Positions 1 to 60,849 of a DNA stretch of 60,849 nucleotides are shown in pieces. This DNA is from Acidobacteriota bacterium (GTDB lineage Bacteria; Acidobacteriota; Polarisedimenticolia; Gp22-AA2), in contig JBGPLZ010000003.1 in assembly GCA_041486695.1 (NCBI GenBank), positions 1 through 60,849 of the forward strand. Reading direction: 5' to 3'. Below the pieces are notes generated by a model, which had not been told where the DNA came from, searched no databases, and saw only the letters and a program-made list of their open reading frames with translations. Within the stretch, counting starts at the first letter, position 1. Each line of letters begins with the position of its first letter. The translations under genes were made by a program, and so were the position numbers.

Positions 1-1901
1 CCGCCGGTGTCGCTGACGTACGTGAACCCGGCTGCCAGCAGGTCGGTGACGGTCACCCCGGTCGCCCCGCTCGGCCCGGCGTTCGACACGGTGAGGGTGA
101 AGGTCACGTTGGTCCCGACGTTCGGGGTCAGGCTGCTGGCGCTCTTGGTCAGCGACAGATCCGCCACCGCCACCGGCGTGAGGGTCACCGACGCCTGGTC
201 GTCCTCGCCATTGCCGACGCCGTTGTTGGGAGTGGAGTCGGGGTCGGACTGGTTGGAGGCGCTCACCTGGGCGCTGTTGGTGTAGGTGCCCGAGGCCTTG
301 ACCGTGGCGGTGATCGTCAGGGAAGCGGACCCAGCCGCAGCGACGCTACCGACGGTCAAGACTCCCGTCCCCGAGTTGTAGCTGCCGCCGCCGGTATCAC
401 TCACGTAGGTGAAGCCGGAGGGCAGGAGGTCACTGACCGAGACTCCGGTGGCACCATTGGGGCCGGCGTTGCTGACGGTCAGCGTGAAGGTGACGTTGCT
501 GCCGACGTTGGGAGTCGGGTTGTTGACCGTCTTGGTCAGGGACAGGTCAGCCGTGGGGTTCGAGACAGTGACGTTTCCGGAGAACTCCGACGTGTTGCCA
601 TAAGTGCCACCGCCGAGGTCGACCGTGGCGGTCGCCGAGACGACGTATCCGTTGGTAACGCTCACTCCGGCCAACGTGGTGTTGAAGGCGGCGTTGCCAC
701 CGCCATCGGTCGTGACCGTGGCGCTGCCGAGGTAGGTCTGACCTTCGCCGTTCCCCGATGGGTCGCCAGTCGGCGAGGAAAAGAACTCAATCCGGAACGT
801 GGTGCCTGCCGTGCTGTTGAGCGATCCGGCGATCGTCGTGTTGCCGCCGGACACGGTTGCGCTCGTGAGCACGGGAAAGTTCTGAAGACCATTCGCACCG
901 TTGTCCCCGTCGCCGGCGTCGTTGGCGGTCACACCGCCAGTGCCGAGGTCGATACCGAGGCTTCCATTCGAGAATATCGAATTGCCCAGGATGGAGTTTC
1001 CGGTGGTGCTGTTCTGGACCACCTCAATTCCGGTTGCGTTGAACGCGATCACATTGGCCTGCCCCGCCGTGAGACCGCCGATGAGGGTGCCGTTGGCGCC
1101 AAATCCGACACTGATTCCAACGATCGTGTTGCCCAGCGGGATGGTCCCTGTCACATCGGTGCCGACCTTGTTCCCTTGGATGACGTTGCCGTCGGCGGCT
1201 GCATCGTCAATGATGATTCCAATTTTGTTCGCCGCTATCAGGTTGTTCACAATGACGTTGTTGGCGGCGTCAAAGGAAAGTTCAATGCCGTAGAACTTGT
1301 TCCCTTGAGCGATCGTCCCGCTGGGATCGGTGCCCAGAAAGTTGTTCTCAATGCGGTGCCCGCTCGATTTATAGATCTGTATTGCAATATTCCCATAACG
1401 GTTGATGGCCAGGCCGCGGATAGTACTTCCGTCGCTACCGATGAACAGCCTGAGGCAGTTTTTATTATTCCCCGCATTGGTGCCATCGAGCTCAATGAGA
1501 GGCGTCCCCGCATAGCCTGGCTGGGAAGTGGCGTCGATGACGACCGGATCGGTGATGTCAGGCAGCACCGAGGTGGGGCTGATGGTGTGTACACCCGCAC
1601 CCGGGATGTTGAACGTGATGGTGTCGAGGCCTGTCAGGGCGTTCGCTTCGTCGATGGCGGCGCGCAGGGTGCAGGCGCCTCCTGCGGTCGCGCAGATCCC
1701 GTCCCCCGGCGAAGCGTCCGGCGCGTCGGCGGTGGAGTTGACGGTGAAGGTCGCGGCGAGAGAGGGCGCGGACGCCGCGATCCCCACCACGCAGCCGAGG
1801 AGGATGGCCAGAAAGCGTCCGACCGGAGGGCGAAGCACCCGGGCGACGAAGTCGCTCCTCGGAGAGGGTCGAGAGGGGTGATGGACCGCGATCGGTCTCA
1901 T
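1..1901 (-). CDS. Secreted/cell-surface repeat protein; the start lies in the window and the 3' end runs off the left edge. Signal peptide, CSLREA-like motif, parallel beta-helix-type repeats, at least two DUF11-type repeat domains.
   Basis: My own minus-strand translation from the ATG at 1901 stays open to base 1. It is absent from the ORF track because there is no stop in the window. Sequence: [32 protein letters not shown] (signal peptide), [11 protein letters not shown], repeated N.I.GN.IG turns, then twice [40 protein letters not shown]. The plus-strand ORFs 7..285 and 409..603 are its mirror image. Confidence 0.8.
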
Positions 1902-1933
1902 AAGGCTCCGCGCGCGGATCGAGGGTTCGGCCC

Positions 1934-4054
1934 TCATCCCTCCGAGGCTCGGGCGGGGGCCTCGTGGCTCGTCCCGAGGACCTTCTGGACTGCATCGCGG
2001 AGGTCGACGACCCCGCATGGCTTGACAAGGACCAGGGCGATCCCCGCCCTGCGTACCTCTTGCGACGACTGCTCGACCCCCCAGCCGCTCAGCAGAATCA
2101 CCGGCACCGCCGAATTGATCCGCTTCACATTGGTCGCCACTTGATACCCGGACATGCCACCCATGCTCAGGTCGGTGATCACCAGGTCGAACCGGCTCTT
2201 CTCTAACAGGACAATGGCCTCTTCGCCGCTCGCGGCGGCGACGACCTCGTGCCCTACCAGGGTGAGCGCCTCCTGGTAGACCGAGCGGACGGGGTCCTCG
2301 TCATCCACCAGCAGAATGCGGACGCTCCTGGCTTCACCGGTTGTCACCGGTTCCGGGCTAGCGGGCTCGTCCGGGCTCGCGACATGAGGAGGCAGGCTGA
2401 TCCGGAAGGTCGTTCCGGAACCGGGCTTGCTGCGGACGGTGATGTTCCCCTTGTGGCGGGTGATGATGCCGTAGATGATGCTCGTTCCCAGGCCCTGTCC
2501 CGACTCCTTGGTGGTGAAGAACGGCTCGAACAGGCGCCGCTGGGTCTCCTCGTCCATTCCCATACCCTCGTCGGACACTTCGAGAACCACGGATCCCTCG
2601 TGTTCGTGGGTCTTGAAGCTGATGCGGCCGCCCTTGGGCATGGCCTCGACGGCATTGAAGATGAGGTTCTCGACCACCTGCGTCAGCTCGAGGAGGTTCC
2701 CGGTGACCCGGGGAACCTCGGCGAGGTCGAGATGGACGCTGATGCCGAGTCCCCGTGCCTCCGCCTCCTGCTTCCATCGGGGCTTGGTGATTTCGATCGC
2801 GTCACGTACGGCGGCGTTCAGGTCGAGCGCGGCGCGCGGCTCATCCTTCCGGGTACGGGTATAGTCCTGGATGCGCTTGATGGCCTGCCCGCCCTGCCGT
2901 GCGGACTTGATGATCGTCTCGAGGTCCGAGAGCGCCTTCACCCGATCGAACGGATCTTCCACGAGCCTGGCGTGGACGAACTCGGCCCTCCCGAGGATGA
3001 CGCTCAGGACATTGTTGAAATCGTGGGCCACCCCGGCCGCCATTTGACCGATGGCCTTGAGCCGCTCCGAGCGGACCAGCTGCGTCTGTGTGGCCTTCAG
3101 AGTTTCATAGGCTTTCTCGAGCTGGCCCGCACGCCTTGCCCCTTCGATGGCGACCGCGAGCTGGGTGCCCAGCGACGTCACGTGGGAGCTGTCAGCGTCG
3201 GTGAAGCCCTCTCCGTTGATCCGCTTGCCGGCCGCGAAGATGCCCAGCACCTTCCCGTCGGACTTGATCGGTGTGCAGAGCGCGATGGGGCCGGAGAGGA
3301 GGGCGTCGGCCGGGGGGAGCCCGGAGCCCTGTCCGCCGGCCTGGGCGTACTGTGTACCGTTCAGGACGAAGGGGATGCCCGTCCTGGCCACCGCTCCGCA
3401 GATCCCCACCCCGAGTCCGACTCTGGCGGCTGCAGGATTGCGTGTCCCTTCCGTCCTGCGGCAGGCGGATCGGAGCTCTCCCGCCTTGTCATCGAGGAGC
3501 AGAATGCAGGCGTCGTCGACGCCGAGCTCATCGGTCACCATGTCCATGAAGAAATCGAGGAGCTCCGTGTACGAGGAGACGTCGCCGTCGACAGACCCGC
3601 CGTCGGCGAGGGGGATGACGGTCGACAGCTCGTCGCTTCGCTCGTCCTGCTTCTGGAGCAGGGCGAGCCTCTTCTGGCCTAGGTTTCGCTTCTCGAGAGC
3701 GCGCTGCAGCGTCGTCCAGATCTCGTCGAGGTTCTCGAAAGGCTTCTGGAGGTAGCTGTACGCTCCTTCGCGGATCGCGCGCAGCGCCGTCTCGGCAGAA
3801 GCATGGCTGGTCATCATGACGACTTCGGTGTCGGGGGAGCGTTGCTTGATCTCCTTGAGCAGCTCGAGTCCGTTCCGACCCGGCAAGACGATGTCCAGCA
3901 GCGCTACGTCAGGTGCGAAATCGGCCAGCAGCGCAAGACCGTCTTCGGCGGTGGCCGCCTCCATCGCCTCGCAGCCGTTCCAGGCGATGACGTTGACGAG
4001 GATGTGCCGGATGGTTTCTTCGTCGTCGACGATGAGGATGCGTGGCTTGTCCAT
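1934..4054 (-). CDS. Hybrid sensor histidine kinase (REC-GAF-HisKA-HATPase-REC)
   Basis: ORF 1934..4138; the likelier start is [12 protein letters not shown] at 4054. N-terminal receiver ([16 protein letters not shown]), GAF-like middle, H-box [12 protein letters not shown], ATPase motifs [22 protein letters not shown]-terminal receiver ([17 protein letters not shown]). Confidence 0.9.
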
Positions 4055-4168
4055 GCACACTCCTGGCGCTGCGCTTATGCCGAGGCAGAAGATCGTGTTC
4101 AGACAGGAGGATGTCAAGGAATCGACTTGATCCGGCATCCTGCGGGGAGGGAGGATACGAAATCGTAA

Positions 4169-5215
4169 TTGGCGCTACCTGTCCCTGAGGAGTCCCCGGT
4201 GTCCATCCTCCGAGTCATCCTCCTGCTGCTTCGTGCCCTCTTCCGGGACCGCTCGCAGTTGGCTCTGGAAAATCTCGCCCTCCGTCAGCAGCTCGCCATC
4301 TTCCGCCACAAGGCGCTTCGGCCCAGGTTATGCCGTGCCGACCGGGCCTTCTGGGTGAGCCTGGCGCGGGTCTGGGATCGGTGGCGCTCGGCCCTCATTC
4401 TGGTCAAGCCGGAGATCGTCTTACGCTGGCATCGCCTGGGATTCCGGTACTTCTGGAGATGGAAGTCGAGGGGTCGGCCGTGCGTCAGTCCGGAACTGAT
4501 TCGGCTGATCCGTCGGATGTCCCAGGAGAACCCGCTCTGGGGTGCCCCACGCATCTGTTCGGAACTCCTGCTTCTCGGCTACGAGATTGCCGAAGCAACC
4601 GTGGCCAAGTACATGCCCCGACGGGGAAGAAGGCATCCGTCACAGACGTGGCGCACCTTTCTTCGGAATCACTTCCGCACTACGGTAGCCTGCGATTTCT
4701 TCGTCGTCCCTACCGCCACCTTCCGCCTGCTCTTCTGTTTCGTGATCCTCTCCCATGACCGCAGGCGAATCCTCCACTTCAACGTCACCGCCCATCCCAC
4801 CGCCGCATGGACCGCCCAGTAGATCGTCGAAGCCTTCCCAGCAGAAGGAACCGAGCTCCGATATCTGCTCCGTGATCGGGACTCCATCTACAGCGATTGC
4901 TTCCGTCATCGCCTGGCGGGGCTGGGCATCAAGGAGATCGTCAGCGCCCCTCAGTCGCCCCGGCAGAACCCCTACGCCGAGAGAGTCATCGGGTCGATCC
5001 GGCGCGAATGCCAGGACCACCTGATCGTCCTCGGCGAGAATCATCTCCGACAGATCCTCCGCGATTACGTCCGCTACTACAACGTGTCCCGGCCTCATCT
5101 TTCCCTGGAGAGGAATGCCCCTGCACCGCGTGGCATTGAGCCGCCGGCGCTCGGTGCCGTCATGGCTGTCCCCCAGGTCGGCGGCCTGCATCACCACTAC
5201 ACTCGCGCGGCCTGA
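4169..5215 (+). pseudogene. DDE (rve-type) transposase/integrase interrupted by an in-frame TAG
   Basis: The frame opening at 4169 (TTG; alternative GTG at 4199) hits TAG at 4820-4822 and continues in the same frame to TGA at 5213-5215. The joined product has an LENLALRQQL N-terminus and a D/D/E triad (ACDFFVV, LLRDRDSIY, QNPYAERVIGSIRRE). Confidence 0.8.
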
Positions 5216-5408
5216 ACTCGCTCTTCACAATGACGGATGGTCGCGGTTCCCACGGCACGGGTGCGTCTGCTCTCGACCCGGTCGATCCCCAGCGGCGCGA
5301 CTCCCGAGCCGATTCGGTTCGTTTCAACTCGGTCGGCCATGCGCTGTGTTGACGCGCGCGTTCGCTTCTGTCCCACTTGCGGTCCGGATGGACTTTTTAG
5401 TAGGGACA
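4180..5408 (+). mobile_element. Possible decayed IS element (single-ORF rve-type DDE transposase, IS481/IS3-superfamily-like); boundaries tentative
   Basis: Imperfect terminal inverted repeat (IR) seen by eye: left TGTCCCTGAGGAGTCC (from 4180) versus the reverse complement of the right end, TGTCCCTACTAAAAAGTCC (ending 5408). It encloses the transposase frame. No clear target-site duplication was found. Confidence 0.35.
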
Positions 5409-5440
5409 CGGGTCCACCGTTTTGATGCTGCCCCTCTCTT

Positions 5441-6193
5441 CTAGAACCCCTCCGCCGCCAGATCGTCGGGGGTGATCCCGCCCTCGTGCAGGGCGCTGGC
5501 CAGGAGGGCGCCGGCGAATCCCCCGTCACGCAGGAAGCGCAGGTCATCGAGACTGGAGATTCCGCCGCCGGTGTACAAACGCAGGCCCGGCGCCGCCGCA
5601 CGCAAGGCCAGCAGCCGCAGGCGGGGCAGGCCAGCCCCGGTGCCGACACGGTCGAGAAGGAGCAGGATGGCCGTATCGAAGCCCGCCCCGACCGCCCGGC
5701 GCAGGATCTCATCCTCCGGGATCGAGGCGACCTGAGGCGAGCGGCTTACGATGCCCGAGGGGCCGAGATCGAGTCCCAGGATCGGGTGGCTCCCGGCCCC
5801 CGGGCGGGGGCGCGAGGAGAGAGGTTCGATCGAGCACAGGGTCTCCGTCGCGATCACCGACGCTATCCGTCCGTCCCGCGCCGCGCCTGCGATCGTGCCG
5901 GGATCGGCGAACCCTCCGTCCACGAGGAAGCGGATCTGCGGAGCGGCGGCGAGGAGACGTTCGAGCGCGAGGTCGTTATCGCCACACCCTTCGATCCGAT
6001 CGAGGTCGGCCACGTATATGGTCTCGGGCCGGAGGGCCGCCTGGTAGCGCTGCAGGAGATCGACGGGATCGGAGAGATCGGCCGAAGCGGCCGACCCGAG
6101 CCGGCTCTGCACGGGTGAATAACGCGTGCGTTCCCCCGCCGGCCCGCGAACCGCGCGTCCGGCACGTAGATCGATCACGGGTATAATCCGCAC
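5441..6193 (-). CDS. HisA/HisF-family (beta/alpha)8 barrel protein of the H4MPT-cluster 'orf7' type
   Basis: RIIPVIDLRAGRAV.., GGGISSLDDLRFLRDGGFAGALLASALHEG. The ORF track starts at 6268. A GTG at 6193 preceded by GGAGGG gives a typical N-terminus and avoids overlap with the divergent gene. Confidence 0.75.
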   Translation of the reverse strand: MRIIPVIDLRAGRAVRGPAGERTRYSPVQSRLGSAASADLSDPVDLLQRYQAALRPETIYVADLDRIEGCGDNDLALERLLAAAPQIRFLVDGGFADPGTIAGAARDGRIASVIATETLCSIEPLSSRPRPGAGSHPILGLDLGPSGIVSRSPQVASIPEDEILRRAVGAGFDTAILLLLDRVGTGAGLPRLRLLALRAAAPGLRLYTGGGISSLDDLRFLRDGGFAGALLASALHEGGITPDDLAAEGF

Positions 6194-6244
6194 GCGGAGC
6201 CCTCCCCGGGGCAGTGTCGCCGGTGATTTCCGGAGCATTCTCCC

Positions 6245-7366
6245 ATGAAGGTCGTGGTTCTCGAGCACTTCACCTCGGTCCCAACGTTACCGGGCGGCGC
6301 CGCGATCCGCGCCGAAGGGCGCGCCATGCGCGACGCCATCGTTGCTGACCTGATCGCGATCCCCGGCATCAGGGTGACCCTCGTGCAGTCCGACCCGCGA
6401 TCGGCGGCCGCCTCCGGCCGCGTGCGCACCGTGGGGGTCGGGAGTGCGGGCCGGGTCGCCCGGACGCGCGAGCATCGCTTCCGCGCGGCCCTGCGCGGCG
6501 CCGACGCCGCATTAGTGATCGCGCCGGAGGCCGGCGGTCTTTTGGAACGCCTCGCCCGCACCGTGGAGAGCGAAGGGCGTTCGCTTCTGGGACCCTCGGC
6601 GTCGTTCGTCCGGATCGCCGGTGACAAACTGGAGACCTTCCGGCGCCTGAGCGCCGCCGGCGTGAGGACGCCGGTCTCCGAGGCGATCCCGTTCGCCGCC
6701 GCGGCGTCGCGTCTCGCCCGGCGCCGCCGTCCCTTCGTCCTGAAGCCGCGCGACGGGTGCGGCGGCGAAGGGGTGATCCTGGTGCGTCCGGGAGACCGGC
6801 TCGAAGAAGCGATCCGGAAAGTCCGCCTGGCCACGCGGCGCCGGGAGCTGCTGGTGCAGCCGTTCGTGCCCGGCGCCGCGGCCAGCGTCGCGGTGATCGC
6901 GGGGGTCGGACGGTTGCTGTCTCTGGGTCTCAGCCGCCAGCGTCTCGGGCCTGGTCGCCGTCTCTCTTACCGTGGAGGCGAGACCCCCTGGCCGCACCCC
7001 GACGCGGCCGGCGCGATCGCGCTGGCCTGCCGGGCCGTCGAGGCGATCGACCCGAGCGGGAAGGGAGCACGCGGGTATGTGGGCATCGACCTGGTCATGG
7101 GCCCTTCCGGAGCGACCGTGATCGAGGTGAATCCCCGCCTGACCGCCTCGTATCTCGGTCTGCGGCGCGTGAGCCGGGTCAATCCGGCCCGTCTGATCCT
7201 CGACGCGGCGGCCGGCCGGGCGCTCCCGGCGCGCGTCACGATGACCGGTATCTGCCGCTTCCGAGCCGACGGACGGCTCGATCGACGTCGGCGCGCCCGT
7301 CGCAAGGCTCACAAGGGAGCATCGGGATGGAATTTCTTGGCTGGGACATCGGCGGCGTCCATCTGA
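6245..7366 (+). CDS. ATP-grasp ligase of the H4MPT/MFR cluster ('orf5' type, possibly MfnD-like)
   Basis: FVLKPRDGCGGEGV and YVGIDLV..ATVIEVNPRLTASY are ATP-grasp motifs. Sits next to other cofactor-biosynthesis genes. Confidence 0.75.
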   Translation: MKVVVLEHFTSVPTLPGGAAIRAEGRAMRDAIVADLIAIPGIRVTLVQSDPRSAAASGRVRTVGVGSAGRVARTREHRFRAALRGADAALVIAPEAGGLLERLARTVESEGRSLLGPSASFVRIAGDKLETFRRLSAAGVRTPVSEAIPFAAAASRLARRRRPFVLKPRDGCGGEGVILVRPGDRLEEAIRKVRLATRRRELLVQPFVPGAAASVAVIAGVGRLLSLGLSRQRLGPGRRLSYRGGETPWPHPDAAGAIALACRAVEAIDPSGKGARGYVGIDLVMGPSGATVIEVNPRLTASYLGLRRVSRVNPARLILDAAAGRALPARVTMTGICRFRADGRLDRRRRARRKAHKGASGWNFLAGTSAASI

Positions 7367-8391
7367 AGCTGTCGTGCCTCACGCTGCACGGCGAACAGCG
7401 GACCCGCCTCGCGACGACCATCGTCCCGTTCGAGATCTGGAAGGACCCCGCCGTCCTTGCGCCGCGCCTGCGGGCGATGCGACGTGCGATTGCGGGAGAG
7501 GTCGCGGCGCAGGCTCTGACCATGACCGGCGAGCTGTCGGACATTTTCGCGAGCCGCGCCGAAGGAGTGCGTTCCATCCTCACCGCCTGCCGCGAGGCCC
7601 TGGGGCCAGGCCCCATTCGGGTGCTCGATCGCGAGGGCGGGTTCCTGGCACCGGACGAGGCGATGGAGCGGCCGGACGCCGTGGCTGCCGCCAACTGGAT
7701 GGCGACCGCACTCCTCGTCGCGTGCCGCGCCGGCTCGGCCATCCTGATCGACACCGGCAGCACGACCACCGACATCATACCGATCGTCGCCTTCCGGCCC
7801 CGCCCCGCGGAATCGACCGACACCGGCCGCCTGATGTCGGGGGAGCTGGTCTACTCAGGCCTGCAGAGGACGCCGCCCTCGAGCTTCGCCCGGACGGTGC
7901 CGCTGCGCGGCGGCTGGTGCCGGATCGCTCCGGAGCATTTCGCCATCACCGCCGATGTCTATCGCCTCCTGGGTCGCATCGACGATGAGGCCTACACCGT
8001 CCCGACGCCGGACGGCCGGGGCAGGGGAGCGGCGGCCGCGGCCGCGCGCCTGGCGCGGCTGGTCTGCGCCGAGGCCTCCGACCTCGGTGACGAGGCGATC
8101 AGGAGGCTGGCGCGCCACCTCGCCGACCGTCAGGCCGAACAACTGGCGGAGGCGATCCACCAGGTCATCGGGCGTCACCCAGAGCCTGGGGGACTCGAGG
8201 CGATCGTCGCCGGCGCCGGGGCGTTCCTGGCCGCGGATGCGGCCGGACGTGCCGGGCTGCCGGCACGGGCGCTTCGTGATCTCTTCCCGCGGATCGAGGG
8301 CGGCGCGTGGGATACGGCCGCGCCGAGCGCCGCCCTGGCGCTGCTCCTGGCGGAGGCTGAAGGGGCGGTTGATCTGGGGCCGGGGTCATGA
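7327..8391 (+). CDS. H4MPT-linked C1-transfer pathway protein (hydantoinase/oxoprolinase-like, 'orf19' type; proposed MfnF equivalent)
   Basis: Internal start MEFLGWDIGGVHLK at 7327 within ORF 6757..8391; the upstream part of that ORF is Arg/Pro-rich shadow sequence. DIGG..K and ILIDTGSTTTDI are sugar-kinase/hydantoinase-fold motifs. Confidence 0.75.
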   Translation: MEFLGWDIGGVHLKLSCLTLHGEQRTRLATTIVPFEIWKDPAVLAPRLRAMRRAIAGEVAAQALTMTGELSDIFASRAEGVRSILTACREALGPGPIRVLDREGGFLAPDEAMERPDAVAAANWMATALLVACRAGSAILIDTGSTTTDIIPIVAFRPRPAESTDTGRLMSGELVYSGLQRTPPSSFARTVPLRGGWCRIAPEHFAITADVYRLLGRIDDEAYTVPTPDGRGRGAAAAAARLARLVCAEASDLGDEAIRRLARHLADRQAEQLAEAIHQVIGRHPEPGGLEAIVAGAGAFLAADAAGRAGLPARALRDLFPRIEGGAWDTAAPSAALALLLAEAEGAVDLGPGS

Positions 8392-9077
8392 GGCCCCGAT
8401 CCCGCTCCGCCGGCGCTCGACCGCGACCGACGAGGACGCCGCGCACTGATCGCCGCGGCCTGGACCTGGTGATCAAGGTGGGCGGAAGCCTCATGCGCAG
8501 CCGCGCCCTGCCTCGTATCCTGACGCGGATCGCCTGGCTAGCGCGGCGGCGGCGCCTGGTCATCGTGCCGGGCGGCGGCCGCTTCGCCGATCTGGTGCGC
8601 GCCGCGCAGGCGCGTTTCGGGCTCGACGATGATACCGCGCACAGAATGGCGCTGCGAGGGATGGATCAGTACGGACTGATCCTCGCGGCCCTCGCGCCGC
8701 GGGGCCGCGCGGTCGGCGATCTGAAAACGGCCCGGACCGCGGCCGCCGCGGGGCGCGTGCCGGTCCTGCTCGTCGCGTTCACGCTCGAGGAGGATGGTGA
8801 ACTGGAGAGGAGCTTCCGCCTCGGTTCCGACGCGATCGCCGCCGCCGTCGCGCGACGCCTCGGGGCGCGCCATATCGTGATGCTAAAGAGCTGCGCTTGC
8901 CCGCGGGATCCGATCCGGCGCGGCGCGGTGCTGCGCGCTCTGGCGCGCCGCGGTGTAGTCGATCCGCTCTTCCCGGCTCTGGTCCCGAATGATTGCGAAG
9001 TACGGCTGATCAATGCGCGCTCTTCGGCCGCCTGGGAGCGCGAGCTGGCGCGTCCGGAAAGGGACCCGCTGCGCTGA
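8388..9077 (+). CDS. Amino-acid-kinase-fold protein ('orf20' type; proposed MfnE-like kinase)
   Basis: ATGA overlap with the upstream stop. LVIKVGGSL and LVIVPGGGRFADLVR are amino-acid-kinase motifs. Confidence 0.7.
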   Translation: MRPRSRSAGARPRPTRTPRTDRRGLDLVIKVGGSLMRSRALPRILTRIAWLARRRRLVIVPGGGRFADLVRAAQARFGLDDDTAHRMALRGMDQYGLILAALAPRGRAVGDLKTARTAAAAGRVPVLLVAFTLEEDGELERSFRLGSDAIAAAVARRLGARHIVMLKSCACPRDPIRRGAVLRALARRGVVDPLFPALVPNDCEVRLINARSSAAWERELARPERDPLR

Positions 9078-9825
9078 CCAGACGCAGCGCGGTGCGAAAA
9101 TCGACCAGTCGCCGGGCGTCCAGCGACCCCCGGCGCCCGCCATGGCAGAGGGCGCCCCGGGCGCCGACAAAATCGGCGCCGATCCCGCGCAGCGCGCCGA
9201 GGTCGGCCGCCTGGAGCGATCCGGCGAGAGCGATGAACAGACCGCGTCGCCGGGTCTCCCGGGCCAGCGCCGCGAGCGCCGGCCGGTCGAGATGCTGCAG
9301 CAGGGACCGGCCGTCCTTGCGGGCCGTGTCGATGAGACACCCGTCGGCGCCCGCGCGCGCGGCCACCTCCGGCAGGAGCGCGGCCGGCAGAGACTCGAGA
9401 GGGGTCAGGTCGGCGAAGGCGGCGGCCACCACTCTGACGGACGGGTTCGCTTCGCGGGCGGCGACGATGAGCGGCCGCAGCCATGCTTCGGCTTCGATCG
9501 CGTCCTGCATGCCGAGCAACCCCACCTTGAGGATGTCGGCGCCGGAGCGAACCGCCTCGGCCGCGGCGCGCGGCAGGACCGGGCTGTCCGGCCGATCGCC
9601 GAGGGCGACGCTGACCGGCGGTCGCAGGCCGGTGAGCCGCTGCCACGCATCCCGGCGCGCCGCGACCGCGCGGACCGTCTCGAGACCGGCCGCCCCGAGG
9701 GCGCCGCGGCCCGGGTCCTTGACGTCCAGCACGTCGGCGCCGCACTCCAGGGCCGCCGCGGCCTCGGCGTCGTCGACCACCGTGACCAGCAGCGCCGGGG
9801 CTCGATCGGTCTCGCGGGGGGGCAC
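9010..9825 (-). CDS. mfnB: (5-formylfuran-3-yl)methyl phosphate synthase-like protein (DUF556 / MfnB, 'orf21' type)
   Basis: The likely start is a GTG at 9825 preceded by GGAAGGAGG; the longer ORF to 10020 would run into fae. ALLVTVVDDAEAAAALECGADVLDVKDP, ADILKVGL and GCLIDTARKDGRSLL are DUF556-like. Confidence 0.75.
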   Translation of the reverse strand: MPPRETDRAPALLVTVVDDAEAAAALECGADVLDVKDPGRGALGAAGLETVRAVAARRDAWQRLTGLRPPVSVALGDRPDSPVLPRAAAEAVRSGADILKVGLLGMQDAIEAEAWLRPLIVAAREANPSVRVVAAAFADLTPLESLPAALLPEVAARAGADGCLIDTARKDGRSLLQHLDRPALAALARETRRRGLFIALAGSLQAADLGALRGIGADFVGARGALCHGGRRGSLDARRLVDFRTALRLVSAAGPFPDAPARAPRRPKSAH

Positions 9826-9976
9826 GATTGACCTCCTTCCGGACGCTGTGCTAAGAATTGACCCGTTCCTGACAGCGAAGCGTGCTACAGCATGAAATCG
9901 GGGCCCTCGCCCGGTGCGATTGCGCCTCGGCTCGGGAGCGCCGTCTTGAACCCCCACTCTGACAGGAGGCTGCCGC

Positions 9977-10471
9977 ATGAAAGAGATCATGGTTGGTGAA
10001 TCGCTCGTCGGCGAGGGCAACGAGGTCGCCCATATCGATCTGCTGATCGGCCCGAAGAACGGCCCGGTCGGGGCCGCCTTCGCGACTGCGCTGGTGAGCC
10101 AGAACCAGGGTCACACCGCTCTCCTGGCCGTCCTGGCGCCGAACCTGCTTGCGAAGCCGGCGACGATGATGATGAACAAGGTGACCATCAAGGGGGCCAA
10201 CCAGGCGGTTCAGATGTTCGGCCCGGCGCAGGCGGCGGTGGCCAAGGCGGTGGCCGACTCCGTAGCGGACAACATCATACCGCAGGGCGAGGCGGAGAAC
10301 CTGGTGGTGATCGTCGGCGTGTTCATTCACTGGGACGCCAAGGACAACAAGAAGATCTACGACTACAACTACCGCGCCACCAAGGAGTCGATCGCCCGCG
10401 CGATGCGCGGCGAGCCGTCGGTCAAGGCGGTGATCGAGGGCAAGGACACGGCGAAGCACCCGTTCGCCTGA
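9977..10471 (+). CDS. fae: Formaldehyde-activating enzyme (5,6,7,8-tetrahydromethanopterin hydro-lyase)
   Basis: GEALVG.GNEVAHIDLLIGPK, LLAVLAPNL, VQMFGPAQ, VGVFIHW and C-terminal HPFA all match Fae. AGGAGG lies 8 nt upstream of the ATG. Confidence 0.95.
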   Translation: MKEIMVGESLVGEGNEVAHIDLLIGPKNGPVGAAFATALVSQNQGHTALLAVLAPNLLAKPATMMMNKVTIKGANQAVQMFGPAQAAVAKAVADSVADNIIPQGEAENLVVIVGVFIHWDAKDNKKIYDYNYRATKESIARAMRGEPSVKAVIEGKDTAKHPFA

Positions 10472-10481
10472 GGTCGGCTGC

Positions 10482-11378
10482 TTGGAGAGAAAGCGTCTCC
10501 TGTACCTGATCTCGTCGGATCCTCAGGTCAGTCCGTTCGACATCAACATGGCGTACGACGCCGGCTTCGACGCGGTGATCCCGTACGCTTCCGTGGCGGT
10601 GTCGGCGGTGACCGGTCTGGTGCAGGACGTGATGTTCTCGCGCGGGCCGAAGGGGGCGCGGGCCTCGGCCCTGTTCTTCTCCGGCTCCGATCTGACCAGG
10701 GCGGAAGAGATGCTGGCCGCGGCGCGCGTCGCCCTCTTCGATCCGTTCCGGATCGGGCTGATGGTCGATCCGCACGGCGGCTACACCACGGCCGCCGCGA
10801 TCGCGGCGCGGGTCGCCGCTCTCGCCCGGGCGCACGGGCTCGGGGCGCACGGCACTCTGCGTGTTCTGGTGGCGGCGGGAACCGGCGGCGTCGGCAAGAC
10901 GACCGCCGCGCTCCTGGCGCGCGATGGGGCGCCGGTCACACTCACCTCGCGCCGGGTCGACTCTGCGGAGGCCGCCGTCCGGGAGATCGCCCGGCTGTTC
11001 GCGGTCGAGGTGACGCCGCAGGGCGCCCCGGACGAGTCGGATCTGGGCCGCCTCGCGGGGGAGGCGGACATCATCATCGCCACCGGCGCGCCGGGCGTCC
11101 AGCTGCTGTCGCGGACTACGCTCCAGGCCCTGCGCGGACAAAAGATTCTGATCGATGTCAATGCGGTCCCGCCGGCGGGCATCGAGGGCCTGAAACCTCA
11201 GGACGACGGGGTCGAGCTGGCTCCGGGCCTCTTCGGTCTCGGGGCCCTGGCGATCGGGGGGCTCAAGTTCCAGGTCGAAGCGGCGCTCCTTCAGGATCTC
11301 CTGACGGCCGGGACGGCGCCGGTGATCGACCTCCGGGCCGCCCGCGCCAAGGCCGACGCGATCCTGGATTCGCGCTGA
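10482..11378 (+). CDS. NAD(P)-dependent methylene-H4MPT dehydrogenase (MtdA/MtdB family; the A/B subtype is not resolvable by eye)
   Basis: TTG start 10 nt after the fae stop. KRLLYLISSDPQVSPFDINMAYDAGFD, VLVAAGTGGVGKTTAALLARDGA (Rossmann fold) and GALAIGGLKFQVE resemble Mtd proteins. Confidence 0.85.
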   Translation: MERKRLLYLISSDPQVSPFDINMAYDAGFDAVIPYASVAVSAVTGLVQDVMFSRGPKGARASALFFSGSDLTRAEEMLAAARVALFDPFRIGLMVDPHGGYTTAAAIAARVAALARAHGLGAHGTLRVLVAAGTGGVGKTTAALLARDGAPVTLTSRRVDSAEAAVREIARLFAVEVTPQGAPDESDLGRLAGEADIIIATGAPGVQLLSRTTLQALRGQKILIDVNAVPPAGIEGLKPQDDGVELAPGLFGLGALAIGGLKFQVEAALLQDLLTAGTAPVIDLRAARAKADAILDSR

Positions 11379-11389
11379 GCGCCGGGCCG

Positions 11390-12640
11390 GTGCGCAGGCG
11401 CGACGGCGCTCCGCCGCCGGCCGTCCCGCAGGGCAGGCTGCGAATCGTCGGGGTCAGCGTGCGCGCCCTCGCGGCCTCGGTGATGAGAAGCCGCGCCATA
11501 TCGCGGCGTTTCCCCCAGGGATGCATCGCCCTCGATTATTTCGGAGACGCCGACCTGCTGGATCTCGGGGCGGCGCACCCGCTGCGGGCGCTGGCGCTCG
11601 GGCGGGATCTCTCCCTGCCACGATCGCTCGCGGCTCTGGCGCGCGCGGCGCTCGAGCTCCCGGCCGGCGCGACCATCTACGCGGGCGGTCTCGAGAACCG
11701 GCCGGAGCTCCTGCGACGGCTGGCGCGCTGTGGCCCGCTGCTTGGAAACGGCGCGGCGGAGGTCGCGGCGGTGCGTGACCCGGAGCGTTTCTTCGCCTTC
11801 CTCGCCGCCCGGGGCATTCCGCATGCGATGACCCGCGCCGGCGCCACGGTGGCGCCGCCGGGCGACTACCTCTGGAAGCCGGTCCGTTCGGGGGGTGGCG
11901 GCGGCATTCGTTTCGCGGCGGCGGGTGAGCGCCGGCCGAAGGCCCATTATCTCCAGGCCTTCATCGACGGGCCGGTCGGTTCGGCCATCGTCCTGGCCAC
12001 GCCGTCGGGCGCGAGTCTGCTCGGGGTCAGCACGCAGATCGTCGGCTGGAGCGCGCTCGGGGGCCGGGACTTCCGCTACGGCGGGAATCTGCTGGCCGCC
12101 CCGAGCGATCTCCTGGACGGTCCCGGCGTCAGGACGCTGGCACGGGCGGCGGCGTCGATCGCCCGCGGCTTCGGCCTGCGCGGCCTGTGCGGCATCGATT
12201 TCGTCCTCGATCGCGGCGTGCCGAAAATCATCGAGGTGAACCCGCGCTTCACCGCCTCGATGGAGCTCTGCGAGGAGAGGAGCGGGCGCAATCTGTTCGA
12301 TCTGCATCTGGCGGCATGCGAGGGGGAGCCACTCCCGGATGGCCCGCTGCGCGCCGCCCCCGGAGCGGCCCGCGTCCTGGCCAAGGGAATCGTCTACGCC
12401 GAGAGACCGATCGTCGCGCCCGATCCGGAGCGCCTGGCCGAGCTCGGCTGCCGTGATCGCCCGGTGCGCGGCGAGAGGATCGGCACGGGTCAGCCGATCT
12501 GCTCGATCGTGGTGGGGGGACGGTCCGCGACCCTCTGCCGGACGCTTCTGCTCGAGCGGGCCGCGGCGGTGAGGCGGCGGCTCCTCCGGCCGCAAACCAT
12601 GGCCCCGGCCGGCTTTCGGGAGAACCGTCGATCATGGTAA
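11390..12640 (+). CDS. ATP-grasp protein of the H4MPT cluster ('orf17' type)
   Basis: YLWKPVRSGGGGGI and GLCGIDFVLDRGVPKIIEVNPRFTASME. Confidence 0.75.
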   Translation: MRRRDGAPPPAVPQGRLRIVGVSVRALAASVMRSRAISRRFPQGCIALDYFGDADLLDLGAAHPLRALALGRDLSLPRSLAALARAALELPAGATIYAGGLENRPELLRRLARCGPLLGNGAAEVAAVRDPERFFAFLAARGIPHAMTRAGATVAPPGDYLWKPVRSGGGGGIRFAAAGERRPKAHYLQAFIDGPVGSAIVLATPSGASLLGVSTQIVGWSALGGRDFRYGGNLLAAPSDLLDGPGVRTLARAAASIARGFGLRGLCGIDFVLDRGVPKIIEVNPRFTASMELCEERSGRNLFDLHLAACEGEPLPDGPLRAAPGAARVLAKGIVYAERPIVAPDPERLAELGCRDRPVRGERIGTGQPICSIVVGGRSATLCRTLLLERAAAVRRRLLRPQTMAPAGFRENRRSW

Positions 12641-12677
12641 GCTGCCGCTGAACCTCACACAGAGACGCGACGCGGGC

Positions 12678-13427
12678 ATGGCGACGACCGGGACGGCACT
12701 GGTGACCGGAAGCACGCGCGGCATCGGTCGGGCGATCGCGCTGCGCCTCGCCCGGGACGGGCATCGTGTGGCGATCAACTACGCCCGCGATCGGCAGGCC
12801 GGGGAACGGACGCTCTCCGAGATGCGCGCCATCCGGGACGACGCGCTGCTCCTGCAGGCGGATGTGGAAACCGCGGACGGATGCGTCCGGCTGCTCCGGG
12901 AGGCGGTCGAGCGCCTCGGGCGCCTCGACATCCTGGTGAACAACGTCGGTCCGTTCCAGGAGCGGCCCCTGGCGGAGACCGACGACGACACCTGGCGCCG
13001 GATGGTCGACGGCAACCTCGGCAGCGCCTTCTGGTGCGCCCGCGAAGCGCTTCCGGCCATGCGCGCCGCCGGCCGCGGCTGCATCATCAACATCGGGGCC
13101 CTCAACGCCGAGGTCTCGCCCGGCATGACGCATGAGGCGCCGGCTTACTTCGTCGCCAAATCGGCGCTGGCCATGATGACCAAGTCGATGGCCCGCTCCG
13201 AGGGACCGAACCGGATCCGGGTCAACGCCGTGAGCCCCGGCTTCATCGAGACCGAGAGCTACGCCGGGTGGGATCCGGCCGAACAGGAGCGTTGGCGGTC
13301 GCAGATCCCGCTGGGGCGCTTCGGCCGCCCGGATGAGGTTGCCGAGGCGGTCGCGTTCCTGGTGTCGGAGAAGGCGGCCTACATCTCGGGGACCGTGCTG
13401 CACGTCCACGGTGGGTTGTGGATCTGA
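12678..13427 (+). CDS. Short-chain dehydrogenase/reductase (SDR) embedded in the pterin-biosynthesis block
   Basis: ALVTGSTRGIGRAIA (TGxxxGxG), LVNNVG, YFVAK (YxxxK), RVNAVSPGFI, ISGTVLHVHGG. The spacing upstream of the catalytic Tyr is atypical (NIGALNAEVSPGMTHEAPAY). Confidence 0.85.
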   Translation: MATTGTALVTGSTRGIGRAIALRLARDGHRVAINYARDRQAGERTLSEMRAIRDDALLLQADVETADGCVRLLREAVERLGRLDILVNNVGPFQERPLAETDDDTWRRMVDGNLGSAFWCAREALPAMRAAGRGCIINIGALNAEVSPGMTHEAPAYFVAKSALAMMTKSMARSEGPNRIRVNAVSPGFIETESYAGWDPAEQERWRSQIPLGRFGRPDEVAEAVAFLVSEKAAYISGTVLHVHGGLWI

Positions 13428-14815
13428 CTCCGCGACCGCGCTATGCCTTCGTGACCGGGCAGCTGGCGAGCGCCGGGTTGACGGCGACGCTCGGGGATCT
13501 GTCGGAGCGCTTCTCCTGGAGCGTTGAGACGCTGCGCATCAAGGTGGCCTCCCTGATGACGACCGACTACGTGAAGACGACCCTGAAGCCGCCGGCCTGC
13601 GATGCCGTTTTCCTGCCGGGTCTCAGCCAGGCCGACACCGCGGCCCTGGAGCGCGCTTTCGGCGTGCCCTTTCGGAAGGGTCCCGCGGATCTTCGCGATC
13701 TTCCCGCGTTCTTTGGCGAGCCGGCGGAGGGGTACCGGCCGGACGGCCCGCATGACCTGACCATTCTCGCCGAGATCAACGACGTGCACCGCCTGGACGA
13801 TGCGGCGATCCTGTCGGCGGCGGAGCGCTACCGGGCCTCGGGCGCCGACGTCATCGATCTCGGCTGCTCTCCCGAGCACCCGATGCGCGACCTGGGACGC
13901 GTGGTGCGCCTTTTGAGGACGCGGGGCTTCCGGGTCAGCGCCGACACCTTCGACGAGCGCGAGGCGCTGTCGGCCGACGAGGCCGGCGCGGAGTTCCTCC
14001 TGAGCCTGAACGGGGAGAACATCGGCCTCGCCGCCCGGCTGCAGAGCGCCGTGCCGGTGGTGATCCCCGATCACGGAGCGGGGCTCCCGTCCCTGCTGCG
14101 CAATGTCGAGGAGGCGCGCTCGCGCGGCGTCCGCCGGCTGATCGTCGATGCGGTTCTCGACCCGATCCACTTCGGCTTCGCCGCCTCGATCAGGCGCTAC
14201 GCCGAGACTCGCGAAGCGCTTCCCGAGGCGGAGATCCTGATGGGCGTCGGCAATCTGACCGAGCTGACCGAGGCCGATTCGACCGGGGTGAACGCGGTTC
14301 TCGCGGGGCTCATGAGCGAGCTCGGTGTCCGCTTCGCCTTGACCACGGAGGTGATCCCCTGGGCGCGCGGCGCGGTGCGCGAGCTCGACTGCGGCCGCCG
14401 CATGATGCACTATGCCAGGAAGCGCGGGCTTTCCCCCAAGGGCTTCGACGCGCGCCTGGTGACCACGCGCGACCCGCGTCCGACGCGGCCCAGCGAGGCC
14501 GATCTCAGGGTGATGCACGAGCGGCTCACCGACCGGAACTTCCGCATCGACACCGACGGCGAGTCGGTCTTCGTGTTCAACTCCGAGCGCTTCGTCAAGG
14601 GCACCGACATCCAGGCGATCTTCCCGAAGCTGGGCGTGTCGGACGACGCCTCGCACGCCTTCTACCTGGGGCGCGAGCTGATGAAGGCCGACCTGGCGCG
14701 CCGCCTGGGCAAGAAGTACATCCAGGGAGAGCCGCTGCAATGGGGCTACCTGACCTACCTGGAGGAGGCGGGCGATCATGGGCGCCGGCGCCCGGCCGGG
14801 AAGGCCCGCCGATGA
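13418..14815 (+). CDS. Dihydropteroate-synthase-related (pterin-binding) protein of H4MPT biosynthesis, with an extra N-terminal domain
   Basis: 10-nt overlap with the SDR gene. GADVIDLGCSP, VVIPDHG, LMGVGNLTELTEADSTGVNAVL are DHPS-like barrel motifs. Cluster context supports the call. Confidence 0.8.
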   Translation: MDLTPRPRYAFVTGQLASAGLTATLGDLSERFSWSVETLRIKVASLMTTDYVKTTLKPPACDAVFLPGLSQADTAALERAFGVPFRKGPADLRDLPAFFGEPAEGYRPDGPHDLTILAEINDVHRLDDAAILSAAERYRASGADVIDLGCSPEHPMRDLGRVVRLLRTRGFRVSADTFDEREALSADEAGAEFLLSLNGENIGLAARLQSAVPVVIPDHGAGLPSLLRNVEEARSRGVRRLIVDAVLDPIHFGFAASIRRYAETREALPEAEILMGVGNLTELTEADSTGVNAVLAGLMSELGVRFALTTEVIPWARGAVRELDCGRRMMHYARKRGLSPKGFDARLVTTRDPRPTRPSEADLRVMHERLTDRNFRIDTDGESVFVFNSERFVKGTDIQAIFPKLGVSDDASHAFYLGRELMKADLARRLGKKYIQGEPLQWGYLTYLEEAGDHGRRRPAGKARR

Positions 14816-15189
14816 GCCCGATGCGGGACGACCGCCTGTCGCTGCGCGCCATTCTCTGCCGCGTGCACATCGGTGTGACCGAGGAGGAGCGCCGCGAGCG
14901 CCAGAAGATCGAGGTCGATCTCGATCTGCGTCTCGACCTGGCTCCGGCGGTGCGCACGGGCGATCTCCGCGCCACCATCGACTATCGTGAGGTGTGCGAC
15001 GCGGTGCGCGGCTTCCTGCAGAGCGGCACCTTCCGCCTGGTCGAGACGGCGGCCGGGGGCGTGGCCGATCTTGTGCTGCAGCGCTTCGCAGCCCGCCGGG
15101 TGACGGTCCGGCTGCGCAAGTTCGTCCTGCCGGACGTCGGCCACGTCGAAGTGGAGCTGGAGCGCGCCCGGGAGGAAGGGCCCCGGTGA
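14812..15189 (+). CDS. folB: Dihydroneopterin aldolase (FolB family)
   Basis: ATGA overlap with the upstream stop. LRAILCRVHIGVTEEERRERQKIEVDLDL and TIDYREV are typical FolB motifs. Confidence 0.85.
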   Translation: MSPMRDDRLSLRAILCRVHIGVTEEERRERQKIEVDLDLRLDLAPAVRTGDLRATIDYREVCDAVRGFLQSGTFRLVETAAGGVADLVLQRFAARRVTVRLRKFVLPDVGHVEVELERAREEGPR

Positions 15190-15743
15190 TCCTCGAAACG
15201 ATCGTGTCGACGATGGATGCCCTGGGGCGGGCGAATTTCGCGCCGATGGGGATCCGGCTCGAAGGGGAGAGGGTGCTGCTGCGGCCGTTCCGCGACGCCC
15301 AAACCTGGAAGAATCTCCAGGAGGTCCCGGAGGGGGTGGTGAATTTCACTGACAACGTGCTGCTGTTCGCCCGCTGCGCCGTCGGCACGTTCGTGCCGCC
15401 GCATCGTGAGGCGGCCAGGGTCCGTGGCGCGGTGCTCGAAGATGTCTGCTCGTGGAAAGAGTTCCGGGTCGTCGAACGCTACCTGGAGGAGGAGCGCGGC
15501 CGGTTCTGGGCACAGGTTGTGACGGAGGGGCGGGCGCGCGAGTTCCTGGGGTTCAACCGGGGGAAGCACGCCGTCATCGAAGCGACCATCGCGGCCACCC
15601 GGGTCCACCTGCTCGGGCGCGGGCCGGTCCTGGAGGAGATCGCCCGGCTGCGGCCGCTGGTCGACAAGACCGGCGGCCCCGAGGAACAGGAAGCCTTCGC
15701 GTTCCTGGAGAGCCGGATCAACGGAGGGGACCATGTCGGTTGA
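15186..15743 (+). CDS. DUF447-family protein (H4MPT cluster 'orf9' type)
   Basis: GTGA overlap with the folB stop. VILETIVSTMD..NFAPMGI, GVVNFTDNV, NRGKHAVIEA. Confidence 0.7.
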   Translation: MILETIVSTMDALGRANFAPMGIRLEGERVLLRPFRDAQTWKNLQEVPEGVVNFTDNVLLFARCAVGTFVPPHREAARVRGAVLEDVCSWKEFRVVERYLEEERGRFWAQVVTEGRAREFLGFNRGKHAVIEATIAATRVHLLGRGPVLEEIARLRPLVDKTGGPEEQEAFAFLESRINGGDHVG

Positions 15744-16734
15744 GGTGACCGCCCACGCCCGGCTGCATTTCGGTTTTCTCGACCTGGCCGCCGATGAAGC
15801 ACGGCGCTTCGGCGGGATCGGTCTGGCGATCGACCGGCCGCGCGTGCGGCTCCTTCTGGAGGCCGGGCGCGGAGTGAGGGTCGAGGGACCACAGGCGGAG
15901 CGGGTCGAGCGTCTGATCGAGCGCTTCTACCGGACCACGGGGATCAAGCGGGGAGTCCGGGTCCGGGTCATGGAGGCGATCCCGGAACATGTCGGGCTCG
16001 GCTCCGGCACCCAGACTTCCCTGGCGCTGGCCAGCGGGCTGGCCCGCCTGCACGAGTTCGAGGCCTCGCCCGAGAAACTTTGCCTGGTCATGGGCCGGGC
16101 GCAGCGTTCGGGGATCGGCTTTCATGCCTTCCTGAGCGGCGGGTTCATCGTCGAAGGAGGGCATGCGCGCGGCGCTGCGGGGCCGTCCCGCCCGCCGCTC
16201 CTGATGCGGCACGCTTTCCCCGCCGACTGGCGCATCCTCGTCGTCATCCCCCGGCTCCTGCCGGCGGTCAGCGGCCCCGACGAGGAGGAGGCCTTCCGCC
16301 GGCTGCCTCCTCCACCGGGAGATGCCTCCCTGCGGATGAGCCGCATCGTACTGATGCAGTTGCTGCCGGCGCTCGTCGAGCGCAACCTGCCGGCCTTCGG
16401 CGCGGCACTCGCCGAGGCCCAGGAGATCGTCGGCGGCTGCTTCGCCGCGATCCAGGATGGTCCCTTCCACCCGGCGGCCGCGGCCGTCGCGCGTCGCCTC
16501 AAGCGGGCCGGCGCCTGCGGAGTCGGACAGAGCTCCTGGGGTCCGGCGCTCTACGCCTTCGCCGCCGACGCCGCCGAGGAAGAACGGCAAAGGACGATGG
16601 TGCGGGCGTGCCAGAGCGAGGCGCTCCTGTTCTCGACCCGCGGTCTCAACCGTGGCGCCTCGATTGCGGTGCGGAGGAACGCCGCGCGGGCGGTGCGCTC
16701 TCGAGCAGCAGAGCCATCAGCGCCGCGACCGTGA
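15733..16734 (+). CDS. mptG: Beta-ribofuranosylaminobenzene 5'-phosphate synthase (GHMP-kinase fold)
   Basis: ARLHFGFLDL, IPEHVGLGSGTQTSLA (GHMP motif), GVGQSSWGPALYAF. Confidence 0.85.
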   Translation: MSVEVTAHARLHFGFLDLAADEARRFGGIGLAIDRPRVRLLLEAGRGVRVEGPQAERVERLIERFYRTTGIKRGVRVRVMEAIPEHVGLGSGTQTSLALASGLARLHEFEASPEKLCLVMGRAQRSGIGFHAFLSGGFIVEGGHARGAAGPSRPPLLMRHAFPADWRILVVIPRLLPAVSGPDEEEAFRRLPPPPGDASLRMSRIVLMQLLPALVERNLPAFGAALAEAQEIVGGCFAAIQDGPFHPAAAAVARRLKRAGACGVGQSSWGPALYAFAADAAEEERQRTMVRACQSEALLFSTRGLNRGASIAVRRNAARAVRSRAAEPSAPRP

Positions 16735-17515
16735 GGTCGGCCGTGGCGCCGGGGTTCTGCGGCGGCCGCGAGGCCCGCAGGCGCCGATCGAGCGCCGCGA
16801 TTCTCCGGCGCCCGGACGCGGTGAGCACGCCCCCCGCCTGCAGCGCCGCGGCCGCCGCGCGCGACACCCGCTCCGCCGCCTCCGTCCCGTGCCGGCGCGC
16901 GATGAGCGTATCGGTCGCGCCTGCGAGGATCGACAGGTAGGTCTGGGAGATGGCGTGCGCGAGACTCAGGTGGCGGGCGCGAAGCCGCCGGAGCGTCGGG
17001 AGACCGACCGTGAAGGTGGTCCGGAAATCACTGGCATACTCGCGGGCGATGGCGTCCCGCCCGGCGGCCAGACGCATGCACTCAAGAAGGGTCCCGGTGG
17101 GGGTCCGCGCCACGTCCTGCGCCGGGACGCTCCCGAGCCCGCCGGCCCCGGCCAGCCGGATCGCCCGGTAGGCGAGGCGAGCATCCCGGACGTCGAGATC
17201 CCGCAGGACGCCCGCGAGCCGGCGGCGCAGCTCTCCGGCGCGGCGACCCCCGGCGGCGCGCGCCAGAGGCGCAAGCAGGAGAACGATGCCGAGGTTGGTG
17301 TTGGTCCGGACCACCCGCCGGGTTCTGCGGATGGCTTCGAGCACCAGCTCGCCGACCCGCCGGCGCCCGGCATCGCGGAAGGCGGGGCCGATGGCGGTGG
17401 CGCTCAGAACCAGGTCGCGGTAGGTCAGCCCTGGAAGGTCGCGGCCCCGGCTGACGTTGCCGGGCTTGGCCGCCGTCACGTCGAGCAGGCAGGCGATCTG
17501 CGCCGCCGCCGCCAC
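16646..17515 (-). CDS. Triphosphoribosyl-dephospho-CoA synthase-like protein (CitG/MdcB family; H4MPT cluster 'orf4' type)
   Basis: ACLLDVTAAKPGNVSRG, TNTNLGIVLLLAPLA, ATDTLIARRHG. Its 3' end overlaps the convergent mptG by 89 nt. Confidence 0.75.
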   Translation of the reverse strand: MAAAAQIACLLDVTAAKPGNVSRGRDLPGLTYRDLVLSATAIGPAFRDAGRRRVGELVLEAIRRTRRVVRTNTNLGIVLLLAPLARAAGGRRAGELRRRLAGVLRDLDVRDARLAYRAIRLAGAGGLGSVPAQDVARTPTGTLLECMRLAAGRDAIAREYASDFRTTFTVGLPTLRRLRARHLSLAHAISQTYLSILAGATDTLIARRHGTEAAERVSRAAAAALQAGGVLTASGRRRIAALDRRLRASRPPQNPGATADLTVAALMALLLESAPPARRSSAPQSRRHG

Positions 17516-17575
17516 GTGGTCCGCGCGGGCGTGGCCGCGACGCGACCGCCGGGGCGCGCGTCGGGGGGCCGTTTC

Positions 17576-18490
17576 TCAGCCGCGCGCCGCAGGCTCACGA
17601 CGGCTCTCGATCTGCGCCGTGACCAGACGCGCGATCTCGAAGGCGATGTCGATCGGCGTCGTCTCTTGCAGCGCCGACCAGCCGGGGATGCCGTTCACCT
17701 CGATCACCAGGATGCGGCCGTCCTCCGCTTCCATGAGATCGACGCCGGCGTAATCGGCCCCGATGGCACGGCAGGCGCGCAGGGCCAGATCCTCCTCCTC
17801 CGGCCGCGGCCGGTGCGCCGCGGCGCGCGCTCCCGCGGCCACGTTGGTCTTCCAGCCGGCGCCGATCCGGCGCGCCGCGGCGACCAGGCGGCCGCCGACG
17901 ACGAACAGCCGCAGATCGGAGCGGCCGTGCGGCACGAACTCCTGCAGGTAGAAGACGGCGCGCTGCAGCTCGAGGGTGCGGAAGGTGCGGTAGGCGAGGT
18001 CCTCGTCCGAGACGCGCAGGATGCCGCGCCCGCCGGAGCCGAGGAGCGGCTTGACCAGCACGTCGCCCATGGTCGCGAAGGCCGCCATCGCCTCCTCGAA
18101 CCCCTCCGCGGCGACCGTGCGCGGCGTCGGCAGTCCCGCCTCGGCCAGCAGGCGCGACGTCCAGTGCTTGTCGATCGTCCGCTCCAGCGCCCGGGGCGGA
18201 TTGATCACCGGAAGCCCGCCATCGAACAACAGATGCAATGCGTCCACCCGGAAGACGATCTGATCGAGAGAGCCCGGAGGGATGAGCCGTACCAGGAGCC
18301 CATCCAGCCCTTCCAGCTCGCACCCGGCGACGCGCACCGAACCCGCGGGGCGACCTCCGGCCCGCTCGACCAGACCCGTCAGCCGGCGCGCATCGAGTCG
18401 CAGGGCCTCGCAGCCGCAGCGGGCCAGCGCCGCCGACAGGGCGCGCAGATGCCAGCCATCCCCCGATGCCAGGATCCCGACCCGCGCCAT
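17576..18490 (-). CDS. RimK-family ATP-grasp alpha-L-glutamate ligase (MptN-like)
   Basis: VLVKPLLGSGGRGI, FYLQEFV, WKTNVAAG, YAGVDLME..ILVIEVNGIPGW. Confidence 0.85.
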   Translation of the reverse strand: MARVGILASGDGWHLRALSAALARCGCEALRLDARRLTGLVERAGGRPAGSVRVAGCELEGLDGLLVRLIPPGSLDQIVFRVDALHLLFDGGLPVINPPRALERTIDKHWTSRLLAEAGLPTPRTVAAEGFEEAMAAFATMGDVLVKPLLGSGGRGILRVSDEDLAYRTFRTLELQRAVFYLQEFVPHGRSDLRLFVVGGRLVAAARRIGAGWKTNVAAGARAAAHRPRPEEEDLALRACRAIGADYAGVDLMEAEDGRILVIEVNGIPGWSALQETTPIDIAFEIARLVTAQIESRREPAARG

Positions 18491-18541
18491 CCCTTTCTCC
18501 TCGTGCTCTCCCGGACGCCCGCAGCGTCCCCGGGCAGGCCC

Positions 18542-19501
18542 TCAGGCGATCCCGAAGGAGCGCCGGAGCATCCCCTCGTCGACCGTCCCGGCGCTCGACA
18601 CCCGGCCGGTGCGCTCGTTCAGGAAGGTGACTCGCGCCGGGCTGAACAGCAGCGGATCGATCTTGTAAAAGTCGCCATGTTCCAGGAATAACTCGTGAAA
18701 CAGACGGCCATGGTGGCGTGATGAGGACGAGGGGACGCGGGGCAGGATCGCGTCGACGGCGCCGTCCTCCGCCCGGACCCATAGCGACACCGAGGCTCCG
18801 TAGAGGACGGCGTCGTTGGTCCGGCCGATCGCCTGCAGGGGATCGGGATGGCCGGGGGCGATGGGCGCATCGCCCGCTCCGGCGACGATCGTCTCGACAT
18901 CGAAGCCGAGCTCCAGGAGCTTGTGCAGCGTCGTCTCGACGCTGCGCGCGGCGATCTGGGTCGCCCCGGCCAGGCTGGAGGTCGCCGCGGCGACGAGCGT
19001 CAAGGCTTCGGGCGGCACTCCGCAGCGCGCGGCGACCAGGTCGGCCACGTCCTCTCCGGGAAGCGTCGAGGTCTCGAGCAGCAGCACCGAGCGCGGCGCG
19101 CGCGAAGCGAGCGGCAGCTTCGCGAACAGCGGCTCGATCGCCGCCAGGGCCCGCGCCGGGCCCGAGCCCATGGCAAAGAAGGTCCCCGTCTTGACCTTCC
19201 AGCCGGCGTACTGCGAGCCGAGGCAGGCGAGCAGCGGCCGGTCGACCGCGACGCGCGCCTGGAGGATGGTCGCCGGGCCGAGCGGCCGGGTGTCCACGCT
19301 CACGCGTCCCAGCCCTCCCAGGCAGGCCTCGGCGAACAGACGCCCCGCTTCGACGGAGCCGGACGCGCGGACGCCGGCATCGATTAGCCGCGCGCCATTC
19401 CTGAGATGATGCACCTCGACGCCGAGGACCGCGCCGCGCGCCTCCATCTCGTCAGCGATGCGCACCGCATTGTCGTGGATGGCCGCCTCGCCGGTGCTCA
19501 T
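18542..19501 (-). CDS. mch: Methenyl-H4MPT cyclohydrolase
   Basis: Full-length resemblance to Mch: LIDAGV, ACLGSQYAGW, FAMGSGPARA, IGRTNDAVLYG. ATGA overlap with the fhcC stop. Confidence 0.9.
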   Translation of the reverse strand: MSTGEAAIHDNAVRIADEMEARGAVLGVEVHHLRNGARLIDAGVRASGSVEAGRLFAEACLGGLGRVSVDTRPLGPATILQARVAVDRPLLACLGSQYAGWKVKTGTFFAMGSGPARALAAIEPLFAKLPLASRAPRSVLLLETSTLPGEDVADLVAARCGVPPEALTLVAAATSSLAGATQIAARSVETTLHKLLELGFDVETIVAGAGDAPIAPGHPDPLQAIGRTNDAVLYGASVSLWVRAEDGAVDAILPRVPSSSSRHHGRLFHELFLEHGDFYKIDPLLFSPARVTFLNERTGRVSSAGTVDEGMLRRSFGIA

Positions 19502-20322
19502 GCGCCCTCCTCCGGGATCAGGATTTCGCCCTGTCCGAGATCCGAGATGTCGCCGACGTGCCGGTGGTAGCGGGCGGTGCGCGCCCCGGGCGGCAGGGCG
19601 ATCCCGGCCGCCTCGATCTGGCGGACATAGATCTCGAGGAATGAATACCGGCCGGCGCCGGCATCGAGAAAGACCGGCAGCGGCTGGGCGCCCCCGAGGG
19701 CGACGATGGTGCCGCGCCGCATCAACGCGCCCGCGCCCGCTCCGAGACGGCCGAGAACGAAGAGACTTCCCGCCAGCATGCCGCAGCCGGCGCCCGGCCC
19801 CGCATCCTTTCCGATGACGATGGTGCCGCGACGCATCCGCATCGCGGCCATCGAGGCGACGGAGCCCTCGACCACGATCGCCCCCCGGTTCATGCCGTGA
19901 GGCCGCCCCGGCAAGGGGGCCGCGAGCGCTTCGCCGGCATCGCCGCGGATCCGCAGCAGACCGCCCCGCATCCCTTCGCCGGCGCGCTCGCCGGCCGCGC
20001 CCTCGATGATCAACACGCCCCCGCTCATCCCGGAGCCGGCGCAGGGGCCGACCGTTCCGCGCAGCGTCATGCGGCCGCGCGTCATCTCGGCCCCCAGACG
20101 GGCGAGGCCCGAGAGATCCCCCTCCATCTCAATGGTCTCCCCGCCGTCCCCCGAGACCGTGAAGAGATCGCCGAGCGCCGGCCGGTCTCCGCCCGCCCGA
20201 AGCGGCCGCCGCTCCACCGCGCTTCGCGCCAGGCCCGCCAGCTGTTCCGGGAGCAGGCCCAGGGCGTCGATCGCGGCGCCGGCCGCCTCCGGGCGAAGCT
20301 TGAGCCGCAACGCACTGGTCAT
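19498..20322 (-). CDS. fhcC: Formyltransferase/hydrolase complex subunit C (formylmethanofuran dehydrogenase subunit C-like)
   Basis: Start MTSALRLKL at 20322 (ATGA overlap with the fhcD stop). Repeated G.AG...G.GM.GG.L.I.G turns. The 671-aa ORF in the track is an artefactual upstream extension. Confidence 0.85.
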   Translation of the reverse strand: MTSALRLKLRPEAAGAAIDALGLLPEQLAGLARSAVERRPLRAGGDRPALGDLFTVSGDGGETIEMEGDLSGLARLGAEMTRGRMTLRGTVGPCAGSGMSGGVLIIEGAAGERAGEGMRGGLLRIRGDAGEALAAPLPGRPHGMNRGAIVVEGSVASMAAMRMRRGTIVIGKDAGPGAGCGMLAGSLFVLGRLGAGAGALMRRGTIVALGGAQPLPVFLDAGAGRYSFLEIYVRQIEAAGIALPPGARTARYHRHVGDISDLGQGEILIPEEGA

Positions 20323-21230
20323 TGCAGGAGCGGGCGAAGCCGGACCAGATGCTTGCCGAGCTTGCCGCCATAGTTGCCGGCCGAGATCCGCAGCACCTCC
20401 GGCCCGCAGGCGGCGCGCACACCGACGGCGGTGGCGCGCTCCACGAGGGCGATCGTGAGACCGTCGATGACGATCTCGTAGACCCCGCCGGCCTCTTCCG
20501 GGAGCTCGGTCGCGACCGAGCGGCGCAGGGTGGGGCAGTAGGCGCTGTTGGTCGAGGCGATCATCTTCTTGTACTTCGAGCCGACCTTGCTGCCGCTGCG
20601 GACGATGCCTCCGGGGAAGGGCAGGATCACGCCGGGCACCGCCCGGATCGCCGCCACCGCCCGCTCGGCCGCGGCGAGGGCCGCGGCGGGCGTCGTTCCC
20701 AGGATCAGGAAATTGCCGCCCGCCACTCCCTTGCGAACCCCGACCCGATCCTCGACCAGGAACTCGCCGTCCATGACCGGGATGCGCCAGAAGCGGCGCC
20801 GCGAAGCGGCGCCCAGGTCGGCGAGCGACGGCTCGATCTGCTTGCCGATCTGGAAGCCATCGCCGAAGAAACGCAGCAGCGACCCGACTCGAACGCTCTC
20901 CTCCGAGGGCAGATCGTCGAAGCACGCGGAGGTGGCCGAGGTCATGACGCACTGGCCGACGCGGCGCACCAGCTGATCCTGAAGCGTCTCGGCGTTGCGG
21001 GCGAACAGGAGCACCCGCACTCCCGGACGGCCGTCCGGGGTCGCCTCCGGCACGGGCCCTTCGGCTCCCGCCTCGCAACCGCAGGCGATGACCGAGGTGG
21101 CGAAGCCGGTCATCACCTGGGCCGCGGTGGCGGCCCAGCGGGCGGAGTCGGCTGTGATCACCAGGCGGGACACCCGCAGGGTGAAGGCCTCCGCGAAGGT
21201 GTCCTCGATGAATGTTCCGTCGATCCGCAT
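20319..21230 (-). CDS. fhcD: Formylmethanofuran:H4MPT formyltransferase
   Basis: IEDTFAEAF..RLVITA, WRIPVMDGEFLVE, GGNFLILG and SKVGSKYK are Ftr-like over the full length. Confidence 0.9.
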   Translation of the reverse strand: MRIDGTFIEDTFAEAFTLRVSRLVITADSARWAATAAQVMTGFATSVIACGCEAGAEGPVPEATPDGRPGVRVLLFARNAETLQDQLVRRVGQCVMTSATSACFDDLPSEESVRVGSLLRFFGDGFQIGKQIEPSLADLGAASRRRFWRIPVMDGEFLVEDRVGVRKGVAGGNFLILGTTPAAALAAAERAVAAIRAVPGVILPFPGGIVRSGSKVGSKYKKMIASTNSAYCPTLRRSVATELPEEAGGVYEIVIDGLTIALVERATAVGVRAACGPEVLRISAGNYGGKLGKHLVRLRPLLQ

Positions 21231-21239
21231 GATCGTCTC

Positions 21240-22823
21240 TCAGCTCGAGCGTGGCCGGGCGACGACCGGCTCGGGGTGGCGCAGCGCCTCCGCTTCGATC
21301 GCATAGTCGTCGAAGGGGACCGTATAGTACCGCTCGAAGTCGTCGCGCAGAGAGTTCTCGAACCTGGTTCTGGCCTGTCCCTCGAGCCGCGGGGGGACGA
21401 CGTGCAGCGTCCGGCCCTCGGGCTCTTCCACGATCGCCCCCTCGCGGGCGACGATGACACCCTGCTTGAGGACGACGACGGGCCGGGCGAACATCGCCTC
21501 GAGATCGCTGCACCGCTCATAGAGCACGATGTCGGCGTCGGCTCCAGGACCCAGGTGACCCTTGTGGTCGAGACCGAGCGCCCGGGCCGGCCCGGCCCGC
21601 GTGAGGATGGCGATCTCATCGAGGCTGTACTCCCGCTGGAGCGCCGCAATCTCGGTGCGCTCTTTCAGCTTCGGGTGGGCGCGGTCGATCGCCTCCCGGC
21701 GGGCCTTCTTGTCCATGAGGAGCCGCAGCAGGCCCGGATAGGCGGTGAAGGCGCCGCCGTTCGGGTGATCGGTGGTCAGGAAGACGCGCCAGGGGTCTTC
21801 GACGCGCAACATGATTTCGAGGCCGATCGCCCACTGCACCGCGCTCAGCAGATCGTCCTCCCGGTAGCGGTGCGGGACGATGCCGCAGCCGGTCTCGACC
21901 TCCACGTCGAGGTTGAGCCATTTCCGGCCGGTGGCGCGGTGCAGGCGATGCTGGGCGGGAGCGTCGGCGCTGAGCGTGATGGCGTCACCGAAGACGACCT
22001 GGCCGACGTCCACGGTGGCGCGCGGGTGGGCGTTGACCCAGGCGGCCAGCTCCCCGGCCCGGCTACGGAGGCCCTGGGCGGTCCGTCCGCCGTAGGCGTG
22101 GAACTGCAGATGCGTGAAGTGCGCCGGCGTGTCGCGCAGCAGGTCCATGGTCCGGAGCGCGATGCTCGCGCTGCCGGGCTGACCCAGCCCGTTCATGTGG
22201 AGATGGATCGGATGGGGAAGGCCGAGATCGACCGCCGCGCGGGCGAGCGCCATGACGATGGCTCGCTCCTCGTCCTCGCGCGGAGCGGCCCCCTGCTTCC
22301 AGGTTTCGACGCCCCCCGGGTTGGCGACCTTCACCGCGTAGGCGCGCGTCGCCTGGAGAATCCAGGCGACGAAGTCGCGCAGGCCGCCGGGTTCGCCGTC
22401 GCGCAGGAACCGCAAGGCGATCTCGTTGTTGCCGAGCAGGACGTAGATCCCTTTGTCGACGATCGGGATCTGCTCCAGGTCCTCGTGCGCGGCGCGGGCC
22501 GCGATCGGAGCCACCGCCGCCTCCATCAGCGTGGTGTACCCCATGGCGGCGTACCGGCGGCCGGTGTCGCGCAGGGTCGGCAGCAGGTGGCCGCCGTCCT
22601 CCGGACAGAGGAGCCGGGCCGCTCCGACCGACGATCCCGCGACGTGGGTGTGAAGATCGATCCCCCCCGGCATGACGATCAGGTTGGTCGCGTCGATCTC
22701 CGGAGCGCCGGCCGGCAGGGTAAGGACGATCCGCCCGTCGCGCACGCAGACGTCGCCGGCTTCACCGCGCCGCGCGTGCCGCGGGTCGAACACCCGCCCC
22801 CCCCGGATGCGCAGCATCGTCAC
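21240..22823 (-). CDS. fhcA: Formyltransferase/hydrolase complex subunit A (amidohydrolase; formylmethanofuran dehydrogenase subunit A-like)
   Basis: MPGGIDLHTHVAGS, HLHMNGLG, FTHLQFHAYGG, VFLTTDHPNGG. Confidence 0.9.
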   Translation of the reverse strand: MTMLRIRGGRVFDPRHARRGEAGDVCVRDGRIVLTLPAGAPEIDATNLIVMPGGIDLHTHVAGSSVGAARLLCPEDGGHLLPTLRDTGRRYAAMGYTTLMEAAVAPIAARAAHEDLEQIPIVDKGIYVLLGNNEIALRFLRDGEPGGLRDFVAWILQATRAYAVKVANPGGVETWKQGAAPREDEERAIVMALARAAVDLGLPHPIHLHMNGLGQPGSASIALRTMDLLRDTPAHFTHLQFHAYGGRTAQGLRSRAGELAAWVNAHPRATVDVGQVVFGDAITLSADAPAQHRLHRATGRKWLNLDVEVETGCGIVPHRYREDDLLSAVQWAIGLEIMLRVEDPWRVFLTTDHPNGGAFTAYPGLLRLLMDKKARREAIDRAHPKLKERTEIAALQREYSLDEIAILTRAGPARALGLDHKGHLGPGADADIVLYERCSDLEAMFARPVVVLKQGVIVAREGAIVEEPEGRTLHVVPPRLEGQARTRFENSLRDDFERYYTVPFDDYAIEAEALRHPEPVVARPRSS

Positions 22824-24091
22824 GGCGCCGTCCCCGGGCCGAGGCCGGCGCGCAGGATCTCAAGAACTTTTTCTTCGCTCGGCCGCGTCGAGCGCAGCGG
22901 CGCGCCCAGGACCACCGGCAGCCCGTCGGCGCGCCGGCCCGCGCCCGGCGCCGAAAGGCCGGGAAGAGCCGTCGGGATCAGCACGTCCGCCTCGTCCAGC
23001 CCCTCGGGGAGTCGGGGCCCGACGACGATCGTCTTCGGCCGTCGTCCTCGTTGCCGGGCCGAGGGCGACGCCGCCGGCACGGTGCGGGCGCCGATCAGGA
23101 GGCAGACGTCGGCATGTCCGTCGCCGATGAGCCGTGAGGCGCCGAACTCGGCCGGTCCGAAGCGCGCCGACCCCTCGGGAAGAAAACCGAGAGCGCGCGG
23201 CGCGCCCGCCGCGCCGGCCAGCGCCGCCATCGCCCCGGCCAGGTTTCCCCCGAGGAGTGGTCGGGCGACCCCGCGTCCGGTCAGGTTCAGGTCGCGCGCC
23301 AGGAGCGTCAGTGCCGCTGCGACGGCGAGCCCGAGCGGCCCGGTGGTCGCCGCGCCGTCCCAGAGGATGGCGGCGTAGCGGGCCCGGCGCAGCCGCTCCA
23401 CCACCGCCGCGAGCGCCGCGCGGGTCACGCCGCCGATGACCTCCCCCGCCGGGGCGCGCCCGCCCAGGAGCGCGCGCAGCGCCAGCAGGGCCGCGAGATC
23501 CCCGCCCGGTGCCACAGGGAAGATGAGGTCGGAGGCGGTCGCCGGCGGGCCCGCCGCAGCGGGGACGAGAATCGCGCCCCGTTCGCCGCCCTCGTCGAGA
23601 GGCGTGCCGCCCCGCCGCGCGAACAGGTGAGGGTGGGTCGGCCGCGGATCGCAACGCCAGAGGAGGAGCAGGTCGGCCCGGTTGCGGATCTCTCCGAATG
23701 TCGCCGACGGCAGACCGAACATCTGCAGCGCGGTCAGGTTGGCCTGCAGGGTGTCGCCGCCTTCCAGATCGAGCCCCGCGCCCAGGGTCGCGGCGATCCG
23801 GGCGGCGAGTCGCGCCGTACCGTTCGTGCTCCGCGCGAGGCCATAGAGAAAGGGGGCGCGCGCTTCGCGCAACAATCGGCTCGCGGCGCTGGTCGCCTCG
23901 TCGAAGGTCGTCTCCCGTCCGCCCTGGCGCGGAGCGCCCGCCGCGCGGCTCGCGGCCACGACCTCGTCGCGGCAGACCGGGCAGCCCCCCTCCGCCCGCA
24001 CCACCGCGCCTGCATCGATAGCGAGCGTCAGGGGCGCGCACGGCAGGCCGCAGAAGAAACCACGCAGACGCACCACATCCGTCATATCCAT
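22820..24091 (-). CDS. fhcB: Formyltransferase/hydrolase complex subunit B (formylmethanofuran dehydrogenase subunit B-like)
   Basis: Likely start MDMTDVV at 24091; the ORF-track extension to 24520 crosses the palindromic element. Cys-rich N-terminus FFCGLPCAP..GGCPVCRD. 4-nt overlap with the fhcA start. Confidence 0.8.
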   Translation of the reverse strand: MDMTDVVRLRGFFCGLPCAPLTLAIDAGAVVRAEGGCPVCRDEVVAASRAAGAPRQGGRETTFDEATSAASRLLREARAPFLYGLARSTNGTARLAARIAATLGAGLDLEGGDTLQANLTALQMFGLPSATFGEIRNRADLLLLWRCDPRPTHPHLFARRGGTPLDEGGERGAILVPAAAGPPATASDLIFPVAPGGDLAALLALRALLGGRAPAGEVIGGVTRAALAAVVERLRRARYAAILWDGAATTGPLGLAVAAALTLLARDLNLTGRGVARPLLGGNLAGAMAALAGAAGAPRALGFLPEGSARFGPAEFGASRLIGDGHADVCLLIGARTVPAASPSARQRGRRPKTIVVGPRLPEGLDEADVLIPTALPGLSAPGAGRRADGLPVVLGAPLRSTRPSEEKVLEILRAGLGPGTAP

Positions 24092-24326
24092 CGCTTGTAT
24101 CAGACGGGCCAGCGGGAGGTCAATGCGCTGCCGTGCGGAGGCTCCCCGGCGTGAGGCGCCGCGGCGACCGCGCCCGGCGCGGATGGGGACCGGGCGGCGT
24201 CCGGGAGACCGCCTGGTCCGCGCTGCACGGGTGGTGGGGTTGGCCGCGCCCTCGACACAGGCTTGCAGACTCTGGCCAAGCGCTGGCGCCGCGGTGTCGT
24301 TCGCAGCCTGGTTGGGCTGCCATGGG

Positions 24327-24487
24327 GTGAGGCGCAGAGCCCTGCCTTCGGCGGACCGTGCGAGACCGAGCGACCAGGGCCCCACCGCGCGCTTCACAGC
24401 GCGGTGGGTGGGAGCGAGGCGAGCCGAGGGGAGGCTCGCGCAGCGAGCCGGACCCGTGTCCGCCGAAGGCAGGGCTCTGCGCCTCAC
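24327..24487. repeat. 161-bp palindromic element E1: perfect 30-bp terminal inverted repeats around a 101-nt GC-rich core containing two internal hairpins
   Basis: Arm 24327-24356 GTGAGGCGCAGAGCCCTGCCTTCGGCGGAC is the exact reverse complement of 24458-24487. Inner hairpins: CCCACCGCGC/GCGCGGTGGG (24381-24408) and GCGAGCC/GGCTCGC (24419-24439). Lies between the divergent fhcB and MCP genes. Confidence 0.9.
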
Positions 24488-24607
24488 GCTGGGGAGGTCT
24501 CCGCAGCCCGCGGGCGGCATGGCGGTGGCGGAAAAGGGGACATATATTCAGATTTCGTCGGAGTCTGTCCGGTGTCCGGGGTCCCGGCGCCGGGGGGAGC
24601 GGGGACG

Positions 24608-26695
24608 ATGACGATCGACAGCAGCGCTCGCCGGGTCGGATCGGGTGGCGCCGCACCGTCCAACGGGCAATGGCAGACGCTCGGTGTGGGCGCCGTGCTC
24701 ACCGTTGTCGCGGCGCTCCTGATCTGGTTCTACACGATGGCGGTCTCCGAACGCTCGTTCGAGGCGCTGCGTCAGCGGGGGATCTCCCTGGCGCGGCTCA
24801 TGGCGCAGGTGAGCGAGGGGCCCCTGGCGGCGGCCGGCCGCAGCGATCCGCAGACGACTCTCGATCGCCTCTCCGGACAGGAGGATCTCGTCTACGCGGC
24901 GGTGGTTGACGGGGCCGGCACGGTCATCGGGGAGAGCGGACCCGGAGCCCGCGCCGCCGGAGCGCTCTTGATCGGGAGACCTCAGGGCGCCGCCCGGCTG
25001 CCCGCGACCCGATCGGATTGCCTCGTCGATCCGTACGGCGAGCGGCTCTATGTCTTCAGCGTTCCGGTCACCCGCCGCGGCGACGGCCGGGCCCCGTCGG
25101 TCGAGGAGCCCCCGATCGCCGACGGGGGACTCGGCCCGCGATCGGCCTCGGCGGCCCCCCGCATCCGTCCGTCGGCCGGGCCGCTGCTCGGTGAGGTGCG
25201 CGTCGTCCTCAGCGCGACGCGGATGGACCAGGCGGACGGGGCGCTTTTACTCCGGGGTCTCGGTTTCGGGGCGCTCCTGGTCCTCGGCGGGGTCCTGGCG
25301 AGCGGGACCATCTCCCGGCGGCTGCTGGCGCGTCCCGCGGCCGGCCTGCTCGAAGTGACGGGGCAGCTCGACGAAGCTGTCGAGGAGATCCGGGAGACCG
25401 CCGACCTTTTGGTCGAAGGGACGCTGCGACAACAGGAGTCGCTCCAGAAGATCGCCGCGTCGGCGGAGGCGGTCAGCCGGAGCCTGCGCGAGGTGGCGTC
25501 GGGGGCGGGAGGCCTCTCGACCTCCTCCGAGGAAACCTCGTCCTCGATCCTGTCGATGGTCGCGTCGATCGAGGAGGTCGCGGGACATGCCGACGGCCTG
25601 ACGATGTCGGTCAACGACACGTCGCAGACCATCGAAGAGATGGTCGCCTCGATCAAGGAGATCGACCGCAACGTCGAGCTTCTGAACCGCTTCGTGGCCG
25701 AGACGTCCGGGGCGATGGCCGACATGGGGCGCGCGCTGCAGCATGTTGAACGCAACGCCGCCGAGAGCAAGGAGATCTCCGAGCTCGTGGCCCAGAACGC
25801 CGACAAGGGGATGCGCGCCGTCGAGCTGACCATCGAGGGGATGGAAGCGATTCGCGGCAGCGTGGCCGATTCCGGCCAGGCGATCGCCTCGGTCGGTCGG
25901 AGGGGGCAGGAGATCGGGCTGATCCTCAGCGTCATCCAGGAGGTCACCGAGCAGACCAACCTCCTGGCGCTCAACGCCGCGATCATCGCCGCCCAGGCGG
26001 GCGAGCATGGCAGGGGATTCGCGGTGGTGGCCGACGAGATCCGCCAGCTCGCCGAACGCACCGCCACCAGCGCCAAGGAGATCGGCGCGCTGATCGCCTC
26101 GTTCCAGGCCGATACGACTCGCGCGGTGGCGTTGATGCAGGAGGGGTCGCGGCGCGTCGAAGCGGGCCGCGATCGATCGCAGGAGGCGGGCCGGGCGCTT
26201 AAAGAGATCCTGGAGTCGGCGCGCCGCTCCTCGGCGCAGGTCGGGGAGATCGCCTCGGCGACACGGGAGCAGGCGCACGGCCGGCGGGTCATCTCGGCCT
26301 CGGTCGAGAAGGTGTCGGAGATGGTCGGACACATCAAGCAGGCGACCGCCGAGCAGAGCCTCGGCTCCGAGCAGATCAACTCGGCGGTCGAGAACATGCG
26401 CGAGATGGCGGGACACGTGAAGCGGGCGACCGTCGAACAGGCGAAGGGCTCCCGAACCATCACGGAGGCGATCGAGAACGTCGCGGACCGGGTCGGCGCC
26501 ATCCACAAGTCGGCGACGGAGCAATCCGCGACCGCCGACCACATCATCAAGACGTTGTCCGCCTTCGCCTCTGTCACCTCCGCCAACCTGGTCGCCGCCA
26601 CCCGCATGCAGCAGGCGAACGAGGCGCTCCGCAGCCGCGCCCGATCGCTGCGCGGGGCGGTGGCCCGTCTCGGGGGCGCCGGCTTCGGGCACTGA
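24608..26695 (+). CDS. Methyl-accepting chemotaxis protein (two TM segments, extracytoplasmic sensor domain, long MA signalling domain)
   Basis: Likely start MTIDSS at 24608. TM1 [23 protein letters not shown]2 [19 protein letters not shown]. Signalling hairpin [35 protein letters not shown], then repeated EQ..GS..I..A.E heptad segments. Confidence 0.9.
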
Positions 26696-26769
26696 GGCTT
26701 TCCCGCCGGGCAGCTCGCAGCGCCGCTGGATCTGGACAGCCCCCGGAGCTTTCGGATAGAGTCCCGTCG

Positions 26770-27825
26770 GTGAAGCCGGTCCTGCGCATCGTCCTCAGTC
26801 TCGTCCTCACGGGCCTCTTCCTCGTCCTCTTCTTCAAGGGCTTCGACCTCGCCGCCGCCTGGAGGAGTGCGTCGGCGGCCGACCCCGGGCTCCTGGCCCT
26901 GGGCGTGCTCGTCAATCTCGGGGCCTACGTCGTGCGGGCCTGGCGCTGGCGGTATCTCCTATCGCCGATCAAGGAGGGAGTGGGGTTGTACAACCTGACC
27001 TCCACGACGTTGATCGGTTTCATGATCTCGTTCCTGGTGCCGTTCCGCATCGGGGAGGTGGTGCGCCCGGTGTTGCTGGCGCGCCGTGAGGGCCTGCACG
27101 CCGGCGCGGCCTGCGCCACGATCGCGCTCGAGCGTCTGCTCGACACTCTGATCGTGATGACTCTATTCCTGGCCTTCGCCCTGTCGCCGCGCGGCGCCGC
27201 GACCCTCTCCGCCGGCGGCGGCGCGAACGTCGCCGCCCTCTTTCTGAGGCGCGGGGCCTTGGCGGCCGCGGCATTCGTCCTGATCGGCCTGGCGCTGGTG
27301 ACGCTCCTGGTGGCCTTCCCCAATCGGATCGTCGCCCTGCTGCACCGTCTCAATCCGGGCGCCTCGACGGGGGCGATCGGACGGGCGATCACGGCGCTGG
27401 AGAGCGTCGTGAAGGGGTTCAGCGCGGTGCGCCGTCTGCGGGATCTCGTCCCCGCCCTGCTGCTCTCCTTCGTCCTGTGGCTCCTGATCGACCTGTCGGT
27501 GCTTCTCGGCGTGCGTGCCTTCGGCCTGCCGCTGCAGTTCGCGGACATCTTCCTGCTCATCGTCCCGCTCGGGGTCGGGATCGCGGTTCCGACCCCGGGG
27601 GGCGTGGGCCCGTACGAGTATCTCGGTCAGATCTCCCTGGTCGGTTTCTGGGGCGTGGGGGCCGATCGCGCCGCCGCCGCAGCCGTCACGCTGCACGCCA
27701 GCACCCTGGTGCCGACGATCGTGGCGGGGCTTTTCTTCATGTGGCGGGATGGATTGCGGCCCTCCGATGTTCGGAAGATGGCCGCGATGTCGACGGCCGG
27801 CTCCGGCCGGGAGGTGGCGTCATGA
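26770..27825 (+). CDS. Lysylphosphatidylglycerol-synthase-TM-region / UPF0104 family integral membrane protein
   Basis: GTG start. Multiple TM helices, and [15 protein letters not shown] is typical of the family. Confidence 0.75.
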
Positions 27826-28280
27826 AGTGCCCCTTCTGCGCCCACCTCGAGGACAAGGTGGTCGATTCCCGCGAAGGCAAGGATGGCCTGGTGATCCGCC
27901 GCCGTCGTGAGTGCCTGAAATGCGGCCGGCGATTCACCTCGTACGAGCGCATCGATGAGATCCCGTTCATGGTGGTGAAAAAGGACGGCCGGCGACTGCC
28001 GTTCGACCGTAACAAGGTCCTGGCGGGGCTGCGCAAGGCGTGCGAGAAACGCCCGGTCTCGCCCGCGGCGCTCGAGGCGATCGCCGACGAGGTCGAGCAG
28101 ATGCTGCAGGAGTCGCCCGAGCGCGAGATCCCGGCGCAGGTGGTCGGTCAAAAAGTCATCGAGCGGCTCAAGGAGCTCGACAAGGTGGCCTATGTCCGTT
28201 TCGCGAGCGTCTACCGGCAGTTCGAGGACGTCGACCAGTTCATGAAGGAGCTGAAGGACCTGCTGGAGCAGCGCAAGTAG
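27822..28280 (+). CDS. nrdR: Transcriptional repressor NrdR (zinc ribbon + ATP-cone)
   Basis: [29 protein letters not shown], then [17 protein letters not shown] overlap with the upstream membrane-protein gene. Confidence 0.95.
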
Positions 28281-28345
28281 TCCCCCGGACAGGCTCCTGG
28301 CGCCGCTGCGCCCGGTCCCTTCAGGGGCGGTCGGGGCCGGCTGCC

Positions 28346-28374
28346 TTGCAGGACTCCGACTCGCTCATTATATT
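28346..28374 (+). promoter_or_regulatory. Candidate sigma70-type promoter of hsp20-lon (TTGCAG-17 nt-TATATT)
   Basis: TTGCAG at 28346-28351, 17-nt spacer, TATATT at 28369-28374, in an AT-richer patch. AGGAG lies 9 nt upstream of the ATG at 28402. Confidence 0.45.
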
Positions 28375-28401
28375 AAGCCGCGCATTCAGGAGATTTTGCA
28401 C

Positions 28402-28848
28402 ATGCCCAGTCTCGGTCCCTTCGTAGAGATCAGCCGGATCCAGAACGAAATCAACCGCCTGTTCGACAACCTCCTCGAGCTGCGCGGCTCGGGCGGCGAG
28501 CCGGGAGGCGAATGGCTGCCGAACGCCGACGTCTACGAGACACCCGCGGAGCTCGTCGTGAAGTTCGAGGTCCCCGGGGTCACGCTCAAGGACGTCAGCC
28601 TGGCGATCAACGGCAACAACCTGATCCTGCGCGGCGAGAAGCGGCGCAGCGAGTCCTCCAAGGGGGCCAAGTACCACTGCATGGAGCGCGGCTTCGGCAA
28701 GTTCAAGCGCGTGGTCCACATCGCGTCCCCCGTGAATACCCACAAGGCGATGACCACGCTGTCGGAGGGGGTGCTGAAAGTGACCTTCCCGAGGGTCCCG
28801 AACCGCCGTGGCGAGGAGGTCCCCATCAAGATCGCGGAGTCGTCATGA
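28402..28848 (+). CDS. Hsp20/alpha-crystallin small heat-shock protein
   Basis: PNADVYETPAELVVKFEVPGV, ERGFGKFKR, EGVLKVTFPR. ATG at 28402 is preferred over the TTG at 28396. Confidence 0.9.
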   Translation: MPSLGPFVEISRIQNEINRLFDNLLELRGSGGEPGGEWLPNADVYETPAELVVKFEVPGVTLKDVSLAINGNNLILRGEKRRSESSKGAKYHCMERGFGKFKRVVHIASPVNTHKAMTTLSEGVLKVTFPRVPNRRGEEVPIKIAESS

Positions 28849-31250
28849 GCACCGGGAAGTCCGAGATCCAGGAGGACCAGCTCAAGATTCCCAAGGAGCT
28901 GCCCGTCCTGCCGCTCCGGGACATCGTCGTCTATCCCTTCATCATCGTCCCCCTCTCGGTCAGCCGCGAACGTTCGATCCGCGCGGTCGACCGCGCCCTG
29001 GCCGAGAACCGGATGATCCTCCTGGTGGCGCAGACCGACAGCCAGATGGAGGAGCCGGGCGCCGAGGATCTGTTCGACGTCGGCACCGTGGGCGTCATCA
29101 TGCGGATGCTCAAGCTCCCCGACGGCCGGATCCGCGTGCTGGTGCAGGGCGTCTGCCGGGCGCGGGTGGACGAATTCAACAAGAAAGAACCGTTCCTGCA
29201 GGCGCGGATCAGCCGCATTCCGGAGCCACAGTCGGGCGCCTCGCTCGAGCACGAGGCGCTCCTGCGCAACGTGAAGAAATCGCTCGAGCGCAGCGTCTCT
29301 CTTGGCAAGTCGATCTCCTCCGAGGTGATGGTGATCGCCGGCAATCTGGAGGATGCGGGACGCATGGCCGACCTGGTGGCGAGCAACCTCGATTTAAAGG
29401 TTGAAGACGCCCAGGAGATCCTGAAGATCGTCGATCCGGTCGGCCGCCTCCGTCGGGTCAACGAGCTCCTGAACAAGGAGATCGAGCTCCTGACGATGCA
29501 GCAGGAGATCAACACCCACGCCCGCGAGGAGATCGACAAGTCGCAGCGCGAGTATTTCCTGCGCCAGCAGATGAAGGCGATCCAGAACGAGCTGGGCGAG
29601 GGCAACGATCTGGCCGAGGAGGTGGAGCAGTTTCATGAGAAGGCCCGCAAGGCCAAGATGCCCAAGAAGGTCTTCGAGGAGGTCGAGCGCCAGATCAACA
29701 AGCTCGAGCGCATGCATCCCGACTCGGCGGAGACCGCCACGGTGCGCAACTACCTCGATTGGATGGTCAATCTCCCGTGGTCGCTGCAGACGAAGGACAA
29801 CCTCGATCTGAAGAAGGCGCAGGAGATCCTGGACGAGGATCACTACGGGCTGGAGACGATCAAGGAGCGGATTCTCGAGTATCTGGCGGTGCGCAAGCTC
29901 AAGAAGAAGATGCGCGGGCCGATTCTCTGCTTCCTCGGGCCGCCGGGCGTCGGCAAGACCTCGCTCGGCCGCTCGATCGCGAGGGCCCTCGGCCGCAAGT
30001 TCGTCCGCATCTCCCTCGGGGGCATCCGCGACGAGGCCGAGATCCGGGGCCATCGCCGCACCTACGTCGGCTCGATGCCAGGACGGATCATCCAGGGAAT
30101 CAGCCAGGCGGCCTCCAACAATCCGGTCTTCATGCTCGACGAGGTCGACAAGATCGGCTCCGATTACCGCGGCGATCCCTCCTCCGCGCTGCTCGAGGTG
30201 CTGGATCCGGAGCAGAACTACACCTTCCGCGACCATTACCTGAACGTGGCGTTCGATCTGAGCAACGTCATGTTCGTCGCGACGGCCAATCTTCTCGATC
30301 CGATCCAGCCCGCCTTCCGCGACCGCATGGAGGTGATCAGCCTGTCGGGCTATACCGAGGAAGAGAAGGTCGAGATCGCCAAGCGCCATCTGATCCCGAA
30401 GCAGGTCGAGGAGAACGGCCTGGCGGCGGACCAGGTGGTGTTCAACGACAAGTCGATTCAGACGATCATCGAGAAATACACCCGTGAGGCGGGGCTGCGC
30501 AACCTCGAGCGCGAGATCGCCAAGACCTGCCGCAAGCTGGCGCGCCGGGTCGCCGAGGGGGGCTCCGGCCCGTACCGCCTCAACCCGACCGCGGTGGAGG
30601 ATCTCCTGGGTGTCCCCCGGGTCATGCCGGAGATGGCGCTGCACCACAACCAGATCGGGGTCGCGACCGGCCTCGCCTGGACCGCCGCGGGCGGCGAGAT
30701 CCTCTTCGTCGAGGCGACCACCATGCCGGGGAAGGGCCGGCTCATCCTGACCGGCCACCTCGGGAACGTGATGAAGGAGTCGGCCCAGGCGGCGCTGTCG
30801 TACACGCGCTCGCGCTGCGCCGACTTCGGGATCAACGCGAACGCCTTCGGCGAGATGGATCTGCACGTGCATGTCCCGGAGGGCGCTATTCCCAAGGACG
30901 GGCCGTCGGCGGGCATCACCATGGCGACCGCCATCGTCTCGGTGCTCACCAACCGGCCGGTGAAGCGCTCCGTCGCCATGACCGGAGAGATCACGCTGCG
31001 CGGCAACGTGCTGCCGATCGGCGGGGTGAAGGAAAAGGTCCTGGCTGCCCGGCGGGCCTCGATCGAGACGGTGATCCTGCCCGAGGCGAACCGCAGGAAC
31101 CTCGAGGAAGTCCCGAAGCTCTTCCGCAAGGAGCTGCAATTCATCTTCGTCTCGGACGTCAATGATGTCTTCGAGGCGGCGCTCGCCGAGCCGACGGCGC
31201 GGCGCCCCGGGCAGCGCGTAGGAACCACCCGGCCGATCGTCGCGATGTGA
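28845..31250 (+). CDS. lon: ATP-dependent Lon protease
   Basis: Start MSTGKSE at 28845 (ATGA overlap with the hsp20 stop). LPVLPLRDIVVYP (LON N domain), GPPGVGKTS (Walker A), PKDGPSAGITMATA (catalytic Ser). Confidence 0.95.
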   Translation: MSTGKSEIQEDQLKIPKELPVLPLRDIVVYPFIIVPLSVSRERSIRAVDRALAENRMILLVAQTDSQMEEPGAEDLFDVGTVGVIMRMLKLPDGRIRVLVQGVCRARVDEFNKKEPFLQARISRIPEPQSGASLEHEALLRNVKKSLERSVSLGKSISSEVMVIAGNLEDAGRMADLVASNLDLKVEDAQEILKIVDPVGRLRRVNELLNKEIELLTMQQEINTHAREEIDKSQREYFLRQQMKAIQNELGEGNDLAEEVEQFHEKARKAKMPKKVFEEVERQINKLERMHPDSAETATVRNYLDWMVNLPWSLQTKDNLDLKKAQEILDEDHYGLETIKERILEYLAVRKLKKKMRGPILCFLGPPGVGKTSLGRSIARALGRKFVRISLGGIRDEAEIRGHRRTYVGSMPGRIIQGISQAASNNPVFMLDEVDKIGSDYRGDPSSALLEVLDPEQNYTFRDHYLNVAFDLSNVMFVATANLLDPIQPAFRDRMEVISLSGYTEEEKVEIAKRHLIPKQVEENGLAADQVVFNDKSIQTIIEKYTREAGLRNLEREIAKTCRKLARRVAEGGSGPYRLNPTAVEDLLGVPRVMPEMALHHNQIGVATGLAWTAAGGEILFVEATTMPGKGRLILTGHLGNVMKESAQAALSYTRSRCADFGINANAFGEMDLHVHVPEGAIPKDGPSAGITMATAIVSVLTNRPVKRSVAMTGEITLRGNVLPIGGVKEKVLAARRASIETVILPEANRRNLEEVPKLFRKELQFIFVSDVNDVFEAALAEPTARRPGQRVGTTRPIVAM

Positions 31251-31289
31251 CGGTACGTCCCACCCGCCGCCCGCGGAGGGCGCACGCTG

Positions 31290-32399
31290 ATGGCCGGCCG
31301 CGAACGACTCACCGAGCGGGGCTTCATCGATCTCGTCGCCCGCCTGGCGCGGCCGCTCAGGCCGCGCCCGAGGCTGGGGATCGGCGATGACGCCGCCCTG
31401 CTCGATCTGCCCCCCGGAGCCCAGCTCCTCCTGACCACCGACCTGCTCACCGAGGGGGTGCATTTCCGGTCCACGTACATGGCCGGACGGATGCTGGGCC
31501 GCAAGGCCCTGGCGGTGAACCTGAGTGACATCGCCGCCATGGGCGGGGCCCCTCACTCCTTCGTCGTTTCGGTGGGTTTCCCCCGGGGCACGCGGCTCGA
31601 TGAGGCGCGCGCCTTGGCGCGAGGCCTCGTCGAGCAGGCGCGGTGCTTCGGCGTGGCGCTCGTCGGCGGCGACACCTGCGCCGCCCGCTCCCTGTTCGTC
31701 AGCATCACCCTCCTGGGGTGCGTCGAGCCGGGCCGCGCCGTGACCCGGGGCGGAGCCCGCGAGGGGGATGGGCTCTATGTGACCGGGGACCTGGGGGCCT
31801 CGGCCGCCGGCCTGTCCCTGCTGCGCCGCGGCGCCCGCATCGGTGCCTCTGGCCGGCTTGTCGGGATCCGGCTTGCGCCCTTCCTGCATGGGCATGCCCG
31901 CAGGGCCATCCGGGCGCACCTCGATCCGACGCCGCGCACCGTCGCCGGGCGCGCGCTCGGGCTGACCGGGCTGGCCGCCGCGATGATCGATCTCTCGGAC
32001 GGCCTGGCTCAGGACCTGCCACGCCTCTGCAGGGCGAGCGGGCGCGGCGCCATCGTCCTGGAGGCGGCGATCCCGGTGGCGACGGCGGCCGTCGCTCTTC
32101 TCGGGCCCGCCCGGGCGCGCCGGGTCGCGCTCGTTGGGGGCGAGGACTACGAGTTGCTGTTCGCCGCCCGCCCCGGGCTCGATGCCCTGATCGGCCGGCT
32201 GGCGCGCCGCCTCGGTCTGCCGATCACCCGGATCGGCGAGGTGCTGCCGCGCCGCAGCGGTCTGCACATTTTGACGCGCGACGGCCGCTATCGACTCTTT
32301 GGCCGGGGCGGGTTCGAGCATTTCCCGGCGCCCCGGGCCCGGCGCGGCCTTCGAGGCGCCGGCCAATCCGCCATCCGGCGTGGCACCCGCGCCCGTTGA
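31290..32399 (+). CDS. thiL: Thiamine-monophosphate kinase
   Basis: IGDDAALL, TTDLLTEGVHF, AVNLSDIAAMGG, VGGDT, GGEDYELLF. Confidence 0.9.
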   Translation: MAGRERLTERGFIDLVARLARPLRPRPRLGIGDDAALLDLPPGAQLLLTTDLLTEGVHFRSTYMAGRMLGRKALAVNLSDIAAMGGAPHSFVVSVGFPRGTRLDEARALARGLVEQARCFGVALVGGDTCAARSLFVSITLLGCVEPGRAVTRGGAREGDGLYVTGDLGASAAGLSLLRRGARIGASGRLVGIRLAPFLHGHARRAIRAHLDPTPRTVAGRALGLTGLAAAMIDLSDGLAQDLPRLCRASGRGAIVLEAAIPVATAAVALLGPARARRVALVGGEDYELLFAARPGLDALIGRLARRLGLPITRIGEVLPRRSGLHILTRDGRYRLFGRGGFEHFPAPRARRGLRGAGQSAIRRGTRAR

Positions 32400-32499
32400 C
32401 CGACGACCGCCGCGACCGTATGATCGGGCGGCGATGGTCCGGCCCGGGAGCCCTCCCGCGCGGATCGGCGTCGGTTTCTGGCTGAACGAGGGCGAAACC

Positions 32500-32967
32500 A
32501 TGCGGAAGTTCGGAATCGATCGGTTCAAGCGATTGCTGCGCTTCGTCCTGCACACCGACGACACGCCGGTGCGGGCGGCGCTCGCCTTCGCGCTCGGTGT
32601 GTTCATCGCCTGGACGCCGATCGTCGGCTTGCATACCCTGGTCGCTCTCGGCCTGGCCTTCCTTCTCGGCCTCAATCGCGTCGCCGTCCTGACCGGCACC
32701 TTCATCAACAACCCCTGGACCTTTCTGCCGATCTACAGTGCCTCGGCCTACCTCGGGTCGCTCCTTATCGGCTCGGACGCGCCGGCGCCGCGCCTCGAGG
32801 GACTGTCGAACTGGAGCGACGTGGGGGACTTTCTCTCTCAGTGCCAGCCCTGGATCGTCCCGCTCACCACCGGAACCCTCATCCTCGGAGCGCTCTGCGC
32901 CCTCCTGTCGTTCCCGCTCGTCCTGTATGGCATCCGTTGGTATCGCGCCCTCCGCCGGGTCGGGTGA
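32500..32967 (+). CDS. DUF2062-family membrane protein
   Basis: Internal start MRKFGID at 32500. TPVRAALAFALGVFIAWTPIVGLHTLVALGLAFLLGLNR..FINNPWTFLPIY. Confidence 0.7.
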   Translation: MRKFGIDRFKRLLRFVLHTDDTPVRAALAFALGVFIAWTPIVGLHTLVALGLAFLLGLNRVAVLTGTFINNPWTFLPIYSASAYLGSLLIGSDAPAPRLEGLSNWSDVGDFLSQCQPWIVPLTTGTLILGALCALLSFPLVLYGIRWYRALRRVG

Positions 32968-32968
32968 G

Positions 32969-32989
32969 GTCCGGGCCCGGTGCCCGGAC
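32969..32989 (+). terminator. Weak terminator-like hairpin after the DUF2062 gene
   Basis: GTCCGGGC-CCGGT-GCCCGGAC (8-bp stem) two nt after the stop. Only a poor T-tract (AGTCTTCT) follows. Confidence 0.3.
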
Positions 32990-33002
32990 AGTCTTCTGAG
33001 GC

Positions 33003-33608
33003 TTGGCCGTGATCGACGATCCGGATCTGATCCGGCGGGCGGCGGCGGGTGACCGGGAGGCCTTCGATCTCCTCGTGGAGAGGAAGCGCGAAAGGGTCTT
33101 CTGGATCGCCCGCCACGTCGTCGGGGACGCCGAGCTGGCGCGTGATGTGGCGCAGGACGTGTTCCTGAGATTGTTCCGGACGATCGGGCGCTTCCGCGCC
33201 GGCGCCCCCTTCGATCCATGGCTCTATCGGATCACGCTGAACCTGGCGATCGACGCCCGGCGCCGCGAGCGGCCGCACCGCGAGGCCGCGCCGCTCGAGG
33301 CGGCCGGTGGCAGCGCGGCGGGTGGCCTCTCCGCCGGCGACGAGGACCAAGGCGCGCCGGCGGGCGACAGCCTGCGCCGCCGCGAGGTGCGGCGGATCTT
33401 CATCACGCTCTCGTCGCTTCTGGCTCCCCGGCAGCGCTCCGCCTTCATCCTGAGGGAGATCGAGGGCCTCACCACGGGCGAGGTGGCCGCGGTGCTCAAG
33501 ACGACCGAGTCGACGGTGAGAAACCACGTGCTGCAGGCTCGCCGGATCCTCCAGGAGGAGCTTCGCAAGCGCTATCCCGAGTATTGCCGGCCCCGCGCGC
33601 CGCGGTGA
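33003..33608 (+). CDS. ECF (sigma-24 type) RNA polymerase sigma factor
   Basis: Region 2: DVAQDVFLRLFR..FDPWLYRITLNLAIDARRR. Region 4: RQRSAFILREIEGLTTGEVAAVLKTTESTVRNHVLQARRIL. Confidence 0.9.
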   Translation: MAVIDDPDLIRRAAAGDREAFDLLVERKRERVFWIARHVVGDAELARDVAQDVFLRLFRTIGRFRAGAPFDPWLYRITLNLAIDARRRERPHREAAPLEAAGGSAAGGLSAGDEDQGAPAGDSLRRREVRRIFITLSSLLAPRQRSAFILREIEGLTTGEVAAVLKTTESTVRNHVLQARRILQEELRKRYPEYCRPRAPR

Positions 33609-33676
33609 ACGCGACCCATGTGAATACTCGGGCAGGACACTAGACGCTTCAGGGCTTCGCCGCGTAGATCACGCTG

Positions 33677-34228
33677 ATGAGCGATGATCCGGACGGCACC
33701 TCGGTGAGCATCGAGTGCGAAGCGGTGCGGCCCCTGCTCGGGGCGCCGTTGGCCGACTTCCGCCTCGACGAGGCGGTGGCGCGGCAGGTGAGAGAGCATC
33801 TGGCGGGCTGCGCCGCGTGCCGGGAGATCCAGGCCGGATTCGATCCGGCGGCGCTCTTCATGGAGCTGCGGGGCGGCGTACTCCCGGAGAGCTTCTGGAC
33901 CGGCTTCGACGCCAGGCTCAAGGCGCGCCTCGAGGAGCCGCGCTTCGCCTGGGCCTCGCTGGTCCGCGCCCCGAGGCTGGTCTACCTGACCGCTCCGCTC
34001 TTGATGATTCTGGCCCTCGGGGCCACGATGTTGGTGCTGCACCCGGGGATGGGCGGCTGGCGCAAGCGGGGTGGGTTCCAGACTCCCTTCGGCGCGCCGG
34101 GCCAGCCCGGCACGCCGATGCTGGAGCAGGTCTCCTCGCCCGGCGCCCGGGTCTATCAATTCCTGGTCGGCGCCCCGGGGGACGAGACGCCGATCTATCT
34201 GGTCGTCGATGAGTCGATCAATATCTAG
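33677..34228 (+). CDS. Membrane-spanning anti-sigma factor (zf-HC2 type)
   Basis: VREHLAGCAACREI (H-x3-C-x2-C), one TM segment LVYLTAPLLMILALGATMLVL. Lies immediately downstream of the ECF sigma gene. Confidence 0.75.
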   Translation: MSDDPDGTSVSIECEAVRPLLGAPLADFRLDEAVARQVREHLAGCAACREIQAGFDPAALFMELRGGVLPESFWTGFDARLKARLEEPRFAWASLVRAPRLVYLTAPLLMILALGATMLVLHPGMGGWRKRGGFQTPFGAPGQPGTPMLEQVSSPGARVYQFLVGAPGDETPIYLVVDESINI

Positions 34229-34237
34229 GAACCGGAG

Positions 34238-35014
34238 GTGACGACCGTGCCACGCTGCAGACTCTGGCTTGCCGCCTTGCTGGTCGTGGCCGCCGCGCTC
34301 CTGCCGGTTCCCGACCGGGCCATGGCGGCGCCCCAGACCGGCGCCGAGGCGGGGCCGGGGGCGGCCCCCGCCCCCGAATCGCCCGGAGCGGGGCTGGCGA
34401 CCCAGGTCTTCACCATTCGCTATCGGAACCTGGACGACATCTACCTGCTCGTCAGCCCGGCCCTCGGGCCGCGCGGATCGATCCGCGCCCAGCCCCACCA
34501 GAAGACGATCACCGTCGTCGACGTCCCGGAACGGCTGCAGAGCATCGCCGCGCTGATCGCCGGCACCGATCTCCCCATGCGCGGCGTCGAGGTCTCGGTG
34601 CAGCTGATCCTGGCCTCGATCGGCCCGTCGTCGGCGGCGGCGCCTCCGCCCACCATCCGAGGGGTCATCGAGAAGCTGAACGCCCTGAGCACCCGCTGGA
34701 ACGATTACCGGATGGTCGGCAACGCCCGCATCCTCGGCACCGAAGGGGAGCGCAGCAGCCTGCGCATCGGCGAGGACTACCGGGTGGATTTCCGCATCGA
34801 CCAGGTGTCGCCGGAGAGCCGGATGATCCGGTTCAAGCCTTTCGCCCTGCAGCGCCGCGAGCTGTCGGTCGAGGGGAACGAGCGCTACAGCCCGGTCATG
34901 GACACGGTGCTCAACCTGCGCGACGCCCAGCTGTTCATCGTCGGCGCCTCCAAGATGGAGAAGAGCAACCGCGCCCTGTTCATGACCATCACGGCCTCCC
35001 TGCAGCAGCCCTGA
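34238..35014 (+). CDS. Exported protein with one secretin-N (N1/NolW-like) module and a short secretin-core-like beta-rich C-terminus ('mini-secretin-like')
   Basis: Signal peptide LWLAALLVVAAALLPVPDRAMA/AP. VFTIRYRNLDDIYLLVSP..IRAQPHQKTITVVDVPERLQSIAALIAGTDLP fits the secretin-N pattern. An alternative GTG start at 34247 has better spacing from GGAGG. Confidence 0.5.
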   Translation: MTTVPRCRLWLAALLVVAAALLPVPDRAMAAPQTGAEAGPGAAPAPESPGAGLATQVFTIRYRNLDDIYLLVSPALGPRGSIRAQPHQKTITVVDVPERLQSIAALIAGTDLPMRGVEVSVQLILASIGPSSAAAPPPTIRGVIEKLNALSTRWNDYRMVGNARILGTEGERSSLRIGEDYRVDFRIDQVSPESRMIRFKPFALQRRELSVEGNERYSPVMDTVLNLRDAQLFIVGASKMEKSNRALFMTITASLQQP

Positions 35015-35043
35015 CGGGCGGCCGGGCATTCCAAGGAGTTGTC

Positions 35044-36258
35044 ATGCCGGAGTTCATCGCCAAGATCGGCACCAGCGACGGGACGGTGATGGAGCGCGCC
35101 TTCACCGCCGATTCCGAGCAGGCCCTGATCGTCGATCTGAAGGCGCGCGACTATCACATCTTCGGCATCCGGAAGAAGAGCGGGCTGCTGGGGTTGCTGC
35201 CGGGGCGTGGCGCCGGACGCGGCGTGTCGATGAAGGAGTTCCTGGTCTTCAACCAGGAGCTGGCGGCGCTCATCCGCGCGGGCCTGCCGATCCTGGCCGG
35301 GCTCGACATCCTGATCGAGCGGCGCAAGAATCAGATCTTCAAGAAAGCGCTGACCGACGTGCGCGATCGGGTCCGGGGCGGCGAGGCGCTGTCGGAGGCT
35401 TTCGAGGCGCAGGGCGGCATGTTCCCGAAGATCTACTCGTCGACCCTGGCTTCCGGAGAGCGCTCCGGCGAAGTGGCGTCGGTGCTGCAGCGGTACATCA
35501 CCTATCAGAAGACCATGATGGGCCTGCAGCGCAAGATCCTCTCCGCCCTGATCTATCCGGCGTTTCTCTTCCTGATGTCGTTCGGGATCGTCATCGTCCT
35601 GATCACCTATGTCATCCCCAAGTTCAAGGAGTTCTATGCCGACTTCGGCGCCGACCTGCCGCTGATCACCAAGGTACTGGTCGGCGCGTCGGAGTTCTTC
35701 ACGACGTACCTCCTTGCCGTCCTCCTGGCGATTGTCGTCGCCGTCCTGGGGGTGCGAGCCTGGGCCCGCACCGCGGCGGGGCGGCTGGCGATCGACCGGT
35801 TCAAGATCCGGGTGCCGCTGATCGGCGCCATCTGGCAGCGCTTCGCGGTCTCCCGCTTCCTCCGGACCCTGGGGACCCTGACCGCCGGGGGAATCCCCGC
35901 GGTCACCGCGCTCGGCATCTCGGCCCGCGCCGTCGGCAATCAGGAATTCGAGCGCCAGCTGATCGACGTCGAGCGCAAGGTGCGCGAGGGGAGCAGCCTC
36001 TGGATGTCGCTGGAGGAGACCGGCCTGTTCAGCGACATCGCCATCGAGATGACCAAGGTCGGGGAATCGACGGGGGCGCTGCAGGAGATGCTGGCGCACG
36101 CCGCCGACTTCTACGACGAGGAGATCGAGACGCGCCTCGCCACCATCATCGCCCTGCTCGAGCCGGTGATGCTGATCGGCATGGGGTTCGTCGTCGGCGC
36201 GATGCTCCTGGCGATCTACCTGCCGTTGTTGCGCTCCTACACGCAGTCGAACTTCTAG
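35044..36258 (+). CDS. gspF: GspF/PilC-family platform protein
   Basis: Two T2SSF repeats: LVFNQELAALIRAGLPIL..L and FLRTLGTLTAGGIPAVTAL, plus three TM segments and C-terminal LAIYLPLL. Confidence 0.9.
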   Translation: MPEFIAKIGTSDGTVMERAFTADSEQALIVDLKARDYHIFGIRKKSGLLGLLPGRGAGRGVSMKEFLVFNQELAALIRAGLPILAGLDILIERRKNQIFKKALTDVRDRVRGGEALSEAFEAQGGMFPKIYSSTLASGERSGEVASVLQRYITYQKTMMGLQRKILSALIYPAFLFLMSFGIVIVLITYVIPKFKEFYADFGADLPLITKVLVGASEFFTTYLLAVLLAIVVAVLGVRAWARTAAGRLAIDRFKIRVPLIGAIWQRFAVSRFLRTLGTLTAGGIPAVTALGISARAVGNQEFERQLIDVERKVREGSSLWMSLEETGLFSDIAIEMTKVGESTGALQEMLAHAADFYDEEIETRLATIIALLEPVMLIGMGFVVGAMLLAIYLPLLRSYTQSNF

Positions 36259-36267
36259 AGGATCCCG

Positions 36268-37926
36268 ATGGCTGCCGCGCCGAAGAAAGACAGCCCGACC
36301 CGGCCACCGGCCGTTCCCGACGCGGCGGTGGCCGAGGGCGCGATCGGCAGTGAGGAGCCCCAGGCGCAGCGCATCGCGGCGCGGCTGGGCATCCCGTACG
36401 TCGACCTGGTCGACTTCCCGATCAATCAGGATCTGTTCCGCGCCATCCCGGTCGATCTGATGTTCCGCTACAACTTCGTGCCGGCCAGGGAGGAGAACGG
36501 CCGGCTGGTGGTCGTGCTCTCCGACCCGTCCGACGTCCTGATGGTGGACGAGCTCGAAGTCCTGCTCGGCCGGCCGCTGACCGTCTGCGTCGGGTCCAAG
36601 ACCGCGATCAACGAAGTCTTGAAGAAGTCGGAGTCCAGCCAGCGGGTCCTCGACGCCGCCACCGAGGAGTTCAAGATCCAGGTGGTCCGCGACGACGACG
36701 AGGAGGGCGAGGAGGCGCTGTCGATCGACAAGCTGACCTCGGCCGACTCGCCGATCATCAAGCTGGTTGACTCGACCGTCTTCAACGCCCTGCAGCGCCG
36801 CGCCTCCGACATCCACATCGAGACGCGGGAGCGCGAGGTGGTGATCAAGTACCGCGTCGACGGCGTGCTCTACAACGCCATGGACCCGATCGACAAACGC
36901 TTTCACTCCTCGATCATCTCGCGCATCAAGGTCATGTCCGAGCTCGACATCGCCGAGAAACGGGTGCCGCAGGACGGCCGCTTCAAGCTGAAGATCAAGG
37001 GGCGGACGATCGACTTCCGCGTCTCGATCATGCCCTCGGTGCACGGCGAGGACGCGGTCATCCGCATCCTGGACAAGGAGTCGGTCAACGAGGAGTTCGC
37101 CGAGCTGCGCCTGGACATCCTCGGCTTCACGCCGGAGGATCTCAAGAAGCTGCGCAAGTTCATCCGCGAGCCGTACGGCATGGTGCTGGTCACCGGCCCG
37201 ACCGGCTCCGGAAAGACCACGACCCTCTACGCGGCGCTGTCGGAGATCCGCTCCAACGAAGACAAGATCGTCACCATCGAGGACCCCGTCGAGTACCAGC
37301 TCACGGGGATCACGCAGATCCCGGTGAATGAGAAGAAGGGGCTGACCTTCGCCCGCGGACTGCGATCGATCCTAAGGCACGACCCCGACAAGATCATGGT
37401 CGGAGAGATCCGCGACGAGGAGACGGCGCAGATCGCCATCCAGTCGGCCCTGACCGGCCACCTGGTCTTCACGACGGTGCACGCCAACAACGTCGTCGAC
37501 GTCCTCGGCCGCTTCCTGAACATGAAGGTCGAGCCGTACAACTTCGTCTCGGCCCTTAACTGCGTGGTGGCACAGCGCCTGGTGCGCATCATCTGCCCCA
37601 AGTGCCGCTACGCCGTGCACTACACGGCCGCCCAGCTCCAGGAGTCGGGGATCGACGGCAAGAAGTACGCGGCCCACGTTTTCTACGAGGGGCGCGGCTG
37701 CATCGACTGCAACGGCACCGGTTACATGGGCCGGATGGCCATCGCCGAGATCCTGGACATGAGCGACCGGATCCGGGAGCTGATCCTGGAGCGTAAGTCG
37801 GCCGCCGAGATCAAGCGGGCCGCGCGCGAGGAAGGGATGACCTTCATGCGCGAGGCGGCGGTGCAGCGGGTCCTCGAGGGGAAGACCACGCTGCGCGAGA
37901 TCAACAAGGTGACGTTCGTCGAGTGA
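36268..37926 (+). CDS. gspE: GspE/PilB-family secretion ATPase with an N-terminal T2SSE_N domain
   Basis: Walker A GPTGSGKTTT, Asp box, Walker B IMVGEIRD, His box TGHLVFTTVHAN, tetracysteine CPKC..C..CNGTGY. Confidence 0.95.
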   Translation: MAAAPKKDSPTRPPAVPDAAVAEGAIGSEEPQAQRIAARLGIPYVDLVDFPINQDLFRAIPVDLMFRYNFVPAREENGRLVVVLSDPSDVLMVDELEVLLGRPLTVCVGSKTAINEVLKKSESSQRVLDAATEEFKIQVVRDDDEEGEEALSIDKLTSADSPIIKLVDSTVFNALQRRASDIHIETREREVVIKYRVDGVLYNAMDPIDKRFHSSIISRIKVMSELDIAEKRVPQDGRFKLKIKGRTIDFRVSIMPSVHGEDAVIRILDKESVNEEFAELRLDILGFTPEDLKKLRKFIREPYGMVLVTGPTGSGKTTTLYAALSEIRSNEDKIVTIEDPVEYQLTGITQIPVNEKKGLTFARGLRSILRHDPDKIMVGEIRDEETAQIAIQSALTGHLVFTTVHANNVVDVLGRFLNMKVEPYNFVSALNCVVAQRLVRIICPKCRYAVHYTAAQLQESGIDGKKYAAHVFYEGRGCIDCNGTGYMGRMAIAEILDMSDRIRELILERKSAAEIKRAAREEGMTFMREAAVQRVLEGKTTLREINKVTFVE

Positions 37927-37951
37927 GGGCGTCAACCGCCCGGGAGCGCGC

Positions 37952-38971
37952 GTGGCGTTCGTGGACAAGCTGAAGGATCTGGCGGCGATGATCGAGGGGC
38001 GTGGTCTCGAGCCGCCCCGTCTGCCGTGCTCTCCGGACGTGGCGGTGGAGATCGCCCCGGATCGGATCACCGCCGTCCGTCTCGGCGCCGACCGGAAGAG
38101 CAAGACGATCCAGGTCCGCTCGGTCGCCTCGCGCGACATCCCGGAGGGGGCCATCGAGATCGCGCTCGCCCGCCCGAACATCGTGGCCCCGGAGCCGGTC
38201 GTCTCCGCCCTCGCCGAGGTCCTGGGCGCCGTGGGCGCGGCGGAGCAGAGGCTCTCGGTCCTTCTCCCCGATCATGTGGCGCGCGTGGCGCTTTTGGCGT
38301 TCGCGACCCTGCCGCGCACCCGCCGCGAGCTCATCGAGCTGGTGCGCTTCCGCATGGCCAAGTCGCTGCCGTTCAAGCTCGACGAGGCGGTCATGGACAT
38401 GACGGTCCTCGGCGGGGGCAGCGGCCCCGCGGGCGCCTCGGTGCTGGCGACCTTCATGCACCGCGCGGTGCTCGAGCAGTACGAGAACCTGTTCACCGCC
38501 GCGGGGTACTGGCCGGGCCTGGTCGGGATCTCGACCTTCGAGATCTACAATCTCTTCCGCCACACGCTGGAGGCGCGCCGCCTGCCGGACAAGGACACCC
38601 TGCTTCTCAACGTCACGCCGCACTATCTGTCGCTGCTGATCTTCCGCGGTGACGATCTGATCTTCTACCGCTGCAAGCCGCACCAGACGGGGAGCGAGGA
38701 GCTGGTCAAGGGAGTGCGGCGGGAGATTTACACCTCGCTGGCCTTCTACCAGGAGAAGCTCCTGGGACGGGGCGTCGGCTGCGCGGCGCTGCGCGCCGTC
38801 TCGCTACCTCCCGGACCGCTGCGGGACGGCATCGGCGAGGAGATCGGATGCGCCGTCCTTCTGCTCGACCTGCTCCGGGTGGTGCCGCTCGGCGAGGCGG
38901 TGACGCTGGATGCGGAGGGCGCGTCCCTCGCGGCGCCGGCCGCCGGGGCGATCTTCGGGAGGCGCGCGTGA
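37952..38971 (+). CDS. pilM: PilM-like actin-fold assembly protein
   Basis: Size and position directly upstream of PilN/PilO-like genes. VAVEIAPDRITAVRL.., LPFKLDEAVMDM, NVTPHYLSLLIF. Confidence 0.75.
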   Translation: MAFVDKLKDLAAMIEGRGLEPPRLPCSPDVAVEIAPDRITAVRLGADRKSKTIQVRSVASRDIPEGAIEIALARPNIVAPEPVVSALAEVLGAVGAAEQRLSVLLPDHVARVALLAFATLPRTRRELIELVRFRMAKSLPFKLDEAVMDMTVLGGGSGPAGASVLATFMHRAVLEQYENLFTAAGYWPGLVGISTFEIYNLFRHTLEARRLPDKDTLLLNVTPHYLSLLIFRGDDLIFYRCKPHQTGSEELVKGVRREIYTSLAFYQEKLLGRGVGCAALRAVSLPPGPLRDGIGEEIGCAVLLLDLLRVVPLGEAVTLDAEGASLAAPAAGAIFGRRA

Positions 38972-40341
38972 AGCCTCTCCCCACCAACCTGGCGAGCCGG
39001 CCGTTTCGCAACAACGCCGTGCTCGGCTCGGTCCTGGGCAGCATCGCGGCGCTCCTCGTGCTGGCGACCGTCTTCAACCTCACCCTCTTCCTGCGCCACG
39101 GCAGCAGCTACGCCGAGATGAATCACGAGCAGGCGAGCGACAGGGAGAGGCTGGCGAAGGTGGACCTGGAGGAGGCGAGGCTGGCCCGGGAGATCCAGAA
39201 GCGCGACTTCCGCCGCCTCCAGGCGCGGGAGCGGATCGCCGGGGAGCTGATTCTGAGGCACGCCTTCTCCTGGACCCTGCTGTTCAACAAGCTGGAGACG
39301 GTGGTGCCGGCCGAGGTGATGATGACCGCCATCCGTCCGAACATCACCGCGGACGCGATCGTCGTCCGGGTCGACGGGGTCGCCAAGAGCTACTTCGCCT
39401 TCCTCGACCTGCAGGACAAGCTGCTGGCGAACCAGGTGTTCGCCCGGATCTCCCCGATCAGCGAGCGCAAGCTCAATCCCAGCCGCCCCGAAATCACCTT
39501 CGCCCTCAATTTCGGCTACCTGCCCAAGGTGGCGGCTCCGGCCGCGTTGCTCGCGGCGGGTGCCGCGCCGGGCGCGGCCGCAGGCAGTACCTCCCCGGCA
39601 TCCCCGGGTGCGGCCGCAGGCGCTCCTTCCCCGGCATCCCCGGGCAGGGCCGCGGGCACTCCGACCCCGCGTGTGGCGGCCCCGGCTCCCGTGCCGGCCT
39701 CGGCGCCGGCGCTCGGGATCGTCGGGCGTGACGGACAGTTGCGCACCGCGACCGCCCTGTCCCGGATGTTCGCGGCTCCGGGGTCGATCTATCTGCCGCC
39801 CGGCGCTCGCCCTTCCGCCCCGGCGGCACCCAAGCAGGCCGGTCCGAAGCCCCAAAAGCCGCGGGCGGCCCCCGCCGGAACTCCGCCCGCCGCGACGGCC
39901 GCTCCGCAGCCCTCGGCGCGGCTCCTCCAGGTGCCGGTGCGTGGTGAGCCGGGTCTGCCGCCGGGCCTCCTCCCGGGGGCTTTGCCTCCGAAGGTCAGGA
40001 TGGCGGCCGAGGTCGGGCGGGGCGTCGTCCCGGCCGATCGGCTCGATCTCCCCATGCGGTTCGCCGATCGTCCGGTGGGTGAGATCTACGCTGCGCTCGC
40101 GCAGGCTCACGGGGTTCGTTTCGACCTCGATCCCGGCGTCGATCCCCGGGCCCGCATCTCGGCCAGCCTGTCGGGAAAGACGCTCGCCGATGCGATCGCC
40201 ATCGTGGCGCGCGCCGCGGGCCACCGGGTCCATCGCGAGTCCGACGGCGTCTACAGGGTGGTCCTCCCGGCCGGAGGCGCGGCGATCGCCGACAAGCCGC
40301 TGCAGGAGGAGACTCTGTTCCCGGCGGAAGGGCGGCCATGA
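38968..40341 (+). CDS. PilN-like bitopic protein fused through a long Pro/Ala-rich linker to a C-terminal STN/secretin-N0-like domain
   Basis: GTGA overlap with the pilM stop. NLASRPFRNN + TM VLGSVLGSIAALLVLATVF + coiled coil (PilN pattern). Linker of about 130 aa. C-terminus LDLPMRFADRPVGEIYAALAQAHGVRFDLDPGV..ISASLSGKTLADAIAIVARAAG. Confidence 0.65.
   Translation: MKPLPTNLASRPFRNNAVLGSVLGSIAALLVLATVFNLTLFLRHGSSYAEMNHEQASDRERLAKVDLEEARLAREIQKRDFRRLQARERIAGELILRHAFSWTLLFNKLETVVPAEVMMTAIRPNITADAIVVRVDGVAKSYFAFLDLQDKLLANQVFARISPISERKLNPSRPEITFALNFGYLPKVAAPAALLAAGAAPGAAAGSTSPASPGAAAGAPSPASPGRAAGTPTPRVAAPAPVPASAPALGIVGRDGQLRTATALSRMFAAPGSIYLPPGARPSAPAAPKQAGPKPQKPRAAPAGTPPAATAAPQPSARLLQVPVRGEPGLPPGLLPGALPPKVRMAAEVGRGVVPADRLDLPMRFADRPVGEIYAALAQAHGVRFDLDPGVDPRARISASLSGKTLADAIAIVARAAGHRVHRESDGVYRVVLPAGGAAIADKPLQEETLFPAEGRP
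39574..39645 (+). repeat. Tandem 36-bp (12-aa) coding repeat in the PilN-like linker
   Basis: GCGGCCGCAGGCAGTACCTCCCCGGCATCCCCGGGT followed by GCGGCCGCAGGCGCTCCTTCCCCGGCATCCCCGGGC (AAAGSTSPASPG / AAAGAPSPASPG). A third, degenerate unit follows. Confidence 0.85.
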
Positions 40342-40961
40342 GCGCCCGGACGCTTCGTCCGCGTTTCGACCTGCGCCAGGATCTCTGGAAGGCCGTCGCG
40401 GTCTTCGGGCTGCTCGCGCTGGTCAATCTGGGCTTTTATCTGTTCCTCAACCTGCCGCGACTGCGGGCCTTCGGCGCCCTGCGGGACAGGCGCGACGACG
40501 TCCGGCGGACGCTGATCGCGGCCAAGAATCGCTGCGACACGATGCTCGACCTGGTGACGCGGTACGATGAGGACATGGTGAGGCTCGACGACTTCTTCAG
40601 CAACCGGATCGGCACCCAGGCCGAGCGGATGACGAGCATCCAGAAGGAGATTCGGGCGATCGCCGGCGAGTTTCACATCGACCCGGAGTCGATCGACTTC
40701 AACCTCACCGAGGTCGAGAGCAGCGACCTGACGCAGTTCCAGATCACCATCCCGTTGCTCGGCGGCTATCCGAACCTGAGGCAGTTCCTCAACCGGATCG
40801 AGGCGGCCGAGCACATCTTCATCGTCGACAGCGTCGAGCTGGCCGGGTCGCGCGAGGGCGGGGTGATGCTGAGCCTGACGATCAAGATTTCGACCTATTT
40901 CAGCACCCCGGAGCGTGAATCCGGGCACGGCCGGGCGAAGCCCGTGCCCCAGGGAGCCTGA
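40338..40961 (+). CDS. pilO: PilO/GspM-like bitopic assembly protein
   Basis: ATGA overlap. TM AVAVFGLLALVNLGFYLFL, coiled coil, C-terminal ferredoxin-like part FQITIPLLGGYPNLRQFLNRIE..IFIVDSVEL. Confidence 0.7.
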   Translation: MSARTLRPRFDLRQDLWKAVAVFGLLALVNLGFYLFLNLPRLRAFGALRDRRDDVRRTLIAAKNRCDTMLDLVTRYDEDMVRLDDFFSNRIGTQAERMTSIQKEIRAIAGEFHIDPESIDFNLTEVESSDLTQFQITIPLLGGYPNLRQFLNRIEAAEHIFIVDSVELAGSREGGVMLSLTIKISTYFSTPERESGHGRAKPVPQGA

Positions 40962-40962
40962 G

Positions 40963-41628
40963 GTGGCCGCGCCGCTCAAGAAACGCGGCAAGGAGATCGT
41001 GCTGGGCGTGCTGCTCGTCGCCATCGTGGCGACCGTCTGGCGCCAGTTCGGATCGGATTCGCCCGCGCCGTCGCCGGCCGCGGGCGTCCGGCGGGCCGGC
41101 CCCGGCGGCAGAGGGGGGGCCGATCTGGCGGCGCTGAAGATCGTTCCCGTCGACTGGACGGCGCTCAACGCCGCGCGCCCGACTTACGTCGTGGGCCGCA
41201 ACATCTTTCAATTCGGCTCGATCCCGGCGCCGACGCCGCCTCCCCTGACCGAAGCGGAGAAGCAGGCGATCGAGGCGGCCCGCGCGGCGGCGCAGAAGGC
41301 GCAGGAGGAAGCCGCCCGCCTGGCGGCGGGCCAAGCGGCGCAGCAGGCGGTGGAGATGCAGGCGCAGCAGCAGGCGATCGCGAGCCTGCCGCCGCCCAAG
41401 CCGCAGCCGCCTCCGATCGCCTACAAGTTCATCGGCTACATCGGGCCGCCGGAGCAGAAGATCGCCGTCCTGCATGACGGCACCGACATGATCTTCGTGC
41501 ACCGGGGGGACGTGCTGGCGAAGCAGTTCAAGGTTCTGGAAATCGGCTACGAATCGATTAAATTCGGCTACACCGATCCGCAATTCAAGGGAGAATCCCA
41601 GACGCTCCCGATGAGCAGTTCTTACTGA
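40963..41628 (+). CDS. PilP/GspC-like inner-membrane-anchored periplasmic protein
   Basis: GTG at 40963 after GGGAG. TM IVLGVLLVAIVATVW, Ala/Gln-rich coiled linker, C-terminal beta-domain YKFIGYIGPPEQKIAVLHDG..VHRGDVLAKQFKVLEIGYESIKF. Confidence 0.55.
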   Translation: MAAPLKKRGKEIVLGVLLVAIVATVWRQFGSDSPAPSPAAGVRRAGPGGRGGADLAALKIVPVDWTALNAARPTYVVGRNIFQFGSIPAPTPPPLTEAEKQAIEAARAAAQKAQEEAARLAAGQAAQQAVEMQAQQQAIASLPPPKPQPPPIAYKFIGYIGPPEQKIAVLHDGTDMIFVHRGDVLAKQFKVLEIGYESIKFGYTDPQFKGESQTLPMSSSY

Positions 41629-41645
41629 AGGGGGGTGAGGCGACG

Positions 41646-44039
41646 ATGGCGTGGACGGAGCGAGCCAAGATCGGACCCGGCGGGGCGCGGGCGAGGCAGG
41701 CGGCGGTGGTCGTCGTCTCACTGCTGCTGCTCTCCTGCGCCACCTCCAGCTCCTACCGGCACGGCACCAGGCAGATGAATGCGGGGGAGTACGACAGCGC
41801 CGTGGTGAATTTCTCCCGCGCCCTGACCGGGCAACCCGAAAGCACCCGGATCAAGTCGGCGCTGGTGCGCGCCAGGATGAAGGCCGCCGAGGACCATTTC
41901 ATGAAGGGGCAGGCCTATGCCAGGGCCGGCGACCTCGAGTCGTCCATCAGCGAGTACCAGCAGACGGTCTACCTCAACCCGTCGCACCAGTACGCGGCCA
42001 ACGAGCTGCAGAAGGCCCTGGCCGAGTGGCAGAAGCGCCAGAAACAGGATATGTCCGACATCGAGAAGCTCAAGAAGAAGGTGAAGGCCGAGCCGGGGCG
42101 GGTGGCGCCGCGCCTCAATCCCGCCTCCAACATCCCGATCGTCCTGCGCTTCAAGGACGAGACGATCCGCAAGATCTATGATGCGCTGTCGAAGGCCTCC
42201 GGCATCAATTTCATCTATGACGACCGGGTCGACCTCAACAAGAAGATCTCGATCGATCTGGCCGACGTGACCTTCGAGCGCGCCCTCGACACGCTGATGG
42301 CCATGAACAAGCATTTCTTCAAGATCTGGGACGACAACACGATCCTGATCGCCGACGACAACGCGCAGAAGCACAAGGAGCTCGACGACCTGGTCATCCA
42401 GACCTTTTACCTGAGCAACGCCGACGTCAAGGACGTGCAGGTCCTGCTGCGGACGCTCCTCGATGCCCGGCAGCTGGCGCAGAACGACCGCCTCAACTCG
42501 ATCACGATCCGCGATACCCCCGAAAGGGTGCAGGTCGCCGCCAAGATCATCGATGCGAACGATAAGGCGAAGTCCGAGCTCGTGGTCGACGTCGAGCTGC
42601 TCGAGATCAACCGCAACATGCTGCAGAACCTCGGCATCGACCTGAGCGGCGCCAGCGGCGGCAACGGCAAGCAGATCGGCATCAACTATGGCGGCACCGG
42701 CGGCGTGCCGCTCAACAACCTGGGCATCTTGAAGCAGGCGGGCTCCTGGCTCCTGGGCCCGGTGCCCGGCGTGGTGGTCAATTTCCTGAAGACCAACGCC
42801 GACGCGCAGGTGATCGCCAAGCCCCAAGTGAGAGTCAGCGAGGGGGCCAAGGCGACGGTGCGGATCGGCGATCGGATCCCGATCCCGACCACCACCTTCA
42901 ACGCCGCTCCGACCGTGGGAGGGACGGTGGGCGTGCCGATCACCTCGTTCACCTACCAGAACGTCGGCATCAACATCGATATCGAGCCCCGCGTCCACCA
43001 CAACAAGGAGATCACCCTCAAGCTGCACGTCGAGGTGTCGTCGCTGGCGGGGCAGGTGTCGGCGGGCGGGGGGCTGACCCAGCCGATCATCGGCACCCGC
43101 GAGATCGACTCGACCATCCGTCTCAAGGATAACGAGACGAACCTGCTCGCCGGCCTGATCCGGTCGGAAGAGCGCAGGTCGTTGAGCGGCGTGCCGGGCC
43201 TGTCGGACATCCCCGTGCTGCGGCGCCTGTTCGGCACCACGGAGACGACGGTGCAGTCGACCGACATCGTCCTGACGCTCACGCCGCACATCCTGCGCGT
43301 GCCCGACATCACCGAGGAGGATCTCCGGCCGCTCTGGGTCGGAACGGAGCAGGACATCGGCCTCAAGGGTGCGAGCAAGCAAAGCGCCTTCGGACCATCG
43401 CCGTTCGAGGCGGAGGAGGAGCCGGTGGCGCAGGAGCCGACGGCCCCGGTCGTCGAGGAGGCGGCCCCGGGCTCCACGATCTTCGGGGCCGACACAGCCA
43501 CGCCCGAGCCGACCCCGACGCCCGCCCCGAGCCCGACCCCGAAGCCGCCGCCGAACGTGGGCGGCTCCGGGCCGGCGGCGGCTTCGACGCCCGCGAAGTC
43601 GCCGAGCAGCGAGCCGGCCGGCCCCGCGGTGGTCTCGATCAAACCGTCCAATCCGACCGTCCCGCTCGGGGAGGACTTCACCGTCAGCGTCGAGATCAAC
43701 GGTGCCAGAGGAGTCGGCAGCGTGCCGTTCCACCTCGGTTTCGATCCGACGGCGATCGAGTTCGCCAATTTCACCAATACGTCGCCGTTCCTGGGGAGTG
43801 ACGGGTCGGGGGTCTTCATCCTGGCGACGGTCGGCAGCGGCGGCCGGGAGGTGATCGTGGGCCTGTCGCGCCAGGGGAGCCGTCCCGGGATCGACGGCCA
43901 GGGGTCATTGATCCAGCTGACCTTCCGTCCGAAGCGGCCGGGGACGACGACCTTGAACTTCACCGATCTCTCGGTCCTCGACCCGCAGGCGCAGATCCTG
44001 CCGTCGCAGAACCTGGGAGCGACGATCGTGATCCAGTAG
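41646..44039 (+). CDS. gspD: Secretin (GspD/PilQ family) with lipoprotein-type signal, TPR-like N-terminus, N0+N1 modules, secretin core, and a Pro-rich linker to a C-terminal cohesin-like domain
   Basis: VVSLLLLSC (lipobox-like). N0: IVLRFKDETIRKIYDALSKASGINFIY. N1: VIQTFYLSNADVKDVQVLLRTLL. Core: AKPQVRVSEGAKATVRIGDRIPIP..GINIDIEPRVH..LLAGLIRSEE..VPGLSDIPVLRRLFG. C-terminus: VVSIKPSNPTVPLGEDFTVSVEINGARGVGSVPFHLGFDP. Confidence 0.85.
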   Translation: MAWTERAKIGPGGARARQAAVVVVSLLLLSCATSSSYRHGTRQMNAGEYDSAVVNFSRALTGQPESTRIKSALVRARMKAAEDHFMKGQAYARAGDLESSISEYQQTVYLNPSHQYAANELQKALAEWQKRQKQDMSDIEKLKKKVKAEPGRVAPRLNPASNIPIVLRFKDETIRKIYDALSKASGINFIYDDRVDLNKKISIDLADVTFERALDTLMAMNKHFFKIWDDNTILIADDNAQKHKELDDLVIQTFYLSNADVKDVQVLLRTLLDARQLAQNDRLNSITIRDTPERVQVAAKIIDANDKAKSELVVDVELLEINRNMLQNLGIDLSGASGGNGKQIGINYGGTGGVPLNNLGILKQAGSWLLGPVPGVVVNFLKTNADAQVIAKPQVRVSEGAKATVRIGDRIPIPTTTFNAAPTVGGTVGVPITSFTYQNVGINIDIEPRVHHNKEITLKLHVEVSSLAGQVSAGGGLTQPIIGTREIDSTIRLKDNETNLLAGLIRSEERRSLSGVPGLSDIPVLRRLFGTTETTVQSTDIVLTLTPHILRVPDITEEDLRPLWVGTEQDIGLKGASKQSAFGPSPFEAEEEPVAQEPTAPVVEEAAPGSTIFGADTATPEPTPTPAPSPTPKPPPNVGGSGPAAASTPAKSPSSEPAGPAVVSIKPSNPTVPLGEDFTVSVEINGARGVGSVPFHLGFDPTAIEFANFTNTSPFLGSDGSGVFILATVGSGGREVIVGLSRQGSRPGIDGQGSLIQLTFRPKRPGTTTLNFTDLSVLDPQAQILPSQNLGATIVIQ

Positions 44040-44515
44040 TGACGGCGAGGCGCGCGGACCGGGGCTGGCGCGGCATGACGCTCATCGAGCTTCTGGTCGT
44101 CGTGGCGGTTCTGCTGGTCCTCACGGCGGTGGTGGTGCCGACGGTGAAGTTCGCGGTCAAAAGGCAGAAGGAGCTCGAGCTGCGGCGCGCGCTGCGGGTG
44201 GTCCGCAAGGGGATCGACGACTACAAGAAGCTGTGCGACGCCGGAGTGATCCAGAAGACCGGCGTCGACTCCGAGTGCTACCCGGAGGAGCTCGAGGTGC
44301 TGGTGAAAGGGGTCGACAAGACCGGCGCCCTGGGGCAGAAGGTGAAATTCCTGAGAAAGATCCCGCTCGACCCGATGACCAACGGCTACGAGTGGGGGAC
44401 CCGCTCATACCAGGACGAGGCGGATTCCGATTCGTGGGGCCGGCAGAACGTCTACGACATCTATACCACCGCCGGGGGAAAGGCCCTCGACGGCACGAAA
44501 TACAAGGATTGGTGA
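44039..44515 (+). CDS. gspG: GspG-like major pseudopilin (prepilin-type N-terminus)
   Basis: Leader MTARRADRGWRG / MTLIELLVVVAVLLVL. C-terminal pattern IPLDPM..YDIYTTAGGKALDGTKYKDW. Confidence 0.85.
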   Translation: MTARRADRGWRGMTLIELLVVVAVLLVLTAVVVPTVKFAVKRQKELELRRALRVVRKGIDDYKKLCDAGVIQKTGVDSECYPEELEVLVKGVDKTGALGQKVKFLRKIPLDPMTNGYEWGTRSYQDEADSDSWGRQNVYDIYTTAGGKALDGTKYKDW

Positions 44516-45099
44516 TGGCTAGTGTCCTGAGTCGGAAATCCCTTGCCCATTTCGACGGCCCTCGACGGCCCCGGCTTCGTTGGGCCTCCTCGGAATGGGT
44601 CCACCATGCCTGCGTCGGCCCGCCTCGCCGGGCCCGCCGATGGCTCGCCGGACTGGGCAAGGGATTTCCGACTCAGGACACTTGGAGACGGCGCGGACGG
44701 GACCAGGCGGCACGGCGCGACGGCGGTTTCACGCTGATCGAGTTGTTGATCGTCATCACCATCATCGGCATCATCGCCGCCATCGCCGTCGGGCAATATC
44801 AGAAGACGCCGCTCAAGGCCAAGGAGGCGGTCCTCAAGGAGGATCTCTTCGTTTTGCGCGACGTCATCGACCAGTACTTCGCCGACAAGGGGAAGTATCC
44901 CGAAAGCCTGCAGGCGCTGGCCGACGACGGTTACATGCGGAAGATCCCGGTCGACCCGTTCACGGGATCCGATTCGACCTGGGAGACGGTGCAGGCGGAG
45001 GCCTCGGACGACGATAAGGATAGCGGCGGCGGGGTCATCGACGTCCACAGCGGCGCGACCGGGGCCGCGCTCGACGGGAGCCGCTACAGCGATTGGTGA
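44515..45099 (+). CDS. gspG: Second GspG-like pseudopilin; its leader-coding region carries the in-frame 162-bp element E2, so start and functionality are uncertain
   Basis: Mature part GFTLIELLIVITIIGIIAAIAV..IPVDPFTG..ALDGSRYSDW. The only in-frame ATG/GTG/TTG upstream of G/FTLIELL is the ATG at 44515, giving a 70-aa leader. Confidence 0.7.
   Translation: MASVLSRKSLAHFDGPRRPRLRWASSEWVHHACVGPPRRARRWLAGLGKGFPTQDTWRRRGRDQAARRDGGFTLIELLIVITIIGIIAAIAVGQYQKTPLKAKEAVLKEDLFVLRDVIDQYFADKGKYPESLQALADDGYMRKIPVDPFTGSDSTWETVQAEASDDDKDSGGGVIDVHSGATGAALDGSRYSDW
44521..44682. repeat. 162-bp palindromic element E2: perfect 29-bp terminal inverted repeats around a 104-nt GC-rich core, inserted in frame in a pseudopilin leader
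   Basis: 44521-44549 AGTGTCCTGAGTCGGAAATCCCTTGCCCA is the exact reverse complement of 44654-44682. The length is 54 codons with no stop in the pilin frame. Confidence 0.9.
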
Positions 45100-45204
45100 G
45101 CGAGGGTCGACCGAAGGGAGTCAGTGGAATGACACGGCCGTCCGGCAACAAGTTGTGGTGGCGCCCGTCGGCCGGGGGTATATTCAAAGGATAGGAGACA
45201 AGCA

Positions 45205-46020
45205 ATGCGCAGGCGCTGGACCGCGACAGTCTTGATTCTGGGCGTCGGCATGATCGCCCTGACCATCCTGCAGTGTCAGACGGGAGATCGGATCCCGCCG
45301 AAGGGGTCGACGATCGTCGTCTCCGGCAACCCGACGACGATTCCCCTGGGGAACAGCCCGGCCTGCACGAGCATTTTGCAAGTTTCTAGTTGCGGGACTT
45401 CCGAGATCACCGCGGCCGTCAGCAGCGATCTAGGGGTCCCCCTCCCCGATCAGGATGTCCGTTTCAGCTCGACCGCCGGGAAGTTGTTCATCGGTTCGCT
45501 GAGCGCGCCGATCCCGATCGGCAACGTCCCGGTTCAGACCGACAGCGCAGGGAACGCCCGGGTGAATCTGGTGACCTCGACGACCAGCACCGTGACCGCC
45601 CGTTCGGGGCTCGCTTCGGGGCCGCTGACGCTTAGCACCGTCCAAGGGAACCTCAGCCTGATCACCCTCAATGCGGACCCCAACGACCCCACCTGCAACG
45701 ACACCACGATCACGAGCTGCGGTCAGAGCGTCTGCCTTGTGGCCACGGCGCAGGATTCCTCCAGCACCGGGATCCAGGGTGTCGCTATCCTGTTCACGCT
45801 GGTGAACAACGTCTCCGGCAGCAATACCTTCCGCGGTCAGTTTGTCCCGAGCCAGAAGACGACCGACGTGAACGGGGAAGCGACAACCCTCTTCACGCCC
45901 GACAGCACCTGCACCGCGCAATGTGGTGGGGGGAAGAGCTGCCAGGGGGAGATCGTCGCGACGACGCAGGGAGGCAGCTTCCCGAGCGCGCCGGTGCAAC
46001 TGCTGATCAACATCCCCTGA
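45205..46020 (+). CDS. Exported Cys-rich protein with two bacterial Ig-like (Big_1-type) domains
   Basis: N-terminal hydrophobic signal VLILGVGMIALTILQC (non-canonical lipobox). Twice the pattern V.F.st.G.l...TDs.G.A.v.l.s (DQDVRFSSTAGKL..TDSAGNARVNLVTS; VAILFTLVN..TDVNGEATTLFTP). Confidence 0.6.
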   Translation: MRRRWTATVLILGVGMIALTILQCQTGDRIPPKGSTIVVSGNPTTIPLGNSPACTSILQVSSCGTSEITAAVSSDLGVPLPDQDVRFSSTAGKLFIGSLSAPIPIGNVPVQTDSAGNARVNLVTSTTSTVTARSGLASGPLTLSTVQGNLSLITLNADPNDPTCNDTTITSCGQSVCLVATAQDSSSTGIQGVAILFTLVNNVSGSNTFRGQFVPSQKTTDVNGEATTLFTPDSTCTAQCGGGKSCQGEIVATTQGGSFPSAPVQLLINIP

Positions 46021-46033
46021 GGGGAGAAAGTCG

Positions 46034-46885
46034 ATGGAGCGTCTGCAGGGCCGCATGCACCACCGACGGAGCGAAGAGGGAGCCCTCCTGATCATCATCA
46101 TGATTGGGGTGGTGGTCGCCTCGATCGGTCTGGCGGCGGCGGTGCAGGCCTGGAGCACGACCTGGCGGCGCGACAACGAAGAGGAGTTGATCTTCCGCGG
46201 CAAGCAGTATGTCAATGCCATCCTCGCCTACCGCAAGGAGCATGGCGGACAGTTTCCTTTGAACCTCGAGGATCTCTACAAGCAGGGTCCGCGGCGGCTC
46301 CGGTACATCCGCAAGCTCTTCAAGGACCCGATCGCCAAGGGTGGGAAGTGGGGGCTGCTCTACCTGGCCCCCGGCGGCCAGCAGGTGTACGACCCGAAGG
46401 CGGCCCAGAAGGCGGCGAAGAAGAACTCCGACTCCGAATGGGGCAGCGATGACGACGGTTCTTCCGGCAGCGGCGTCCCCGGCACGGGAGGCCCGATCCC
46501 GGGCGCGCCGCAGCCGGGCGGCCTGCCGGCGAACATCCAGCCGCCGCCGCTCGGCTCCTCGTCCGGCAATGGCAAGGAGGACGAAGAGCGGGTGAGCGAG
46601 CCGCCGCTCGGCTGGCCGATCGTCGGCGTGATCAGCCGGGCCGCAGGGGCGCAGGCGGACAAGACCTTCGCGACTTACAAGGGGCATGAGAAGGTCGACG
46701 AGTGGCAGTTTAACTCACTCGAGATCGAAGGCCAACAGCCGCAGGTTCCCGGCAACCAGAGGGGTGCGAGGTCGGACGGGTGCGTCGGGCCGGGCTTCGG
46801 CGGTCAATGCGCCGGCGGGATCGGCGGCCCGCGGCCAGGCAGGGGCCCCGGCGGGGGCAACCAGGGAACGGGGCCGGTTCGATAA
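46034..46885 (+). CDS. Pseudopilin-like membrane protein (GspK-like N-terminus lacking Glu+5) with a Gly/Pro-rich C-terminal half
   Basis: RRSEEG/ALLIIIMIGVVVASIGLAAAV followed by RRDNEEELIFRGKQYVNAILAYRKEHGGQFP. Low-complexity tail. Confidence 0.5.
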   Translation: MERLQGRMHHRRSEEGALLIIIMIGVVVASIGLAAAVQAWSTTWRRDNEEELIFRGKQYVNAILAYRKEHGGQFPLNLEDLYKQGPRRLRYIRKLFKDPIAKGGKWGLLYLAPGGQQVYDPKAAQKAAKKNSDSEWGSDDDGSSGSGVPGTGGPIPGAPQPGGLPANIQPPPLGSSSGNGKEDEERVSEPPLGWPIVGVISRAAGAQADKTFATYKGHEKVDEWQFNSLEIEGQQPQVPGNQRGARSDGCVGPGFGGQCAGGIGGPRPGRGPGGGNQGTGPVR

Positions 46886-46947
46886 ACAGGAGTCGTAGTC
46901 CCCGGCCCACAATTGTTTCATGCGCCGGGACATACGCCCGCGGGACG

Positions 46948-46976
46948 TTGACACGGCGCGGCGTTCGGGGTATTAA
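46948..46976 (+). promoter_or_regulatory. Strong sigma70-consensus promoter candidate (TTGACA-17 nt-TATTAA) upstream of the threonine operon leader
   Basis: TTGACA at 46948-46953, exact 17-nt spacer, TATTAA at 46971-46976. A conspicuous match in a GC-rich background. Confidence 0.55.
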
Positions 46977-47040
46977 ACCCCGACACGCCATCCGTGACGG
47001 GATGTCGTTCATTTCCGGGCTCCGGGCCATCGCATCGCGC

Positions 47041-47074
47041 TGAGGGGGGGAGCGATCCTCCCCTCACGTTTTTT
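47041..47074 (+). terminator. Intrinsic terminator/attenuator hairpin between the promoter candidate and ask
   Basis: TGAGGGGGGGA-GCGA-TCCTCCCCTCA (11-bp stem including one G-U pair, GNRA loop) followed by CGTTTTTT (T-run 47069-47074). It lies 44 nt upstream of the ask ATG. Confidence 0.7.
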
Positions 47075-47117
47075 CGGCCGGCCGCGCTCCGGCAGGCTTG
47101 TTTGCGCCGAGGGTTCG

Positions 47118-48581
47118 ATGATCGTCATGAAGTTCGGGGGCACCTCCCTGGCGGGGGCCGGGGAGATCAGGCAGGTCGGCTCGATCGTGAAGCGCTTCGC
47201 CGCGCGCCGGCCGGTGGTGGTCGTGTCCGCCATGGCCGGCGTCACCGATGACCTTTTGGCCCTGGCCGAGCTGGCGGTCTCGGGGCGGCCGTCGGAGGTC
47301 AGCCGGAGGCTCGATCGGCTTCACGCCCGCCACCGCAAGGTCGCGCGCGGGCTTCGGGTCGGTGATCCCCAGCGCGAGGCTCTCGGCCGCGACCTCGAGG
47401 CGCTGTTCGCCGAGCTCGAGGGGGTCTGCCACGGGGTGATGCTGCTGCGCGAGCTGAGCCGGCGCTCGCTCGATCTCGTCGCCTCGTTCGGCGAGCGGCT
47501 CTCGGCGCGCCTGGTCGCGGCGCACCTGTGTCAGATCAGCCTGCGCGCCCAGTTCGTCGACGCGCGCGATCAGATCGTCACCGACGACAGCCACGGCGAG
47601 GCGGTGGTCGACCTGGAGGCGACCCAGAAGAACGTGCGTCGATCGCTCCTGCCGCTGCTGCGGGGCGGAGGTCTGCCGGTGGTCACCGGCTTCATCGGCC
47701 GGACCCGCAGCGGCGCCACCACGACGCTCGGACGGAGCGGATCCGATTACACCGCCTCCATCCTGGGCCTGGCGCTGCGGGCGCGCGAGATATGGATCTG
47801 GAAGGAGGTCGACGGCGTCTGCACCGCCGACCCGCGCCTGGTGCCGAGCGCCCGGGTGGTGGCGCGGATCTCCTACCAGGAGGCGGCCGAGATGGCGCAC
47901 TTCGGGGCCGAGGTGATCCATCCGAAGACCATGCTGCCGGCGCGCCGCGCCGGCATCCCGATCCGGATCAAGAACACCTTCAAGCCGGCGGCCCCGGGGA
48001 CGCTGGTCGGGGCGCGCGCCGTCGGCAAGGGGGCGCCCTTGATGGTCAGCAGCATCGACGGCATGGCGCTGGTGACCGTCGAGGGGACTGGTATCTTCGG
48101 CCAGCCCGGGATGATCCTGAGGCTCCTCACGCCGGTGGCGCTGGCCGGGACCAACATCTACATGATCTCGATGTCGTCGTCGGAGTACAACGTCTCCTTC
48201 GCCATCCGCGAGCGCGACGTCGAGAAGACCATGAAGGCGCTCGAGAAGGACTTCCGCGACCGCGGCCTGCTCGGTGAGCAGGTGGCCCGGATCACCGTCG
48301 AGCGCGACATGTGCGCCGTCGCGGTGGTGGGCGCCGGGATGAAGGGGCAGCACGGGATCGCCGGCCGCGTCTTCAGCGCGCTCGGGGACGAAGGGGTCAA
48401 CGTGGTGGCGATCGCCCAGGGATCCTCCGAGTACAACATCACCGTGATCATCAAGGAGCGGGCGATGAAGGCGGCGGTGCGGGCGATTCACGACCGGCTG
48501 AATGTCGCGCGGGTCGCGAGCCTGCGGGAGCGGCGCGGCGGCCGCGCCGCGTTGCGCGTCGTCGGAGGGCGGGTCCGCTGA
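47118..48581 (+). CDS. lysC: Aspartate kinase (monofunctional, C-terminal ACT pair)
   Basis: MIVMKFGGTSL, VVVVSAMAGVTD, GRSGSDYTA. ACT-like repeats LVTVEG..ISMSSSEYNVSF and VAVVGAGM..IAQGSSEYNITV. Confidence 0.92.
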   Translation: MIVMKFGGTSLAGAGEIRQVGSIVKRFAARRPVVVVSAMAGVTDDLLALAELAVSGRPSEVSRRLDRLHARHRKVARGLRVGDPQREALGRDLEALFAELEGVCHGVMLLRELSRRSLDLVASFGERLSARLVAAHLCQISLRAQFVDARDQIVTDDSHGEAVVDLEATQKNVRRSLLPLLRGGGLPVVTGFIGRTRSGATTTLGRSGSDYTASILGLALRAREIWIWKEVDGVCTADPRLVPSARVVARISYQEAAEMAHFGAEVIHPKTMLPARRAGIPIRIKNTFKPAAPGTLVGARAVGKGAPLMVSSIDGMALVTVEGTGIFGQPGMILRLLTPVALAGTNIYMISMSSSEYNVSFAIRERDVEKTMKALEKDFRDRGLLGEQVARITVERDMCAVAVVGAGMKGQHGIAGRVFSALGDEGVNVVAIAQGSSEYNITVIIKERAMKAAVRAIHDRLNVARVASLRERRGGRAALRVVGGRVR

Positions 48582-49663
48582 TGTCCCTCCGTCTCCTGGT
48601 GCTGCAGATCGGCAAGGGCACGATCGGCGCGGCGCTCATCGACCAGGTGGCCGAGCAGCGCGAAGCAATCCGCTCCAGGATCGGAGTCGACATCGTGTAC
48701 GCCGGGATCGGGGGACGGAGCGCCTCGGCCACTTCCGCCTCCGGGCTCGACCTGGCCGGCTGGCGCGAACGGCTGCGTGGCGCTCGCGGCACGGAGGCGC
48801 GGCAGATGGTGCGCGAGGCCGCCGCCCTGCCGGATCCGAAGATCCTGGTCGATGCCACCGCCGACGACGGGATGGGCGTGATCTACGGCGAGGCGCTCGC
48901 GGCCGGGTTCCACGTCGTGTCGTGCAACAAGAAGCCGTTCGCGGGGTCGCTCGCCTCCTGGAGGGCGATCCGGGCATCAGCCCTCAAGGCGGGGCGCTTC
49001 GTTCTGAACGAGGTGACGGTCGGCGCGGGGCTTCCGGTGATCGGCACGCTGCGCGATCTGGTCGACAGCGGCGATCGGGTCGTCGCCATCGAGGGCTGCT
49101 TCTCCGGCACCTTGAATTTTCTCTGCGCCGCGCTCGACCGGGGGGAGCGCTTCTCGGAAGCGCTGCGGCGGGCCGGGGATCTCGGCTATACGGAGCCCGA
49201 TCCGCGCGACGATCTCTCGGGTCAGGACGTGGCCCGCAAGGCGTTGATCCTGGCGCGCGAGGCGGGGATCGAAATCGAGCCTGAGCAGGTCCGGCTGGAG
49301 CCGTTCGGCGAGGTCGGCGGCGGCGGGGACGTGGCCGCCTTTCTGGAGTGCGCCGCCGGCCGTGACGAGCTGATGGAGAGGACCTGGAAGGAGGCGGCCG
49401 CGCGCGGGCGCCGCTGGCGGTACGTCGCCCGGGTCGACGGCGGGTGCGGGGCTCAGCTTCGCGAGGTGCCGGCCGACTCGGCGCTCGGACGCCTGGCCGG
49501 GCCGGAGAATGTCTTCGCCTTCTCGACCGAGCGTTACGCGGACCAGCCCCTGGTCGTCTCCGGGCCGGGCGCGGGGCCGGCGGTGACCGCGGCGGGGGCG
49601 TTCGGAGATATCCTGAGGGTGGCGCGGGCGGCGGCCTCGACCGGGCCACGAGGGCGGCCATGA
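48581..49663 (+). CDS. hom: Homoserine dehydrogenase (resembles the HD half of ThrA-type enzymes; no ACT domain)
   Basis: Start MSLRLLVLQIGKGTIG at 48581 (TGATG overlap). VVSCNKKP, VTVGAGLPVI, GCFSGTLNFL, GYTEPDPRDDLSGQDVARK. Confidence 0.88.
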   Translation: MSLRLLVLQIGKGTIGAALIDQVAEQREAIRSRIGVDIVYAGIGGRSASATSASGLDLAGWRERLRGARGTEARQMVREAAALPDPKILVDATADDGMGVIYGEALAAGFHVVSCNKKPFAGSLASWRAIRASALKAGRFVLNEVTVGAGLPVIGTLRDLVDSGDRVVAIEGCFSGTLNFLCAALDRGERFSEALRRAGDLGYTEPDPRDDLSGQDVARKALILAREAGIEIEPEQVRLEPFGEVGGGGDVAAFLECAAGRDELMERTWKEAAARGRRWRYVARVDGGCGAQLREVPADSALGRLAGPENVFAFSTERYADQPLVVSGPGAGPAVTAAGAFGDILRVARAAASTGPRGRP

Positions 49664-50721
49664 CCACCAGGGCGAAGCAGGGGAACGACGGCGCGATCCC
49701 GGTGGCGATCCTGGGAGCGACCGGCGCGGTCGGACAGAGGTTCGTGTCGCTGCTCGACGGCCACCCCTGGTTCCGCGTGACCGCGCTGTGCGCCTCACAG
49801 CGATCCACCGGCAAGAAGTACGCCGATGCGGTGCGCTGGTTTCTGGAGGCGCCGATCCCCGACTGGGCGCGCGACATGCCGGTGGTGGAATGCCGGCCCG
49901 GCATGGAGGCGCGGATCGCCTTCTCCGGCCTCGATGCGACGGTGGCCGGCGGGATCGAGGACGAGTTCGCCGCCGCCGGACATGCCGTCGTCAGCAATTC
50001 CCGCAACCACCGGATGGCGCCCGACGTCCCGCTCCTCGTGCCCGAAGTGAACCCCGACCACCTCGATCTCATCGCACCGCAGAACCGGCGGCGCCCGGGC
50101 GGCGGCTACATCGTCACCAACCCGAACTGCTCGACGGTCGGCCTGGTGATGTCGCTCGCCCCCCTGCATCGCGCGCTCGGCGTGCAGCGCGCGGTCGTCG
50201 CCACCCTGCAGGCGGTCTCCGGGGCCGGCTATCCCGGCGTCCCCGCCATCGACATCCTCGACAACGTCGTGCCTTACATCGGCGGGGAGGAGGAGAAGAT
50301 CGAGGCGGAGACCCTGAAGATCCTCGGCACGGCGCGCGCCGCGGCGGAATTTCCGATCAGCGCGCACTGCCACAGGGTGCATGTCAGCGACGGGCACACG
50401 CTCGCCGTCTCGATCGAGACCCAGGAGCGCGCCACGCCCGACGAAGCGACCCGGTTGCTCCGGGAGTTCCGCTCGCCGCTCCGCGAGCTGGGCCTGCCGA
50501 GCCTCCCCGATCCGCCGATCGTGGTGCGCGACGAGCCGGACCGGCCGCAGCCGCGCTTCGATAGAATGGCGGGCGCGGGCATGGCGGTCACGGTCGGACG
50601 GGTGCGGCGCTGCAGCGTCCTGACCCTCAAGTACGTGGCGCTGGTGCACAATACGATTCGCGGCGCGGCGGGCGTGGCGATTCTGAACGCCGAGCTGCTC
50701 AAGGCCAAAGGACTCCTGTAG
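49660..50721 (+). CDS. asd: Aspartate-semialdehyde dehydrogenase
   Basis: ATGA overlap. VAILGATGAVGQRF, VSNSRNHR, TNPNCSTVG (catalytic Cys), AVSGAGYPG, SAHCHRVHVSDGH. Confidence 0.92.
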   Translation: MTTRAKQGNDGAIPVAILGATGAVGQRFVSLLDGHPWFRVTALCASQRSTGKKYADAVRWFLEAPIPDWARDMPVVECRPGMEARIAFSGLDATVAGGIEDEFAAAGHAVVSNSRNHRMAPDVPLLVPEVNPDHLDLIAPQNRRRPGGGYIVTNPNCSTVGLVMSLAPLHRALGVQRAVVATLQAVSGAGYPGVPAIDILDNVVPYIGGEEEKIEAETLKILGTARAAAEFPISAHCHRVHVSDGHTLAVSIETQERATPDEATRLLREFRSPLRELGLPSLPDPPIVVRDEPDRPQPRFDRMAGAGMAVTVGRVRRCSVLTLKYVALVHNTIRGAAGVAILNAELLKAKGLL

Positions 50722-51687
50722 ATGAGCGGCGCGCCGACCGGCCAGGGATGGATCAAGGTGCTCGCGCCCGCGTCGATCGCCAACCTCGGCCCGGGCTTCG
50801 ACGCCCTGGGCGTGGCGCTCGAGGGCCTGGGGGACATCATCGAGGGGTGGCGGGTCGAAGGACCGTCCACGGGCGTCGTGATCCGCGACATGACCGGGGA
50901 GTCCGCGAATATCCCTCTCGATCCGTCCAAAAACTGCGCCGGGCGCGCCGCCGAGGCGGTCCTCAAACAGCTCACGGGGAAGGCGGCGAAGGACGTCGGC
51001 CTCGAGATCCGGATCCACAAGGGCCTGCCGCAGGGGAGCGGCCTCGGCAGCAGCGCCGCCAGCGCCGTCGGCGGGGCGGTGGTCGCGCACCTCCTGCTCG
51101 GCTCGCAGCTCGGCAGCAACCGCCTGCTCGAGGCGGCGCTCGAGGGCGAAGTCCTGGCGAGCGGCGCCCGGCACGCCGACAACCTCGCCCCGTCCCTCCT
51201 CGGCGGCTTCACGATCGTCAAGAGCCACGACCCGCTCGAGGTGGTGCGCCTCGACGCGCCCAGCAACATCCGCTTCGTCGTGGTGCTGCCGCAGATGGAG
51301 ATCGAGACCCGCTATGCCCGCTCGGTGCTGCCGGAGATGATCCCGCTGGCGGCCGCGGCGAAGAACTGGGCCCAGGTCGCCGCCCAGGTGGCGGCGATCG
51401 CGCGCGGCGACGTGGCCGACATCGGCCGCGCCGTCGTCGACCACGTCATCGAGCCGGTCCGCTCCAAGCTGATCCCCGGATTCGGCGACGTCAAGCGCGC
51501 GGCGCTCGAGGCCGGGGCGTACGGCTGCTCGATCAGCGGCGCCGGGCCGGCGCTGTTCGCGATCGCCGTGCCCGACACCGCCGAGCGGATCGCCTTGGCG
51601 ATGCATGCCGCCTTCCAGCGGCACGGCCTCGCCAGCCGGCACTTCATCTGCTCCCCCGACAACCGGGGCGCCCGCCGGATCGACTGA
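50722..51687 (+). CDS. thrB: Homoserine kinase (GHMP family)
   Basis: APASIANLGPGFD, KGLPQGSGLGSSAASAVG, HADNLAPSLLGG, SISGAGPALFA. Confidence 0.92.
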   Translation: MSGAPTGQGWIKVLAPASIANLGPGFDALGVALEGLGDIIEGWRVEGPSTGVVIRDMTGESANIPLDPSKNCAGRAAEAVLKQLTGKAAKDVGLEIRIHKGLPQGSGLGSSAASAVGGAVVAHLLLGSQLGSNRLLEAALEGEVLASGARHADNLAPSLLGGFTIVKSHDPLEVVRLDAPSNIRFVVVLPQMEIETRYARSVLPEMIPLAAAAKNWAQVAAQVAAIARGDVADIGRAVVDHVIEPVRSKLIPGFGDVKRAALEAGAYGCSISGAGPALFAIAVPDTAERIALAMHAAFQRHGLASRHFICSPDNRGARRID

Positions 51688-51696
51688 GGCGCGCCC

Positions 51697-53004
51697 ATGG
51701 CCACCACACCGTTCTCCCGGATGCGCTGCATCGGCTGCGGCAGGGAGTCGCCGCTCGACCAGATTCGCTACGAGTGCGACGCCTGCGGCGACCTCCTCGA
51801 GGTGGTGCACGATCTCGACCGGCTGCGGCGTGAAGCCCCGGCCGGCGGCTGGCGCGCCCGGTTCGACGCCCGGCTGGGGGCGCGGCAGGGAGCGCACCGC
51901 AGCGGCGTCTGGCGCTACCACGAGCTGATCCTCCCGGACCTGCCGCTCGACCGGCTGGTCACCAAGCCCGAGGGGAACACCAACCTGTATCGCTCGCCGC
52001 GCCTCGAGCAGATCTCGGACACGGCCGAGGTCGCGATCAAGCACGAGGGCGAGAACCCGACGCTGTCGTTCAAGGACCGCGGCATGACGGCGGGGATCTC
52101 GTTCGCCAGGCACCTCGGCGTGCGCGTCGTGGCCTGCGCCTCGACCGGCGACACCTCCGCCGCCATGGCGGCCTATGCCGCCCAGGTCGACGGACTGCGC
52201 GGGGTCGTCGTCCTGCCGAGGGGGAAGGTCAGCCTGGAGCAGCTGTCGCAGCCGGTCGCCTCCGGGGCACTGACCCTGTCGCTGCCGACCGACTTCGACA
52301 CCTGCATCAGGCTCCTGCGCGAGGTCTGCCGCAGCAAGCCGCTCTACCTGCTCAACTCGGTGAATTCGATCCGGATCGAGGGCCAGAAGTCGATCGGCTT
52401 CGAGATCGTCCAGGAGCGCGGCTGGGAGCCGCCCGACTGGATCGTCGTGCCGGTCGGCAACGCCGGCAACATCTCGGCGATCGGCAAGGGGTTGTTCGAG
52501 CTCAAGGCGCTCGGCGTGATCGACCGCGTGCCGCGGCTCCTGGGGGCGCAGGCGGCGGCCGCCGCGCCGCTCGCCCGCGCCTGCCGCAAGGGCTACGCGA
52601 CGCGCGTGCGGGTGACAGCCGCCGACACCGTCGCCTCGGCGATCCGGATCGGCGACCCGGTGTCGTACGATAAGGCGGTCCGGGTGGTGCGCGCATCGGG
52701 AGGGTTCTTCGAGGAGGCCGGCGAGCAGGAGATCATGGACGCCAAGGCGCTGGTCGACGCGAGCGGCGTCTACATCTGTCCCAACTCCGCCGCCGCCGTG
52801 GCCGCCTTCCTGAAGGCGCGGGCCGTAGGGACGATCGGCCGGGACGAAAGGGTCGTCATCGTGGCCACCGCGCACGGCTGCAAGTTCAGCCAGGCCGCGA
52901 TCGACTACCATGGTGGCCGGCTCCCCGGCCTCACGCCGGGGCGGGCCAACCGGATCGTGGAGGTCGAGGCGGACGCGCGGGCGATCGAGAGGCTTTTGCC
53001 ATGA
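51697..53004 (+). CDS. thrC: Threonine synthase
   Basis: N-terminal zinc-ribbon-like CIGCG..YECDACG, PLP lysine motif NPTLSFKDRGMT, VPVGNAGNISA. Confidence 0.92.
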   Translation: MATTPFSRMRCIGCGRESPLDQIRYECDACGDLLEVVHDLDRLRREAPAGGWRARFDARLGARQGAHRSGVWRYHELILPDLPLDRLVTKPEGNTNLYRSPRLEQISDTAEVAIKHEGENPTLSFKDRGMTAGISFARHLGVRVVACASTGDTSAAMAAYAAQVDGLRGVVVLPRGKVSLEQLSQPVASGALTLSLPTDFDTCIRLLREVCRSKPLYLLNSVNSIRIEGQKSIGFEIVQERGWEPPDWIVVPVGNAGNISAIGKGLFELKALGVIDRVPRLLGAQAAAAAPLARACRKGYATRVRVTAADTVASAIRIGDPVSYDKAVRVVRASGGFFEEAGEQEIMDAKALVDASGVYICPNSAAAVAAFLKARAVGTIGRDERVVIVATAHGCKFSQAAIDYHGGRLPGLTPGRANRIVEVEADARAIERLLP

Positions 53005-53627
53005 CAACGAAGACAACGAAAAAGAAAGTCCGCCGTTCACGCCGGCCGGCGGGCGTCCACCGCCCCGGGGCTGGCGTTCTTAGGGCCCGCGATCTGATGA
53101 CGGCGACCCCGATCACCGTCCCGGAGACGATGACGGTCGGGGAGCTGTGCGATCTCCTGCAGGAAAAAAACATCAACGGCGCCCCGGTGGTCGATCGGGA
53201 CGGCCGCCTGATGGGAGTCGTGACCCAGGAGGACATCATCTATGGCGCCATGGGCCACCCGATGTACAGCGCCGCCGGCGCCGATCCCGCCGCGCGGGAG
53301 ACCGGCCGGCGCGGCGGCAAGAAGGTCGTGGCGATGCTCCGGGAGCGGGGGTTGGCAAGCGCGCCGAGCCCTCCCCCGAGGCCCGGCGAGCGCCCGTTCT
53401 GGGCCGACGATCGCCGGCCTCCCGATCCGATGGAGATCCCGGTCAGCGCCATCATGACCTCTCCGGCGATCTGGGCGGAGGAGGAGACCCCCGTCGCCGG
53501 ACTCTGCGGGATCATGTGGAAGCTGCGCATCCACCGCCTGCCGATCGTGAAGGACGGCAAGGTGACCGGCCTGGTCTCCGCGATGGATCTTTGCAAGGCG
53601 ATCGTCGAGGGTCGGATCAAGGTATGA
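53001..53627 (+). CDS. CBS-domain pair protein with a long low-complexity insert between the two CBS motifs
   Basis: ATGA overlap with the thrC stop. DLMTATPITVPETMTVGELCDLLQEKNINGAPVVDRDGRLMGVVTQEDI and IMTSPAIWAEEETPVAGLCGIMWKLRIHRLPIVKDGKVTGLVSAMDL. Confidence 0.85.
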   Translation: MTTKTTKKKVRRSRRPAGVHRPGAGVLRARDLMTATPITVPETMTVGELCDLLQEKNINGAPVVDRDGRLMGVVTQEDIIYGAMGHPMYSAAGADPAARETGRRGGKKVVAMLRERGLASAPSPPPRPGERPFWADDRRPPDPMEIPVSAIMTSPAIWAEEETPVAGLCGIMWKLRIHRLPIVKDGKVTGLVSAMDLCKAIVEGRIKV

Positions 53628-54235
53628 GGCGCGCCTCGCGGTGGCACCTTAGTGCGGGCCCGCGCCTGCCGGCGGCGTTTCTGGTGGCCACGGCGCTGCT
53701 TCCGGCGCTCGCCGCCTGCGGCCCCCCCTCGACCGACGATCCGGTCGTTCACGGGCTCAAGACCCTGCTGCGGCCGGAGGACCGTCTCCTCGTTGCCCGG
53801 GTCCTCGATGCCGACGACGCGACGCGGATCGCGGCGGTGGTGCGGCCGGCCTCTGGGAAGCCCGAGCTGCGGATCTATGAGCGGCGCGCTGCGGGCGCGC
53901 CGTACCTCGTGGTCCACACCTCCCAGCAGGGTGATCGCTTCCACAACCTGGTGCTGGAGGACGTGAACGGCGACGGCCAGGAGGAGATCCTGGCCACCTG
54001 GACCGGCGGGCAGCTCGAGATTCTCGAGGTTCTTGGCCGGGCGCCCGACGGCACCTACCGGACCCTGTTCCAGAACGCCGGCCAGCGAATTGAACAACGT
54101 TACGGTGCAACGGGATCGGTGGAGTTCTGGATCAGCAGCCGGACCTTCGAGGAGGGATCCGGCCAGCCCCCGACCTACGGCATCGCCATCTACCGCTGGG
54201 ACGGCAAGGGTTTCTCCGAGGCCGTCTCCCGCTGA
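53624..54235 (+). CDS. Lipoprotein with an FG-GAP/VCBS-like motif, function unknown
   Basis: ATGA overlap. Signal + lipobox FLVATALLPALAAC. LEDVNGDGQEEIL. Confidence 0.6.
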   Translation: MRRASRWHLSAGPRLPAAFLVATALLPALAACGPPSTDDPVVHGLKTLLRPEDRLLVARVLDADDATRIAAVVRPASGKPELRIYERRAAGAPYLVVHTSQQGDRFHNLVLEDVNGDGQEEILATWTGGQLEILEVLGRAPDGTYRTLFQNAGQRIEQRYGATGSVEFWISSRTFEEGSGQPPTYGIAIYRWDGKGFSEAVSR

Positions 54236-54373
54236 GGCTTCGCCCTGCCGGGCGCCGGTCCGGATCGCCCCATAGGCCTTCGGGTGCTATACTGCGTCCC
54301 CCGCAGCGAGAGCCGAGGATCTTCCCCCTGGCCGGGCGGGCTTCACGCGCGCCCGCAAAGGATCGATCACGAC

Positions 54374-55651
54374 ATGACGCAGGTCACGGACGGAATCAGG
54401 AAGGATGTTTTCCCCAACGGTCTGGTGCTCATCACCGAGCGGATGCCGAACATCCGCTCGGTCGCCCTCGGCGTCTGGCTGAAGAAGGGCTCGCGGCACG
54501 AGGCCGAGTCCGAAAACGGCATCTCCCACTTCATCGAGCACCTGCTGTTCAAGGGCACCGAGACGCGCACCGCGAAGGACATCGCTCTGACCATCGACTC
54601 GGTCGGGGGGCAGATGGACGCCTTCACGACCAAGGAGTACACCTGCTTCTACTTCAAGGTCCTCGACGAGCACCTCGATATCGCCGTCGATCTGCTGTCG
54701 GAGATCGTCAGGCGGCCGAAGTTCGTGCCGGAGGAGATCGAGAAGGAGCGCAAGGTCATCTTCGAAGAGATCAAGATGGTGGACGACACCGCCGACGAGC
54801 TGGTCTACGACCTGTGGAGCGCGTCGTTCTACCAGGGGCACGCGCTCGGCCGTCCGATCCAGGGAACGATCGAATCGGTCGGCCGCATGCAGCCGGATCA
54901 GCTGATCCGTTTCTTCCGGGAGTCGTACCAGCCGGGCAATCTCTTGATCACGGCCGCCGGCAATCTGAACCACGATCGGCTGGCGGAGGCGATCCGGCGG
55001 GCCTTCGATCCGCTCGGCAACGGCGCCCCGCCGCCGCGCGATGCGCCCCCCTCGAGCCGCGCCGACATCGTGGTGCGCGAGAAGAAGGAGCTCGGCCAGC
55101 TGCATCTGTGCCTCGGAGTGCCGGCGATGCCGATGCCCGACGACCGGCGCTATCAGGGATATGTCCTGAACACGCTTTTTGGCGGCACCATGTCGTCGCG
55201 TCTGTTCCAGCACATCCGGGAAGAGCGTGGGCTCGCCTACTCGGTCTTCTCCTCGATCAACTCGTACTTCGATGCCGGCAACCTGACGGTCTACGCCGCC
55301 ACCTCGCCCGAGACGGCCCGGGAGGTGATCGACCTGGTCTTCAAGGAGCTCCGTCGGCTCAAGGACGAGAAGGTGCCCGACAGCGAGCTCCAGGTGGCGC
55401 GCGATAATTTGAAGGGGAGCCTCATGCTCTCCCTGGAGAGCTCGAGCAGCCGGATGTCGAACCTCGCCCGCCAGGAGGTCTACTTCGGCCGGCAGTTCAC
55501 CCTGGGCGAGATCCTGGAGGGGATCGAGGTGGTCACCTCCGACGATCTGCTGCGCCTGGCGCGCGCCATCTTCGACGCCCGGCAGTGCACCGTCGCGGCC
55601 CTCGGCAAGACCGACGGGCTGCGGCTCGACCGCATCGACCCGGTGTTCTGA
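54374..55651 (+). CDS. M16-family zinc peptidase (pitrilysin-like)
   Basis: Start MTQVTDG at 54374. Inverted zinc motif [14 protein letters not shown] (HxxEH), EIKMVDD. Confidence 0.9.
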
Positions 55652-55671
55652 GCGAACGGCGGAGGTCCGTG

Positions 55672-56175
55672 GTGGCTGAGGCGCGGCAGGGCCGGGAGCG
55701 CGGGGTCGACGGGGATGGCGATCGTCTCGTCGTGCCGGTCGCGCGCATGCCGGGGAACGCCGACCTGCCGCTCCCGGAGCAGGCCACTCCCGGGAGCGCC
55801 GGTCTCGATCTGCGCGCCTGCCTGAGGGCGCCAGCCGTCCTCGAGCCGGGAAGGCGCGCCCTGATCCCGACCGGCTTCTCGATCGCGCTGCCGGAGGGCT
55901 ACGAGGCCCAGGTCCGCCCCCGCAGCGGCCTGGCGCTGCGCGACGGACTAACCCTCCTCAACTCGCCCGGCACGATCGACTCCGATTACCGCGGCGAGAT
56001 CGCGGTGATCGTGATCAATCTCGGCCAGGAGCCGGTCACGCTGAGGCGCGGCGATCGGATCGCCCAGCTGGTCATCGCGCCGGTCGCCACGCCACACGCC
56101 CGCCTCCTGCCCGTCGAACGGCTGCCGCCGACCGGTCGCGGCCCCGGGGGGTTCGGCCACACCGGTCGGGCGTAA
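55672..56175 (+). CDS. dut: dUTP diphosphatase
   Basis: [42 protein letters not shown]. The start is uncertain (GTG at 55669/55672 after GGAGG, or a later GTG). Confidence 0.88.
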
Positions 56176-56182
56176 TCACATC

Positions 56183-57721
56183 ATGGCGTCGCCCCGGAAC
56201 GGACGTCGGCTCATCTGGATCCCGGTCGCGCTCGGGGTTCTGCTGATCCTGGGCATCGGGATCGTGCTGCTGCGCCGCGGCGCCGGCGGAACCCCTCCGA
56301 ATACGGACGAGGGCCCGATCCCCGAGGGGCTCGACGTGGCCCTGATGCGCGAACGCTGCGCCTCCTGCCATCTCTTCCCGGAGCCGGCGATTTTGCCGCG
56401 CTGGGCCTGGGGAAACATCATTGCTGACATGTACAGGATCCTCGATCTCTCCGAGGAGCTGCCGCACGATAAGGTCCTGGAGTGGTATCGGAAACGGGCG
56501 CCGGAGTCGTTCCCGCTCCGCCGCGTGGAGCCCGGCGCGGGGCCGGGGGCCCTGAAGGTCGAGCGCTATCCGTATGCCCCCGCCGGCGCCTACCGACATC
56601 ACGCTGCCTCGAACGTCCGCCTCCTCGACCTGTGGGGGGACGCGAGGCTCGAGATGATCGTCACCGACATGTCGAACGGACTGGTGCTCGTCGGGGAGCC
56701 GTACCGTGGTAACGGACGGCTCTCCATCATCGCCACGATTCCGAATCCAGCGCACAGCGAGGTGGTCGATCTCGACCGCGACGGTCGCCGCGACCTGGTG
56801 GTCGCGAACCTCGGCTCGCTCCCCCCCGGCGATCACGATAAGGGGAGCGTCGTCTGGCTGCGTGCGAAGCCCGATGGAACGTTCCAGAACATCGTGCTGG
56901 TCGGCGGTCTCGGAAGGGTTGCCGATGTTCAGCCGGCCGACTTCGACGGCGACGGCGATACCGACCTCGCCGTGGCCGAGTTCGGCTGGCGCACCACCGG
57001 CCGCGTCCTGCTGCTCGAGAACCGGACGACCGACTGGAGCCGCCCGGAGTTCGTGCTGCACGAGCTCGATCCCCGTCACGGCTCCATCCATGTGCCGGTC
57101 ATCGACCTCAACGGCGACGGCCGGCCGGATCTCATCGCCTTGATCTCCCAGGAGCACGAAACCATCGCGGCCTACATCAATCTCGGGGGGCTGCGCTTCG
57201 AGACCCGCGAGCTGTTTCACGCGCCGCACCCCGCCTGGGGCTACTCCGGCCTGAGCCTCGCCGATCTCGATGGTGACGGGGATCTCGATCTCCTGGCGAC
57301 CAACGGCGACGCATTCGACGCCAGTGGTCCCAAGCCTTATCACGGCGTGCAGTGGTTCGAGAACCGGGGCGGCCTGGCCTTCGTGCCGCGCGATCACTGG
57401 CCTCTCACCGGCGCGTTTCGGGCGGAAGCCGCCGATCTCGACGGGGACGGTGATCTCGACATCGTCGCCTGCTCTCTCATCAACGCTCCCCCCGGCAGCG
57501 CCCCGCCCCCCCTCGACGCCGTCACCTGGTTCGAGCAGGTTGCACCGGGCCGTTTCGCCCGCCATCCGCTCGAAGTGGCGCTTCCGGACCATGCGACGCT
57601 CTCGGTCGGTGACTATGACAAGGACGGCGACGTCGATTTCGCCGTCGGCAACTTCGTCATTCCCGGTCGCGGCGCGGCGCGCCCCGACTGGGTCGTGCTC
57701 TGGGAAAACAAGCTCCATTAG
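56183..57721 (+). CDS. Membrane-anchored FG-GAP/VCBS-repeat protein with an N-terminal CxxCH (heme-c-type) motif
   Basis: TM LIWIPVALGVLLILGIGIVLL. CASCH at residues ~59-63. At least six repeats of the D.D.DG..D type (VDLDRDGRRDLVV, ADFDGDGDTDLAV, IDLNGDGRPDLIA, ADLDGDGDLDLLA, ADLDGDGDLDIVA, GDYDKDGDVDFAV). Confidence 0.8.
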   Translation: MASPRNGRRLIWIPVALGVLLILGIGIVLLRRGAGGTPPNTDEGPIPEGLDVALMRERCASCHLFPEPAILPRWAWGNIIADMYRILDLSEELPHDKVLEWYRKRAPESFPLRRVEPGAGPGALKVERYPYAPAGAYRHHAASNVRLLDLWGDARLEMIVTDMSNGLVLVGEPYRGNGRLSIIATIPNPAHSEVVDLDRDGRRDLVVANLGSLPPGDHDKGSVVWLRAKPDGTFQNIVLVGGLGRVADVQPADFDGDGDTDLAVAEFGWRTTGRVLLLENRTTDWSRPEFVLHELDPRHGSIHVPVIDLNGDGRPDLIALISQEHETIAAYINLGGLRFETRELFHAPHPAWGYSGLSLADLDGDGDLDLLATNGDAFDASGPKPYHGVQWFENRGGLAFVPRDHWPLTGAFRAEAADLDGDGDLDIVACSLINAPPGSAPPPLDAVTWFEQVAPGRFARHPLEVALPDHATLSVGDYDKDGDVDFAVGNFVIPGRGAARPDWVVLWENKLH

Positions 57722-57850
57722 GAGCCCCGCCGGGTCGCGGGAGGGGCCGCGCCGGGGCCGGGGATCCTGTAGAATAAAGTTTCGTCGTCGCCCACCCCGG
57801 CCGTTGCCGGTGCGGGCGCCGGGCGAGTTGGTGGCGGATCTGGGAGGCGG

Positions 57851-58642
57851 ATGGCGATCCGGCTGGCGGTCTTGGGAAGCGGCAGCGCCGGGAACGCAAC
57901 CTGCATCGAAGCCGGGGGGGCGCGTATCCTCATCGACGCCGGCTTCTCCAGCCGCGAGCTCGGCGGTCGCCTGAATGCGGTCGGCGTCGAGCCGCACCGC
58001 CTCGACGCTCTGGTGATCACCCACGAGCATGCCGACCACATCCGCGGCGCCTCGCTCTTCTCGCGCACTCATAAGATCCCCGTCTACTGCACCGCCGCCA
58101 CCTTCCGCGCCGCCAGCCTCGACCGCCAGGGAGTCCACGCGCACGTTCCGGTGGAGCCGGGCGTGCGGTTCGCCATCGGAGGGATGTGGCTGGCGCCGTT
58201 CCTTTTGCCGCACGACGCGGTCGAAACGGTCGGCTACGCCGTCGACTGCGACGACGGCCGAGTTGGTTACGCCACCGACCTGGGGCACGGCGCCGACGCG
58301 GTGCGCGAGGGGCTAAAGGACTGCGACCTGCTGGTGCTGGAATCGAACCACGATGAGGGGATGCTGCGCGACGGACCATACCCGAAAGCGGTGAAGGATC
58401 GGGTCCGCTCGCGGCATGGCCACCTCGATAACGACAGCGCCGCCGAGCTCATGTGCTCGGTCGCAGGCGAAAGGACCCGCACCGTTGTGCTGGCCCACCT
58501 GAGCCGCACCAACAACCGGCCCGACCTGGCGCTGCGCGCGGCGCGGCAGGAATTCGCCCGCGCCGGCCGGCGCGCCCCGGCCCTCCATCCCGCCGACCAG
58601 TGGTCCCCCAGTCCCTGGTTCGAGATCGGAGCCGCGCGATGA
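57851..58642 (+). CDS. MBL-fold metallo-hydrolase
   Basis: LGSGSAGNA, LVITHEHADHIRG (HxHxDH), SNHD, GHLDN. Confidence 0.85.
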   Translation: MAIRLAVLGSGSAGNATCIEAGGARILIDAGFSSRELGGRLNAVGVEPHRLDALVITHEHADHIRGASLFSRTHKIPVYCTAATFRAASLDRQGVHAHVPVEPGVRFAIGGMWLAPFLLPHDAVETVGYAVDCDDGRVGYATDLGHGADAVREGLKDCDLLVLESNHDEGMLRDGPYPKAVKDRVRSRHGHLDNDSAAELMCSVAGERTRTVVLAHLSRTNNRPDLALRAARQEFARAGRRAPALHPADQWSPSPWFEIGAAR

Positions 58643-59937
58643 TCGCCCGTTACGCCCGGCCCGAGATGAGCCGCATCTGGGACGAGGGGCGCCGGCTGCA
58701 GAGGTGGCTCGACGTCGAGCTGGCGGTCTGCGACGCGCTGGCGGCGGCCGGGACGATCCCGAAAGCCGCCGCCGCCAATATCCGCGCCCGGGCGCGCTTC
58801 GACGCGGAGCGGGTGCGGACCATCGAGGCGACGGTGCAGCACGACGTCATCGCCTTCCTGACCAACGTCGCGGAGCACGTCGGTCCCGAGGCCCGCTACA
58901 TCCATCTCGGCCTGACGAGCAACGACGTGGTCGATACGGCCCAGGCCCTGCAGATGGTCGAGGCCGCCGATCTGCTGATCGCCGATCTGGAGGCGCTGGC
59001 GAAGGCTCTCGAGACCCGGGCCTTCGAGCACAAGAACACCGTCATGGTGGGCCGGACGCACGGCATGCACGCCGAGCCGACCACCTTCGGCCTGAAGCTC
59101 GCCCTGTTCCACGCCGAGGTGCGGCGCGACCTCGAGCGGCTGCAGGCGGCGCGCCGCCGCATCGCCGTCGGCAAGCTGTCGGGGGCCGTCGGGACCTTCG
59201 CCCATCTCGAGCCGGAGATCGAAGCGGCGGCGCTGCGATCCCTCGAGCTCGAGCCGGTGGCGATCGCCTCGCAGGTCGTGCAGCGCGACCGCCACGCCGA
59301 GTTCGTGGCCGCCATCGCCCTCGCGGCGACCTCGATCGAGAAGTTCGCCACCGAGTTCCGCCATCTGCAGCGGTCCGAGGTGGGAGAGGTCGAGGAACCG
59401 TTCGGCCAAGGCCAGAAAGGATCCTCGGCGATGCCGCACAAGAGGAATCCGATCGGCTGCGAGCAGATGAGCGGCCTGGCGAGGCTGTTGCGCGGCTATC
59501 TTCAGACGGCGCTCGAGAACGTGCCGCTCTGGCACGAGCGCGACATCTCCCATTCCTCGGCCGAAAGAGTCATCCTGCCCGACGCGACCATCGTCCTCGA
59601 TTACATGGCGCACCGCTTCACGCGCATTGTCTCCGGCCTGGTCGTTCACGCGGACGCGATGCACCGCAACCTCGAGGCGAGCCGCGGCTTGATCTACTCC
59701 GGCACGGTCCTGCTGGAGCTGGCGAAGCAAGGCGTGTCGCGCGAGGAGGCCTACTCCTGGGTGCAGGCGGCGGCGATGCTGGCCCTCGCCGGCCGGGGCG
59801 ATTTCCAGGCGCTGCTGAAAGCCGATCCGAATCTCGGCCGCGTCCTGCCGGGTGCCGAGATCGACCGCTGCTTCGACTTGGCCCGCCACCTTCGCCACGT
59901 CGACACGCTCTTCAAGCGGGTCTTCGGGCGGGCTTAA
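58639..59937 (+). CDS. purB: Adenylosuccinate lyase
   Basis: Start MIARYARPEM at 58639 (ATGA overlap). HLGLTSNDVVDTA, GRTHGMHAEP, GSSAMPHKRNP signature. Confidence 0.93.
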   Translation: MIARYARPEMSRIWDEGRRLQRWLDVELAVCDALAAAGTIPKAAAANIRARARFDAERVRTIEATVQHDVIAFLTNVAEHVGPEARYIHLGLTSNDVVDTAQALQMVEAADLLIADLEALAKALETRAFEHKNTVMVGRTHGMHAEPTTFGLKLALFHAEVRRDLERLQAARRRIAVGKLSGAVGTFAHLEPEIEAAALRSLELEPVAIASQVVQRDRHAEFVAAIALAATSIEKFATEFRHLQRSEVGEVEEPFGQGQKGSSAMPHKRNPIGCEQMSGLARLLRGYLQTALENVPLWHERDISHSSAERVILPDATIVLDYMAHRFTRIVSGLVVHADAMHRNLEASRGLIYSGTVLLELAKQGVSREEAYSWVQAAAMLALAGRGDFQALLKADPNLGRVLPGAEIDRCFDLARHLRHVDTLFKRVFGRA

Positions 59938-59943
59938 GGCCGT

Positions 59944-60849
59944 TCAGAGGATCCGCTGACCCAGGGCCGACAGGATCAGCTCGGCGCCGATCTCCGCGGA
60001 CAGGTTGCGCACGTCGAGGATGGGGTTGAGCTCGGCGACGTCGATCCCGACGAGGCGGCCGGTGTCGGACACCATCTCGCACAGAAGATGCGCCTCGCGG
60101 TAGGAGAGGCCCCCGCGCACCGGGGTCCCGACGCCGGGCGCGACCTCGGGGTCGAGACCGTCCAGATCGAGGCTCAGATGAATCCCCCCGACGGAAGCGA
60201 GAATCGCTCCCAGGGCCTCCTCGAGGATCGCGGCGACGCCGCGCCGGTCGATGTCGGACATGGTGTAGGCCCGCACGCCGCTGTTGCGGACCAGGCTCTT
60301 CTCCCGATCGTCGAGATTCCGCAGGCCGATCAGGATCACGTCCTCGCTCCGCACGCTTGCGCCGCCGCCGAGCGCCACCAGCTCGTCGGGGCCGTGTCCA
60401 AGACAGGCGGCAAGAGGCATCCCATGGACGTTTCCCGAAGGGGAGGTCTCGGGGGTGTTCATGTCGGCGTGGGCGTCCACCCAGACCACCCCGAGGCGCG
60501 CTCCGCGGCTCTTGAGAGCCCGCGCGACTCCCGCGATCGAGCCGGCGGCGAGCGAGTGGTCGCCGCCGAGACTGATCGGGATCCGGCCCGCCGCGACCGA
60601 CTCGGCCGCCAGATCGGCGAGCCGGCCGCAGGCGGCCGCGATTTCGGTGACATAACGCTTGCGGGGGTCGCCGGGGCTGCGTTCCTCCGGAATCGGCACG
60701 TCGACGTCACCGCGATCGATGACCGACAGCCCGAGCGCCTCGATCCGCTTCGACAGACCGGTCAGACGGAAGGCCGACGGCCCCATGTCGACGCCGCGGC
60801 GGCTGCCGCCCATGTCGAGGGGAACGCCTATTAAATGAACGGGCGGAGG
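59944..60849 (-). CDS. Arginase/agmatinase/formiminoglutamase-family ureohydrolase; 5' end runs off the right edge
   Basis: The minus-strand frame stays open upstream of the listed Met (PPPVHLIGVPLD MGGSRRG..). SLGGDHS, WVDAHADMN, HLSLDLDGLDP are the Mn-binding motifs. Confidence 0.85.
   Translation of the reverse strand, partial: PPPVHLIGVPLDMGGSRRGVDMGPSAFRLTGLSKRIEALGLSVIDRGDVDVPIPEERSPGDPRKRYVTEIAAACGRLADLAAESVAAGRIPISLGGDHSLAAGSIAGVARALKSRGARLGVVWVDAHADMNTPETSPSGNVHGMPLAACLGHGPDELVALGGGASVRSEDVILIGLRNLDDREKSLVRNSGVRAYTMSDIDRRGVAAILEEALGAILASVGGIHLSLDLDGLDPEVAPGVGTPVRGGLSYREAHLLCEMVSDTGRLVGIDVAELNPILDVRNLSAEIGAELILSALGQRIL

Follow-up and report, generated by a model that had tools for sequence, protein, structure and literature searches.

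A palindrome between divergent fhcB-like and chemotaxis receptor genes belongs to a previously uncatalogued, lineage-specific repeat family of Acidobacteriota

Most of what is known about structured intergenic repeats (REP, ERIC and Correia elements, for example) comes from cultured Proteobacteria, and what these repeats do is still debated. REPs cluster in the 3' regions of genes and operons. Integron attC sites are imperfect palindromes of ~60-140 nt that conserve structure over arm sequence and are used as a folded single strand, in a strand-specific way. REPs measure 20-40 bp, carry a conserved GTAG/CGTC tag and have arms that form their conserved part (PMC3733652). Correia elements of Neisseria and ERIC/IRU repeats can adjoin or supply promoters (for Correia promoters, see the papers cited in PMC11602168).

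We analyzed a 60,849-nt stretch of an Acidobacteriota contig (JBGPLZ010000003.1, assembly GCA_041486695.1; hereafter the window) that contains a palindrome at 24327-24487, one member of a repeat family. Like REP/BIME and REPIN (RAYT) repeats, the members of this family are many-copy, intergenic, non-coding hairpins with no target-site duplication and long persistence in a lineage. In REPs and REPINs it is probably the folded single strand that is recognized, as we propose for the family. The family differs from REPs in its unit of 160-210 nt, in arms that drift around a conserved three-way core and start with GTGAG or CTGAG instead of carrying a GTAG/CGTC tag, and in favoring promoter-bearing regions. 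Correia and ERIC/IRU (Enterobacteria) repeats are likewise intergenic, palindromic and many-copy, 100-160 bp in size with long hairpins, but they have no sequence similarity to the family. Correia elements carry a TA duplication and terminal repeats of 26 bp that are conserved, whereas the family has variable arms, no duplication was seen, and its adjacent promoter does not belong to the repeat. Classical DDE-type MITEs share with the family small size, lack of coding capacity, multiple copies, terminal inverted repeats and near-identical copies at unrelated sites. However, the terminal repeats of the family are not its conserved part (mean identity among copies 0.68 in the arms and 0.85 in the core), and it shows no target-site duplication. 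attC sites have a variable center, conserved outer R/L boxes and a setting in cassette arrays beside intI, whereas the family has a conserved center and is scattered before housekeeping genes. This family from an uncultured acidobacterial class reverses the usual pattern, with drifting arms and a conserved three-way core.

The palindrome is a real feature and not a product of chance. Its perfect 30-bp arms, 101-nt core and two internal hairpins of 10 and 7 bp were all found as the preliminary description of this DNA had given them. The arms, GTGAGGCGCAGAGCCCTGCCTTCGGCGGAC (24327-24356) and its exact 30-nt reverse complement at 24458-24487, are each unique in the window with up to 3 mismatches allowed, and 100 shuffles contained no arm match. 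A whole-window scan for long near-perfect inverted repeats with a short spacer returned only two, at 24327-24487 and 44521-44682; the window has a G+C content of 69.5%. Compared with shuffled sequences, the fold of the window copy has a z-score of -10.1 as RNA and -8.2 as DNA. Hairpin 1 pairs 24381-24390 with 24399-24408 around an 8-nt loop. Hairpin 2 (GGCTCGC-GCA-GCGAGCC) pairs 24433-24439 with 24443-24449, and the comparative data favor this pairing over an alternative one with 24419-24425. A weaker inverted repeat extends outward from the arms (68-nt arms, 74% complementary); it corresponds to an outer stem extension that other family members have kept better. The parts of the window copy are as follows.

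24300..24326, + strand: left outer extension, degenerate in the window copy (family consensus ATGAGG..GGATCCCCGG)
24327..24356, + strand: left arm of the outer stem, 30 nt, perfectly complementary to 24458-24487 and beginning with the family-typical GTGAGGCGC
24357..24374, + strand: conserved 5' junction strand CGTGCGAGACCGAGCGAC (GAG-N3-GAG), nearly invariant in alignments A1 and A2 and outside the search word
24381..24408, + strand: hairpin 1, CCCACCGCGC / GCGCGGTGGG, 10 bp, with a variable 8-nt loop at 24391-24398
24414..24434, + strand: near-invariant purine motif GCGAGGCGAGCCGAGGGGAGG, with GAG every 5 nt, used as search word
24433..24449, + strand: hairpin 2, GGCTCGC-GCA-GCGAGCC, 7 bp, with a GNA-type triloop
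24448..24457, + strand: conserved 3' junction strand CCGGACCCGT, invariant or nearly so in A2 and outside the search word
24458..24487, + strand: right arm of the outer stem, perfectly complementary to the left arm
24488..24506, + strand: right outer extension GCTGGGGAGGTCTCCGCAG, with which the copied unit ends (family consensus CnGGGGAnnCnTCAG)

Searches for further copies found about 70, so the possibility, raised when the palindrome was first described, that no other copy exists anywhere fails. An exact 23-nt word from the core occurs at 14 loci in species-representative GTDB genomes. All of these are in Acidobacteriota / Candidatus Polarisedimenticolia MAGs except one, on a 69%-GC contig filed under Patescibacteria. 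An exact 21-nt core word matched JGI metagenomes at 61 loci, including a few chance matches within coding sequence. We built a covariance model (R1) from 38 copies. R1 matches the window at 24327-24487 with 156.8 bits and gives 70 matches in 318 kb of loci, some of them without the search word. When local BLAST and R1 were used to look for a second copy in the window, they gave only a weak match (26.9 bits) at 14801-14955, which has none of the family motifs and was treated as spurious. The preliminary description had looked to both a covariance model and Rfam: the model recovered many homologous copies, and Rfam held no match to the element. Rfam 15 returned nothing at gathering score across the whole window, and at E<=10 over 24200-24620 only a 12.5-bit chance match outside the element. 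The core word had no match in viral contigs, and in the literature on Acidobacteriota MITEs, on Polarisedimenticolia and on REP, cruciform and promoter elements we found no account of this repeat family. The family is therefore a previously uncatalogued, lineage-specific, non-coding one, with ~70 copies in Acidobacteriota MAGs and in soil and sediment metagenomes.

Sediment metagenomes contain the window locus nearly identically. Contig depth in six runs (X1-X5, X7) was 270-580 over 24358-24451 and 3-9 in the flanks, and in four sediment metagenomes the core was 50-100x deeper than the flanks. The depth declines gradually through the arms and reaches background at ~24326 and ~24496, and many loose contig ends run from the core into unrelated flanks. 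We also observed that the repeat breaks metagenome assemblies of its lineage, with many copies lying at contig ends; R1 can flag such assembly-breaking copies.

The outer stem of the family is 25-32 bp long and is usually extended outward past an internal loop (consensus ATGAGG..GGATCCCCGG on the left and CnGGGGAnnCCTCAG on the right), which brings it to 30-50 bp. The unit as a whole measures ~160-210 nt, with a full form of ~210 nt. The 5' part of the core reads CGTGCGAGACCGAGCGAC-GGGG and is followed by hairpin 1 (stem CCCCRCCGCGCG, loop of free sequence). The 3' part reads yGGrGCGAGGCGAGCCGAGGGGAGG, followed by hairpin 2 (GGnTCGC-GCA-GCGAnCC) and then GGACCCGT. There are two core variants, and in the variant with GACCTCGCGCC that segment can pair with CGCGAGG. 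The core is a conserved three-way junction of two short hairpins and conserved, GAG-rich single strands.

Conservation is concentrated in this core. Compared with the other copies, the window copy has an identity of 0.65 in the arms and 0.87 in the core. The stem of hairpin 1 is kept while its loop is randomized among copies, and loop variants are also present in metagenome contigs. Over 24397-24434, those contigs contained no variant at 3% or above, except rare ones at 24410 and 24413. The near-invariance of GCGAGGCGAGCCGAGGGGAGG is partly ascertained, as most copies were found with that word; copies found by R1 alone carry 1-3 changes in it. The junction strands CGTGCGAGACC and CCGGACCCGT lie outside the search word, yet they vary little or not at all.

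The stems are maintained by paired changes. Across 38-40 copies in alignment A2, 95.8% of stem cells were paired, compared with 87.8% in column shuffles (0 of 500 reached 95.8%) and 37-46% with slid partners. The covariation score was 0.245, against 0.097 for shuffled and 0.03-0.045 for slid columns. Double-sided changes were found in 25 pairs of A2 and in 26 of 56 RNAalifold pairs, counts that refer to sequences and not to independent events, with some variants common to the copies of one genome, such as GTGAAG...CTTCAC in one assembly. Compensatory changes, for which the preliminary description had suggested aligning the copies, proved abundant and affect 21 of the 23 outer-stem pairs. One pair of hairpin 2 occurs as GC in 17 copies, CG in 12, UA in 5 and AU in 1. 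Orthologous copies before sat (L028/L066), gap (L049/L017) and rplU (L051/L018) have compensated arm changes and near-identical cores, and these compensated differences give independent support for selected pairing.

Arm mismatches were counted over the 25 scored pairs. Two of the 40 copies had none and most had 1-3, which places the window copy, with its perfect arms, at the well-paired end of the family range and gives no sign of a special recent event. The earlier proposal that perfect arms mean either very recent formation or selection on the hairpin thus stands in one part, because pairing is selected across copies, and falls in the other.

The two strands are not equivalent. The + strand stems contain 85 G.T/U pairs and 17 A.C pairs; all A.C pairs are singletons, whereas several G.T pairs have been passed on to many copies. 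In 37 of 38 copies the + strand gives a more stable fold than the complement, a difference that stems in part from the G-rich core. This asymmetry points to a single-stranded form of the + strand, either RNA or DNA. None of 42 copies has a sigma-70-like promoter aimed into the element within 200 nt, and most copies, including that of the window, lie downstream of a divergently transcribed gene. Family members and their flanks are present in contigs of one soil metatranscriptome, an oligo-dT library whose contigs are undirected, so that the strand is unreadable and the source may be DNA. The window locus had no match in any RNA run.

Near-identical copies at unrelated sites indicate that the unit is copied within genomes. 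Three copies on three contigs of one assembly (L019, L030 and L073) have unrelated flanks and are 95-98% identical in arms and core, which argues that the unit was copied recently or was homogenized. The left limit of similarity between such copies is ATGAGG and the right limit is CTTCAG. As judged by eye at fuzzy boundaries, the ends of the copies inspected, L019, L030 and L073 included, have no abutting direct repeat that could be a target-site duplication. Some copies are truncated, some lie in clusters, and some form pairs of opposite orientation with 70-400 nt between them. The copies at the orthologous sat, gap and rplU sites are, by comparison, old; the proteins neighboring orthologous copies are only ~75-90% identical between genomes.

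Sigma-70 consensus matches of at least 9/12 within 150 nt were sought in the 55 copies whose 3' flank measures 100 nt or more. An outward match beyond the 3' end was present in 17 of these, and in 12 the -35 lies at +23 to +30 past the model end; where such copies have an outer extension, this is 10-12 nt past it. The controls gave 0.37 copies in shuffles and 1 with inward promoters; the 5' side gave 6 of 47, with three at a single locus. Two copies that lack the outer extension have the -35 only 4-6 nt past the arm, which shows that the distance from core to promoter can vary. The spacers between copy and promoter are unrelated from copy to copy, and the promoter of the chemotaxis gene in the window also exists without the element (see below); the repeat therefore does not include the adjacent promoter.

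Downstream of the copies lie housekeeping genes that are unrelated to each other, among them those for ATP sulfurylase, RmuC, GAPDH, chorismate synthase, UvrA, L21 and HU. By a rough and noisy ORF/GC3 heuristic, ~70% of upstream and ~70% of downstream neighbors are transcribed away from the element, and ~30% of copies lie 0-50 nt from the stop codon of a convergent gene. The family thus favors promoter-bearing intergenic DNA, hard against functional boundaries. Promoter adjacency fits either functional coupling or tolerated insertion with later loss of neutral spacer.

The window copy sits in a 516-bp intergenic region (24092-24607) with divergent genes on either side. The features of this locus are listed below.

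22820..24091, - strand: fhcB-like gene (formylmethanofuran dehydrogenase subunit B-like, 423 aa; homologues so named by JGI)
24094..24123, - strand: probable fhcB promoter, TTGACC (24123-24118), N18, TACAAG (24099-24094)
24133..24159, - strand: relic of a second copy in the opposite orientation, made up of arm end and extension (GCGCCTCACGCCGGGGAGCCTCCGCAC)
24519..24548, + strand: probable promoter of the methyl-accepting chemotaxis protein (MCP) gene, weak -35 ATGGCG (24519-24524), 18-nt spacer, -10 TATATT (24543-24548)
24608..26695, + strand: MCP gene, 695 aa (Pfam MCPsignal, 5e-52)

On the 3' side of the fhcB-like gene, Pfam identified an amidohydrolase (fhcA-like) gene and then an FTR (fhcD-like) formyltransferase gene. 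The MCP orthologue in locus L079 has the same length as that of the window. The right arm is followed by the 19-nt, moderately conserved extension to 24506, then by 12 nt, and then by the MCP -35. We read 24519-24548 as the MCP promoter because its -35-like/-10 stretch is kept in a distant orthologous locus, L078, which itself has no element; a generic promoter scan of 24000-24700 gave nothing above threshold, the MCP promoter site included. On this reading, the window copy would stand before the MCP gene in the -35 geometry of the family.

The relic on the fhcB side is identical to 24479-24506 at 24 of 27 positions. The probable fhcB promoter begins 9 nt past it, ends 2 nt ahead of the first ATG and is conserved in L076. 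L076, the closest fhcB orthologue (75% identity), has a full copy (128.5 bits) at the position of the relic, oriented towards fhcB, and its contig terminates in the beginning of another arm. L078 and L079 (50% identity) keep the fhcB-MCP synteny and the MCP -10 and have no copy. Other arm-end sites were sought in the window with up to 3 mismatches, and only the element itself was found. In contigs of four runs, no joint that skips the element was found that would mark an empty-site allele in near-identical strains. The suggestion that the palindrome, by its position, could bear on both divergent promoters agrees with this arrangement as far as proximity goes. Promoter proximity is a property of the family; the MCP promoter, with its weak -35 and good -10, begins 12 nt past the window copy, and a relic arm end stands before the fhcB promoter. 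We also considered an intrinsic terminator and rejected it, as no T-run follows the stem, the element is absent from the terminator scan and the upstream gene is divergent.

The evidence tips slightly towards the window palindrome being a copy of a non-autonomous, structure-constrained dispersed repeat of REP/MITE type. A putative enzyme acting in trans would recognize the folded top (+) strand through the conserved junction and not through the arm sequence. Propagation would then resemble that of hairpin-dependent single-strand systems such as REPIN/RAYT, IS200/IS605-type ends and attC. Recognition of a folded strand would leave the arms free to drift as long as they pair, would produce no duplication and would make only one strand matter. 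The unit would survive where it is harmless, just upstream of promoters or just past stop codons, and the window copy, which separates the MCP promoter from the divergent fhcB promoter, may be a passive spacer or insulator. Several observations fit this explanation less well. Transposition is deduced from near-identical copies at unrelated sites, which gene conversion could mimic, and neither a target-site duplication nor a conserved target word was seen. The conservation of the core at orthologous sites exceeds the need of a selfish element and fits a host function, and the tight -35 spacing may mean functional coupling and not a tolerated position. The strand asymmetry implies a single-stranded + form, yet no promoter points into the element in the 42 copies.

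Some of these observations would be accounted for by a host cis-regulatory module, which we regard as unlikely though the strongest competitor. Here a cruciform, or a hairpin that negative supercoiling extrudes ahead of active promoters, would be bound by a host protein at the conserved junction and would set, insulate or buffer the adjacent sigma-70 promoter, for instance where genes diverge. The near-constant position of the -35 past the 3' end in 12 copies is oriented, being rare on the 5' side, and copies are conserved at the orthologous promoters of rplU, gap and sat. In line with such a role, the ~70% of neighbors that face away on either side mark promoter-bearing regions, divergent copy pairs each aim at their own gene (fhcB and MCP among them), and the relic before fhcB retains exactly the promoter-proximal end. 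However, a cruciform folds both strands and gives no reason for one of them to be richer in G.T than in A.C pairs. The core geometry is not fixed, given the -35 only 4-6 nt past the arm in copies without the extension; ~30% of copies border on a convergent gene's stop codon and lack a promoter; the MCP promoter is present in L078 without the element; and compaction of a neutral spacer could give equal adjacency. A structured RNA seems to us rather improbable. The + strand would then be transcribed, and its three-way junction, with the GAG repeats, would either be bound by a protein or serve as a signal for processing or termination that keeps read-through from the downstream promoter. Such an RNA would explain the compensatory changes, the G-U pairs tolerated on the + strand only, the more stable + strand fold and the members found with their flanks in the soil metatranscriptome. 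The periodic GAG resembles the triplets bound by ring-shaped RNA-binding proteins such as TRAP, a resemblance only. Yet nothing obvious transcribes the + strand: a sigma-70-like promoter pointing in within 200 nt is found in 0 of 42 copies, and the gene upstream of most copies is transcribed divergently. The oligo-dT metatranscriptome has undirected contigs and may contain DNA, no U-tract follows the stem, and Rfam gave no match. We are similarly doubtful of the idea that the family is no selfish repeat but a genome-wide promoter-upstream control element of a new type, in which an oligomeric host protein would read the periodic GAG triplets of a DNA or RNA junction on the + strand only, at about -48 of strong housekeeping sigma-70 promoters. 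If this were true, the element would tie promoter activity to either supercoiling or a global signal within this uncultured Acidobacteriota class.

Two further explanations start from the window copy itself. Perfect inverted repeats around a short segment between divergent genes recall an inverton, in which the 30-bp repeats would serve as recombination sites that flip the 101-nt core and switch the divergent genes, and the copy in L076 is indeed in the opposite orientation. However, that copy lies where the window has its relic and is not the window copy in flipped form. Contigs of the six runs (X1-X5, X7), which can drop rare variants, contained no strand-changing joints; the core has no promoter, no recombinase gene is adjacent, and the orientation of the core to the adjacent promoter is nearly constant across the family. 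Inversion is thus very improbable. It is harder still to credit a one-off local inverted duplication or a retron-like msr/msd unit. The window holds a single full copy, and perfect arms and a length of ~160 nt recall the a1/a2 repeats of retrons. Against this, there are ~70 homologous copies elsewhere, and the adjacent genes are the fhcB-like and MCP genes, with no reverse transcriptase gene among them.

The combination of recent copying, long persistence at orthologous promoters and a measurable, oriented association with the upstream edge of sigma-70 promoters makes the family a clean test system. It bears on whether such repeats are parasites, domesticated regulators or both, and on what recognizes a folded single strand of chromosomal DNA. 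It also bears on whether large promoter-upstream palindromes insulate divergent genes from each other.

The element at 44521-44682 had been described as having the same architecture as the palindrome at 24327. The sizes given, 161 bp for the palindrome at 24327 and 162 bp for that at 44521, are correct. However, the two are not homologous and share only hairpin shape and length. R1 does not match 44521-44682 at E<=10, and the alignment score between the two elements is 60, with a mean of 41 and a maximum of 63 for shuffles. The 44521 element (162 bp, 29-30-nt perfect arms, GC-rich interior) has single-copy depth and folds as one long imperfect hairpin. It is an open, in-frame insertion of 54 codons directly after the ATGGC of a gspG-like pseudopilin gene. 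The closest gspG-like orthologues (89% and 87% identity) have 140 aa, compared with 194 in the window, and the site is empty in L080. Over 58 nt it is ~90% identical to sequence beside a copy of the first family in another MAG (L004), and a short variant with the same outer 17 nt is present in run X2. The 44521 element therefore belongs to a repeat family of its own, the second one in the window.

The conserved core of family 1, the dispersed hairpin repeat of Acidobacteriota, carries a purine motif with GAG every 5 nt (GCGAG GCGAG CCGAG GGGAG G at 24414-24434 in the window copy). A GAG-N3-GAG segment (24357-24374) lies 5' of hairpin 1. The core occurs in two variants; in one of these, base pairing joins the 5' segment to the first GAG repeat. 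The covariance model also gave a weak match of 26.9 bits (rough E of 0.003) at 14801-14955, where the ORF 13337-14815 reaches its stop codon. This segment is hairpin-shaped but has none of the family motifs, and the match is probably spurious.

On the fhcB side of the intergenic region, two further features were identified:

24133-24159, minus strand: relic of a family-1 copy in the opposite orientation, comprising arm end and extension, 24/27 identical to 24479-24506
24083-24123, minus strand: fhcB promoter TTGACC-N18-TACAAG and start region

The relic is positioned in front of the fhcB promoter, and the orthologous fhcB locus (L076) has a full family-1 copy at its position. The mRNA from which fhcB is translated is probably leaderless, because the predicted promoter ends 2 nt upstream of the first ATG and 8 nt upstream of the second. 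This promoter and start-codon arrangement is kept in the orthologous locus.

The second palindrome of the window lies within a protein-coding gene:

44515-45099, plus strand: gspG-like pseudopilin gene, containing the palindrome 44521-44682

The palindrome adds 54 codons without stops, in frame and directly 3' of ATGGC, and thereby lengthens the prepilin leader. The product has 194 aa, compared with 140 aa in its closest orthologues (89% and 87% identity), and locus L080 has an empty site at this position. The insertion is reminiscent of the palindromic elements inserted in frame in Rickettsia. About 58 nt of the element (arm and interior) recur at ~90% identity in another Acidobacteriota MAG (L004:808-867, minus strand), adjoining a family-1 copy. 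A short variant in one metagenome (run X2, joint 44537/44666) combines the outer 17 nt of both arms with a different 21-nt centre. This recurrence and the short variant place the element in a second repeat family.

Family-1 copies very often coincide with contig ends, and this was seen at many loci (e.g. L002, L011, L013, L015, L016, L021, L023-L026, L057, and L064). Evidently, short-read assemblies of its host genomes break at the repeat. At L044:2004-2730, two copies and the 417 nt that separate them form part of a perfect ~730-bp inverted duplication. The structure represents a large palindrome or else an artefact of the assembly. At L020, a UPF0236 (ISKra4-like transposase) gene ends directly next to a copy (2006-2168, minus strand), its 3' end adjoining the repeat; this one instance does not tie the gene to the family. 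A 185-kb contig of ~69% GC filed as 'Patescibacteria group' (L008, DASRAN010000078.1) is probably Acidobacteriota sequence in the wrong bin. It has two family-1 copies, both adjoining a large outer-membrane receptor-like gene.

Follow-up and report, generated by a model that had tools for sequence, protein, structure and literature searches.

A probable Pul-type ("atypical") type II secretion machine with its own ECF sigma/anti-sigma pair in a Polarisedimenticolia-class acidobacterium

According to PMC3543383, which cites Mehta 2006, the Pul system of Geobacter has been tied by experiment to OmpB secretion and is reported to be necessary for it, and the pul genes are found near DNA-uptake genes. 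The published order of the Pul-1 cluster is pulF-pulE-pulM-pulN-pulO-pulP-pulQ-pulG-oxpG-ftsE. For a secretin-containing machine under an ECF factor there is an earlier example, ECF32 with T3SS genes (PMC7826278). We analyzed a 60,849-nucleotide stretch of acidobacterial DNA (the window), in which positions 33003-46885 hold 14 closely packed genes in one orientation (Table 1). From its sequence, this operon appears to be related to a type II secretion system of Geobacter that is termed "atypical" and has been little studied; new are a sigma/anti-sigma switch of its own and a predicted miniature second secretin at the operon head.

All 14 reading frames lie on the + strand with a third-position GC of 0.80-0.95. 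The M and N genes are joined by a GTGA overlap at 38968 and the N and O genes by an ATGA overlap at 40338, the secretin (Q) and pseudopilin 1 genes overlap at 44039, and the junction of the two pseudopilin genes is TGATG at 44515. The remaining intergenic gaps measure 9-105 nt, with spacers of just 9-29 nt between the anti-sigma, mini-secretin and gspF genes. Chance cannot account for the arrangement: the gene order is repeated in 62 acidobacterial loci. The coupled, co-oriented block of the preliminary description, with its frames and overlaps, is real. HMM matches backed the labels ECF, zf-HC2, GspF, GspE, PilM, PilO-like, secretin, GspG-like (both pseudopilins) and Ig-like; the PilN-like label holds with a weak match.

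Table 1. Features of the block and its flanks, with positions in the window.
Feature	Position	Strand	Evidence
Sigma-70-like promoter TTGACC-17-TATGAT (putative)	32396..32424	+	10/12 consensus matches; 5' of DUF2062 and ECF gene
ECF sigma factor, 201 aa	33003..33608	+	Pfam Sigma70_r2 2e-16, Sigma70_r4_2 2e-12
ECF-type promoter-like motif CTAGACGCTTCAGGGCTTCGCCGCGTA	33640..33666	+	Just 5' of anti-sigma gene
Membrane anti-sigma factor	33677..34228	+	Pfam zf-HC2 6e-6, 26.7 bits, cutoff 22.2
Exported "mini-secretin", 258 aa (gene 3)	34238..35014	+	Secretin_N 29.2 bits, cutoff 28.2
Inner-membrane platform protein, GspF/PilC family (PulF-like)	35044..36258	+	T2SSF 3e-52
Assembly ATPase, GspE/PilB family (PulE-like)	36268..37926	+	T2SSE 3e-133
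Cytoplasmic PilM-like actin-fold protein (PulM-like)	37952..38971	+	TIGR01175 7e-11; PilM_2 1e-5
PilN-like bitopic protein	38968..40341	+	PilN 0.006 (weak); family alignment
PilO/GspM-like bitopic protein (PulO-like)	40338..40961	+	T2SSM_b 8e-5, PilO 4e-4, GspM_XpsM 1.5e-5
PilP/GspC-HR-like protein (PulP-like), gene 9	40963..41628	+	Predicted structure alone
Secretin lipoprotein, 797 aa (PulQ-like), gene 10	41646..44039	+	Secretin 3e-40, Secretin_N 1e-7, STN 1e-5
Pseudopilin 1 (G↓MTLIE; GspG-like, PulG position)	44039..44515	+	N_methyl 2e-4; TIGR01710 GspG 4e-9
Pseudopilin 2 (G↓FTLIE; GspG-like, OxpG position)	44515..45099	+	N_methyl 5e-9; GspG 2e-12
Perfect 28-bp inverted repeats	44522..44681	.	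Enclose most of insertion
Cys-rich lipoprotein with Big_1-like Ig domains	45205..46020	+	Big_1 1.5e-6, under cutoff
Third, Glu5-less pseudopilin-like protein, gene 14	46034..46885	+	Family alignment; profile to type IV pilins 6e-4
Strong intrinsic terminator	47041..47076	+	11-bp GC-rich stem, then T-run; operon end

The comparison with Geobacter draws on a Geobacteraceae MAG, through the order of genes, the architecture of domains, the neighboring FtsE and the percent identities. The locus of this MAG (L201) reads E-PilM-PilN-PilO-P-secretin-two pseudopilins-FtsE, which is the Pul-1 order from pulE onward; pulF lies outside the L201 stretch analyzed. The L201 secretin has the same build as that of the window (TPR, STN, N1, Secretin and Cohesin), and identities between the two loci are 67% for the ATPase, 43% for pseudopilin 1 and 48% for pseudopilin 2. 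The order F-E-M-N-O-P-secretin-pseudopilins also occurs in NC10, metagenome contigs, Duganella, Massilia, Lysobacter, Nitrospira and Geobacteraceae, and both gene order and secretin architecture match in Geobacteraceae, NC10, Nitrospira, Betaproteobacteria and other Acidobacteriota. In Duganella, pre-pro M4 metalloproteases stand on either side of the cluster. The machine had been called a hybrid, and it does mix PilMNOP-type with GspG-type components, but an order that recurs in many phyla is not idiosyncratic; likewise, it belongs to the type IV filament systems, as proposed, though being Geobacter Pul-like it is not of an unknown kind. The opposite view, a standard, already classified T2SS or T4aP, agrees with the data in part, since the same order is found in a characterized organism, yet the canonical GspH-L genes are missing.

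Every core component scored below the curated equivalog cutoffs for T2SS and T4aP, in keeping with the non-canonical parts list described: the platform protein reached 332 bits against TIGR02120 (GspF; cutoff 424), the ATPase 554 against 630 for GspE and 543 against 676 for PilB, and the secretin 153 against 351 for GspD. By PDB similarity the ATPase is as close to PilB as to EpsE; that it is no nearer GspE than PilB counts against a Pul-type secretion reading. In a neighbor-joining tree whose references did not extend to MSH, T4bP or Com, the family's ATPases formed a clade of their own (bootstrap 93/100), to which none of the sampled PilB and GspE sequences belonged. The clade has a private His-box signature, TTVHANN in place of STLHTND, which the ATPase of the window carries as TTVHANNVVDV.

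PilMNOP components are typical of pili, which also counts against secretion. The PilN-like protein has a conserved N-terminal LNLAxRPFRNN motif; a long Pro/Ala linker leads to a C-terminal domain that is specific to the lineage and that we tentatively consider STN-like (E 0.19 with STN and 0.08 with the FemA signalling domain). This protein is the weak member of the three secretin-N/N0-like proteins described previously. Gene 9, whose start we moved from 40915 to 40963, encodes a transmembrane anchor, a long helix, a Pro-rich linker and a C-terminal beta domain. Pfam and PDB sequence searches gave no match for it, and the top 12 Foldseek matches of its AF2 model (pLDDT 82.4) were all PilP or GspC/PulC HR domains (probability 0.92-1.0; TMt 0.81 with 3oss_C). 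The PilP/GspC-like label thus applies to the predicted fold and has no counterpart at the sequence level.

The secretin, whose lipobox we read as LLLLSC, is ordered as TPR (TPR_2 3e-5), STN/N0, N1, secretin, a Pro/Thr-rich linker and a C-terminal cohesin (Cohesin 1.4e-7; 7.8e-9 for the isolated domain). The gene 3 product consists of a signal peptide, then an N1/N3-like domain, then ~130 aa forming a beta domain of seven strands. Its family profile matches the PilQ/GspD N1 domain at 3e-11, all top 35 Foldseek PDB matches of its AF2 model (pLDDT 83.8) are secretin cores (pIV 7ofh, 9e-9), and hhalign pairs it with the large-secretin family at 81.6% probability (E 1e-5) across N1 and the secretin domain. 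The protein was described as small and secretin-N-containing; Secretin_N is indeed present, but the models predict a whole miniature secretin, the second of the cluster, with a role that we can only infer.

Both pseudopilins matched GspG best, neither reached the PilA equivalog cutoff, and in our reading of the sequences they end with the GspG-type motif DG...Y.DW. Directly after its ATG, pseudopilin 2 holds an in-frame insertion of ~195 bp (65 codons) without counterpart in relatives, giving a leader of 70 aa where relatives have 5-6 codons. Its predicted RNA hairpin is very stable (-131 kcal/mol, z = -5.6), and a search for an exact copy among species-representative genomes found none. This insertion could impair pseudopilin 2. 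The Big_1-like protein, whose equivalently placed homologues bear canonical lipoboxes, is a candidate substrate or filament-associated factor, and its gene is confined to the non-Thermoanaerobaculia part of the clade. Gene 14 was labeled GspK-like, a label that we replace: it had no GspK or other Pfam or NCBIfam match, and its product is pseudopilin-like, with a G↓A site, no Glu5, a GspG-like core and a Gly/Pro-rich tail. In the family alignment the N-terminus is hydrophobic with G[FYA]xL, and RRDxExELIFRG...DP...WG is a shared motif; in NC10, Duganella, Massilia and other loci, homologues come after the pseudopilins.

The gaps seen in the parts list persisted on searching. Scanning window ORFs with Pfam/NCBIfam revealed none of the canonical GspH-L, including GspH/I/J and GspL; translation in six frames gave two G↓[FM]TLIE motifs only for the entire window; no prepilin peptidase turned up, Peptidase_A24 being absent from the ~45 window ORFs scanned, ~30 of them outside the block; and neither block nor window has a PilT/PilU gene. 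The lack of a prepilin peptidase gene in the window counts against the Pul-type secretion reading.

At the head of the block, the ECF sigma factor scored 88 bits with TIGR02937 (cutoff 42.9), and the anti-sigma factor has an N-terminal zf-HC2 domain (HxxxCxxC) and crosses the membrane once, leaving ~60 aa as a periplasmic tail. In 22 of 24 related loci an ORF with HxxxCxxC separates ECF from gene 3, and most of these ORFs have a hydrophobic stretch as well. The trio of ECF, HxxxCxxC anti-sigma and mini-secretin precedes GspF in more than 25 loci of several acidobacterial classes, at protein identities down to 25-45%, and these loci form a single ATPase subclade (bootstrap 88/100). Pul-type clusters of other phyla lack the ECF/anti-sigma pair, whereas the acidobacterial lineage has it; the head trio is specific to this lineage. 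The motif CTAGACGCTTCAGGGCTTCGCCGCGTA (-35 "AGAC", 17-nt spacer, -10 "CGTA") is the sole match of its type in the window, where 0.07 would be expected by chance (per 61 kb). Of 20 strict matches to CTAGAC-N17-CGTA in 947 kb (window and 62 loci), 18 lie directly 5' of the ECF gene or within the ECF/anti-sigma gap. The conserved head position and the conserved ECF-type promoter indicate that the pair is part of the system, as supposed earlier. Judged by its motif, the site at 33640 is a putative promoter. The putative sigma-70-like promoter, which has a similar site in the same place in locus L002, probably maintains a basal level of sigma factor in this lineage.

Most likely the block encodes a machine for protein secretion under sigma control, and on balance we favor a Pul-type ("atypical") type II secretion machine with an ECF sigma/anti-sigma pair of its own as the controller. 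The secretory function, the substrate and the signal we infer. By analogy with T2SS/T4P, the PilM-PilN-PilO-PilP-type alignment complex would hold the GspE-family ATPase and GspF platform and contact the secretin via the PilP/GspC-HR-like domain. The two GspG-like pseudopilins and the Glu5-less third, probably a filament primer or cap, would polymerize into a short pseudopilus that drives folded periplasmic proteins out through the lipoprotein secretin. The secretin may pilot itself by its N-terminally fused, pilotin-like TPR domain, and its cohesin might, speculatively, tether a partner protein. Sigma factor made from the housekeeping-type promoter would be retained by the zf-HC2 membrane anti-sigma until an envelope signal frees it to act at 33640, from which anti-sigma, mini-secretin and all machine genes would be transcribed as one unit up to the terminator at 47041.

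A true surface filament serving adhesion, aggregation, DNA uptake or electron transfer, like a T4aP or an MSH/Com pilus without a retraction motor, is a less probable, though not a negligible, reading. It would suit the PilM/N/O/P-type proteins with their predicted PilP-like fold, an ATPase that scores as well with PilB as with GspE, and an Ig-like lipoprotein gene amid pilin genes, as PilY1 stands amid minor pilins. The cohesin of the secretin also fits, T4P secretin C-termini being reported as extracellular (PMC4453517), as does the DNA-uptake neighborhood noted in PMC3543383. That same source, however, ties the Geobacter relative to OmpB secretion, and the Duganella cluster has exoproteases on both sides. 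The pilin-like proteins are short, GspG-like and below the PilA cutoff, PilT/PilU is absent from block and window, and the ATPase clade lies apart from the sampled T4aP PilB sequences, all of which argues against a surface filament.

We think it improbable that the ECF/anti-sigma pair is an envelope-stress or neighboring regulator that is merely adjacent, even though such pairs are very common in Acidobacteriota, Pul-type clusters of other phyla work without one, and the ECF gene, lying 5' of the motif, seems to be co-transcribed with DUF2062 from the sigma-70-like promoter. The trio keeps its place before GspF despite low identities, its loci share one ATPase subclade, the ECF-type motif is conserved exactly at the cluster head, and the genes from anti-sigma to gspF are nearly contiguous. 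We regard it as very unlikely that insertion of a mobile hairpin element at the beginning of pseudopilin 2 has left the system of this genome decaying or silenced. Relatives lack the insertion with its perfect repeats, and the hairpin would be predicted to bury the start region; but the insertion is in frame without a stop codon, 14 of 14 genes are intact with high GC3, and the G↓FTLIE cleavage site is kept, so that a processed mature pseudopilin 2 is still possible.

The block at 33003-46885 consists of 14 co-oriented ORFs with a GC3 of 0.80-0.95, in a window of ~70% G+C. Checking the gene calls confirmed four start/stop overlaps noted in the preliminary description (GTGA at 38968, ATGA at 40338, and others at 44039 and 44515); the remaining intergenic gaps are 9-105 nt, and an intrinsic terminator follows the block. 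Pfam and NCBIfam matches bore out most of the labels proposed from the sequence, namely an ECF sigma factor, a zf-HC2 anti-sigma factor, GspF, GspE, a PilM-like protein and a secretin. They likewise bore out a small exported Secretin_N protein (gene 3), weak PilN and PilO/GspM matches and a Big_1-like exported protein (gene 13), whose homologues carry canonical lipoboxes. The assembly ATPase matched Pfam T2SSE (E 3e-133), the platform protein matched Pfam T2SSF in two repeats (3e-52) and the PilM-like protein matched PilM (NCBIfam TIGR01175, 7e-11), while the PilN and PilO matches were weak. The secretin, of 797 aa, has a lipobox (LLLLSC) and the Pfam domains TPR, STN, Secretin_N, Secretin (3e-40) and Cohesin.

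The GspE/PilB-family ATPase, the GspF/PilC-family platform protein and the subunits with class III signal peptides place the block in the type IV filament superfamily, and it combines a PilM-PilN-PilO-PilP alignment complex with a secretin, as T4aP do. All core proteins scored under the curated NCBIfam equivalog cutoffs, for T2SS and T4aP alike: 554 bits against a cutoff of 630 for GspE, 332 against 424 for GspF, 153 against 351 for GspD, 37 and 47 against 89 for GspG with the two pseudopilins, 543 against 676 for PilB and 24-41 against 400 for PilA_Myxo. The preliminary description had not recognised GspH/I/J, GspL or a prepilin peptidase in the window, and the Pfam/NCBIfam scan found none. 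GspC, GspL and GspK gave no match in the window ORFs scanned; GspH/I/J matches were limited to the shared N-terminal motif, and GspM appeared only as the weak GspM/PilO-type match. Likewise, no PilT gene was detected in these ORFs and no Peptidase_A24 domain among ~45 window ORFs, ~30 of them outside the block. The prepilin peptidase gene is commonly encoded elsewhere in the genome, and this may also hold here.

The core layout agrees with that of a published system. The P. carbinolicus genome paper describes a Geobacteraceae system, Pul, reported to be needed for the multicopper protein OmpB to be secreted (PMC3543383); as cited there, Mehta et al. 2006 called it an atypical T2SS. The Pul order is pulF, pulE, pulM, pulN, pulO, pulP, pulQ (secretin lipoprotein), pulG, oxpG, ftsE (PMC3543383 Table S4). 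A genome scan with the back-translated signature TTVHANN of the window ATPase returned at least 120 loci, and those listed include Geomonas, Geobacter, a Geobacteraceae MAG and Malonomonas. ATPase identity to the window is 60-68% in three Geobacteraceae loci (L172, L187, L201) and 60% in Malonomonas (L217), the Geobacteraceae loci having been found through the shared TTVHANN signature itself. Locus L201 has the order ATPase-PilM-PilN-PilO-P-secretin-two pseudopilins-FtsE and matches the published Pul order from pulE onward; its ATPase is 67% and its pseudopilins are 43% and 48% identical to those of the window. Its secretin (861 aa) has the same Pfam architecture as the window secretin, TPR, STN, Secretin_N, Secretin and Cohesin. 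From gspF to the second pseudopilin (F-E-M-N-O-P-Q-G-G), the window agrees with the Pul order in a comparison with Table S4 of PMC3543383, L201 (from the ATPase onward) and L172. Because gene order and secretin architecture match those of L201, the window core is a member of the known, barely studied Pul family, and we regard this sequence-based assignment as solid.

The window and the Geobacter/Pelobacter Pul systems thus share the F-to-second-pseudopilin order, PilMNOP-type platform proteins, two GspG-like pseudopilins, a lipoprotein secretin (TPR, STN/N0, N1, secretin and cohesin) and an ATPase clade marked by TTVHANN. In contrast, only the window has genes for a mini-secretin and for an ECF sigma factor with its zf-HC2 anti-sigma factor 5' of the pulF equivalent; the Big_1-like lipoprotein and a putative STN-like domain of PilN are further additions. 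A third pseudopilin lacking Glu5 lies inside the window cluster, whereas TklG, the third Pul pseudopilin of Pelobacter, is encoded at a separate locus, and ftsEX is not adjacent in the window. Open-access text yielded nothing specific on a PilMNOP-type T2SS.

In comparison with PDB structures, the window ATPase is about equally similar to PilB and EpsE. A neighbour-joining tree of 99 ATPase cores, which holds no MSH, T4bP or Com references and no Geobacteraceae sequences, groups every F-E-M-N-O-P-Q locus together (bootstrap 93/100); M. xanthus PilB and the Vibrio GspE of PDB 4pht fall outside this clade. Within it, the loci with the sigma, anti-sigma and gene 3 head form a subclade (88/100). 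In the ATPases of the clade, a private His-box signature, TTVHANNxxDV, replaces STLHTNDA.

The preliminary description had presented a hybrid of T2SS and T4P that may be a poorly described type IV filament machine. Its point that the parts list is non-canonical stands insofar as canonical GspH-L genes were not found in the block; the same gene order does occur in a characterised group, Pul. Nor is the arrangement a one-off, as the same order occurs in NC10, metagenome contigs, Duganella, Massilia and Geobacteraceae. Secretin relatives occur in 62 genome loci, almost all of them in Acidobacteriota MAGs, including Polarisedimenticolia/gp22 (closest), Thermoanaerobaculia and strain Mor1. Wherever a locus has the necessary length, its gene order is kept from the sigma factor through gene 14. 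Searching proteins with the window ATPase yielded near-identical Polarisedimenticolia proteins only, without cross-phylum matches; the nearest, at 96% identity, is labelled Candidatus Polarisedimenticolia. Cluster representatives at 50% identity were searched exhaustively, and look-ups of contigs then revealed F-E-M-N-O-P-(TPR secretin)-pseudopilins in NC10 and other metagenome contigs, where the sigma/anti-sigma/gene 3 head is missing. Among the matches listed in a genome scan, F-before-E loci whose ATPase is at least 45% identical to that of the window occur in other acidobacterial classes, Duganella, Massilia, Lysobacter, Aquabacterium and Hydrogenophaga, and ordinary pilB...pilC loci lie at 36-45%. 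The taxonomic distribution from both genome scans is a sample, among the matches listed.

In several Acidobacteriaceae and other Terriglobia MAGs (L154, L165, L198, L200, L207, L209, L210), F-E-M-N-O-P seemingly runs straight into pseudopilin-like or gene-14-like genes. By tblastn, no secretin was detected between P and these genes, and L198 and L200 also gave no match to gene 9; the secretin of these seven loci may be encoded elsewhere or be too divergent.

What looked like a hybrid layout is therefore that of a coherent, widespread family with its own ATPase clade, spanning Acidobacteriota, Geobacteraceae, Nitrospira, NC10 and many Betaproteobacteria. Standard equivalog models leave this Pul-type family unnamed, and its experimental anchor is essentially one, Geobacter OxpG/OmpB. 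With the family recognised, the secretion capacity of bacteria that abound in soil and sediment would be better annotated.

Set against a classical T2SS (Gsp/Pul/Xcp/Eps), the window machine has in common a GspE/GspF-family motor and platform, an N0/N1 secretin, GspG-like pseudopilins (G|F/M-T-L-I-E) and, likely, the secretion of folded proteins as its function. It differs in that PilM/N/O/P-like proteins replace GspC, GspL, GspM, GspH-I-J-K and GspS, none of which was detected in the window; its equivalog HMM scores are all under cutoff, its ATPase falls outside the GspE group, and its secretin carries TPR and cohesin domains. With T4aP (PilB/C/M/N/O/P/Q) it shares the PilM-N-O-P-secretin module, down to the N-terminal motif of PilN and the fold of PilP, and a pilotin-like TPR, which is fused to the secretin in the window but is a separate PilF/Tgl protein in T4aP. 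Unlike T4aP, the window has no PilT/PilU or PilA-type pilin, FimU/PilVWX-type minor pilins and PilY1 were not detected in it, all genes lie in one operon with F 5' of E, and the ATPase clade is distinct. An MSH pilus is a less likely identity than a Pul-type machine, since the MSH gene order differs, the window secretin scores lower with MshL than with GspD, and Msh and Pul are listed as separate systems in Pelobacter (PMC3543383).

By analogy, protein secretion is the best-supported function of the window machine, because the Geobacter relative is tied to OmpB secretion (PMC3543383), pre-pro M4 metalloproteases flank the Duganella cluster on either side, the pseudopilins are GspG-like and the block has no retraction ATPase. 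In the literature, a requirement of a Pul-type system for exoprotein secretion is reported for Geobacter OmpB only. We find it rather unlikely that the machine instead builds a fibre, for which the PilMNOP module, an ATPase intermediate between PilB and GspE and a secretin that bears a cohesin leave room. The C-termini of T4P secretins are reported to be external (PMC4453517); if that of the window secretin were external too, surface display of the cohesin would be possible. A dockerin partner for the cohesin was sought in the window, and a dockerin-like Ca-loop motif is absent from every frame.

Substrate identity under the secretion reading is something that we infer. Flanking the homologous cluster of Duganella sp. 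1411 (L086), at 6176-8722 and 17715-19943, are genes for large pre-pro thermolysin-family (M4) metalloproteases with MAM-like domains, plausibly secretion substrates. In a metagenome relative (L063), a protein of >3400 aa with RHS-repeat/YD-shell and transglutaminase-core domains is encoded 3' of the cluster, from 18365 onward, and is a candidate cargo.

Several single genes called for closer analysis. Gene 9, starting at 40963, gave no sequence-level match, either with its family profile against PDB sequences or in Pfam scans of all family members, the results being dominated by low-complexity linkers. Its AlphaFold2 model (pLDDT 82) ends in a beta domain, for which the 12 best Foldseek matches in the PDB are all PilP or GspC/PulC HR domains, and for this reason the earlier label "PilP/GspC-like" holds. 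Three proteins had been said to carry secretin-N/N0 modules: this was upheld for gene 3 and the large secretin, and for the C-terminus of the PilN-like protein, where an STN-like domain is seen in close relatives only, support is weak.

The predicted structure of gene 3 (pLDDT 84) resembles secretin cores over their whole extent (f1 pIV, PilQ, GspD and InvG), and its top 35 Foldseek matches are all secretins (E 9e-9 to 8e-6). In a profile-profile alignment (hhalign), gene 3 and the large secretin matched over both N1 and the secretin domain at 81.6% probability. In Pfam, Secretin_N was the sole match and the Secretin C-domain (PF00263) was not detected. Model and profile together indicate that gene 3 is a miniature secretin paralogue, beyond a Secretin_N protein. 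With a beta domain only about half as large as usual, it is uncertain to form a pore; as a co-pore, assembly factor or sensor, it might bear on secretin assembly or signalling. No paper describing a miniature secretin was found in open-access text, and the protein is previously undescribed.

The whole window holds two canonical prepilin motifs, at 44072 and 44725, both with N_methyl matches; GspG is the best HMM match of both proteins. The family alignment of gene 14 showed a pilin-like N-terminus (G|A/F/Y, a hydrophobic helix, Glu5 absent) and a GspG-like core, and its profile matches type IV pilins (6e-4). The "GspK-like" reading of gene 14 in the preliminary description was rejected because there is no T2SSK match. 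Pseudopilin 2 has a ~195-bp in-frame insertion directly after its start codon, absent from close relatives, with perfect 28-bp terminal inverted repeats and a very stable predicted hairpin (-131 kcal/mol, z = -5.6). The 28-bp repeat has no exact copy in species-representative genomes, and a widespread MITE family as its source is therefore not supported.

The ECF sigma factor contains regions 2 and 4 only, and the membrane anti-sigma factor encoded with it has an anti-sigma domain. HxxxCxxC is present in the anti-sigma ORF of 22 of 24 loci, most with a hydrophobic stretch too. The pairing of an ECF/anti-sigma couple with the machine, pointed out earlier for the window, recurs throughout the acidobacterial subclade, where sigma factor, HxxxCxxC anti-sigma factor and mini-secretin always lie 5' of gspF, with a conserved ECF-type motif. 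This two-block motif, CTAGAC-N17-(C)CGTA, occurs 20 times in 947 kb, 18 of them directly 5' of the ECF gene or, in the window and its close relative L002, in the ECF/anti-sigma gap; 0.07 occurrences are expected by chance in the window. The CGTA -10 block and the spacing fit ECF-type promoters (xxAC, 16/17 nt, CGT), and we predict from sequence conservation that the motif is an ECF-type target promoter. The classical motif AAC-N15-18-CGT is absent upstream of the window ECF gene. A TTGAC-N16-CGTA at 32397 was dropped as a second ECF site, a sigma-70-type promoter (consensus scan) being simpler. Only the window and L002 have a DUF2062 membrane protein gene between the sigma-70-like promoter and the ECF gene; elsewhere, in other lineages, the site 5' of the ECF gene is taken by the ECF-type motif. 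As the motif precedes the ECF gene in most other lineages, sigma auto-regulation is implied there. In the window, basal sigma factor synthesis would likely start from the sigma-70-like promoter, and the anti-sigma factor, mini-secretin and whole machine would likely be transcribed sigma-dependently.

Features of the window by position
Feature	Position	Strand	Remark
Insertion-sequence remnant	4169-5215		HTH_32/HTH_21 and rve_3 integrase-core fragments
C1 gene block	5441-22859		Tetrahydromethanopterin-linked
Fae	9950-10471		C1 block
Mpt_N dehydrogenase	10434-11378		C1 block
Ftr	20319-21239	minus	C1 block
Fhc-like amidohydrolase	21240-22859	minus	C1 block
DUF2062 membrane protein gene	32299-32967
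Sigma-70-like promoter TTGACC-17-TATGAT	32396		5' of ECF gene (consensus scan)
CTAGAC-N17-CGTA motif	33640-33666		ECF/anti-sigma gap; likewise in L002
Pseudopilin 2 insertion	44516-44710
Inverted repeats of insertion	44522-44549, 44654-44681
Intrinsic terminator, strong	47041-47076		After 14-gene block
Threonine-pathway row	47118-53004		Directly 3' of terminator

The regulatory head module is the interesting part of the acidobacterial branch. An ECF sigma factor of its own, the anti-sigma factor and a defined promoter motif predicted from sequence would make up a testable circuit by which a type IV filament machine is regulated. From sequence, too, we infer promoter function, inducing signal and mini-secretin role. 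Like HrpL/ECF32 and the T3SS (PMC7826278), the window encodes an ECF sigma factor with, and presumably driving, a secretin-containing export machine, but it lacks a 2CS/HrpRS-type cascade. The main text of the ECF reclassification paper gives T3SS-linked ECF32 as the only secretion link (PMC7826278), and in open-access text no paper was found on an ECF-headed T2SS/T4P-like cluster, or an ECF-T2SS link, in Acidobacteria. A sigma factor, a membrane anti-sigma factor and an outer-membrane STN/N-domain protein also recall, by analogy, the cell-surface signalling of FecI-FecR-FecA. There, however, the anti-sigma factor is of FecR type, whereas that of the window is short and of zf-HC2 type, and the outer-membrane partner would be the secretin or mini-secretin instead of a TonB-dependent transducer. 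It is an unlikely, speculative reading that the three head genes form a new trans-envelope signalling module, a secretin-based analogue of the Fec system. In such a module the mini-secretin, possibly aided by the STN/N0 domains that the large secretin and PilN carry, would sit in or under the outer membrane and relay a signal from the surface or from assembly to the anti-sigma factor by way of its periplasmic tail; if so, the secretion machine would be built only on demand.

Elsewhere in the window, the fragments of the insertion-sequence remnant lie in two adjacent short frames. Judging from Pfam names, ATP-grasp and pterin-binding genes of the C1 block may serve cofactor synthesis. The threonine-pathway row comprises an ACT-domain aspartate kinase, aspartate-semialdehyde dehydrogenase, a GHMP kinase and a PLP enzyme, the last two of which we take to be homoserine kinase and threonine synthase. 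Aspartate kinase is the downstream neighbour of the cluster in four homologous loci too (L001, L003, L008, L013).

Follow-up and report, generated by a model that had tools for sequence, protein, structure and literature searches.

An IS630-type MITE inserted in frame in the leader of a GspG-like pseudopilin gene of a Polarisedimenticolia bacterium and most likely tolerated there

The DNA analysed here, referred to as the window, is a stretch of 60,849 nucleotides that groups with the Polarisedimenticolia ('gp22') lineage of the Acidobacteriota. It contains an operon of the type IV filament or T2SS-like kind, with genes encoding GspF, GspE, PilM-like and PilO/GspM-like proteins, a secretin and two consecutive pseudopilins, p1 and p2. 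The genes of interest are located as follows.

35044-40961, further upstream of the secretin gene: genes for T2SSF, the T2SSE ATPase, a PilM-like and a PilO/GspM-like protein
41646-44039, forward strand: secretin gene of the same operon
44039-44515, forward strand: p1, the upstream pseudopilin gene (158 aa), with a stop codon 5 nt before the base of a long hairpin
44515-45099, forward strand: p2, a GspG-like pseudopilin gene, 194 aa with the insertion described below (PF07963, 35.7 bits; orthologues named GspG by JGI/NCBI)

The TGA stop codon of p1 (44513-44515) overlaps the ATG of p2 (44515-44517) in the sequence TGATG, and this ATG is the sole canonical in-frame start upstream of the G/FTLIELL motif of p2. 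No in-frame ATG, GTG or TTG was found within or after the inserted element and before the motif, and in-frame CTG codons are present only at 44527 and 44653, in both cases deep within the hairpin stem. The deduced p2 protein contains a class III signal peptide, in which a hydrophilic leader with a terminal Gly precedes F(+1), E(+5) and a hydrophobic helix (...RRDGG/FTLIELLIVITIIGIIAAIAV), and the N-methylation motif detected by PF07963 covers residues 67-91. Cleavage is predicted after Gly71 (codon 44725-44727). A preceding interpretation made from the sequence alone, termed the sequence-only reading in the following, had counted leaders of 70 and 16 aa with and without the element; since the canonical G(-1)/F(+1)/E(+5) rule puts cleavage after the second Gly, these lengths were corrected to 71 and 17 aa. 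Exact look-ups of the typed-in p1 and p2 sequences gave no match.

Directly behind the start codon, the p2 gene is interrupted by a palindromic element, for which the following features were delimited.

44519-44522, forward strand: CTAG at the left junction, consisting of C, the TA of the target and the first G of the element
44520-44683, forward strand: complete MITE insertion, comprising TA, the 160-bp element and TT (a decayed TA), as defined by alignment with a second copy on contig L066 and by a 162-nt gap in orthologues
44521-44549, forward strand: left terminal inverted repeat, a perfect 29-nt arm whose first 17-22 nt or so represent the IS630-family terminus TAGTGTCCTGAGTCGGA
44550-44653, forward strand: interior of the MITE, imperfectly self-complementary and without coding capacity of its own
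44654-44682, forward strand: right terminal inverted repeat, a perfect 29-nt arm
44682-44683, forward strand: right target dinucleotide, TT instead of TA, followed by the G of the original CTAG, as deduced from L066 and full-length elements

The two arms had been described as exact reverse complements, and all 29 positions do pair; the length of 162 bp, or 54 codons, was likewise confirmed and is free of stop codons in frame. The 29-mer of the arm had no match in 100 shuffles of the window and, apart from the partner arm, occupies a single site in the window itself. The inverted repeat reaches 37 nt once mismatches are allowed, and pairing along the whole element amounts to 65 of 82 possible pairs, with small bulges inward of the arms. 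Accordingly, the 162 nt fold as one long hairpin, with a minimum free energy of -115 kcal/mol for the 164-nt element and a z-score of -6.2, relative to dinucleotide shuffles, for the folded 221-nt stretch around it. A search of Rfam yielded no family match, the sole hit in the region 44000-45200 being AS-traI, which lies outside the element and with 21 bits falls well short of the gathering score of 99 (E = 0.43). Beyond its terminus the 160-bp element is without similarity to a transposase, and neither a transposase gene nor a further copy of the element was found in the 60.8 kb of the window.

The secretin-p1-p2 arrangement is conserved in 60 Acidobacteriota loci. Besides the product of the window itself (P0001), a protein search identified the p2 orthologues P0002 and P0003, which show 89% and 87% amino acid identity and are both 140 aa long, that is, 194 minus 54. 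The respective contigs agree with the window in gene order and in the TGATG junction, the leaders of the two proteins read MARERSGPETAARRDGG/F and MSGRRCDTEGSARRDGG/F, and alignment of the DNA revealed a single clean gap of 162 nt, with about 90% identity otherwise. In the window, the p1 stop codon and the conserved Gly codon are separated by 209 nt, or by 47 nt after subtraction of 162, compared with 14-163 nt in relatives, and a BLASTN comparison of the element with 62 syntenic loci of relatives detected no similarity. As judged from these alignments, the 162 bp in p2 are a real insertion. The proposal of an in-frame element in an otherwise normal short prepilin leader is thereby supported, and the empty site that was to be sought in orthologous pseudopilin genes is present in P0002 and P0003. 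Other close p2 orthologues (P0034, P0052 and P0063; 156-160 aa) have Ala/Arg/Gly-rich leaders of 33-37 aa, for instance MSEAGAARCGARSGATARHGTWRLGPARRGAGRPERG/F, which provides further evidence that leader length varies freely in the p2 gene.

When JGI metagenome contigs were scanned with a 20-mer of the arm, a second copy of the element was detected on L066, another Polarisedimenticolia contig. The two copies share 95% identity over 164 nt, from C-TAGTGTCC to GGACACT, and diverge abruptly at both ends. In L066 the element is positioned after the stop codon of a 375-aa gene, and six orthologous contigs (88-98.6% DNA identity) have this site empty. The empty sites read ...CGC-TAG-GAGCC..., the filled one ...CGC-TA-[GTGTCC...GGACAC]-TA-G..., and homology ends exactly at TAG. 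The contig comparison shows L066 to be a second filled/empty polymorphism, at the strain level and with TA on both sides; on the evidence of two copies, each with empty orthologous sites, the element is mobile. The other 20-mer match of the metagenome scan (L067) is a lone one inside a coding region and was taken as chance. Exact scans of representative genomes (one per species) with the arm 20-mer and a core 22-mer gave no match, and a six-frame translated query of the element against 5.8 billion proteins returned only the window's own protein, so that no other called ORF runs through a copy. Altogether, the representative-genome, JGI metagenome and six-frame protein searches found two copies of this exact subfamily. 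In L066 (1-210), the gene downstream of the MITE encodes a response regulator, and all the empty-site relatives (L068-L073) have an AMMECR1 gene there; the L066 MITE is therefore the site of a rearrangement or else of a chimeric assembly over the repeat, the latter implying a third copy.

The outer 17-mer of the element, TAGTGTCCTGAGTCGGA, occurs at more than 118 sites in many phyla, the hosts among the matches listed including Kribbella, Streptomyces, Pseudonocardia, Reinekea, Burkholderiales, Terriglobia, Planctomycetes, Binatota, Krumholzibacteriia and Rokubacteria. Pairing of forward and reverse 17-mer matches yielded distinct size classes, with a short class of 159-167 bp represented by about 35 loci and a long class of 1113-1182 bp by 11 loci among the matches listed. 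The long elements encode a protein of approximately 365 aa that matches the IS630 transposase model NF033545 (NCBIfam) with 272 bits against a cutoff of 100 and that additionally contains Pfam DDE_3 and HTH domains; in these autonomous relatives, the equivalent of the right terminus encodes the transposase C-terminus ...ISDSGH. The short elements among the matches listed are 67-79% identical to the window element over the full length, the best same-size relatives being L088 from Krumholzibacteriia (79%) and L134 from Binatota (76%), and the interior likewise shows 67-79% identity to same-size MITEs of other phyla. Since its termini are shared with elements encoding an IS630 transposase and since it has full-length short relatives, the window element was assigned to the IS630 family of MITEs. 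This assignment, together with the second copy, substantiates the initial description as a MITE-like, hairpin-forming insertion.

The MITE family is overwhelmingly intergenic and often located just 5' of gene starts. Among the matches listed, the ORFs spanning the 49 short pairs of terminal inverted repeats in other genomes look spurious, and recognisable real genes start after the MITE in L102, L134 and L162. Neither these 49 pairs nor the six-frame peptide search revealed a family-wide preference for, or frequency within, ORFs. Consensus folding of 35 family members showed that the interior is too divergent to align and that paired changes are confined to the inner termini, where they are explained by co-evolution with the transposase and were not counted as evidence of a functional RNA.

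The same IS630 terminus also bounds other kinds of elements. Mini-elements consisting of two termini only, 36-67 bp apart, were observed in L080, L119, L123, L127, L146, L148 and L164, a class of 266-267 bp in L083, L084, L087, L117, L149 and L169 (Reinekea spp., with L083 in Kribbella), and a class of 193 bp in L118 and L120 (Burkholderiales). The mini-elements and the larger, lineage-specific size classes suggest repeated independent miniaturisation. In nine full-length elements (L077, L078, L085, L147, L158, L163, L178, L183 and L187), the transposase frame enters the terminal repeat and is closed by a TAG that consists of the duplicated TA and the G of the CTAG target; the stop codon of the transposase is thus supplied by the insertion site.

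All 11 long elements among the matches listed and the L066 copy are flanked by the pattern c/TA...TA/g. The flanks of the window copy, C-TA...TT-G, are one base off this family pattern, the complete junction reading ATGG-C-TA-[160 bp]-TT-G-GAGACGG. The sequence-only reading had seen no obvious target-site duplication; comparison with L066 and the full-length elements instead indicates that the TA in CTAG was duplicated and that the right copy now reads TT, the duplication in the window copy resting on one assumed substitution from TA to TT. The target before insertion was likely ATG GCT AGG AGA CGG (M A R R R ...), similar to the MARE... found in the nearest orthologue. The leader obtained earlier by conceptual excision remains valid as a short basic leader, but its beginning was likely MARRRR... 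rather than MAWRRR..., the change of the right TA to TT having presumably turned Arg into Trp; an empty or excised allele would join as ...ATGGCTAGGAGAC....

In the window, CTAG was observed at 10 sites (2358, 3679, 5441, 8538, 33640, 34225, 36255, 44519, 45386 and 45430), whereas about 171 are expected from base composition (approximately 17-fold fewer), and TA occurs 476 times versus about 1419 expected (approximately 3-fold fewer). A CTAG-specific element accordingly meets very few landing sites. Close relatives have no CTAG at the insertion position, so that the site became a target in the lineage of the window only. CTAG/TA is the target preference of IS630 according to Tenzen & Ohtsubo (1991), as cited in PMC2170065, and for the related ISY100 a TA duplication with occasional imperfect duplications in vitro has been described (PMC2170065).

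These observations bear on the proposition that the inverted repeat is an assembly artefact, due to a chimeric or fold-back join, or else a REP/REPIN element moved by a RAYT transposase. Mis-assembly can yield long perfect inverted repeats, and the missing target-site duplication of the initial description would fit REPINs. An artefact, which the sequence-only reading had itself named as a case against its proposal, is ruled out by the same 164-nt sequence in the independent metagenome contig L066; a REP/REPIN element without target-site duplication is ruled out by the TA duplication in CTAG, seen in L066 and the full-length relatives, and by the IS630-type termini. Moreover, the element has exactly the same length as related MITEs from other phyla. 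The probability left to either version is negligible.

The insertion can be reconstructed as follows. An IS630-type DDE transposase, supplied in trans, would have cut and pasted the 160-bp non-autonomous element into the TA of the CTAG made by codons 2-3 of p2 (GCT AGG), with duplication of the TA. Two of the three frames of the terminus are closed by TAG and TGA, which leaves one fully open frame per orientation, both starting with SVLSRKSL; a CTAG phased xCT/AGx enters the terminus in its single open frame. This subfamily adds 162 = 3 x 54 bases, stop-free in either orientation, and the p2 ORF remains open. In other family members, the net length is not divisible by three. As any insertion of this subfamily at CTAG in this phase keeps the ORF, irrespective of orientation, the intact frame is weak evidence of selection.

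The 54 added residues include 11 K/R versus 3 D/E and are non-hydrophobic, the highest Kyte-Doolittle value of a 19-residue window being -0.28 in the leader versus +2.98 in the pilin helix; they are predicted to respect the positive-inside topology. Prepilin leaders are hydrophilic, variable in length and cytoplasmic, and the prepilin peptidase removes them by cutting behind the last Gly (PMC10191384). The leader with the insert would stay cytoplasmic and would be removed by this peptidase after Gly71. Because the insert lies in the cytoplasmic leader, which is predicted to be cleaved off, and is basic and non-hydrophobic, the mature p2 protein is probably unchanged. We therefore favour, with a probability of about 0.88, the reading that an IS630-type MITE inserted in codons 2-3 of p2, that the frame was kept, that only the leader was changed and that the insertion is most likely tolerated, with the mature pseudopilin most likely unaltered. 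In-frame MITE fusions have been documented in bacteria (PMC10969869).

The RNA has to be considered as well, since the very stable stem of about 65 bp begins 4 nt past the p2 ATG. It would hinder free 30S initiation at p2, translation of which probably depends on re-initiation by ribosomes terminating on p1, and it may reduce p2 output or form an RNase III site. The insertion could even have inactivated p2, the stem blocking initiation or being cut by RNase III, or the 71-aa leader preventing SRP targeting or peptidase cleavage, so that p2 would be a young, undecayed pseudogene. A stem in this position could silence the gene, the open frame follows inevitably from the element's geometry and so does not prove function, the perfect arms suggest a recent event with little time for decay, and the paralogous pseudopilin p1 adjoins p2. 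This view is nevertheless regarded as unlikely because leaders are cytoplasmic and of variable length in this protein family (PMC10191384); leader biology thus favours tolerance over inactivation. Furthermore, the Acidobacteriota orthologues in L050 and L058 keep leaders of 47 and 50 aa with unrelated hairpins and without an alternative start, so that long structured leaders do persist in the p2 gene, and at the TGATG overlap, ribosomes coming from p1 may already have opened the foot of the stem, which would permit coupled re-initiation.

Hairpins between the p1 stop codon and the p2 cleavage motif were detected in the relatives L046, L047, L050, L058 and L059, and a weaker one in L048. Several of them have arms made of tandem 7-mers (8-mers in L059). 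The sole in-frame start in L050 and L058 lies upstream of the hairpin, and the L059 hairpin is intergenic. These hairpins, unrelated and highly significant (z-scores of -3.8 to -7.2), occur at the exact junction in 5 of 49 relatives, and 3 of 19 long hairpins in 703 kb fall at the p1/p2 junction. Such numbers, and a compensatory pair among the seven differences between the two MITE copies, could point to a hairpin recruited as a regulator that sets the p1:p2 ratio (by p1 mRNA stabilisation, p2 attenuation or strict coupling) or that acts as an excision on/off switch. This is considered improbable. The junction hairpins of relatives belong to repeat classes that in L046 and L050 also occupy the adjacent intergenic gaps, close relatives of the window are without any hairpin at the junction, and the other copies of the MITE family are scattered in intergenic DNA; paired terminus changes are expected from co-evolution with the transposase, and the window offers no nearby transposase to drive switching.

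The junction was also considered as a hot spot and rejected as such: hairpins are about 30-fold enriched there relative to all DNA but only about 3-fold relative to intergenic DNA, an excess that is estimated not to be significant. Since the same repeat classes fill the neighbouring gaps, the junction hairpins are read as tolerance and not as function, with repeats accumulating wherever they are tolerated and a cleavable leader being such a place. A broader idea is that across Acidobacteriota the 5' end of p2 repeatedly receives unrelated hairpin repeats, an IS630 MITE in the window and heptamer-repeat hairpins in Thermoanaerobaculia and others, which selection then retains, and that the RNA stem, placed between two translationally coupled genes and within a disposable leader, sets the p1:p2 ratio. 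It is viewed as improbable; if true, it would mean that parasitic hairpins were repeatedly exapted as an intra-operon expression valve.

In distant Acidobacteriota (Thermoanaerobaculia and others), hairpins are found in the gaps of the secretin-p1-p2 operon at the following positions.

L046: 8333-8434, 8891-8972 and 9368-9449
L047: 8130-8243
L048: 8795-8891
L050: 5924-6004, 8896-9024, 9454-9535 and 13807-13884
L059: 8903-9019

Their 7-mers include GGGAGGC, TAGTCGG, GATCGGG and GTTTCAG. Some of these hairpins lie inside the p2 leader frame, and they form a distinct repeat class that was not placed in a known family.

Among known systems, the Correia/NEMIS elements of Neisseria and the ERIC elements of enterobacteria are MITEs measuring about 100-160 bp; they have long inverted repeats, are transcribed together with genes and form RNA hairpins, and reports describe their processing by RNase III as well as an influence on mRNA stability. 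They serve as a model for the proposed RNA-level effects, whereas their sequences and hosts differ from those of the window element. RUP is a small non-autonomous element with IS630-matching termini, which inserts at TA with duplication and folds as a hairpin, and for which mobilisation in trans by an IS630 transposase has been proposed. The window element resembles RUP, which is listed among the MITEs (PMC10969869), and other IS630-derived bacterial MITEs in being a non-autonomous IS630 derivative. Its subfamily differs from RUP by an unrelated, GC-rich sequence of about 160 bp, by the stricter CTAG target of IS630 itself and by its hosts, which belong to soil phyla (Acidobacteriota, Actinomycetota, Binatota, Krumholzibacteriia and others), and the window copy is intragenic. 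With IS630 of Shigella sonnei and ISY100 the window family shares the transposase family NF033545, the TA duplication, the CTAG preference and the cut-and-paste mode, but the window element has no transposase gene and between its two termini contains only an unrelated interior of about 100 bp.

The Rickettsia palindromic elements are palindromes of about 150 bp that lie in frame in coding genes and are translated, apparently in a manner compatible with function (Ogata et al. 2000, as summarised in PMC10969869). The window copy is similar in that an in-frame palindrome would be translated as part of the host product; in contrast to the Rickettsia elements, the added peptide lies in a segment that is predicted to be cleaved off and not in the mature protein. 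Moreover, Rickettsia palindromic elements are mostly located inside ORFs and have no known transposase, whereas the window family is overwhelmingly intergenic and has an IS630-type parent. Because its other copies are intergenic and no other called protein contains the element, the window family is not of the Rickettsia type. Intragenic cases of ERIC, BOX and QMITE1 are called 'not unusual' in a review (PMC10969869). The IS630 MITE in p2 is consequently an instance of a known phenomenon and represents neither a new mechanism nor a new kind of system.

The locus provides a base-resolved natural example of a mobile element residing inside a gene without, on the favoured reading of a tolerated insertion, destroying it: the gene is kept open by the phase of the CTAG target, a length of 3n and a stop-free frame, and the extra peptide is placed in a leader that is probably discarded. 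Additionally, a previously unannotated MITE subfamily of about 160 bp has been defined, whose IS630 terminus and 67-79% of whose sequence are common to several soil phyla. It should be useful for the annotation of metagenome-assembled genomes, since such elements break assemblies and yield odd 'long-leader' gene calls.

A further palindromic element, unrelated to the MITE, is present at positions 24289-24525 of the window, where divergent ORFs have their 5' ends. Representative genomes gave no match to a 23-mer of its arm. The element contains a perfect 30-bp inverted repeat (24327-24356 and 24458-24487), the arms of which extend to 68 nt at 74% complementarity, and it folds with -184 kcal/mol and a z-score of -8.8.
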